Origin: Chiloscyllium plagiosum
Taxonomy: Eukaryota
Assembly (NCBI RefSeq): GCF_004010195.1
Contig: NC_057718.1
Span: forward strand, 98,270,876 to 98,303,298
Direction: 5' to 3'
Length of the DNA: 32,423 nt
Position numbers and translations under genes: made by a program
Shown here: positions 1-32,423 of the stretch, one piece after another
How the letters are laid out: each line of letters begins with the position of its first letter
Position numbering within the stretch: position 1 is the first letter of the stretch
The notes under the pieces: generated by a model
Seen by the model: the letters and a program-made list of their open reading frames with translations, nothing else
Database searches by the model: none
What the model was told of the DNA's origin: nothing

Positions 1-437
1 ATTTTCCCAATGTTTGATTTGATACTTAGATCAGTCTTACAGTGATGAAGCAAGTCCTGACATTTTATCAGCTTATATGACTGTAACATTACTAATTATA
101 ATGTCACAGTGCGAGTTAAAAACACATCAGAAAAATTGGCCTTGTTAGACAGGCAATGTCTTTCATAGTTGGTGAAACATAAACCCTCATGAGCTTTTCT
201 CTCATATACGTGTTACACAAAAAACATCACATTCTGTTAGTTTTTTGTAGGTAACAACTAAAATGGAAATACAAAATAAAGGAAAAGATACAAAGGAGAA
301 CTGTATGACAGTGATGCAATGGGATAATTGATGTAGATTCTTTAAAACAAAGCAGGGCATATTCCGAACTCCTGTCGCTATTATGGTCTTTCCTTAGTTG
401 CAAACAATTAAAATGATTTTATTGTTTGATATTATAG

Positions 438-503
438 GCCTACCTAAAATTGTTGAAGAAGCAGCAAAAAGAACTGAGTGCGTTAAAGAAAAAACATGCC
501 AAG
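438..503 (+). CDS. PLCB4: Internal coding exon of phospholipase C beta 4 (C-terminal coiled-coil region), 66 bp, phase 0/0
   Basis: Flanked by attatAG| and |GTatgt. Translates [22 protein letters not shown], matching recalled vertebrate PLCB4 [22 protein letters not shown]. Joins in frame to the exon at 29398. Confidence 0.93.
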
Positions 504-529
504 GTATGTATGTGCTCTTCATATCTTTA

Positions 530-985
530 GGAACTGGAGGCCATTTGGCCTTCAGAGTTCTTCAAACCCTCTCTTCAATGGGATTGCTGCTGATCTGTGG
601 CTGATCTCCTTTACCAGGATTTGTTCCACAGCTCTTTTGAGAAGTAACATTTATCAGACTTACATTTAAAATTAACATTGACGTAGCATCGATTACCAGT
701 TTTTGGAAATTAGGTCCAAAGTTCTCCCATCCTTTGTGTGAGAAATGTTTCCTGATTTGGCTCCTGGAAGACCTAGTTCTTACTCTTAGACTATGTGTCC
801 TGGTATTAGATTTCCTAACCAGCAGAAGCACTCTATCTAGCCTACTTCTCTTAATCTGTTGAAACCTTAGACCAGATGGCCCCTTGATGTTTGAAGTTGG
901 AAGGAATACAATCTCAATTGGTGTAATCACTTAGCGAGCTTTGAGAAGATGGGTAATCACTCTTCATAATTTAACCCTTTGAGTA
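530..985 (-). mobile_element. Old CR1/L2-group LINE 3' end fragment
   Basis: Begins ggaactggaggccatttggcc, resembling the many (-) LINE 3' ends in this window; heavily decayed. Confidence 0.5.
932..952 (-). mobile_element. ~20 bp extreme 3'-end remnant of the Penelope-like element with 9 bp TSD
   Basis: tagcgagctttgagaagat matches the PLE terminus at 5746 (agcgggttttgagaagat) and 8569 (tagcaggatttgagaagat). Flanked by gtaatcact at 923-931 and 953-961. Confidence 0.7.
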
Positions 986-1251
986 CAGCAATAATTTTTG
1001 TTTAGTTTAACTGTTTCATAATAAGAATACGGATCCTTTTTGTTATTAAGAATTGATTTTATGCAGCAAATGAGTTGAACCACTACGGAAAAATTGAATA
1101 ATGTGTAAAGCCATCATTTAGTTGCCACATTTAGGAGCACACATGCAAGACATAGGTAGTAATATTTTCTTAATTGAATTAATTTGTCTTTCTGTAGAGT
1201 AACAAAACTCGAAATGAATCATGTTGGGCTGGCATTAATACCTCTATTAGC

Positions 1252-1552
1252 ATCATAGAATCCTGACAACACAGATAAAGGCCATTTAGCCCATCAAGTT
1301 GGCACCAAACCTTCGACAAGCATCGTACCCAATTCTCACGGTTATCATGACTAATCCACACTACGGGGCACTCGAGCATGGCCAACCCACCTAAACTCCA
1401 TATCTTTGGGAAGAAACCAGAGCACCTGGAGGAAACTCACATAGACATGGGAGAAGGTGCATAGCCCCCCCCCCACACAGGCAATTGTCCAAGAGTGGAC
1501 TCGACCTTGCTCCCTGACACAGTGAGGTAGCAGTGCTAATGACTGAGCCACC
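1252..1552 (-). mobile_element. HE1-like (V-SINE) tRNA-derived SINE, decayed
   Basis: Reverse complement of the 6996-7315 SINE motifs (gcatggccaacccaccta...gaaaccagagcacctggaggaaac...gcagtgctaa...gagccacc). Confidence 0.75.
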
Positions 1553-1675
1553 ATGCATGTGTCCTCAAAGAATAACAAAGTAACTATTTGATGGTCATCT
1601 GACCTGCAATGCACTTACCTCTGCTCGTTACTAAGTGAAGGGCAAGGATCGTATATGCAGCAGTAGCAGATTATA

Positions 1676-2270
1676 AAAACATAAAGAGGGCTGAAGTAGA
1701 CCATTTGGCCCCTGAAACATGTTCCACCAGTTAACAAGATCATGACTGATCTGCTATGTCCATGCCACCTTTGTGCTCTATCCCCACATCCCTGAATTAA
1801 TTCAATACACAAAACTGTCTTGCCTAATTCACATTACAGGGCAATTGAGCATGGCCAACCCACCTAATCTGCATATCTTTGGGAAGAACCCGGAGGAAAT
1901 GTGCGTAGATGCGGGGAGAACATACAAAGCCCCCCACACAGGCAGTCTGTCTATCACATACTCAATGGCTGAGCATCCAAGCTGTCTGTGATAAGGATTT
2001 CCAAAGAGCCATCGCCCTCTTAATTGAAGAAATTTCTCCTCAGCTCAGTCAGAAATGATGGGCACCCTTATTCTGAGACTGTGACCAATGTTCTAGATTT
2101 CCCAGGCAGGGGAAACAACCTCTTAACACCCAACTTGTTAACCCCCTTTAAGGAATTCATACGTTTCAATGAGATTATCTCTCATTTCCCTGAATGCCAG
2201 AGCGTATGGGTTTCAACCACACAACCCTCTACATAAGACAAACCACTCATCCCATGAACCACTCGGATGG
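1676..2270 (-). mobile_element. CR1/L2-group LINE 3' fragment with internal HE1-like SINE piece (~1825-1945)
   Basis: 3'-end motif gtagaccatttggcccc and gaagaaatttctcctca; nested gcaattgagcatggccaacccacctaatctgca. Confidence 0.6.
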
Positions 2271-2409
2271 CTCTTTGTTTCATGACAGGCAAAATATGTG
2301 TTGGAATGTAACAACAAAGAGAAAAGGACCAGCAGTAGGCCATTCGACCCATCAAGCCTGCTCTGCCATTCAATAACATCAAGATTGATCTTCTCTAATC
2401 GGGTTAAAA

Positions 2410-3185
2410 ATGAGAAAGTTAGAAACTGTAATTGAAATTAATCAGAAATTAAAGGCTGACATATCTCCAGGTCCTTATAATCCACGCACCAAATTACTAA
2501 AGCAAGTGCATTATTAGATGCATTGGTGGTCATTCTCCAACATTCCGTCAACTCTAGTGCAGTTCCTAGAGACTGGAGGGTGCCAAATATAACCACACTA
2601 TTTTAAAAAGAGAAAACACAGAAAAACAGCCTGACATCCGCCCTGGAGAAAATGCTGCTCAATTACAGAATATGTGATAAGAGAACACTTGAACGGTTAT
2701 TGAGATTAGAAGAAGTCAGCACACGTTTATGAGAAGAAAATCATGCTTTGCTAATCTACTGGAGTTTTTTTGGGGTGTCCCTGATGAAGGAAGCTAGTAC
2801 TTCCAAATAAACCTGTTGGACAACAACCTGGTGTTGTGTGATTTTTAATGAGGAGAATAGATCAGGGAAAATCGGTGGGTATGCATTTGGATTTCAAAAA
2901 CGTTTTCGACAAGGTCCCACATAAAAGGCTAGTGGGAAAAATTAAAGCAACCAAGATTGAGGGTAATGCACTGGCATGAATTGAGAATTAGTTGACAGTC
3001 CAGATCCAGAGAGTGGGAATAAACATGTCTTTTCCTGAACAGCGGGTGATGACTAGTGGTGTACCACATGGATCGGTGCTGGGACTCCAGCTGTTCACAA
3101 CATACGTAAATGATTGGACAGGGACATAAATGAAATGTTGCCCTGACAGCACAAAACTAGGAGGGGATTGTGAGTTGTAAAGGAG
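2410..3185 (+). mobile_element. CR1 LINE ORF2 reverse-transcriptase fragment, decayed
   Basis: Decayed DWRxANxTPLFKK, DFxKxFDKVPH and TSGVPxGSVLGxQLF-type motifs. Confidence 0.75.
2780..2848 (+). mobile_element. Truncated HHR family-B mini-element with stem II deleted, inserted in CR1
   Basis: ctgatgaagg-aagctagtacttccaaataaacctgttggacaacaacctggtgttgtgtgatttttaa aligns to 28363-28443 apart from a 13 nt deletion (agcggcgctccga). Confidence 0.85.
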
Positions 3186-3199
3186 GAGGCACTAAAACT

Positions 3200-3430
3200 A
3201 CAAGCTAGTCTCCAAGTATTATCTCACCAAGGCTTTAAATAATTATAATGAAACATCTTTACTATTGCACTCAAATCCTCTCAAAACAAAGGCGAACATA
3301 CCACTTGCCTTCTGAATTGCTAGCCTATACCTGCACAGGAACATTCATTGACTCATGAGCAAGAACACCAGGCACCTTGAAAGTTTATCATTTCCTAGTC
3401 TCTCACCATTAGAGAGAATCTATATTTTTG
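3200..3430 (-). mobile_element. CR1 LINE fragment
   Basis: ctccaagtattatctcaccaaggc...acaaaggcgaacataccacttgccttc is the reverse of the late-RT region seen at 27150-27300. Confidence 0.6.
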
Positions 3431-3469
3431 CCTTTCCTCCATACCTGATTACTTATTAGTTACGCAGGG

Positions 3470-3608
3470 AGTCAGTTATCTGTACGGCTGGCTTGCGATG
3501 CAGAGTGCTACTAACAGCATGGGTTCAGTTTCTGCTCTGGCCAAGATTACATGAAGGTGTCTCTTTCTCAACCTCTCCCTTCGCCTGAGGTATGATGACC
3601 CTCAAGTT
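3470..3608 (+). mobile_element. Short tRNA-derived SINE
   Basis: Decayed A-box region and B-box-like gggttcagtttc. Confidence 0.45.
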
Positions 3609-3827
3609 ATGGAGTTATCTAGCTCGGGAGCAGACCTTCGTCCAACCTGTCCATGCTGATCAAGTTTCCAAAACTAAACTGGGCCTGCTTGCCTGCGTTT
3701 GGCCCACATCCCTCCAAATTTCCTGTTCATATACCTGTCCAAATGTCTTTTAAATATTGTAATTGTACCTGAATCTACAGCTTCCTCAGGCTATTCAATC
3801 CACATACAAACCACCCTCTGTATGAAA

Positions 3828-3865
3828 AGTTCCTGATGAAGGGCTTTTGCCCGAAACGTTGATTT
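3828..3865 (+). ncRNA. Minimal type I hammerhead ribozyme motif (GUU triplet)
   Basis: CTGATGA (3833-3839)-A-GGGC TTTT GCCC-GAA-ACGT-T; weak stem I (agttc/gattt). Confidence 0.75.
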
Positions 3866-3960
3866 CGCTGCTCCTTGGATGCTGCCTGAACTGCTGTGCT
3901 CTTCCAGCACCACTAATCCAGAATCTGGTTTCCAGCATCTGCAGTCATTGTTTTTACCCC
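3832..3960 (+). mobile_element. HHR family-A short PLE-type element, exact 10 bp TSD
   Basis: TSD atgaaaagtt at 3822-3831 and 3961-3970 interrupts the CR1 sequence ccctctgt..gaaaagttgccc. Confidence 0.9.
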
Positions 3961-4970
3961 ATGAAAAGTTGCCCTTCAGCTCCCTTTTGAATCTTTCTCC
4001 TGTCACCTTAAAAAATATGCCCTCGATTTTGAACTCCTCTACCCTCAAGGATTTACCGTGGCTATTCACGTTATCTATAGCCCTCATAATTTTATAAACC
4101 TCTATAAGGTCATCCCTCAACCTCCTACACTCCAGTGAAAGAGGTCCTGGTCTATTCAGCCTCTCCCTATAACTTAAGCCCTCCAGTCCCATCAACATTC
4201 ATGGTAATTTCTTTCTGAACCTTCTCTAATGTAATAATATCCTTCCTATGATAGGGCTACCAGAACTATACATGGTACACCAAAAGGGGCCTCACCAACA
4301 TCCTGTACAACCTCAACATGTCTTCCCAACTCCTCTACTAAATGATCTGAGTAATAAAGACAAGCTAAATGCCTTCTTAATCTTCCTGTCCAACTGCACC
4401 TCCACTTTCCAAGAACAATGAACCTGAACCCCTAGGTCTCTCTGTTCGACAACACTACCCAGGGATCTACCATTAACTGTAAAAGTTCTACCCTTTTTCA
4501 TTTTACCAAAATGCAATACCTCTCATTTATACAATTTAAACTCCACCTGTCAATCCTCAGCCCATTGGCCCAATTGATCAAGATCCCTTGTAATCTTCGC
4601 TAACCTTCTTCATGGTGACTCGACCACCAATTTTGGTGTCAACTGAAAACTTACTAATAATGCCTGCCAAATTCTCAAACAGATCATTTATACAAATTAT
4701 GAACAACAGGGGACCCAGTACCGGTCCCTGCAGAACACCGATGGTCACAGTCCTTTAATCTAGAAAACAATCCTCCACCACTCCCTCTGTCTCCTACCGT
4801 AAAGCCAATTTTGTATCCAATTGGCAAGCTCTCCCTAAATCCCATGTAAAAAAATTTTACTAATCAGTCTACCATGTGGCACTTTGTCAAAGGCTTTACT
4901 AAAATCCAAGCAGACAATATCTATCATTCTGACCTCATCAATCTTTTTGGTTATGTTCTCAAAAAACGCA

Positions 4971-5090
4971 GGAGAAAGTAAGGACTGCAGATGCTGGAGA
5001 TTAGAGCTGAAAATGTGTTTCTGGAAAAGCGCAGCAGGTCAGGCAGCATCCAAGGAGCAGGAGAATCGACGTTTCGGGCATAAGCCCTTC
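4971..5090 (-). mobile_element. HHR family-A short element truncated inside the ribozyme core, 15 bp TSD
   Basis: TSD ttctcaaaaaa(c/t)gca at 4956-4970 and 5088-5102. Minus strand reads GAAGGGC TTAT GCCC GAAACGTC but lacks CTGAT. Confidence 0.9.
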
Positions 5091-5614
5091 TCAAAAAATG
5101 CAATCAAGTTCGTGAGACACGATTTCCCATGCATAAGGCAATGATGACAATCCCTGATCAATCATTGTCTCTCCAAATGCATATAAATCCTAACTCTCAG
5201 AATCCTTTCCAACAACGTACCCATCACTGATGTCAGACTCACCAGTCTATAGTTCCCAGGCTTCTCCTGAAAACCTTTCTTAAATAAAAGAACAACATTA
5301 GTCACCCTCCAGTTCTCTAGCACCTCACACGTGGCTGTAGATGATACAGATATCTCTGCTTGGGGTCCAGCAATTTGTTCCCTAATTTTCCACAAAGTCT
5401 TGGGATACACTTAATCAGGTCCTGATGTATCCACCTTTATGTTTTTTAAGACTTTCAGCACCTCATTTTAGAGTCATAGAGTCAATTTGAACTGTTAAGA
5501 TATCAATATTGATTTCCCAGAGTTCCCTAGCTTTCATTCCCTTCTCCATAGTAAAACCTGACGTGAAATATTTATTTCATATCTCTCCCGTCTGTGGTTC
5601 CACTCTTAGATTAC

Positions 5615-5661
5615 CTCGTTGATACTCAAGTGCCAATGTTGAAAGAGTGCTGCACTGTCAG
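5615..5661 (+). mobile_element. DeuSINE (SacSINE/AmnSINE-like) 5' part, continuing at ~11297
   Basis: gagtgctgcactgtcag joins to ccgtctttcagatga at 11298, as in the recalled DeuSINE consensus. Confidence 0.55.
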
Positions 5662-5822
5662 TGTCATAGAGATGTACAGCAGGGAAACAGACCCTTCAGT
5701 CCAACTCATCCATATCGACCAGATATCCCAACCTACTCTAGTCCCAGCGGGTTTTGAGAAGATTTGTAGCTCAGGTTGAGGTTTTGGATGTAGGTTTGCT
5801 CGCTGAGCTGGAAGATTCATTT

Positions 5823-5862
5823 TCAGACATTTTATCACCAAACTAGGTAACATCTTCAGTGT
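5823..5862 (-). ncRNA. Decayed hammerhead ribozyme in PLE pLTR (family C)
   Basis: Minus strand: aca CTGAAGA T GTTACC tagttt GGTGAT AAAA TGTC TG; inferred ancestral GGTGAC GAAA CGTC, eroded at CpG sites. Confidence 0.7.
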
Positions 5863-5959
5863 GCCTCCGGATGAAGCACTGGTGGTGTAACCTGCTTTCT
5901 GTTTATATGTTTGGGTTTCCTTGAGTTGGTAATGTCATTTCCTATGGTGACGTCATTTC

Positions 5960-8570
5960 CTATGGTGATGTAAATTCGCATTCTTTTTCTCAGGCGGTGG
6001 TAAATGGGATCCGAGTCAATGTGTTTGTTGATAGAGTTCCAGTTAGAATGCCATACTTCGTGGAAGTCTCGTGTGTGTCTCTGTTTGCCTTGTCCTAGGA
6101 TGGATGTGCTGTTCCAGTCGAAGTGGTGACCTTCCACATCCGTATGTAAGGATACTAGTGAGACAGGGTCATGTCTTTTTGTGGCTAGTTTATGTTCATG
6201 TATCCTGATGGCTAGTTTTATGCTTGTTTGTCCAATGTAGTGTTTATTACAGTCCTTGCAAGTTTTTTTTTAATGACATTAGTTTTGCTTGTTGTCTGTA
6301 TAGGATCTATCAAGTTCATTAGCAGCTGTTTTAGTGTGTTGGTGGGTTTGTGGGCTACCATGATGCCAAGAGGTCTGAGTAACCTAGGAGTCATTTCCAA
6401 GATATCTTTGATGTAGGGGAAGGTGGCTAGGGTTTCTGGACGTGTTTTGTCTGCTTGTTTGGGTTGTTGCTGAGAAATCGGGGACTGTGTTCACTGGGTA
6501 CCCATTCTTTTTGAATACACTGTATAGGTGATTTTCCTCTGCTCTGCATAGTTCCTCTGTGTTGCAGTGTGTGGTGGCTAGTTGAAATAATGTTCTAATG
6601 CAGCTTTGTTTGTGGATGTTGGGATGTTTGCTTCTGTAGTTCAATATTTGATCTGTATGTGTTGTTTTCCTGTAAATGCTGGATTGAAGTTCCCCATTGG
6701 CTGTTCGCTCTACTGTGACATCTAGGGATGGCAATTTGTTGTTGTTTTCCTTCTCTTTCGTGAATTTTATGCCAGTAAGAGTATTATTGATTGTCTTGAA
6801 GGTTTCCTCGAATTTGTGATGACAAAGATGTCATCCACGTAGCGGACCCAAAGTCTGGGTTGGATGGTTGGCAGAGCTGTTTGTTTGAGTCTCTGCATTA
6901 CTGCCTCTGCTAAGAACCCTGATATCGGAGATTCCATGGGTGTTCATTGGTTTGTCTGTAGATTTTGTTGTTGAAGGTGAAGTGGGTAGTAAAGTGGGCG
7001 GCACGGTGGCACAGTGGTTAGCACTGCTGCCTCATAGCGCCAGAGACCCGGGTTCAATTCCCGCCTCAGGCGACTGACTGTGTGGAGTTTGCACATTCTC
7101 CCCGTGTCTGCGTGGGTTTCCTCCGGGTGCTCCGGTTTCCTCCCACAGTCCAAAGATGTGCAGGGCCAGGTGAATTGGCCATACTAAATTGCCCATAGTG
7201 TTAGGTAAGGGGTAAATGTAGGGGTATGGGTGGGTTTCGCTTCGGCGGGTCGGTGTGGACTTGTTGGGCTGAAGGACCTGTTTCCACACTGTAATGTAAT
7301 CTAATTAAAAAAAAAGCATATGTCCACTAACTTGCTGATGAAGTTAATGGTGTTTGGTGTATGTGTCTTTGGGTCTTCTAATAGTGTAGTCAGTGTTTCC
7401 TTAGCCAGGTTGACATTGATGGATGTGAACAGGACTGTTACGTTATTTTATCCTCTTCTATCTTGGTGCCTTTGTTTGTCTTCAGGAATTCTTGGGTGGA
7501 GTGAATGGAGTGGTGTGAGTCCTCTACTAAGTGTTTTAGTCTTTGGTGTAGCTCCTTGGCCAGTCTGTAAGTTGGTGTTCCAGGTAGCGAGACTATGGGT
7601 CTGAGGGGGGCTCCTGGTGAATTTTGGGTAATCTGTAGAAGCGTGGTGTGTTGGATCCATCTGGTTTCATTTTTTGGAAGTTGATCTTATTTATTTCTCC
7701 AGATTTCTGAAGTTGTTTTGAATGGGGCTATGATTTGGTTCTGTAGTTATGGGGTCAGGTCTATCACCACTTGTTGGTAAGTGTTGGTATCTGCAAGTCG
7801 TGCGTTCACTTTCTCAATGTAGTCTCTTTGATTTAAAATGACTATCAAACTTCCTTTGTCTGCAGGTAGGATAACAATGTTTTTATCTTATTTTAGTCTT
7901 TCTAGTGTTTTACTTTCTTGTGTATTCAGTGTGTACCGTTCCTTTTCCCTGCTTAATGTTGGTGCAACTGCCTGTCTGATGATTTGCTGGGTTGCTTTTG
8001 TGAATCGGTTGTCTTTCAGTGTTGTTTCTAATGCTGCTAAAGAATCTTTCTTGTATGCATCCTGGAAGTTGTCATTTAATCCTCTTACTAAGACTGCTTT
8101 TTCAGTGTCAGATCAGGGTCAGTCAGATAAGTTTTTATCCATGCTTCTGTGTTGTCAGTATTGTTATTTTGTGTAAGTTTGTCTAGTTTTTTTTCTGTAG
8201 GCCTAGTTTTTTTTTTTCATTTTCTGTGTTTGTCACTGTATAATATGTATGGCTTGTTGTACTGTGTCTGTCAATTCATGGTCTGTTGCATGAGTGAGTA
8301 AAGAATTTGGTGCAAAATTTCTCAGTTGTATTTACGAAGTCTGTTGTGGGCATCTTTAATCATTTCTCTTAGCATTCTATGGCCATTTTGCTCTGCTATT
8401 CTTTTGGCTAATAGAGTCTTATGGGAGGTTTGTATTTAAGACGTTTAGGTTAAACCTGTTTCCTTAGGCATTCATGCAGGAAGTACGGTTGTTCGCAAGT
8501 GGTGCTCTGTCAGATGGCATTGGTTTCCCATTTTTGGGCCAGTTTTAGCGTTTTGCACCCATAGATGTTA
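5960..8570 (-). pseudogene. Disrupted PLE ORF (N-terminal domain, RT, GIY-YIG endonuclease)
   Basis: N-terminal ...YFLHECLRKQV.PKRLKYKPP, ILPADKG, YVDD, LDVTVER, YRKTTHTDQILNYRS.HP and H.FDW..TSILGQ; multiple frameshifts and a SINE insertion. Confidence 0.88.
6996..7315 (+). mobile_element. HE1 SINE (V-SINE), full-length and young, inserted in the PLE RT
   Basis: A-box TGGCACAGTGG (7007-7017), B-box GGTTCAATTCC (7051-7061), core gtggagtttgcacattctccccgtgtctgcgtggg, CR1-like tail and A-run; many CpGs retained. Confidence 0.93.
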
Positions 8571-8947
8571 GCAGGATTTGAGAAGATTTGTAGCTCAAGT
8601 TGAGGTTCTGGATGTTGGTTTACTCGCTGAGCTGGAGGGTTCATTTTCAGATGTTTTGTCACCATACTAATTAATATCTTCAGAGAGTCTCCAGATAAAG
8701 CACTGGTTGTGTAGCCCGCTTTCTCTTTATATGTTTGGGTTTTCTTGGGTTGGTGATGTCATTTCCAGTGGTGATGCCATTTCCTGTGGTGATGTCATTT
8801 CCTGTTCTTCTTCCCAGGGGGTGGTAAATGGGATCCAAGTCAAAGTGTTTGTTGATAGAGTTCCGGTTGGAATGCTAATCTTCTAGGAATTCTCGAGTGT
8901 GTCTCTGTTTGCCCTGTGCTCAGATGGATGTGTTGTCCCAGTCAAAG
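8569..8947 (-). repeat. Upstream pseudo-LTR (direct repeat of 5747-6123)
   Basis: tttgagaagatttgtagctca...gatggatgtg.tgt.ccagtc.aag is repeated in the same orientation, the partial-tandem structure typical of PLEs. Confidence 0.9.
8647..8686 (-). ncRNA. Decayed hammerhead ribozyme in second pLTR
   Basis: Minus strand: CTGAAGA T ATTAAT tagtat GGTGAC AAAA CATC TGA. Confidence 0.6.
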
Positions 8948-10874
8948 CAACACTGAAAGACAACCAACTCACTAAAGCAACCCAGCAAATCACCAGACAG
9001 GCAGTCGCACCAAAATTAAACAGGAAAAAGGAAGGATACACACTCAATACACAAGAAAGTAAAACACGAGAAAGACTAAAATAAGATAAAAACGTTGTTA
9101 TCCTACCTGCAGACAAAGGAAGCTTGACAGCCATTTTAAATCAAAGTGACTACATTGAGAAAGTGAACGCACTACTTGCAGATACCAACACTTACCAACA
9201 AGTGGCGATAGACCCGAACCCACAACTAGCGAACTGAATCACAGCCCTACTCAAAACAACTTCAGAAATCTGGAGAAATAAATAAGACCGAATTCCAAAA
9301 AATGAAACCAGATGGATCCAACACACCACGCTTCTACAGATTACCCAAAATTCGCAAACCAGGAATCCCCCTCCGACCCATAGTCTCACTTACAGACTGG
9401 CCAAGGAGCTACACCAAAGACTAAAACACTTAGTAGAAGACTCACACCACTCCATCCACTCCACCCAAGAATTCCTGAAGACCATCGAAGACACCAAGAT
9501 AGAAGAGGATGAAATAATGGCCTCCGTGGACATAACAGCCCTGTTCATCCATCAGCATCAACCTGGCCAAGGAAACACTGACTACACTATTAAAAGTACC
9601 AAAGACACATACACCAAACACTACTAACTTCATCAGCAAGGACATATTATAAAGCTAGTGGACCTATGTTTTACTACCCACTTCGCCTTCAACTACAAAA
9701 CCTACAGAAAACCAACGAACACTCTGATGTCAGGGTTCTTAACAGAGGCAGTAATGCAGAGACTCGAACAAACAGGTCTGCCAACCATCCAACTCAAACT
9801 TTGGGTCTGCTACGTGGATGACACCTTTATCACTAAACGAAACAAATTCGAGGAAACCTTCAAGACCATCAATAATACCCTTTCTGGCATAAAATTCATG
9901 AAAGACTGAATACAACAACAAACTGCCATTTCTAGATGTCACAGTAGAACGAACAGCCAATGAGGGATCTCCAAACCAATGTCTACAGGAAAACAACACA
10001 TACGGATCAAATACTGAACTACAGAAGCAATCATCCCAACATCCACAAACAAAGCTGCATTAGAACATTATTTCAGCTAGCCACCACACACTACAGCACA
10101 GAGGAACTATGCAGAGCAGAGGAAAATCACCTATACAGTGTATTCAAAAAGAATGGGTACCCAGTGAACACAGTCCCCGATTTCTCAGCAACAAATCCAA
10201 ACAAGCAGACAAAACACGTCCAGACACCCTAGCCACCCTCCCCTACATCAAAGACATCTCGGAAATGACTGCCAGATGACTCAAACCCCTTGGCATCATA
10301 GTAGCCCATAAACCACCAATACACTAAAACAGCTGCTAATGAACTTGAAAGGTCCTATACAGACAACAAGCAAAACTAATGCAATTAAAAAAATACCTTG
10401 CAAGGACTGTAACAAACACTACACTGGACAAACGGGCAGAAATCTAGCCACCAGGATACATGAACATCAACCAGCCACAAAAAGACATGACCCAGTCTCA
10501 CTAGTATTCTTTCTTACAGATGTGGAAGGACATCACTTCGACTGGGACAACACATTCATGCTAGGACAAGGCAAACAGAGACATGCATGAGAATTCCTAG
10601 ATGCATAGCATTCTAACCGGAACTCTATCAACAGACACATTGACTTGGGTCCCATTTACCACCCCCTGAGAAAAAGAATAGGAAATGGCATCGCCATAGG
10701 AAGTGATGTCACCACAGGAAATGACATCACCAACCTAAGGAAACATAAACATATAAATAGAAAGCGGGCTACACCACCAGTGCTTCATTCAGAGGCTTAC
10801 TGAAGATGTTGCCTGGTGTGGTGACTAAATGTTTGAAAATGAACCTTCCAGCTCAACGAGCAAATATAAATCCA
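8945..10874 (+). pseudogene. Inverted 5'-truncated PLE copy (RT, GIY-YIG and pLTR)
   Basis: LWVCYVDDTF, YRKTTHTDQILNYRSNHP and IPCKDCNKHYTGQTGRNLATRIHEH; reverse complement of ~5785-8025. Confidence 0.92.
10797..10836 (+). ncRNA. Decayed hammerhead ribozyme in inverted pLTR
   Basis: CTGAAGA (10800-10806) T GTTGCC tggtgt GGTGAC TAAA TGTT TGA. Confidence 0.65.
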
Positions 10875-11296
10875 TAATCTAGTCCCATTTGCCACCACTT
10901 GCCCCATATCCCTCCAAACCCTTCCTAGGTGCCTTTCAAATGTTGCAATTGTACCAGCCTCCACCACTTCCTCTGGCAGCTCATTCCATATACGCACCAC
11001 CCTCTGTGTGAAAAAGCTGTCCCTTAGGTCACTTTTATATCTTTCTCTTCTCACCCTAAACCTATGCCCTCTAGGTCTGGATTCCCCCACCACAGGGAAA
11101 AGACTTATCCTGTCCATGCCCCTCCTGATTTTATAAACCTCTATGAGGTCACCCCTCAGCCTCTGATGCTCCATGGAAAACAGCCCCAGCCTATTCAGCC
11201 TCTCCCTATAGCTCAGGTCCTCCAACCCTGGTAACATCTTTGTAAGTCTTTTCTGAACCCTTTCAAGTTTTACAACAACCTTCCGATAGGAAGGAC

Positions 11297-11775
11297 ACCG
11301 TCTTTCAGATGATACTCTGTTGTGCAGATATGAAAGCTCCCATGACACTGGTTCACAAAAGAACAGTGAAATCGCCTGATGTCTTGACCAAGATTTATCC
11401 CTCAGCATAACTGGAGCAGATGATCTAGTCATTATTATGTACTGGATTTTCTTGGAGGTTCTTGACAATGGTTGCATCTCTACCTTTGAACCAGATGGCC
11501 TCCGTTCAAGTCCCACCAGTTCCAGAGGAGTGCAGTAACATCTCTGAACAGGTTTGAGGCCCATTTGACACAGTGATAGTGTCCCCACCTCTGGGTCAGC
11601 AGGTCTGAATTCTAAGCCCTAGCTGCTCCACAGGTGTGTCAGAACAGCTCCGATCAAATTGTTAAGAAAATATTTACACATTAGTTTGTGGTACCTGGTT
11701 GGGTACAAATTAGCCCTCGTGTTTCCAACATTACAACCATGATAGTGCTTCAGATGCATTTTGAAGTACTTCCAA
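11297..11775 (+). mobile_element. DeuSINE central and 3' part, interrupted by two short tRNA-like SINEs (~11465-11675)
   Basis: Deu-domain-like tcccatgacact...gtcttgaccaagatttatccctca...gatctagtcatt and tttccaacattacaac; the nested SINEs resemble 18520-18627. Confidence 0.55.
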
Positions 11776-11777
11776 AC

Positions 11778-12352
11778 CATAGAAAACAGGAGTAGGAGTA
11801 GGCACTTGGCCCTTTCAGCCAGCTCCCCCATTCAATGTGATCATAGCTGATCATCCAACTCAGTCCCCTGTTCCTGCTTTCCCCCATATACTTTGACCCC
11901 TTTAACTCTAAGAATGATATCTAACTCCTTTATGAAAACATTCAATGTTTTCGTCTCAATTGTTTCCTGTGGCAGAGAATACTACAGGCTTAGCATGCTC
12001 TGGGTGTCAAAACTTTTACTCATCTCAGACCTAAACGGCCAACCCCATATGCGTTGACTGTGACCAGACCCCTGGCTCAGGACTCCCCAGTTACAGGGAA
12101 CATCCTTTCTACATGTGTCCAGTCTAGTCCTGTTAGAATTTTATCGGGTTCTATGTCATTTTCCTCTCATTCTTTGAACTTCAAATAGTACAGTCCTAAC
12201 CGTTCCAGTCTCTCTTCATATATCAGCCTTTGTACTCTCTCCAAAGCCACAATATTCTAATTTAGGTAAAGCTGCACACAATACTCCAGGTATGGTCTCT
12301 CCAAGCCCTGTACAACTGCAGCAAGACATCCTCGCTCCAGTACTCGAATCCT
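11778..12352 (-). mobile_element. CR1-group LINE 3' fragment
   Basis: catagaaaacaggagtaggagtaggc 3' end; the minus strand carries decayed DVLLQLYRA...HxxYCVQ. Confidence 0.8.
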
Positions 12353-13004
12353 GTCACTGTGAAGTACTTTATTCCCTGTAAATACACTGTGGTTATGAAA
12401 GATGCTATGTAAATGTACATTCCACTGGTACTGGTCATACTCACCACCAAGTTTCTTGAGGGTAGTGAGGATAACACGAGGAGTCGAAACAAGAGTAGGC
12501 CTACTCTGCTATACAATAAGATCTTGGTCAGCCTTAACTTCACCCTCCTGATCTCCAAATTCATTTAGATTCCAAAGGCCAATCACTCTCAGCCATGAAT
12601 GTATTCAGCAACTGTCCATCCACAGCTTTAGAGAGTGAGTAATAGTGAATTGCTGCAGAGTATAGCACCCTGGGTCCAGCATTGTCTTTTGGGCAACGGA
12701 CCCAATTTGTTTATCAAGGAACGCCTTGTCAGGTCGCAGGAAGAGAGCCAGTGCTCACATTCTTGGAGCAGGCAGGGACATTCCAGTGAAGGAAGTCATG
12801 CAAAGGAAGGAGGCATTGTTTGACACAGAGCAACCCAGGACTCCCAAAGGAGAGCTGCACAAGGCAACATGAGGAAGTAGTCAGAACACTAAGTGTAAAT
12901 GCAAAAGCCTCACCACTAAGGTGCATCTCAGCATTGGAGGGTAGTGTCCACCAGGTTACAGTTTTCAAGCTGCCCCACCATTTACACTGGTCACTCACTC
13001 AGGC

Positions 13005-14404
13005 AGGGCGATGGTACTGTGGTGGTAATGTCGCAGTGCTGACATCCAGCCTAATGCTGTCAGCACATGGGCTGTTAGTAAATCTGTATTATGGAGCTAA
13101 TCTCATCAATGGTGACCATGACCACTTTTATCATCAATCCTAAATACCCATCTGGTTCACTAATAACCTTCAGGGAAGGAAGTCTGTCATCCTTACCCAT
13201 TAGACGATAAAAAATAGGAGCAGACTAATGTCATTCGGCCCATTGAGTCTGCTCCACCATTCAATCATGGCTGATATGTTTCTCATCCCCATTCTCCTGC
13301 CTTCTTCCTGTAACCCTTGATCCCTTTACTAATCAGGAGCATATCTGTCTCTTGTCTTATGTACACTTAATAACCGGGCCTGTGTGGCAATGAGCTCCAC
13401 AGATTCATCACCCGCTGGCTGCAGAAATTCCTCCTCATCTCAATTCAAAAGGATTGGCCCTTCACTCTGACGTTGTGCCCTCAGGTCCTCGTCTCTCCTT
13501 ACTATTGGAAATATCATGTTCACGTCTACTGTATCCAGCCCTCTCAGTATTCTAGAAAGTTTTGGTTAGATTCCCCCCCTCATTCTTCTAAACTCCATTG
13601 ATTAAAGACTCAGAATCCTCAACTGCTCCCCAAATGACAAGCCTTTGATCCCCGGAATCATTCCTGTGAACCTCCACTGGACCCCCTCCAATGCCAGCAC
13701 TTCCTCTCCTTGATACAAGGCTCAAAACTGCTCACAATATTCAAAATACAGTCTGACCAGAGCCTTATATAGGCTCAGCAGTACATCCTTGCTCTAGGCC
13801 TCTGGAAAAGAATGTTTACATTGTATTTGCCTTTCTAATTGCCAGCACATTAACCTTAAGAGAATCTTGAACTAAGATTCCCAAGTCCTTTTGTGCTTAA
13901 GATATACAAAGCCTTTTCCCATTTACAAAACAGTCTGTTTCTCTATTCTTCCAACCAAAGTGCATAATCTCACACTTTTCCACATTGTATTCCATCTGCC
14001 ACTTCTTTGCCCTCTCTCCTAACTTGTCCAAGTCCATCTGCAGCCTTCCCCTTCCTCAACACTACCTGTTCCTCCATCTATCTTTCTGTCACCTATAAAC
14101 CTAGCAACAATGCCCTCAGCTCCTTTGTCTAGATCATTAATATGTAAAATAAATAGTTTGGTTCCAACACTGACCCCTGTAGAGCTCCACTCATCATTGG
14201 CATCCTGAAAAAGATCTCTTTATCCCTATCTTTGCTTTCTGCCAGTCAGCCAATCCTCTTTCCGTGAGGATATCTGATCTGGCCTAACATTGGTGACTCC
14301 AGACCAAGATCAATGTGGTTGACTCTTAACTACCTTCTAAAATAACCTAATGAACCACACATCTCAAAGACATTTGGGAATGGGTGTCTTCGCTGGCAGT
14401 GCCC
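13005..14404 (+). mobile_element. Ancient SINE (cccatctggttcactaat family), 13005-13200 plus 14275-14404, split by a LINE
   Basis: cccatctggttcactaat...gggaaggaagtctg continues as tctggcct...gtgactccagac...aatgtggttgactcttaac; the same family occurs at 14720, 29780 and 30500. Confidence 0.65.
13202..14272 (-). mobile_element. CR1-group LINE RT and 3' end fragment
   Basis: 3'-end aaataggagcag...cattcggccc; reverse of GSVLxP, DRLGERAKKWQMEYNV.KCE.MHFG. Confidence 0.85.
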
Positions 14405-14699
14405 ATGAAAGAATCAGTGAAAGATTGCAATTGTCAATGCTTGGAAGGGAGCATTGTCATTTAATGTGGCTTGCAAGAGTCTGGCGTATAATGTCATCAC
14501 AGTGGTTATGGGTTAAATGCAGCCTACTACATATTGCTAGATGTCACAGTCCTGTTGGCTTCTTTTTCAAAAGCGAACCAGCCCCCATTGGTCAGAAGAA
14601 AGCTTTAACAGGTGACAGACACCTGTGCCTCCACATTAAATGACAATACACCCTTCCAAACATTGACAATTGTAATCTTTCACTGATTCTCACTTTCAT
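14405..14699. repeat. Inverted repeat / MITE-like element
   Basis: 14411-14469 is the reverse complement of 14631-14689 at 55/59 nt, with extra atgaaa/tttcat ends and a ~160 bp spacer. Confidence 0.8.
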
Positions 14700-14830
14700 A
14701 TAGAAGAAGTTTAACATTAAAAGCGAGTCAAATGGTGACCTTTTAACCATGTCGTTAAAAACCCATCTGGTTCACTAATGCTCTTCAGGGAAGGATTCCT
14801 CCTGTCCTTACTAGTTCTGGCCTGTTTGTT

Positions 14831-15058
14831 AGTCTAGATTAGAGTGGTTCTGGAAAAGCACAGCAAATCAGGCACCATCCGAAGAGCAGGAAAGTTGACG
14901 TTTCGGGCAAAAGCCCTTCATCAGGAAGAGCTTTTGTTCATTCCTAATGAAGGGCTTTTGCCTGAAACATCGATTTTCCTGCTCCTCGGATGCTGTCTGA
15001 TCTGCTGTGCTTTTACAGAACCACTCTAATTTAGACTCTGATTTCCAGCCTCACTTTT
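14831..15058 (+). mobile_element. Palindromic HHR family-A element (two divergent HHR motifs) inserted in an ancient SINE
   Basis: Arms ~14831-14927 and ~14941-15037. Minus core is intact (CTGATGA A GGGC TTTT GCCC GAAACGTC, 14924-14897); plus core is mutated (CTAATGA). Imperfect TSD ctgg(cc/tt)tgtttgt at 14817 and 15061. Confidence 0.88.
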
Positions 15059-15215
15059 GCCTGGTTTGTTTGTGACTCCAGGCCTACAGAATGTGGATGA
15101 CACTGAAGTAGACTTGCAACTGCCTGGAGAGCCAATCAGTTCAAGGCCATTCAGGATGGATACTAGTTTGCCTGGCATACCCACATCACACTCAAGAATG
15201 AAACATAATAAACGC

Positions 15216-15850
15216 TTAGAGTCGTGGAATCCTACAGCAGAGAAACAGATTCTTTGGTCCAACCAGTTCACACCAACCATGTTCCCAAACTAAACTAGTC
15301 CCAACTGCCTATGTTTAGCCCATATCCTTCTGAAACTTTCCTATTCATGTACTTATCCAAATGTCTTTTAAATGTTGTAGCTTAACCGATATCCACCACT
15401 TTCTCTGGCAATCCATTCTACACACAAAACACTCTTTCTGTAAAAAAAGGTTGTCTTCATGTCCATTTGAAATCTTTGTCCTCTCGCCTCTAAAATATGC
15501 CCCCTAGTTTTGACTTCCGCCATTGTAGGGAAAAGAGACTTGACATTCACTCTATCTATGCCCCTCATGGTTTTAAAAGCCTCAGCAAGGTCACCCCCTC
15601 AACTTCCACTGGAAAAAAGTCCCATCTTTCCAGGCGATTTTTCTATCTCAAACCCTCCATACCCGGCAACATCGTGGTAAATCTTTTCTGAATCCTGTCC
15701 AGTTTAATAATGTCCTTCCAACAACAGGGCAATCAAATCTGTACACAGTACTCCAAAAAAGTACAACCTCAACATGAAGTCCCAACTCCTGTACCTAAAG
15801 GGTGAACAAAAAGGCTAAAAGCCTTCTTAACCACTCTGTCGACCTGTGAC
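15216..15850 (-). mobile_element. CR1/HER1 LINE 3' fragment
   Basis: MRGIDRVN..LFP...KTRGH motif in the ORF track; typical 3' UTR. Confidence 0.85.
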
Positions 15851-16214
15851 AGTTTTGTTTTGTGGAGATACCAGGGCTATATTTGATGGTGTGTGGCATA
15901 TGATTATTTAGCAATAGCAGGGTTTAGAAGGGGGCATTTACACAACACTGTAATACACTGCAATGGCACCAGTATCACCTAAGTTCCAAGATTGAACTCC
16001 AAAGGCTAGTCTCTGTTCCGATCATATTGATAGCTGGGGTGCAGGAGTGGAGAAGGTTGTCTGTTCCAGCTCTAAAAACCTTGGTGATTAGTTTCACAAA
16101 GCAATGAGGCAGGACTTTACTTGCACCAATGAGTCTACAGGTCAGTGGCTGTGCAGAACACACACTATGGGAAATCTTGAACCAGAGACCACAATCACAG
16201 AGTAAAGAGTTGGG

Positions 16215-16710
16215 ATGATGTTGGTGCTGGGGGGGAGTTTCTTCTCTCAGATGGCAATGAATCTGTGGGAGAGAGCGAGCTGTTGAGGCTGTGTTATTAA
16301 GTAAATTCAAGGCTGAGATAGATTGTTAAGCAGTAAGGGAAGTAAGGGTTATGGGGAAAAGGCAGAAAATTGGAGTTGAGGGTTGAGAGTCAGAAAGTGT
16401 GGTGCTGGAAAAGCACAGCAGGTCAGGTAGCATCCTTCATTTCCCCTCACCACACCCCCACCCCCCCACCCCTCCACCCCATTCCTGATGAAGGCTTATG
16501 CCTGAAACGTCAACTCTCCTGCTCCTCGGATGCTGCCTGACCTGCTGTGCTTTTCCAGCACCATACTTTTTGACTCTGACTCTCCAGCTTCTGCAGTCCT
16601 CACTTTCTCCTCCTTGGAGTTGAGCAATTTCAGACAAGTCATGGTTTCATTGAGTAATGGAGCAAAACCATTGGGGTGAATGGTCTACTTCTGTTCCTCA
16701 CTCTTACGCA
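16215..16710 (+). mobile_element. CR1-group LINE 3' end hosting an HHR element
   Basis: ttcttctctcag...aatctgtgg...ttcaaggctgagatagat...gaatggtctacttctgttcct. Confidence 0.7.
16381..16613 (+). mobile_element. HHR family-A element with 5' inverted segment and C-rich spacer, exact 11 bp TSD
   Basis: TSD ttggagttgag at 16370-16380 and 16614-16624. HHR: CTGATGA (16485-16491) AGGC TTAT GCCT GAAACGTC. Confidence 0.9.
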
Positions 16711-17319
16711 CTGTTCTCAAGATGTAGCAGGAGCCGATACCAGGTGATGCCACCATTTTCCTGAGAAAGGGAGTTGGGCCAGGCTGACCAAGAACTAGCG
16801 CAAAAGGTGTAGCTTAGGGCAAATCCAACGATACCATATGGAAAGGGTCAAATCAATCCTAATGTTTTCTCTTTTTTTGGACAAAACAGATAAACGTGAC
16901 AATATTGAATTTATGTAACATCTTTAACCTAATAACACTTAAGGTTTTTCACAGAAGCATTGTATAGTAGCATTTCTTAATCCACAGCAGATGGCCTGTT
17001 AATCAAAGCAGTCCAGTAAGGTTTGTTTTAGTTGTATGACAGCTACATCCATCATAGAGGCCTACAACACAGAAAAGGCCCTTTGGCCCGGCGAGTCAAT
17101 GCTGGTCAAAACAACCACTTAACTGTTCTTATAAGTTTAAAGAGTAGGGGATTTAAAAATGTACAGATTATAACAATTTACAGACCTAATCCACCCTTCA
17201 AGTGTATCTATGTCTGCTTCATCAACCACCCATCCTCCCAATTCTCACACATGTACAAACATTCTGCTTTATTTAGCACATCAGAAACACACACCAAGAC
17301 CCCCATTGTCCCACATACC

Positions 17320-17700
17320 CGTGTTCACTGAGTGGCCTTGACTCCCAGTTAAACAATATCTCATTTCTAAAGTTCTATTTTCAATCCATCCGTGACCTTG
17401 ACTCCATCCTACCTCTCTCACCTCCTCTTGTCCTGTAACACCCTGAGATTGTAGCACTTTAAATGCTGGGCCATTAGTGGCTATGCCATCAGCAGCCAGG
17501 GCCTTAATCTCTGGAATTCCCTTCCTAAGACTGTCTGACCTCTCCTTCGTTCCTAACTGTTAGACCAGATTTTTTGTTTTCTGTCCTTGTATCTCCTCTC
17601 ACAGCTGGGCCATGCATTTTATTTAATAAAACTCCTGTGAAGTAATTTGATCCCTTTTACGACACTGAAGACGCAAAAAGAACACAAGTTGTTGTTGTTT
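17320..17700 (+). mobile_element. L2-like LINE 3' end
   Basis: Decayed LHWLPVKQ..FK-type C-terminal region, ctctggaattcccttcc and a gttgttgtt tail. Confidence 0.6.
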
Positions 17701-18264
17701 AGAAAGGAAGTCCAAAGTCTACTCATGCGGACCTTCCTTTTGAAATGATACAAGTAAACAGCAGCGGCTTTTGTAACAGAAGTAGCATTATCTCAACCTA
17801 ATAGTCTGAACTCACGCAAACAAAGATTTCTTGGTGTGAGTCATTGTTGGTGTGCTGGGTGACTGGTGTCCCTGTTGTTTGCTGAATATAATTTGGGTGA
17901 ATAATTAAATCTTTGGTTCATTGGGATTCTCGCAACCAAATCAAGCTTTGTCATGGATTCTTAATTGTTTTCAGCCATTATCTCAGTACTCTGTGCGTAA
18001 AGAACTCTTCCATCATGAACTTTGGTAGCTTGTCCATGTACACAGCCTGGGTCATCTTGGTGGTCTGAACTTCAATACTTGGACATCCTGAAATACACTG
18101 GGAAAAAAAGCAAATATGTCCCAATAATTGCAATGATTCAACCTTAACAACGGTGATTATACACGCTATTTGATTTGGGATTATTTTCCGCAACAGTTTT
18201 TTACAATTCTTATTTTACTTGTGCTTCCTTTGGAATTGAATCAGTTGTCAGCGCTGTATAGAAG

Positions 18265-18725
18265 CATCGAAAAAGGAGTAGAAATAGGCCATTCGGCCCT
18301 TCGATCCTGTTTCACCATTCAATATGATCATGGCTGATCATCCAACTCGGCATCCTGTTCCTGCTTTGCCCCCTTTTCTTTGTTTGTTTGCTTTTAGCCC
18401 CAAGAATTAAACCTAATTCCTCCTTGAAAACATGCAATGTTTTGGCCTCAGGCAGGGAATGTAATAGTCTCACTAAATAATTCCCCCCATATCTTTAGAC
18501 TGTGACCCCTGAGCCCTCTTGTGGCATGATGGTAGTGTCCCTATCTATAGACTGGGAGGCGAGGGTTCAAGTCCTACCTGCTCCAGAGGTGTGAAGTAAC
18601 ATCTCTGAACAGTTTGATTAGGAAAATGGACAGTGATTCCGGACTCCCTGGCTATGAGGAACGTCTTCTTTGAATACTTCAAGAATTATGTAGGATTCTA
18701 TGAGGCTCCCCCCACCCCACCTCCA
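18265..18725 (-). mobile_element. CR1-group 3' fragment with nested short tRNA-like SINE (+, 18520-18627)
   Basis: Similar to 11778-12170; nested gtggcatgatggtagtgtccc...gggttcaagtcc. Confidence 0.7.
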
Positions 18726-18889
18726 TTCTTCAGTCCCACACACTGACTTCACTCTGTACCACTTTGACAAAGAGAAATAAAATTTCCTCCATCAGCTCTG
18801 TATGTTTAGAAGTTCTAAGTGCACAGAGGACTTGACAAACACAGAGTTCCTGCTGATCTTTAGTCCGATGCCAGCCTAGCCTTTGGACC

Positions 18890-19005
18890 GGAGAAAGGCA
18901 AGACATTGTGGCTGCTGGGAATCGGAAGTAAAAGCGAGAAAATGCCAGCAATGCCCAGCAGGGCAGGCAGCACCCGATGAGAGAATCACAGACTTAACAA
19001 CCAGG
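18890..19005 (-). mobile_element. Old, diverged relative of the HHR/PLE short elements (3' end only)
   Basis: tgtggctgctgggaatcggaag...cagcagggcaggcagcacc parallels tgcagatgctggag...cagcaggtcaggcagcatcc of family A; no HHR recognisable. Confidence 0.5.
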
Positions 19006-19167
19006 TTTTCTTGTCCTTGAGATGAGGAGTAGGGGTCAGGGTAGTTCCCAGCTTGGCCCATTGGCCCTGAGAGAAAGTGCCAGGGAAGAGAGGGATATTA
19101 ATATTTGGTGGGGGAAGGGGTAATTTGCAGGAATGATCATCCCAGTTACAATGAATCTTTCTTTTTC

Positions 19168-20195
19168 GCACACACACACACTCTCTCTCACACACAAGCA
19201 CACACACTCTCTCTCTCGCTCACACACACTCTCACTCTCACACCCACACCCTCACTCACACACACTCTCACATCTACACCCTCACTCACACACACACTCT
19301 CTCTCTCACACACACACACTCACATACTCTCACACACACACGCACACACANNNNNNNNNNNNNNNNNNNNNNNNNNNNNNNNNNNNNNNNNNNNNNNNNN
19401 NNNNNNNNNNNNNNNNNNNNNNNNNNNNNNNNNNNNNNNNNNNNNNNNNNNNNNNNNNNNNNNNNNNNNNNNNNNNNNNNNNNNNNNNNNNNNNNNNNNN
19501 NNNNNNNNNNNNNNNNNNNNNNNNNNNNNNNNNNNNNNNNNNNNNNNNNNNNNNNNNNNNNNNNNNNNNNNNNNNNNNNNNNNNNNNNNNNNNNNNNNNN
19601 NNNNNNNNNNNNNNNNNNNNNNNNNNNNNNNNNNNNNNNNNNNNNNNNNNNNNNNNNNNNNNNNNNNNNNNNNNNNNNNNNNNNNNNNNNNNNNNNNNNN
19701 NNNNNNNNNNNNNNNNNNNNNNNNNNNNNNNNNNNNNNNNNNNNNNNNNNNNNNNNNNNNNNNNNNNNNNNNNNNNNNNNNNNNNNNNNNNNNNNNNNNN
19801 NNNNNNNNNNNNNNNNNNNNNNNNNNNNNNNNNNNNNNNNNNNNNNNNNNNNNNNNNNNNNNNNNNNNNNNNNNNNNNNNNNNNNNNNNNNNNNNNNNNN
19901 NNNNNNNNNNNNNNNNNNNNNNNNNNNNNNNNNNNNNNNNNNNNNNNNNNNNNNNNNNNNNNNNNNNNNNNNNNNNNNNNNNNNNNNNNNNNNNNNNNNN
20001 NNNNNNNNNNNNNNNNNNNNNNNNNNACACACACATACCCTCTCTCACTCACACACCTACACACACATACCCTCTCTCACTCACACACACTCTCACTCAC
20101 ACACACACACATACCCTCTCTCACTCACACACCTACACACACATACCCTCTCTCACTCACACACACTCTCAGTCACACACAGACACACACACACA
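19168..20195. repeat. (CA)n/(CT)n compound microsatellite, with ~32 bp higher-order units after the gap
   Basis: Direct reading; the unit acacatacccTctctcactcacacacctac recurs in 20027-20165. Confidence 0.95.
19351..20026. other. Assembly gap (676 N)
   Basis: Run of N. Confidence 1.
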
Positions 20196-20414
20196 AAACA
20201 CCCTCCCTGTTTCTGGAAGACAGAGGAGACTCAGTGACGAAGAAGTTCTTGAGAGGGAGGGAGAGAAGAATTAGCAGATTTGCCGTGTGCTGTTGGCTGA
20301 GACAAAAACGAGGAGGAAGACCCAAGACATGCCATGAGAAGAAGAAAGCAAAGTGAGGAGACAGTCTCGAGGAACACCATCTTTGCAGTGGACAGTTTCA
20401 ACTCTTCCAACAAT

Positions 20415-20877
20415 CAAAGAATCAATAGAAATAGGCCACTCTGCCCATTACGTCCACACTGACCCTCTGAAGAGCATCCTACCCAAATCCACAGCCCCTA
20501 CCCTATAAACCTGCATTGCCTTTGGCCAATCCACCTAACCTACACATCTTTGGACTGTAAGAGGAAACCAGAGCACATAGAGGAAGCTCATGCAGACACA
20601 GGGAGAATGTGCAAACTCCACGCAGACAGTTACTTTGGGGTGAAATTGAACCCAGATCCCTGGAACCGTGAGAGTCAAAAAGTGTGGCACTGAAAAAGGG
20701 CTTCATCAGAAAGGCTCATGCCCAAAACGTCGACTCTCCTGCTCCTCGGATGCTGCCTGACCTTCTGTGCTTTTCCAGCACCACATTGTTAAACTCTGAC
20801 TCGCCAACATCTGCAGTCCTCACTTTCTCCTGGGGCTGTGAGGCAGCAGTGCTAACCACTGAGCCACTATGCCACCA
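20415..20877 (-). mobile_element. HE1-like SINE, interrupted by an HHR element
   Basis: ggccaatccacctaacctacacatctttggactg...gcagtgctaaccactgagccac. Confidence 0.85.
20671..20830 (+). mobile_element. HHR family-A element with short 5' inversion and scrambled core
   Basis: Inverted agagtcaaaaagtgtgg, inverted cttcatcag, then ggctcatgcccaaaacgtcgac. Degenerate TSD cctgg....gtgag at 20659 and 20829. Confidence 0.8.
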
Positions 20878-21439
20878 GCCGCAAAAAGTTAACTCGTCCC
20901 ATCTCCACCCCCATTATTTTGCTTTCTTTGCATGGTTTCGTCTCCCTCTATTATTCTGTTTCAGCCAGCAGCACTTACTCTAGACTCTGCGCATGCTTTT
21001 TTTTGTTACTTTGCTTACCCAATCTCCACAACCTTTGGTTTGGTGGGGTGGTGTTGCCAGCAGGTTAACATTTTCTATGAATTTGCACTTCAGAGAGTTA
21101 ACTAAAACCTGGGATGCTGGGGATCATTCCTCTGCTCTCTATTGATCATGGGATCTAAGAACCACCCAAAAATAGGCAGGTAAGACCTTGATGTAACATC
21201 CCATCAAAGAAGTATTCCCTGCATCCTAACCTCTCTCAGGGTGAGGAGTGGAATTTGAACCCAGAAGTTTGTCATTGTGGAGGCAAGTATGCCACTTAGA
21301 TTTCATAAATTAAGATCCTCTCTATAAAGTGTTTAATAAGAAGGGAGTATATGGGGATTTTTTTACTGTATTTTAGTTGTAATCATGAACAAATTGTCTT
21401 ATCTGTAAATTAAAATGTTTACCACATTGGAGACCCCAT

Positions 21440-21688
21440 TTCATAGCATCCAAGCCCATTGAGTCCCCAATGCCTTCCCACTCAATCCCTGCTTTTTATA
21501 TCACTCATCCACCTAGCCTGCACACTATAAGCAATTTAGCATGGCCAATCCACATAACCTGCACAGCTTTGGACTGTGGGAGGAAACCAAAGCACCCAGA
21601 GGGAATGCATACAGACAGTCACCCAAGGCTGGGACTGAACCCAGGTCCCTGGGGCTGTGAGGTAGCAGTGCTAGCCATTGAGCCACTT
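21440..21688 (-). mobile_element. HE1-like SINE
   Basis: gcaatttagcatggccaatccac...tttggactgtgggaggaaacc...gcagtgctagccattgagccac. Confidence 0.85.
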
Positions 21689-21704
21689 GTCAGACATTTG
21701 TGTG

Positions 21705-21828
21705 GAGAAAGTGAGGTCTGCAGATGCTGGAGATCAAAGTTGAAACTTTATTGCTGGAACAGCACAGCAGGTCAGGCAGCATCCAGGGAACAGGAGATTC
21801 GACGTTTCGGGCACAGGCCCTTCTTCAG
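21705..21828 (-). mobile_element. HHR family-A element, exact 15 bp TSD, 5' end at the ribozyme core
   Basis: TSD tcagacatttgtgtg at 21690-21704 and 21825-21839. Minus strand: CTGAAGA (21828-21822) A GGGC CTGT GCCC GAAACGTC GAAT. Confidence 0.92.
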
Positions 21829-22369
21829 ACATTTGTGTGAAATGTGGGAATGATGAATTGCCTGCACTTGAAAAGCAGTAACTTATTCATGAACAGAATT
21901 GCCATTTCTTATATTTAACTGAATTTTGCAAATCGCCAGTCACTTCAGGGTTTTTGAATGGTAAATGAGAAAGAAGGGGTAAGGGCTGATTAATTAAATG
22001 GCATGAATTAAACAAACGTATTCCATTATCCACATCATTCCACATATCTGTTGGACTTATGACTTTTGTGCTGTGCAAATTTAGAATCCGTGCTTGACTG
22101 CAAGTTGTCATGGTTCTTCCAATGGAAGAGAAGTTAGTTATTTGTTTGCTCTGTACTTTGTACAACACTCTTGAATAGCGCCTTGGGAATACATCTCGAT
22201 ATCATATTATCAGTTTGTATCATATCATTCCTGTAACTGTGGAAGGTTATTGAGGGGGGACTTGTTTAGTTTAATATTTACCGTGTTGGGGGGTCACTAC
22301 AAGTCTTGACAGTTTTTACCCTGAAGACAGTGCTTCCTGCTTTGACCCTGTTTCAAGGTTCATGGTCAT

Positions 22370-22612
22370 GACTGAATTTCATCACCCAAAGAAAGTGGTT
22401 AGGCTGTGGAATTAGCTACAACAGAAAGTAGTCACAGCCAAAACATTGTATGATTTTAGGAAAGAGTTAGACATAACGCTTGTCCATAAAGGGATCAAAT
22501 GAAATAGGAGATGAGAGAACAGGCTATTGAGTTGGATGAGCAACCATGATCATAGTGAATGGTGGAGCAGATTCAAAGGACTGAATGGCCTATACCTGTT
22601 CCTTTTTCTCTC
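22370..22612 (+). mobile_element. CR1-group LINE 3' end
   Basis: ttcatcacccaaag...ctgtggaat...gactgaatggcctatacctgttcct. Confidence 0.7.
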
Positions 22613-23382
22613 TGTCCCTATTGTGAAAGCCAGGGGCTGTTACAATGGAAGTACAGCTGTTATAACATAGTCTGTAGCACTACTGCCTCAGAGTTCACAT
22701 CCCAAAATTTGAGCTCTCAGCCCCACCTGTGGTCCTGACTTCCACTTTGGGAAGCCTTGCTTTAAGGTTCACATCGTTAAGCACATCAATTATTGATGCC
22801 CATTATAGATTGTGTCTAGATTCTATACGCTAAACTCCACTGCTCTCAGAAAAAAAAACACATACACCATCTGTGCTTCCCATGAACTGTTAAGTTGGTC
22901 AGGCAATATTTTCCATTCTGTGTGGACTGAAGGTCCATGTGAAAGAGTGACCTCTGGGACTGGACATCAGTGCTGCGAATGGTGTCGGCCCCCGCATAGA
23001 CCCTCTGTGCAGCTCAGAGGGGACATTGCCTGACGCTCACTGTAAGTGCTGCTTACACAGCTGCTTGTTGAAGCAGTCATGAAACCCTAGTTTGCAGACG
23101 AGCTGCAGCCAAGGGATGTGTACAAATGAAGCACTGGCTGGCAGCAAGGAGCTGATTGGTCTATGAATTTGTGACCAATTATTGATGACAAAAGCCTTCT
23201 ACCTGCCAATGACTGATTAACCCTCAGGGAGCTGAGCAACTTGATGGGGGTGAAGGACTTGGTAGAAACCACATCATCTCTGGAAGTGAAGGAGTTGTGT
23301 TTTACTCTGTAGAGAAAAACATCTCTAGCCTGAAGATAGCCAGTTTATTTTCCCCTTTCTAGTTAGTTCTTTATAGAACCTT

Positions 23383-23568
23383 GGAGATAGTGAGGACTGC
23401 AGATACTAAAAAGCCAGAGTCAATAGAGTGTGGAGCTGGAAAAAAGCACAGCAGGTCAAGCAGCATCCGAGGAGCAGGGGAGTCAATGTTTCGGGTCCGG
23501 AGCTTCTGATGAAAGGACCCAAACTGAAACAGTGACTCCCCGCTCTTCGGATACTACTTGACTCAGCG
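23383..23568 (-). mobile_element. Palindromic HHR family-A variant (stem II gggtc/gaccc type), decayed
   Basis: ggagatagtgaggactgcaga terminus; arms around 23500; CTGATGA at 23506-23512. TSD ctttat(a/g)gaa at 23369 and 23569. Confidence 0.8.
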
Positions 23569-23589
23569 CTTTATGGAATGTTTGCTAGA

Positions 23590-23815
23590 AGCTAGGAGCA
23601 AGAGTAGCCTTTTCGAGCTTGATGTGCCATTCATTATGATCCTCAATCTCAACTCCATACTCCTGTTTTCTCTCCACACCCTTGGTGTCTTCTAACATAT
23701 AAAAATGCATCAATCTCTTTCTTGCATATACTCTGTCAGAGCCTCCACAGCCTTTTGTGTAGTGAATTCCACAGGTTTACTGCCATTTTGAATGAAGAAA
23801 TGTTTCCTCATCTGT
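23590..23815 (-). mobile_element. CR1-group 3' fragment
   Basis: agaagctaggagcaagagtagcc...gaattccacaggtttac...gaagaaatgtttcctcatct. Confidence 0.65.
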
Positions 23816-23997
23816 CCTTTCAGTTCAAGACGTAAACTCACATCACCTTCTCGATGGCGACGAGGGATGGGTAATAAATACTGGCCCAGGCAGTGACGCC
23901 CAAGTCACTCATCGTCTTTCCCTGTTACAAAGTATTAAATGAGCTGACTTTTCCATATACCACATTACATTGAAACTTCCCACATATCAATCATGCT

Positions 23998-24858
23998 ATA
24001 GAGTCATAGAGATGTACAGCACAGAAACAGACCCTTTGGTCCAACCTGTCCATGCCGACCAGATATCCCAACCCAATCTAGTCCCACCTGCCAGCACCCG
24101 ACCCAAAGCCTTCCTATTCATATACCCATCCAGATGCCTTTTCAATGTTGCAATTGTACTAGCCTCCACCACTTCCTCTGGCAGCTCATTACATACACAC
24201 ACCACCCTCTGCGTGAAAAAACTGCCCCTTAAGTCTCTTTTATATCTTTTCCCTCTCGCCCTAAACCCATGCCCTGTAGTTCTGGACTCCTCCAGCCCAG
24301 GGAAAAGACTTTATCTATTTATCCCATCCATGTCTCTCGTGATTTTATGAACCTCTATAGAGTCACCCCTCAGCCTCTGACACCCTAGAGAAAACAGCCC
24401 CAGCCTGTTCAGCCTCTCTCTATAGTTCAAATCCTCCAACCCTGGCAATATTCTTGTAAATCTTTTCTGAACCCTTTCAAGTTTCACAACATCTTTCCGA
24501 TAGGAAGGAGACCAGAATTGCATGCTATATTCCATCAGTGGCCTAACCAATGTCCTGTACAGCCGTCACATTTATCTGAATTAAACCCCATCTGCCACTT
24601 CTCAACCCATTGGCTCATCTGATCAAGATCCCGTTGTAATGTGAGGTAACCTTCTTCGCTGTCCACTACTCCTCCAATTTTGGTGTCATCTGCAAACTTA
24701 CTAACTATACCTCTTATGCTCACATCCAAATCATTTATATAAATGACAAAAAGTAGTGGACCCAGCACCGATACTTGTGGCACTCCACTGGTCACAAGCC
24801 TCCAATCTGAAAAACAGCCCTCCACCACCACCCTCTGTCTTCTTCCTTTGAGCCACAT
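23998..24858 (-). mobile_element. CR1/HER1 LINE RT to 3' end, with internal deletion near 24563
   Basis: SGVPQVSVLGPLLFVIYINDLD..SKFADDTKIGG and VRPLMEYSMQFWSP. Confidence 0.93.
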
Positions 24859-25149
24859 CTATTTTTAATTGCTGCTGTGTTCTTGGCTTTTGTTGCTAAT
24901 ACTGTAGCTAAAAACCTGAGGACAAAAGGGTTGGAACCATCAAGGACCTTCCTTCATCGATGAAACTTCTTGTAGTTTATATCTTTCAATCGTCACAGAA
25001 GGGATTGTCAAGGAACATCCAATGTTTCTCCTCAGCTATTGGATCATCCACCCTCTGACAGCCTCCGCTTGTTCTCAGAATGAATAGTTGATGAGCTTGA
25101 CAGTTCTTACCCGCTGTCTGGCCTGCTTTAATGGGAACTGGTTGGAAAC

Positions 25150-25382
25150 TGGAAGCTTTAGGTGGATTTAGTATGGGCAGCTGTGATCCCAAGTTCTGGA
25201 ATTACCTCTCTACAGCTCTCAGCTAGTCTGTTTTAACAGCTCCTTAAAATCTTCCTCTCCATTGTGTCAGTCCTCCTGATATGAATCAGTATCCAATTTT
25301 CTTTGATGGTGTCCCTTTAAAGAATACTTGGGTGATTTACTTTGTTCAGATAATTGTAGAGATGTAAATATTTATTATTGCT
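25150..25382 (+). mobile_element. L2-like 3' end, old
   Basis: cccaagttctggaattacctctc...ccttaaaatcttcctct..., similar to 17500-17700. Confidence 0.45.
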
Positions 25383-25459
25383 TCTGATTTATTGAGATGA
25401 TTTTATTCCCAGTGTGCATATTGGCAAATTACATTTGGACAAATGCACCCATTACCACA

Positions 25460-26214
25460 GAACCACAGAGCAGAAGGAGGCTATTCAGTCCATTGTCCCT
25501 GTGCTGGTTTCATTACCTGGTGTAAATCTTCTGCCTTTTCCCCATGGCCCTGCTCACCATTTCTATACAAATAATCATATGATGCCCTTCTAGAATGCCT
25601 CAGTTGAACCTTCCTGTACCACTTCCAGACCCTATTTGCTCTGTGAAAAAGTTTTTTTTTTACGATGACCTTGTATTGTTTGCACATCACTTTAAATCTA
25701 TGCCCGCTCATTCTTTCTCCTTATGTGAGCAGGAACAGCTCCTCCTTATCTACTCTAACCAGTCGACTCTCCATTGTGAAAAGCTCCATCAGGTCTCTCC
25801 AGGGAAGACAGTTCCAATTTAGAACATAGAAGATAGAAAAGTACAGCACAGAACAGACCCTTCGGCCTACAATGTTGTGCCAAAGATTAATCCTAATCTA
25901 AAATAAAATAACCTAACCTACGCACCCCTCAATTCACTGCTGTCCATGTGCATGTCCAGCAGTCGCTTCAATGTCCCTAATGACTACTTCCACGATCACT
26001 GTTGGCTACGCATTCCATGCACTCACAGCTCTCTGTGTACTACCTCTGAGTCTCCTGTATACCTTCCTCCTAACATGTTAAAGCTATGAACACTCAATCC
26101 TGTCTTGGGAAATGTCTCTGGCTATTGACTCTATCTATGCCTGTCATTATCTTGGACACCTCGATCAGGTCACCTCTTTTTCTCCTTCTCTCCAAGGGAA
26201 AAGTCCAAGCTTAT
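25460..26214 (-). mobile_element. Two nested CR1 3' fragments (older 25460-25820; younger 25821-26214, resuming at 27799)
   Basis: agaacatagaagatagaaaagtacagcacagaacagaccc 3' end; aagtccaagctt continues as agtcaatctctc after 27798. Confidence 0.7.
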
Positions 26215-27798
26215 GTCTTGACATGCATAAAAGTAGATACATCCCCAGGACCTGATAAGGTGTGCCCTCAAATGCTGTGGGAAGCTAGGGAAGTGGTTTC
26301 TGGGCCTCTTGCTGAGATATTTTTATCATCGATAGTCACAGGTGAGGTGCCAGAAGTCTAGAGGTTGGCTAACATGGTGCCACTGTATAAGAAAGGTGGT
26401 AAGGACAAGCCAGGGAACTATAGACCAGTGAGCCTGACATTGGTGGTGAGCAAGTTGTTGAAGGGAATCCTGATGAACAAGATGTACATGTATTTGGAAA
26501 GGCAAGGACAGATTAGGGATAGTCAACATGGCTTTGTGCATGGGAAATCATGTCTCACAAACTTGATTGAGTTTTTTGAAGAAGTACCAATGAGGAGTGA
26601 TGAGGGCAGAGCAGTAGATGTGATCTATATGGACTTCAGTAAGGCATTCGACAAGGTTCCCCATGGGACGCTGTTTATTAGGATTAGATCTCATGGACAA
26701 CCAGAAGAACTAGCCATTTGGATACAGAACTAGCTCAAAGATAGAAGACAGAGGTTGGTGGTGGAGGGTTGTTTTTCAGACTGGAGGTCTGTGATCAGTG
26801 GTTTACTACAAGGATCGGTGCTGGGTCCACTACTTTTCGTCATTTATATAAATGATTTGGATGCGAGCATAAGAGGTACAGTTAGTGAGTTTGCAGATGA
26901 CACCAAAATTGGAGGAGTAGTGGACAGCGAAGAAGATTACCTCAGATTACAATGGGATCTTGATCAGATGGGCCAATGTGCTAAGGAATGGCAGATGGCG
27001 TTTGATTTAGATAAATGCAAGGTGTTGCATTTTGGGAAGGCAAATCAGAGCAGGACTTATATACTTAATGGTCAGGTCCTAGGGAGTGTTGCTGAACAAA
27101 GAGACCTTGGAGTGCAGGTTCATAGCTCCTTGAAAGTGGAGCAGGTAGATAGGATAGTGAAGAAGGCATTTGGTATGCTTTCCTTTATTGGTCATAGAGT
27201 ATTAAGTACAGGAGTTGGGATGTAATGTTATGGCTGTACAGGACATTGGTTAGGCCACTTTTGGAATTTTACGTGCAATTTTGGTCTCCTTCCCATCAGA
27301 AAGATGTTGTGAAACTTGAAAGGTTTCAGAAAAGATTTACAAGAATGTTGCTGAGGTTGGAGGATTTGAGCTACAGTGAAAGGTTGAATAGGCTGGGGAT
27401 GTTTTTCCTGGAGCATTCTAGGCTGAGGGGTGACCTTATAGAGGTTTATAAAATCATGATGGGTATAGATAGGATAAATAGATAATGTCTTTCCCTGGAG
27501 TGAGAAAGTCCAGAACTAGAGGGCATCGATTTAGGGTGAGAGGGGAAAGATATAAAAAATGACCTAAGGTGCAACATTTTCAAACCAAGGGTGTTGCTGC
27601 CAGAGGAAGTGGTGAAGGCCGGTACAATTGCAAGTTTTAAAAGGCATTTGGATGGGTATATGAATAGGAAGGATTTGAAGGGATATGGGCCGGGTGCTGG
27701 CAGGTGAGGCTGGATTGGGTTGGGATATCTGATCGGCATGGACGGGTTGGATCAAAGGTCTGTTACCGTGCTGTACATCTCTATGAATCTATGACTCT
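26215..27798 (+). mobile_element. CR1/HER1 LINE, 5'-truncated, RT to 3' microsatellite tail
   Basis: PGNYRPVSLT, QHGFVHGKSCLTNL, YMDFSKAFDKVPH and FADDTKIGG; tail (ctctatga)n. Confidence 0.95.
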
Positions 27799-28263
27799 AG
27801 TCAATCTCTCTTTGTAAGACAAGCCCGCCAGTCCAGGCAGCATCCCTCAATCTATCCTCATAACTGAAGTTTCTGAGGATAGATATTCCTGAAATCATTT
27901 TTGTATATTACTTCTGCTTTGTCTCCAATACATTCAAATCTTTCCTATAATTTGACACCCACAACTGTTTGCATTACACGGCTGAGGTCTAAAAAGTGTC
28001 ATGTACAAGTTCAACCTCCCTGTACTGCATGCAGTGAAGGCTGGATTGGGATACTTTTACAACTGTGTTCTTTGATGGTCCTCATATCAGCAATTACTAA
28101 TTGTCAAAGTGTCCATATTTGAACACTTTTTTACAGCATTTTTAAATAGAAATGGGAGATTGGCTGCCTAGAAATGTGGAATTTAAACTTATCTGTGGTT
28201 CACTGCTGTGCAAGTTTGTATTTTTATATCAACAAACCTATTACCAAGGCCAATTATTTCTTT

Positions 28264-28480
28264 AGTTAAAAAGCACACACCAGGTTACAGTCCAACAGGT
28301 TTATTTGGAAGCACTAGCTTTCAGAGCGCTGCTCCTTCATCGGGTGTTTGAGCCACAACCACCTGATGAAGGAGCGGCGCTCCGAAAGCTAGTGCTTCCA
28401 AATAAACCTGTTGGACTATAACCTGGTGTTGTGGGATTTTTAACTTTGTACACCCCAGTCCAACTCCGGCATCTCCAAAT
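28264..28480 (+). mobile_element. Palindromic HHR family-B element: ~88 bp arms, 5 nt loop, 35 nt unpaired 3' tail
   Basis: 28264-28350 is the reverse complement of 28356-28445. Putative TSD caatta(tt/aa)tcttt at 28251-28263 and 28481-28493. Confidence 0.92.
28360..28394 (+). ncRNA. Intact minimal type I hammerhead ribozyme, predicted cleavage CUA^ between 28391 and 28392
   Basis: CAC-CTGATGA-A-GGAGC GGC GCTCC-GAA-AGCT-A-GTG: stem I CAC/GTG, 5 bp stem II and palindromic helix III AGCT. Confidence 0.85.
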
Positions 28481-28849
28481 CAATTAAATCTTTGTCATTT
28501 CACATCCAGAGCACTTTTGCACTAAAATTAATTCATGCAAATTAATGTTAAAATTATTTATTTAAAATCTTGTTTTGGTTGTGGTTCTTTTGAGGTAATC
28601 ATTAACTGATTTTTCTATCGGAATTGTATTAATCTAAACAAATTAAAATTAATGTATGTAACAAGATAAGAATTCATAGTTTAAATGGTTCAGTATTAAT
28701 TTTCTCAAGTGTTCAATAAATTTGGGGTGTAATAATTCGTTCATGGCCAGCTTGCAAGCTTAATGGGAGCAATGCACAAAGAATGGATTGTACAATTGCC
28801 CTCAGACCTGATCAGGCTTATTTTATATGGATTCACATTTGTTCTTTGC

Positions 28850-29180
28850 ATGACTGGAATACTGTATGTAGTTCTGGTCTCCTTATTTAAGGAAGGATGT
28901 TTTTCCATTGGAAGGGGTAGGATGAAGGTTTGCTAACCCAGTCTCTGGGCTGAGGGGGTGGGTTATTTTGAGAGGCTGAGTAAATTTGGCCATTATCCTC
29001 CGGAGTTTGGCAACCTCATAGAAATAAACCAGATTCTGAAGGGACACACTGAGAGATTATTCATTGGAATCTGTAATGTGGGCTCAGAATCTCAGGAAAA
29101 GGTACCAATCATTTAGGAGTGAGATGAGGAATAATTGCTTCACTCAAAGGGTTGTGAATCTGTGGAAGTCTCTGCCTCAC
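28850..29180 (+). mobile_element. CR1-group LINE late-ORF2 fragment, decayed
   Basis: ctggaatactgtatgtagttctggtctccttatttaaggaaggatg (LEYC..FWSPYLRKD). Confidence 0.7.
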
Positions 29181-29397
29181 AAAGAGACCATTTTGGAATT
29201 TGAGTAATGTACTGCCTACGTGACTTACAATGTATCAGTGTCTGATGAATTCTCGTCTACCTCAGCACCTTTTTCTGGGATAGGCTACTCCAATGTTGGC
29301 TCAGTAAGCAATCATTGACCTGAGGTTCCTGAGATTGTTGCTTAACATGATTACCACACGGTCAAGCACTGCTGCTGATGGCTAATCTTTGTTCCAG

Positions 29398-29513
29398 GAA
29401 CACAGTGTCACTCAGAAATCACATTGCTTGCAAGTGGATAAAATGGTGGCACAACACGACAAGGAAAAGTTAACCCAAGAGAAGATTTTGGAAAAAGCAA
29501 TCAAAAAGAAGGG
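29398..29513 (+). CDS. PLCB4: Next internal coding exon of PLCB4, 116 bp, phase 0/2
   Basis: Branch-like gCTAAT (29381-29386), ctttgttccAG| acceptor and |GTAAGT donor. Translates [39 protein letters not shown] versus recalled human [39 protein letters not shown]. Confidence 0.93.
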
Positions 29514-29779
29514 GTAAGTGCCTCCTGATTTTTCAGTACCTGCAATGCATTGTCCGGTAGATCCCAAAAGGAAGCACTTTAATATTGGGAGGGGATTATG
29601 AAGCGATGAACTCTAAGAACAGGAAGGCAAATATTCCCTGAGTTTAAGTTGTTTCTGAGGTGTACATTTATTTTATCTTTTGGATGGCAGAACATCTAAT
29701 AAGGAGGAAAATTAGTGCATGCAGAGCCTAGACCAGCATTCGTAACCAATCTTCAGTCTATTCAGCCCAGTTTTATTGT

Positions 29780-30005
29780 ACTCCTTTCATGGGATATGAG
29801 CAAAGCTTGCATTTGTCACCCATCCTTAATTGCCCTTGAATTTCGTGGCTTGCTGGAGGTCAGTTAAGCATCAACCACATTGCCATTGGCCCGGAGTCAC
29901 TAATAAACCAGACCAAGTTAGGAAGAATGCGTTCCTGTCCTCAAGAATATTAGAGAGCCAGGTTGATGAACATGGTTATAGTGACCATTACTAGGAATAG
30001 CTTAA
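29780..30005 (-). mobile_element. Ancient SINE (same family as 13005)
   Basis: cagttaagcatcaaccacattgcc...ggagtcac...ccagacc is the reverse of 14275-14335. Confidence 0.65.
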
Positions 30006-31341
30006 GAATCCATATTTTATTCCCTGATTTTAAATTAAACAAAGCTAGTGTCTGGGGAGTGAAGCCAGTGGTCTGTAGAGTGGTGGTGAGGAGACAAAAT
30101 CTCAGCTTCAGTTGTGGGCACTTAAATAGCAGGAAAGAGGCGCTGCATTAGCAAGGAGAAAGAGTCTGTAAGAAGGGGGAGGAGGATCTGAAAGGGTGAA
30201 GAGTGAGGTCATGCATGTGCTGAAGGGAGTGCCATGTGAACTAGTAGTGATATGTGATCAGACTTCTCTTATTCATGACAATATTGCCGCAGCGTTCAGC
30301 ACTCGAAAGACACTTGTGATGTTCATTTCAAAACAGTTACTTCCTGCAGCATTCCCTTGACCATTTCAATGTGATCTCTAATCGGACATGACACACCTCT
30401 GGGTGGGAACTTTAACCTTCCAATCCAGATATCGAGACACGACCAATATGTCACAAGACCTCTATGCTTGTTAGGTGTTGCAATTTGTTTTAAGTTTGCT
30501 AGTTCTGTCGATTGTTAATCGACAATGATTACATGGTCACCATTAGATTAGCTGAATGTAACCATTTTCAATTGTCATAAAAACTGATCTGGCTCATGAA
30601 TGTCCTGTAGAGAAGGAAGTCTGTGCAAGGTGAGTACATTATGTGTTTTTCCCTTTGAAAAATACCCAAGGACAGGTGTTAAAACAAAAGGAATCTGAGC
30701 AAAGGAACTTAAGGCAGTCAACAAGACCAAAAGCAAAATTAACTGCTCAATTACGGACATTAATGCTACCGGTGATTTCCATTGCTCAACATTCAACTAT
30801 CAGCTCTTTGTGAACAATCCAGACATTAATCTGCCTGTGTTTTTTTAAAAATTTCTTCATTTTCGACTCTTATTTCTAATCTGTCTGGATGTGTGCAGTG
30901 TTAATAATTCTCGCATTTAGTAATGAACAAACTCACACTGTGTTAACTCAAGAAAGCCTGTTTAAATCAACGCTTTTTAAGACGTGGATTACATTTGGGT
31001 CTGGGAGGAAGAGCTTCATAAGGCAGGGGGTTCCATTTTTAAAATAACCTTGTTCCGACCTACTGCGGGAGTAGGTGAATACAGAAGGGATCCAGTTCAT
31101 CCCTGTTTGGAGTTTCCCACCTGGAACCATAACACATAGGGGGGTTTCGCCTGGGGGCCTGGTCATAACACTTTGCAACCTGCCCAGACTTACAGATTTG
31201 CTTTCACTCCTGCATTAATGCTGCATATGGAGGAGGGGGTTTGGAGGTTTCAGTTGATGAGTAGGATGGGGATTATTGTGGGAGTAAAGGGGTTGAGCGT
31301 GGGAGAGTAATTATTGAAAAGTCAAGGTTTCACCAAAAGAA

Positions 31342-32423
31342 AATGAACCGGGACAAGTGGTGGGCTTGTTAGTGGGTGAACATTTTGGTGATGGTGACCA
31401 CAATTCTGTGACTTTCACCTTGTTATGGAGAAGAGATAGGTGCGCACAACAAGGTAGATTTTATAATTGGGGGAAGGGAAATTACGATGCTGTAAGGCAG
31501 GATTTGAGGAGCATACATTGGGAGCATAGGCTGTCAGGGAAGGATGTGGAGGAAATGTGGAACTTTTTCAAAGAGCAGATACGACGTGTCCATGATATGC
31601 ATGTACCTATCAGGCAGGAAAGAAATGGTCGTGTGAGGGAGCCTTGGTTGACGAGAGAGGTTGAATGTCTGGTAAAGAGGAAGAAGGAGGCTTACATAAG
31701 GTTGAGGAAACAGGATTCAGACAGAGCAGGGGAGGGATACAGGATAGCCAGAAGGGACCTGAAGAAAGGGATTAGGAGAGCGAAGAGAGGGCATGAAAAA
31801 TCGTTGGCAGATAGGATCAAGGATAACCCCAAGGCATTTTATGCGTATGTGAGAAACCTGAGAATGACGAGAACGAGGGTAGGTCCGAACAAGGACAGTA
31901 GTGGGAGACTGTGTATTGAGTCGGAAGAGATAGGAGAGGTCTTGAACAAGTACTTCTCTTCAGTATTTACGAACGAGAGGGACCGTATTGTAGAAGAGGA
32001 GAGTGTGAAATGGACTGGTAAGCTAGAAGAGATACCTGTTAGGAAGGAAGATGTGTTGGACATTTTGAACAACTTGAGGATAGACAAGTCCCCCGGGCCT
32101 GACGGGATATATCCTAGGATTATGTGGGAAGCAAGAGAGGAAATTGCAGTACCGTTGGCAATGATCTTCTCGTCTTCACTGGCAACGGGGATGGTACCAG
32201 GGGACTGGAGAGTAGCGAATGTTGTGCCCCTGTTCAAAAAAGGGAATAGGGATAACCCCGGGAATTACAGGCCTGTTAGTCTTACTTCTGTGGTAGGCAA
32301 AGTAATGGAAAGGGTACTGAGGGATAGGATTTATGAGTATCTGGAAAGACACTGCTTGATTAGGGACAGCCAGCACGGATTTGTGAAGGGTAGGTCTTAC
32401 CTTACAAGTCTTATTGAATTCTT
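31342..32423 (+). mobile_element. Young CR1 LINE, 5'-truncated, ORF2 open to the window end (endonuclease C-terminus, tether, RT start)
   Basis: Stop-free frame from 31342: NEPGQVVGLLVGEHFGDGDHNSV...PWLT...NPKAFYAYV...DKSPGPDGIYPR...DWRVANVVPLFKKG..PGNYRPVSLTS...QHGFVKG. Confidence 0.95.

What the first reader, a model, noticed from the sequence alone, without database searches (positions are those of the whole stretch)
2780..28480. Dispersed system of short, non-coding, hammerhead-ribozyme-carrying retro-insertions (retrozyme/mini-PLE-like)
Seen: about 9 elements of 70-230 bp in two sequence families (A: 3832, 4971, 14831, 16381, 20671, 21705, 23383; B: 2780, 28264). They carry intact or partial CTGAnGA-A-stem II-GAA-(ACGT or AGCT)-H, have no ORF, tRNA head or polyA tail, and most have 10-15 bp TSDs. 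Stem II stays paired while its loop varies (GGGC-TTTT/TTAT/CTGT-GCCC; AGGC-TTAT-GCCT). Known: Penelope-like elements carry minimal type I hammerheads with palindromic helix III that are thought to act as dimers. Inference: these are either very abundant non-autonomous ribozyme elements or extreme 5' truncations of two PLE families distinct from the one at 5747. Roughly one per 3-4 kb here would imply a very large ribozyme census in this shark genome if the window is typical. I cannot tell whether these families are already catalogued.
Basis: partly seen in the sequence, partly recalled or inferred. Interest (0 to 1): 0.85.

Follow-up and report, generated by a model that had tools for sequence, protein, structure and literature searches.

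The report
Cap-to-tail stubs of Penelope retroelements
These short repeats are real but are not a separate mobile family: they are the ribozyme-bearing end piece of two known-type jumping genes, and most seem to be copies of just the first 90-130 letters of the element's capped messenger RNA, which would explain why this genome holds over 100,000 intact-looking hammerhead motifs.

Summary
The elements are real. All nine lie where stated, but only five keep an intact hammerhead core, and a script found target duplications of 10 bp or more for four. Both families are the terminal module of Neptune-type Penelope-like elements (PLEs): RT and GIY-YIG coding sequence lies upstream in natural loci, and one window copy is 100% identical to such a parent. 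Exact cores number 93,870 (A) and 18,482 (B) genome-wide. Truncation, inverted arms, tails and minimal hammerheads are published PLE features. What this check adds: 5' ends pile up just upstream of the ribozyme, not at its cut site; copies ending at one initiator-like A (-4 in A, -8 in B) carry an extra G about 60% of the time (26% expected; absent at neighbouring ends); and 20 of 22 head-to-head pairs have the tail on one arm only. Best reading: run-off cDNAs of the capped mRNA leader, primed at two internal sites. Start site and cleavage were not shown in RNA. Copies decay roughly neutrally. The scan noted these families and the pile-up many times elsewhere in this genome; a word search found no note on the extra G.

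The parts
2781..2848 (+). Family B copy with a deletion through stem II; core broken; no tail on this arm
3830..3958 (+). Family A1 copy from -3 to the end of the tail (+125); core intact, cut triplet GUU; 10-bp target duplication; 96% identical to the end of ORF-bearing locus L163
4969..5091 (-). Family A2 copy from +4 to +126; lacks CUGA; 15-bp target duplication with one mismatch
14831..14927 (-). Left arm of a head-to-head family A pair; core intact at 14924; no tail
14937..15066 (+). Right arm of the same pair; core mutated (G5 to A); carries the tail, with an internal deletion
16386..16435 (-). Short inverted family A arm (about +44 to +93)
16477..16611 (+). Family A copy from -8 to +125; core intact at 16485 with stem II one base short; whole insertion flanked by an 11-bp duplication
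20668..20832 (+). Family A insertion: short inverted piece (20668-20709) plus main arm from +4 to +126; main arm has no intact core
21704..21828 (-). Family A3 copy from 0 to +124; core intact but the 5' strand of helix I is missing; 15-bp target duplication; 100% identical over 125 nt to the 3' end of RT-GIY-YIG locus L174
23383..23570 (.). Old head-to-head family A pair: minus arm 23383-23503 with tail, plus arm from 23506 with broken stem II
28264..28350 (-). Left arm of a family B pair; core mutated; no tail
28353..28482 (+). Right arm of the family B pair from -10 to +119; core intact at 28363; carries the tail; 88-92% identical to the ends of ORF-bearing loci L127, L135, L137
5747..6900 (-). 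Context, not part of A or B: 3' part of a third, Poseidon-type PLE (GIY-YIG without the CxxC linker) with its own hammerhead-like motif at 5859; further copies at 8683 and 10800

Best explanation
Positions count from the C of CUGA = 0. SHOWN: A and B are the terminal module (hammerhead, about 60 nt, then a 35-nt tail) of two Neptune-type PLE lineages. The module ends the element and, in partial tandems, also forms the leader just before the next ORF's ATG. INFERRED: transcription starts at an initiator A at the ribozyme's first helix (-4 in A, -8 in B), so the capped mRNA begins with the hammerhead. The RT-endonuclease cuts both target strands about 15 bp apart and primes at two internal sites on either side of the tail. 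When it uses the sites in the leader rather than those at the far end, the cDNA runs off the cap after 90-130 nt and often adds a C opposite it (extra G). One cDNA gives a single stub; two cDNAs, one from each site, joined at their 3' ends by microhomology, give the head-to-head palindrome with a tail on one arm. Uncut RNA is the usual template. After insertion the copies decay roughly neutrally and most are passengers in host transcripts.
For: Parents: ORF directly upstream of the A hammerhead in 10 of 20 loci L153-L172; frames of 738 and 754 aa with RVT_1 and GIY-YIG hits; CxxC linker; B upstream matches RT and endonuclease of P0007 at E 5e-17 and 8e-14. Leader role: tail runs into an ATG in L147, L114, L026, L021, and L160 opens with the same leader and frame. 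Pile-up: 31 ends in 653 nt at risk at -10..+5 (4.75 per 100 nt) against 0.1-1.2 in the other eight bins and 2 in 519 at the cut site. Genome ladder for A2/A3: 80,155 at 0; 36,338 reach -5; 26,968 reach -7; 18,726 reach -12. Extra G, hand counts of the first 100 listed matches, rows explained by an inverted arm or a point mutant dropped: A2 38 of 62, A3 34 of 57, B 29 of 46, expected 26%, each p under 2e-7; before dropping rows 53, 42 and 62 of 100. Controls: ends at -3 have G in 10 of 100, ends at -5 in 26 of 100, 17 of them templated by an inverted arm. In A3, 35 of 100 rows are perfect palindromes with both arms ending at -4. One tail in 20 of 22 uncut pairs, p 6e-5. [quoted passage not shown]
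Against: No RNA evidence for the start: one poly(A) single-cell run gave no pile of starts or ends. Ends are spread over about 0 to -7, not one base; -3 ends are as many as -4 ends (10,966 vs 10,753), mostly through microhomology. About 40% of -4 ends lack the G. A first small A3 sample showed no G excess (5 of 16) before the larger one did. Subfamily A1 behaves differently: 10 of 12 core-anchored copies run well upstream against 2 of 18 for A2/A3, and 16 of 30 B copies do. G counts are by hand from the first matches on contig C1. Initiator match is to a recalled consensus. Short copies acting as their own source would give the same signature.
Confidence: 0.65

Rival explanations
1. The stubs are partly self-propagating non-autonomous mini-PLEs: short copies keep an internal polymerase II promoter, are transcribed from the same A, capped, and moved in trans by the Neptune protein.
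For: Predicts the same start and extra G. The module holds both RT start sites. Non-autonomous PLEs and trans-mobilisation by pLTR sequence are published (PMC8557442, PMC3846280 passages). Short-to-long ratio differs strongly between subfamilies. Module reads are 10-15 times deeper than ORF reads.
Against: The same stem-loop variants appear among short and long copies; a window stub is 100% identical to an ORF-linked end; junctions and tail presence vary from copy to copy; the RNA is on both strands and 88% runs on into unrelated sequence, as expected of passengers.
Confidence: 0.2
2. Ordinary 5' truncation: RT starts at the far-end tail of a long RNA and stalls at the folded hammerhead, adding an untemplated base.
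For: Heavy 5' truncation with inverted arms is the textbook PLE pattern (PMC8557442). A quarter to a half of core-bearing copies do continue upstream, so this route exists. A milder excess of ends lies inside the ribozyme (+6..+25, 1.2 per 100 nt).
Against: RT moving 3' to 5' should stall on meeting the structure (+28 to +35), where there is no excess, not after passing it. The G is tied to one base, different in the two families, and absent one base either side.
Confidence: 0.12
3. Retrozyme-type elements that self-cleave, circularise and reinsert as unit-length RNAs.
For: Core, stem II, helix I and palindromic helix III are kept with compensatory changes across three lineages. Tandem retrozymes derived from pLTRs are reported in one chondrichthyan (bioRxiv 10.64898/2026.07.22.740005).
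Against: Copies beginning at the cut site are rare: 952 matches, about a third of the 100 listed lacking the upstream core, roughly 800 genome-wide against about 13,600 ends at -4 (rough, patterns differ). None of the 72 sampled insertions was called as a head-to-tail array (one tandem seen at L052). No back-joint in raw reads.
Confidence: 0.03

Closest known systems
Minimal hammerheads in the pLTRs of metazoan PLEs (Cervera and De la Pena 2014, PMC4209133; parts 1-2 of 4 read, one supplement file searched, one not searchable)
   Same: Type I core, extra base between positions 9 and 10.1, G-C first pair of stem II, short helix I, palindromic 15.2-16.2; mostly solo copies thought to be truncated PLEs; opposite-strand pairs noted.
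   Different: Counts there are about 4,000 (coelacanth) and 9,000 (Xenopus); here over 112,000 exact cores. No shark in the parts read or the file searched. No end mapping or extra G.
Insertion architecture of endonuclease-bearing PLEs, Neptune clade (Craig 2021, PMC8557442; Arkhipova 2013, PMC3846280; passages)
   Same: RT, Zn-finger linker, C-terminal GIY-YIG; partial tandems; inverted 5' copy; 30-40 bp tail at one end; initiator-like motifs in pLTRs.
   Different: Those passages treat short copies as 5' truncations and palindromes as self-priming; here ends cluster at one capped-looking base and the tailed arm is not consistently the one nearer the start, which argues for two separate cDNAs.
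Poseidon element PAc in vitro (Frangieh 2024, PMC11167929; parts 1-2 of 4 read)
   Same: Two internal RT start sites bounding the tail, both target strands cut and extended, uncut RNA as template, hammerhead dispensable for insertion and active only with protein.
   Different: Different clade; tail lies inside the ORF there and before the ATG here; leader run-off insertions and cap copying are not described in the parts read.
Non-LTR (animal) retrozymes (Li 2026, bioRxiv 10.64898/2026.07.22.740005; parts 1-3 of 5 read, supplements closed)
   Same: Non-coding, type I hammerhead, related to PLE pLTRs; monomers dispersed.
   Different: Defined as tandem repeats with a ribozyme in each unit; these stubs are solo or head-to-head and start upstream of the cut site.

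Membership tests
Penelope-like element, endonuclease-bearing | One ORF with RT and C-terminal GIY-YIG contiguous with the module | tested here: met
   A: (GIY-YIG scores 21.4-24.9 around the 22.6 cut-off). B: in broken pieces across L135, L127, L137, by tblastn only; Pfam gave no hit on two L135 pieces
Penelope-like element, endonuclease-bearing | pLTR by partial tandem; tail; inverted 5' copy; target duplication | tested here: met
   duplications of 10 bp or more in 20 of 65 uncut insertions (window included) vs 0 of 150 random intervals
Neptune clade | Cx(2-5)CxxC linker between RT and endonuclease | tested here: met
   A; B: L127; absent from the 5747 element
Neptune clade | Placement in an RT tree with reference clades (Nematis shares the linker) | not testable with these tools
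   No named reference set on hand; Neptune chosen because only Neptune and Poseidon were found in vertebrates by Li 2026
Minimal type I hammerhead | Core, stem II, helix I, palindromic helix III | tested here: met
   the fold is the minimum-energy one for A3 only, 2.5-2.9 kcal/mol above it for A2 and B
Minimal type I hammerhead | Self-cleavage as dimer or with protein | not testable with these tools
   No end pile; free co-folding did not give the canonical dimer
Non-LTR retrozyme | Head-to-tail units each with a ribozyme; unit defined by the cut site | tested here: not met
Non-LTR retrozyme | Circular RNA | tested here: inconclusive
   poly(A) library, unsuited
tRNA-derived SINE | tRNA-like head, A-rich or repeat tail | tested here: not met
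Catalogued repeat family (Dfam, Repbase) | Existing consensus entry | not testable with these tools
   No repeat library available

The most novel reading that the evidence does not exclude
Several hundred thousand insertions, about 2% of this genome, are integrated strong-stop-like cDNAs of a capped leader; the Neptune mRNA begins with the first base pair of its hammerhead, so the ribozyme is placed to cut off its own cap as a switch or brake; and PLE palindromes arise by double priming at two fixed internal sites. This would be a genomic record of the PLE transposition intermediate and would reassign most solo PLE hammerheads in other animals from truncations to leader copies.
Probability: 0.45. 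Interest if true: 0.7.

Novelty: new variant of a known kind. Interest (0 to 1): 0.5.

Why it matters
How PLEs transpose and what their hammerhead does are open questions. A mapped start at the ribozyme's first helix, rare cut-site starts and one-tail palindromes give specific predictions that existing in vitro and 5'-end methods can test. The motif count is more than ten times the largest per-genome figure in the paper read, though most copies are probably inert.

Tried and rejected
Rfam: no hammerhead model matched; DNA search of the genome returned nothing because common words are skipped. Open frames of 1,000-2,200 aa were runs of N. A strong core-conservation signal for B was an alignment artefact, corrected. 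Extra G as a template switch onto the cut end, which begins with similar letters in A2: rejected, since A3 and B cut ends differ yet show the same G. Palindromes by pure snap-back of one cDNA: rejected, since in a hand tally of 16 pairs the tailed arm was nearer the start in only 7. RNA: no run on record as RNA was listed as a holder; of three runs laid, one had no reads, one was contigs, one gave no start or end piles; no evidence either way on start or cleavage. One contingency table (A1 vs A2/A3) was mis-tallied and its p value is not used. No full-length parent with both ends was recovered; young long copies often sit in assembly gaps. Lunse, Weinberg and Breaker 2017 on PLE hammerhead dimers is not held; known only from its citation in PMC6765202, and it may already cover sharks. 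One search fetched an unrelated paper. Literature searches with no report of these shark families or of a cap G in PLEs; PMC8455134 lists Penelope in whale shark and has no 'hammerhead' (passages). Subscription papers, Repbase reports and bioRxiv supplements were not visible.
Full report
Observation. The nine elements are in the window and form two families. Five arms keep a complete minimal hammerhead; the others have lost CUGA, stem II or a core base. Five insertions are head-to-head palindromes. A script found target duplications of 10 bp or more for 4 of 9. There is no tRNA gene or poly(A) end and no Rfam hammerhead hit. The window lies in a 3.56 Gb assembly; the closest named proteins come from Chiloscyllium and Rhincodon, which fits a shark.

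Abundance. Exact core patterns occur 93,870 times for A and 18,482 for B, with 0 for backward controls. In 40 unselected 10-kb stretches (380,399 non-N bases) there were 72 insertions, 54 A and 18 B, 26 of them paired, and 29 generic intact motifs, one probably chance, against 0 on reversed sequence. Scaling gives about 640,000 insertions (500,000-810,000) and 250,000 intact motifs (165,000-360,000), with short insertions covering 2.3% of bases. The sample held 18 exact A cores where the genome average predicts about 11 (hand count), so these figures may be up to 1.7 times too high.

Origin. Upstream sequence of longer A copies translates into a GIY-YIG domain with a CxxC linker. A related protein found 90 matches among 88 scored candidates; in 10 of the 20 loci fetched a hammerhead matching the strict pattern follows the ORF within a few hundred bases. 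Three further loci have uninterrupted frames of about 740-750 aa with RT and GIY-YIG, and the window copy at 21704-21828 is identical over 125 nt to the end of one of them. B has its own parent with a 3' region of about 700 nt, seen in broken pieces. The element at 5747 lacks the linker and is Poseidon-like. The linker, and the report that only Neptune and Poseidon were found in vertebrates (Li 2026), make A and B Neptune-type; no tree was possible. In A the same module also runs on into the first codons of the ORF, the usual partial-tandem layout; this was not checked for B.

Ends. Counting from the C of CUGA, 3' ends fall in two groups, near +80 to +98 and +120 to +126, bounding the tail. 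Among 92 arms, 5' ends occur at 4.75 per 100 nt at -10..+5, 1.2 at +6..+25, 0.39 at the cut site and 0.1-0.9 upstream (five arms served as their own references and were censored). Genome-wide for A2/A3, 80,155 copies hold the core, 36,338 reach -5, 26,968 reach -7 and 18,726 reach -12; the last step also loses sequence variants. Copies starting at the cut site number roughly 800 against about 13,600 at -4 (rough).

The extra G. In stored loci, 9 of 10 A copies ending at -4 and 6 of 6 B copies ending at -8 are preceded by G. Both bases are an A in an initiator-like context (consensus recalled). In the first 100 listed genome matches, counted by hand, G preceded 53 (A2 plus A3), 42 (A3) and 62 (B). 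After dropping rows explained by an inverted arm or by a point change in a long copy (22, 43 and 54 rows), G stood in 38 of 62 A2 rows, 34 of 57 A3 rows and 29 of 46 B rows, against 26% expected. Ends at -3 had G in 10 of 100 and ends at -5 in 26 of 100, 17 of them templated. For L1, an extra G marks full-length copies of capped mRNA (PMC11702581, passage). In A3 the -4 base opens a four-pair helix I, and 35 of 100 listed rows are palindromes whose two arms both stop there.

Palindromes. Of 26 pairs, 4 were cut by a sample edge or gap; of the other 22, 20 have the tail on one arm and 2 on both (p 6e-5). The tailed arm was nearer the start in 7 of 16 pairs tallied by hand, against simple snap-back. 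This fits two cDNAs primed from the two target strands at the two sites that bound the tail, as shown in vitro for a Poseidon element (PMC11167929).

Ribozyme. Stem II, helix I and the palindrome change together across A, B and the third family while the core stays fixed, so source elements were under selection. Inserted copies were not, or barely: core mismatch 6.0% vs 6.5% downstream in 35 A arms, 1.8% vs 7.4% in 11 B arms; 17 of 35 and 1 of 11 are intact. Many lack the 5' strand of helix I, and palindromes would pair with their own antisense. Cleavage was not tested. One poly(A) single-cell run from the same species label as strong DNA holders showed the module 10-15 times deeper than the ORF, on both strands, 88% running into other sequence, with no start or end piles.

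Mechanism. Shown: PLE origin, leader position in A, end clustering, extra G, one-tail rule, rarity of cut-site starts. Inferred: capped start at -4 and -8, run-off from internal priming, double priming. I give 0.65 to leader run-off, 0.2 to self-propagating stubs, 0.12 to stalling, 0.03 to retrozyme circles. A quarter to a half of copies, and most of A1, are ordinary longer truncations.

Known and new. Minimal PLE hammerheads, solo copies, inverted arms and tails are published (PMC4209133, PMC8557442, PMC3846280). The scale, and the evidence that most stubs are complete copies of a capped leader, were not found in six literature searches, but Lunse 2017, Repbase and Dfam could not be seen. Other windows of this scan reported the same families and the pile-up; my reading was set before I looked, and a word search found no note on the cap G. 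PMC6155905, PMC6765202, PMC2377424 and PMC8455134 were seen as passages only. Verdict: real, a new variant of a known kind, interest 0.5.

Noticed in passing
L001-L030: Subfamily A1 is mostly long (10 of 12) while A2/A3 are mostly stubs (16 of 18); A1 has T rather than C before the putative start A.
   Followed up: partly
G000:C1:108917177-108917233: A palindrome in which both arms end at -4 and both carry the extra G.
   Followed up: no
listing: Three of 100 junctions at -3 have runs of four or five G, possibly untemplated.
   Followed up: no
window 5779-8027 and 8945-10880: Two long Poseidon-type PLE fragments in inverted orientation, 86-95% complementary, with a third at 8570-8947.
   Followed up: partly
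window 20560-20870 and 21600-21700: The 20671 and 21705 stubs sit in or beside copies of the same SINE-like repeat (family D18).
   Followed up: no
window 31318-32421: Open frame of 368 aa running off the window end, of CR1-like LINE type (label recalled); many broken copies elsewhere in the window.
   Followed up: no
L173, 120-bp tandem repeat upstream of the RT: In-frame repeat of three to four units at the 5' end of a young A3 copy; L174 has a 117-bp duplication.
   Followed up: no
L141-L152: Young long copies mostly abut assembly gaps, so full-length parents are under-represented.
   Followed up: yes
L057, L036, L080:2097-2484: A and B stubs directly abut or nest in one another.
   Followed up: no
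window about 19340-20020: A gap of about 676 N between CA-rich repeats.
   Followed up: no

Follow-up and report, generated by a model that had tools for sequence, protein, structure and literature searches.

Endonuclease-bearing (EN+) Penelope-like elements (PLEs) are marked by a CX2-5CxxC linker between reverse transcriptase (RT) and endonuclease (accessible text of PMC8557442), and an inverted 5'-truncated copy together with a one-sided tail of 30–40 bp is typical of such elements in the accessible portions of PMC8557442 and PMC3846280. Metazoan PLEs also carry minimal hammerhead ribozymes (min-HHRs; PMC4209133). In vitro, cleavage of a single minimal Schistosoma hammerhead was undetectable and dimers had no more than low activity (PMC4209133), and the hammerhead of PAc, the Poseidon element of Anolis carolinensis, cleaves only with the element's protein (PMC11167929). 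When purified, the anole element cleaves both strands of the target and extends them, uses uncleaved RNA as its template, and has two internal RT starts that bound the tail (PMC11167929).

Here we analyze a window of 32,423 nt from the shark Chiloscyllium plagiosum (contig NC_057718.1), which holds a hairpin within an intron of PLCB4. We find that 28264-28481 is very probably a head-to-head double pLTR stub of a Neptune-type Penelope-like retrotransposon, likely the outcome of one insertion event and likely inert. The features of the stub and the exon that follows it, in window coordinates, are:

28251..28263, plus strand: target-site duplication, left copy (11 of 13 letters equal to 28481-28493; similar duplications at many of 30 aligned copies)
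28264..28350, minus strand: short inverted arm, a pLTR lacking the tail, whose end is the first reverse-transcription start (blastn and 30-copy alignment)
28312..28346, minus strand: mirror hammerhead with the core change U4 to C (CCGAUGA), from motif reading
28352..28481, plus strand: long arm (pLTR and tail), sense to PLCB4 (copy alignment, arm-end counts and blastn)
28360..28394, plus strand: minimal type I hammerhead with a 3-bp stem I, a 5-bp stem II and a palindromic AGCU (motif reading and folding)
28401..28406, plus strand: poly(A) signal AATAAA, ATTAAA in many copies (poly(A) ends in family RNA)
28446..28481, plus strand: tail of 36-37 nt, on one arm only (bimodal 3' ends, pair asymmetry and tail-ATG junctions)
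28481..28493, plus strand: target-site duplication, right copy (13 nt, 11 identical to the left copy)
29398..29513, plus strand: next PLCB4 exon, approximately residues 968-1007, C-terminal region (exon-frame protein match, tblastn and contig)

The whole insert is a hairpin of 218 nt (28264-28481) between the two copies of the target-site duplication. An initial annotation had placed the feature at 28264..28493; the start stands, but the element ends at 28481, and 28481-28493 is target-site duplication. By blastn, the short arm is 88.9% identical to the right arm over family positions -6 to +83. The minimum free energy of the hairpin is -141.5 kcal/mol (z = -19.9), with 0 of 200 shuffles as stable. 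The same annotation had read a duplex of ~88 bp, and the long hairpin is indeed real, although it comprises 83 predicted pairs with a longest unbroken helix of 34 bp.

The hammerhead in the long arm has a stem I formed by CAC (28360-62) and GUG (28392-94), a core made of CUGAUGA (28363-69), an extra A at 28370 and GAAA (28384-87), a stem II of GGAGC and GCUCC (28371-75/28379-83), and a palindromic helix III, AGCU, at 28387-90. The cleavage triplet is CUA with A28391 as H17, and the predicted cut falls between 28391 and 28392. The complete core, CUA triplet, AGCU helix and CAC/GUG stem that had been reported for 28360-28394 are all in place, and the reported minus-strand mirror with a mutated core (CCGATGA) is likewise present at 28346-28312, with its U4 to C change at 28342. 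A strict hammerhead descriptor matches 18 times in 432 kb, compared with 0, 0 and 0 matches in three Markov controls. Rfam returns no hammerhead model at gathering score for the element, and at E values up to 10 it gives 12 matches, all below gathering, of which 11 are generic miRNA hairpins and one is ArcZ, with no hammerhead among them.

The motif shows the traits of a min-HHR, i.e. the core CUGANGA, GAAA, UH and stems I and II, along with a palindromic helix III that would permit dimers and an extra base after position 9 (A28370). Its likeness to the metazoan PLE motifs of PMC4209133 extends to the extra nucleotide between 9 and 10.1, the G10.1-C11.1 pair, the palindromic helix III, the short helix I and the occurrence mostly as dispersed single motifs. 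By contrast, helices II and I measure 5 and 3 bp in the shark and 7-8 and 4-5 bp in Schistosoma, opposite-strand motif pairs lie 100-700 bp apart in Schistosoma and only ~20 nt apart here, and, unlike the motifs of that study, the shark arm has a poly(A) signal 10 nt after the cut that is used in family RNA (PMC4209133). Free co-folding of two strands does not yield the active dimer, the strands being predicted to pair via stem II instead. By analogy with the anole element, activity in trans with a protein may be possible for this hammerhead too.

The class assignment comes from longer relatives of the stub. Copy L242, one of five long copies examined, begins with an inverted tailed pLTR and a direct pLTR, which are followed by a broken ORF, a 3' region rich in CA and one more pLTR; its inverted, direct and 3' pLTRs match the window arm at 92-95%. 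The ORF, which is broken by stops and shifts, encodes an RVT_1 domain (E 7e-7), then a Cx4Cx2C linker and then a GIY-YIG region whose motif is visible at a score below the cut-off (E 0.016; 16 bits against 22.6). The linker can be read in L242, L243, L244 and L175, and a Pfam search with three fragments of L175 returned no relevant family. The family hence combines RT and GIY-YIG, the linker, hammerhead-bearing pLTRs, a 36-37-nt tail at one end and a 13-nt duplication, all of them marks of EN+ PLEs. Judged by these sequence features, the parent is an endonuclease-bearing PLE of Neptune/Nematis type, a type that is read from the linker motif and not from a tree. A non-LTR retrozyme was rejected as there is no tandem array here and the copies lie head-to-head.

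The host gene was identified from the 40-aa exon frame, which found a match in 22 of 23 candidate proteins (best 95%), almost all carrying the name PLC beta-4. A Pfam search with the exon translation alone found no family. Shark PLCB4 gives 36 exon-sized tblastn matches, ordered and all on the plus strand, and places exons in the window at 438-503 and 29395-29514 (plus strand), so the element is intronic and sense to PLCB4. The intron that holds it measures 28.9 kb. The downstream exon is flanked by splice signals in the sequence (AG at 29396-97, GT at 29514-15), and a 258-nt contig of one sequencing run matches the window at 29396-29513 only. The element ends 916 nt before this exon, in agreement with the position ~1 kb upstream given by the initial annotation. 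The description "sense to PLCB4" is also supported by the intron and strand placement, but it conveys little information because the palindrome presents one core per strand.

The same intron contains other repeats. Core-intact minimal hammerheads of other PLE families lie at 3833 (plus strand), 14924 (minus), 16485 (plus) and 21828 (minus); the one at 3833 is sense to PLCB4 and lacks a mirror in the 3 kb upstream of it. A hairpin of another PLE family spans 14831-15037, and a 58-nt solo fragment of the hairpin's own family, sense to PLCB4, its core damaged and its AATAAA intact, is found at 2791-2848 (plus strand). Positions 5746-10880 form a big nested inverted structure, with arms of up to 493 nt that are 82-95% complementary and with RT-like and GIY-YIG remnants on both strands (PF01541 E 0.009 at 10312-10587); this is an inverted insertion, now decayed, from a different Penelope-like family. 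LINE-type reverse-transcriptase remnants, which we take to be CR1-like from their look, occur on the plus strand at 26074-27482 (RVT_1 E 4e-11) and 31318-32421 (RVT_1 E 1e-5). An assembly gap (N run) at ~19350-20027 is flanked by two CA-rich microsatellites.

Copies of the family are very numerous in the shark genome. The exact hammerhead core is present 13,810 times (6,972 on the plus and 6,838 on the minus strand; control 0), and the 32-mer downstream of the cut has 32,202 genomic matches. Compared with the majority sequence of its 29 closest copies, the window copy carries 9 differences over 213 positions. These exact cores and this divergence, together with the family-wide neutral decay described below, led us to reject a host-domesticated ribozyme of the CPEB3 type. 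In the accessible text of PMC10919898, the CPEB3 ribozyme resembles the shark motif as an intronic self-cleaving motif that precedes an exon; it differs in being HDV-like, conserved and active as a monomer, while the shark motif belongs to a set of over 13,000 copies that decay neutrally.

A DNA search of the shark's own genome yielded 3,735 first-look candidates, 40 of which were scored. All 30 of the best loci, a query-biased set, have the layout of a short inverted arm, a variable junction and a long arm, and the central junction varies from locus to locus among the 30 aligned copies. A less biased sample was drawn from the first 100 positional matches of the 32-mer, 99 of which were taken as 80 loci: 39 are tight hairpins, 32 solos, 6 wide pairs and 3 gapped. 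Similarly, 1.03 Mb around PLCB4 contains 90 arms in 57 insertions (27 tight, 6 wide and 24 solo). By rough extrapolation, hairpins would number in the order of 10^5 genome-wide.

Arm ends are also structured. With C3 of the hammerhead core as +1, arm 3' ends are bimodal (40/99 at +80 to +87 and 48/99 at +113 to +120), and in every one of the 33 paired insertions in the 1.03 Mb a long arm is combined with a short one. Where copies are longer, the tail leads directly into the ORF start codon, with 71 exact tail-ATG junctions. Arm 5' ends fall between -12 and +5 of the core in 53 of 99 cases, mapped against one reference copy, such that some of the nine ends at -2 are subfamily mismatches. This cluster suggests a defined RNA 5' end or an RT stop at the hammerhead; the cause may be the start of the RNA, stalling of the RT, or a splice acceptor like that of Drosophila Penelope. 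Separately, copies L175, L217, L220, L222, L228 and L239 have their first ORF codons joined to later parts of the element (the endonuclease region or the pLTR again), and these joins are internal jumps during copying.

For the origin of the stub, we propose that the element's protein would nick both target strands 13 nt apart, that each nicked strand would prime cDNA synthesis on uncleaved RNA from one of two internal starts 36-37 nt apart, and that both cDNAs would stop just past the hammerhead before being joined. Self-priming on an antisense template is an alternative for such junctions in the accessible part of PMC3846280. A self-copying palindromic element, either MITE-like or retrozyme-like, that spread from a hairpin master would fit the recurrence of the two-arm layout at very many loci; we give it almost no chance, as the junction that varies between loci largely refutes it, arms are also found solo or far apart, both arms are pieces of the pLTR of an autonomous element, and the locus has no tandem array.

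The stub is close to two described systems. As portrayed in the accessible text of PMC8557442 and PMC3846280, inverted-pLTR insertions of EN+ PLEs likewise show an inverted 5'-truncated copy beside a direct copy, a 30-40-bp tail at one end, a short duplication and a hammerhead in the pLTR, and the inverted pLTR of Pen2a_Av is 37 bp shorter than its direct pLTR. They differ from the shark insertion, in which each copy is truncated to ~90-130 nt and the two together form a 218-nt hairpin, the duplication measures 13 nt against 8-10 nt in Adineta, and an ATG stands at the end of the tail. The anole element is alike in its two internal RT starts that define the tail, in the cutting and extension of both strands, in the use of uncleaved RNA as template, and in the lack of RNA-seq ends at the cut (PMC11167929). 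However, PAc is a member of the Penelope/Poseidon clade with an ORF that begins at stem II of the hammerhead (PMC11167929), whereas the shark family has a Neptune-type linker and an ORF start ~90 nt after the cut.

Traces of cleavage were sought in both DNA and RNA. An apparent peak of arms starting at the cut was rejected, since the 349 matches of the +30 pattern are mostly spurious: ~85 of the first 100 are point variants of a subfamily that is two bases longer, and only ~3 of 30 inspected +30 loci are true junctions or deletions. After correction there is no excess of arms beginning at the cut, with ~170-250 at +30 compared with ~190, 490 and 300 at +27, +33 and +36. In one single-cell poly(A) run, 2% of which was read, sense family RNA crosses the core at a depth of 698-890 with no peak of starts or ends; these reads represent one sample and other copies of the family, in a poly(A)-selected library that is blind to cleaved 5' pieces.

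The same RNA reveals a poly(A) site in the arm. In family RNAs a poly(A) stretch begins 12-15 nt beyond AATAAA/ATTAAA (81 and 109 loose poly(A) ends in one analysis, 257 and 324 in another, from one sample and other copies), and family RNA depth halves past the site, from 848 to 404. Two patterns with a genomic A-run at this position have 0 matches, as opposed to 32,202 for the normal continuation, so the poly(A) is not templated. Within openly accessible main texts, including the accessible portions of PMC3846280 and PMC2377424, we found no published description of a poly(A) signal in PLE pLTRs; the accessible part of PMC3365414 has nothing on ribozymes.

Both the ribozyme and the poly(A) signal are predicted to be locked in the hairpin, and the antisense arm is transcribed first, whichever strand is read. 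With the left arm, hammerhead stems I and II have pairing probabilities of ~0 and the active fold is predicted to cost 57 kcal/mol. When the left arm is removed, this penalty drops to 3.6 kcal/mol; stem II is then predicted to form (probability 0.9), in contrast to the 3-bp stem I (0.02). The poly(A) signal has a predicted unpaired probability of <0.01 in the hairpin and >0.95 without the left arm. In PLCB4 pre-mRNA, the first-made arm is thus predicted to zip up the hammerhead and the poly(A) signal. We see this cage as a probable by-product. Even when unpaired, the ribozyme as a monomer would cleave very little, so normal splicing would remove the intron, perhaps after A-to-I editing.

The initial annotation had gone further in proposing that the hammerhead is active and is silenced by the upstream arm, and that such insertions therefore persist in introns. 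The two folding costs and the early synthesis of the antisense arm on both strands support a silencing duplex, and elsewhere an intronic ribozyme can lower host mRNA (CPEB3; accessible text of PMC10919898) and tandem retrozymes are under-represented in Xenopus introns (accessible text of bioRxiv 10.64898/2026.07.22.740005). The step from silencing to tolerance is not supported. We scored as uncaged any core-intact motif, of any PLE family, without a core-covering mirror within 1 kb, over ~440 kb that span the PLCB4 coding region and part of an upstream PLC-beta paralogue, both on the plus strand. Uncaged cores are kept in sense orientation in these genes (16 sense vs 7 antisense, one of the sense motifs being that at 3833 in the same intron; 12 vs 3 for cores with a stem I of at least 2 bp), which argues against a need for caging. 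A real sense excess was itself rejected, given that it depends on the threshold and on small numbers (12 vs 3, p 0.035; 7 vs 0, p 0.016; 16 vs 7, p 0.09); outside the two genes there is none (18 sense vs 17 antisense). Tight hairpins are no commoner in genes, with 8/20 genic and 18/33 between-gene insertions, the between-gene zone probably including PLCB4 5' introns. Intact cores are no more frequent in hairpin arms (17/31) than in solo arms (20/28; p 0.28; sampled loci without gene annotation), and cores decay neutrally, as substitutions affect 35/769 core positions vs 150/2,742 others (p 0.36; anchor positions and columns >25% variable left out). The sole count in favor of the cage comes from genic sense arms of the hairpin's family, which keep the core in 0/7 solos and in 6/11 paired arms (Fisher p 0.04). 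In at least 3 of those 7 solos the truncation falls within the core or beyond it, and an intact core is rare in solos of either strand, outside genes too, so this count is given little weight. Together with the absence of cleavage for a single minimal motif (PMC4209133) and the uncut family RNAs, these data make it very unlikely that caging explains tolerance. The folding models support the cage thermodynamically, but it does not appear to be what lets insertions stay in introns.

The poly(A) version of the cage is the better-founded idea of the two. Here, the hairpin would matter as a mask of the poly(A) signal that shields PLCB4 from intronic polyadenylation, and that editing could undo. The signal is used in family RNA with a tail that is not templated, and it is predicted to be paired in the hairpin and free without the arm; yet genic solos, three of which lie in PLCB4, number 7 sense (6 carrying the signal) vs 2 antisense, which gives no sign of selection for masking, and the hairpins' lack of enrichment in genes also speaks against it. 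We consider such a protective role highly improbable.

The initial annotation had also named the hairpin as a candidate ADAR or Dicer substrate, and by analogy the ADAR idea is plausible. Palindromic repeats of 200 nt are hyper-edited in frog, and elephant shark brain has many editing sites, according to the accessible text of PMC5625713. The Xenopus palindromic Harbinger repeats of that text are similar to the shark hairpin as self-folding repeats of ~200 nt that need no partner copy; they differ in being a DNA transposon without a ribozyme, for which editing has been shown. Contigs of one run show six differences in the flanks of the element, none of them A>G. In the single-cell poly(A) run, reads that map to the arms stem from other copies, and none falls on the unique flanks or on the exon.

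Turning from the alternatives back to the double pLTR stub, its value for this locus is little, as one of very many neutral stubs, and modest at the level of the family. The family bears on the role of PLE hammerheads, as it shows no footprint of a cleaved template and its polyadenylated RNAs keep the site intact. Because the pLTR poly(A) site lies upstream of both RT starts, insertion templates must read through it or begin near the ribozyme. Head-to-head Penelope stubs could even be self-neutralizing, in that the first-made antisense arm would mask both the poly(A) site and the ribozyme, leaving ~100,000 latent terminators that editing may release, with release here cutting PLCB4 before its distal C-terminal domain; we rate this wider proposal as a long shot. 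If masking of the poly(A) site were selected, it would explain the abundance of a terminator-bearing element in long introns.
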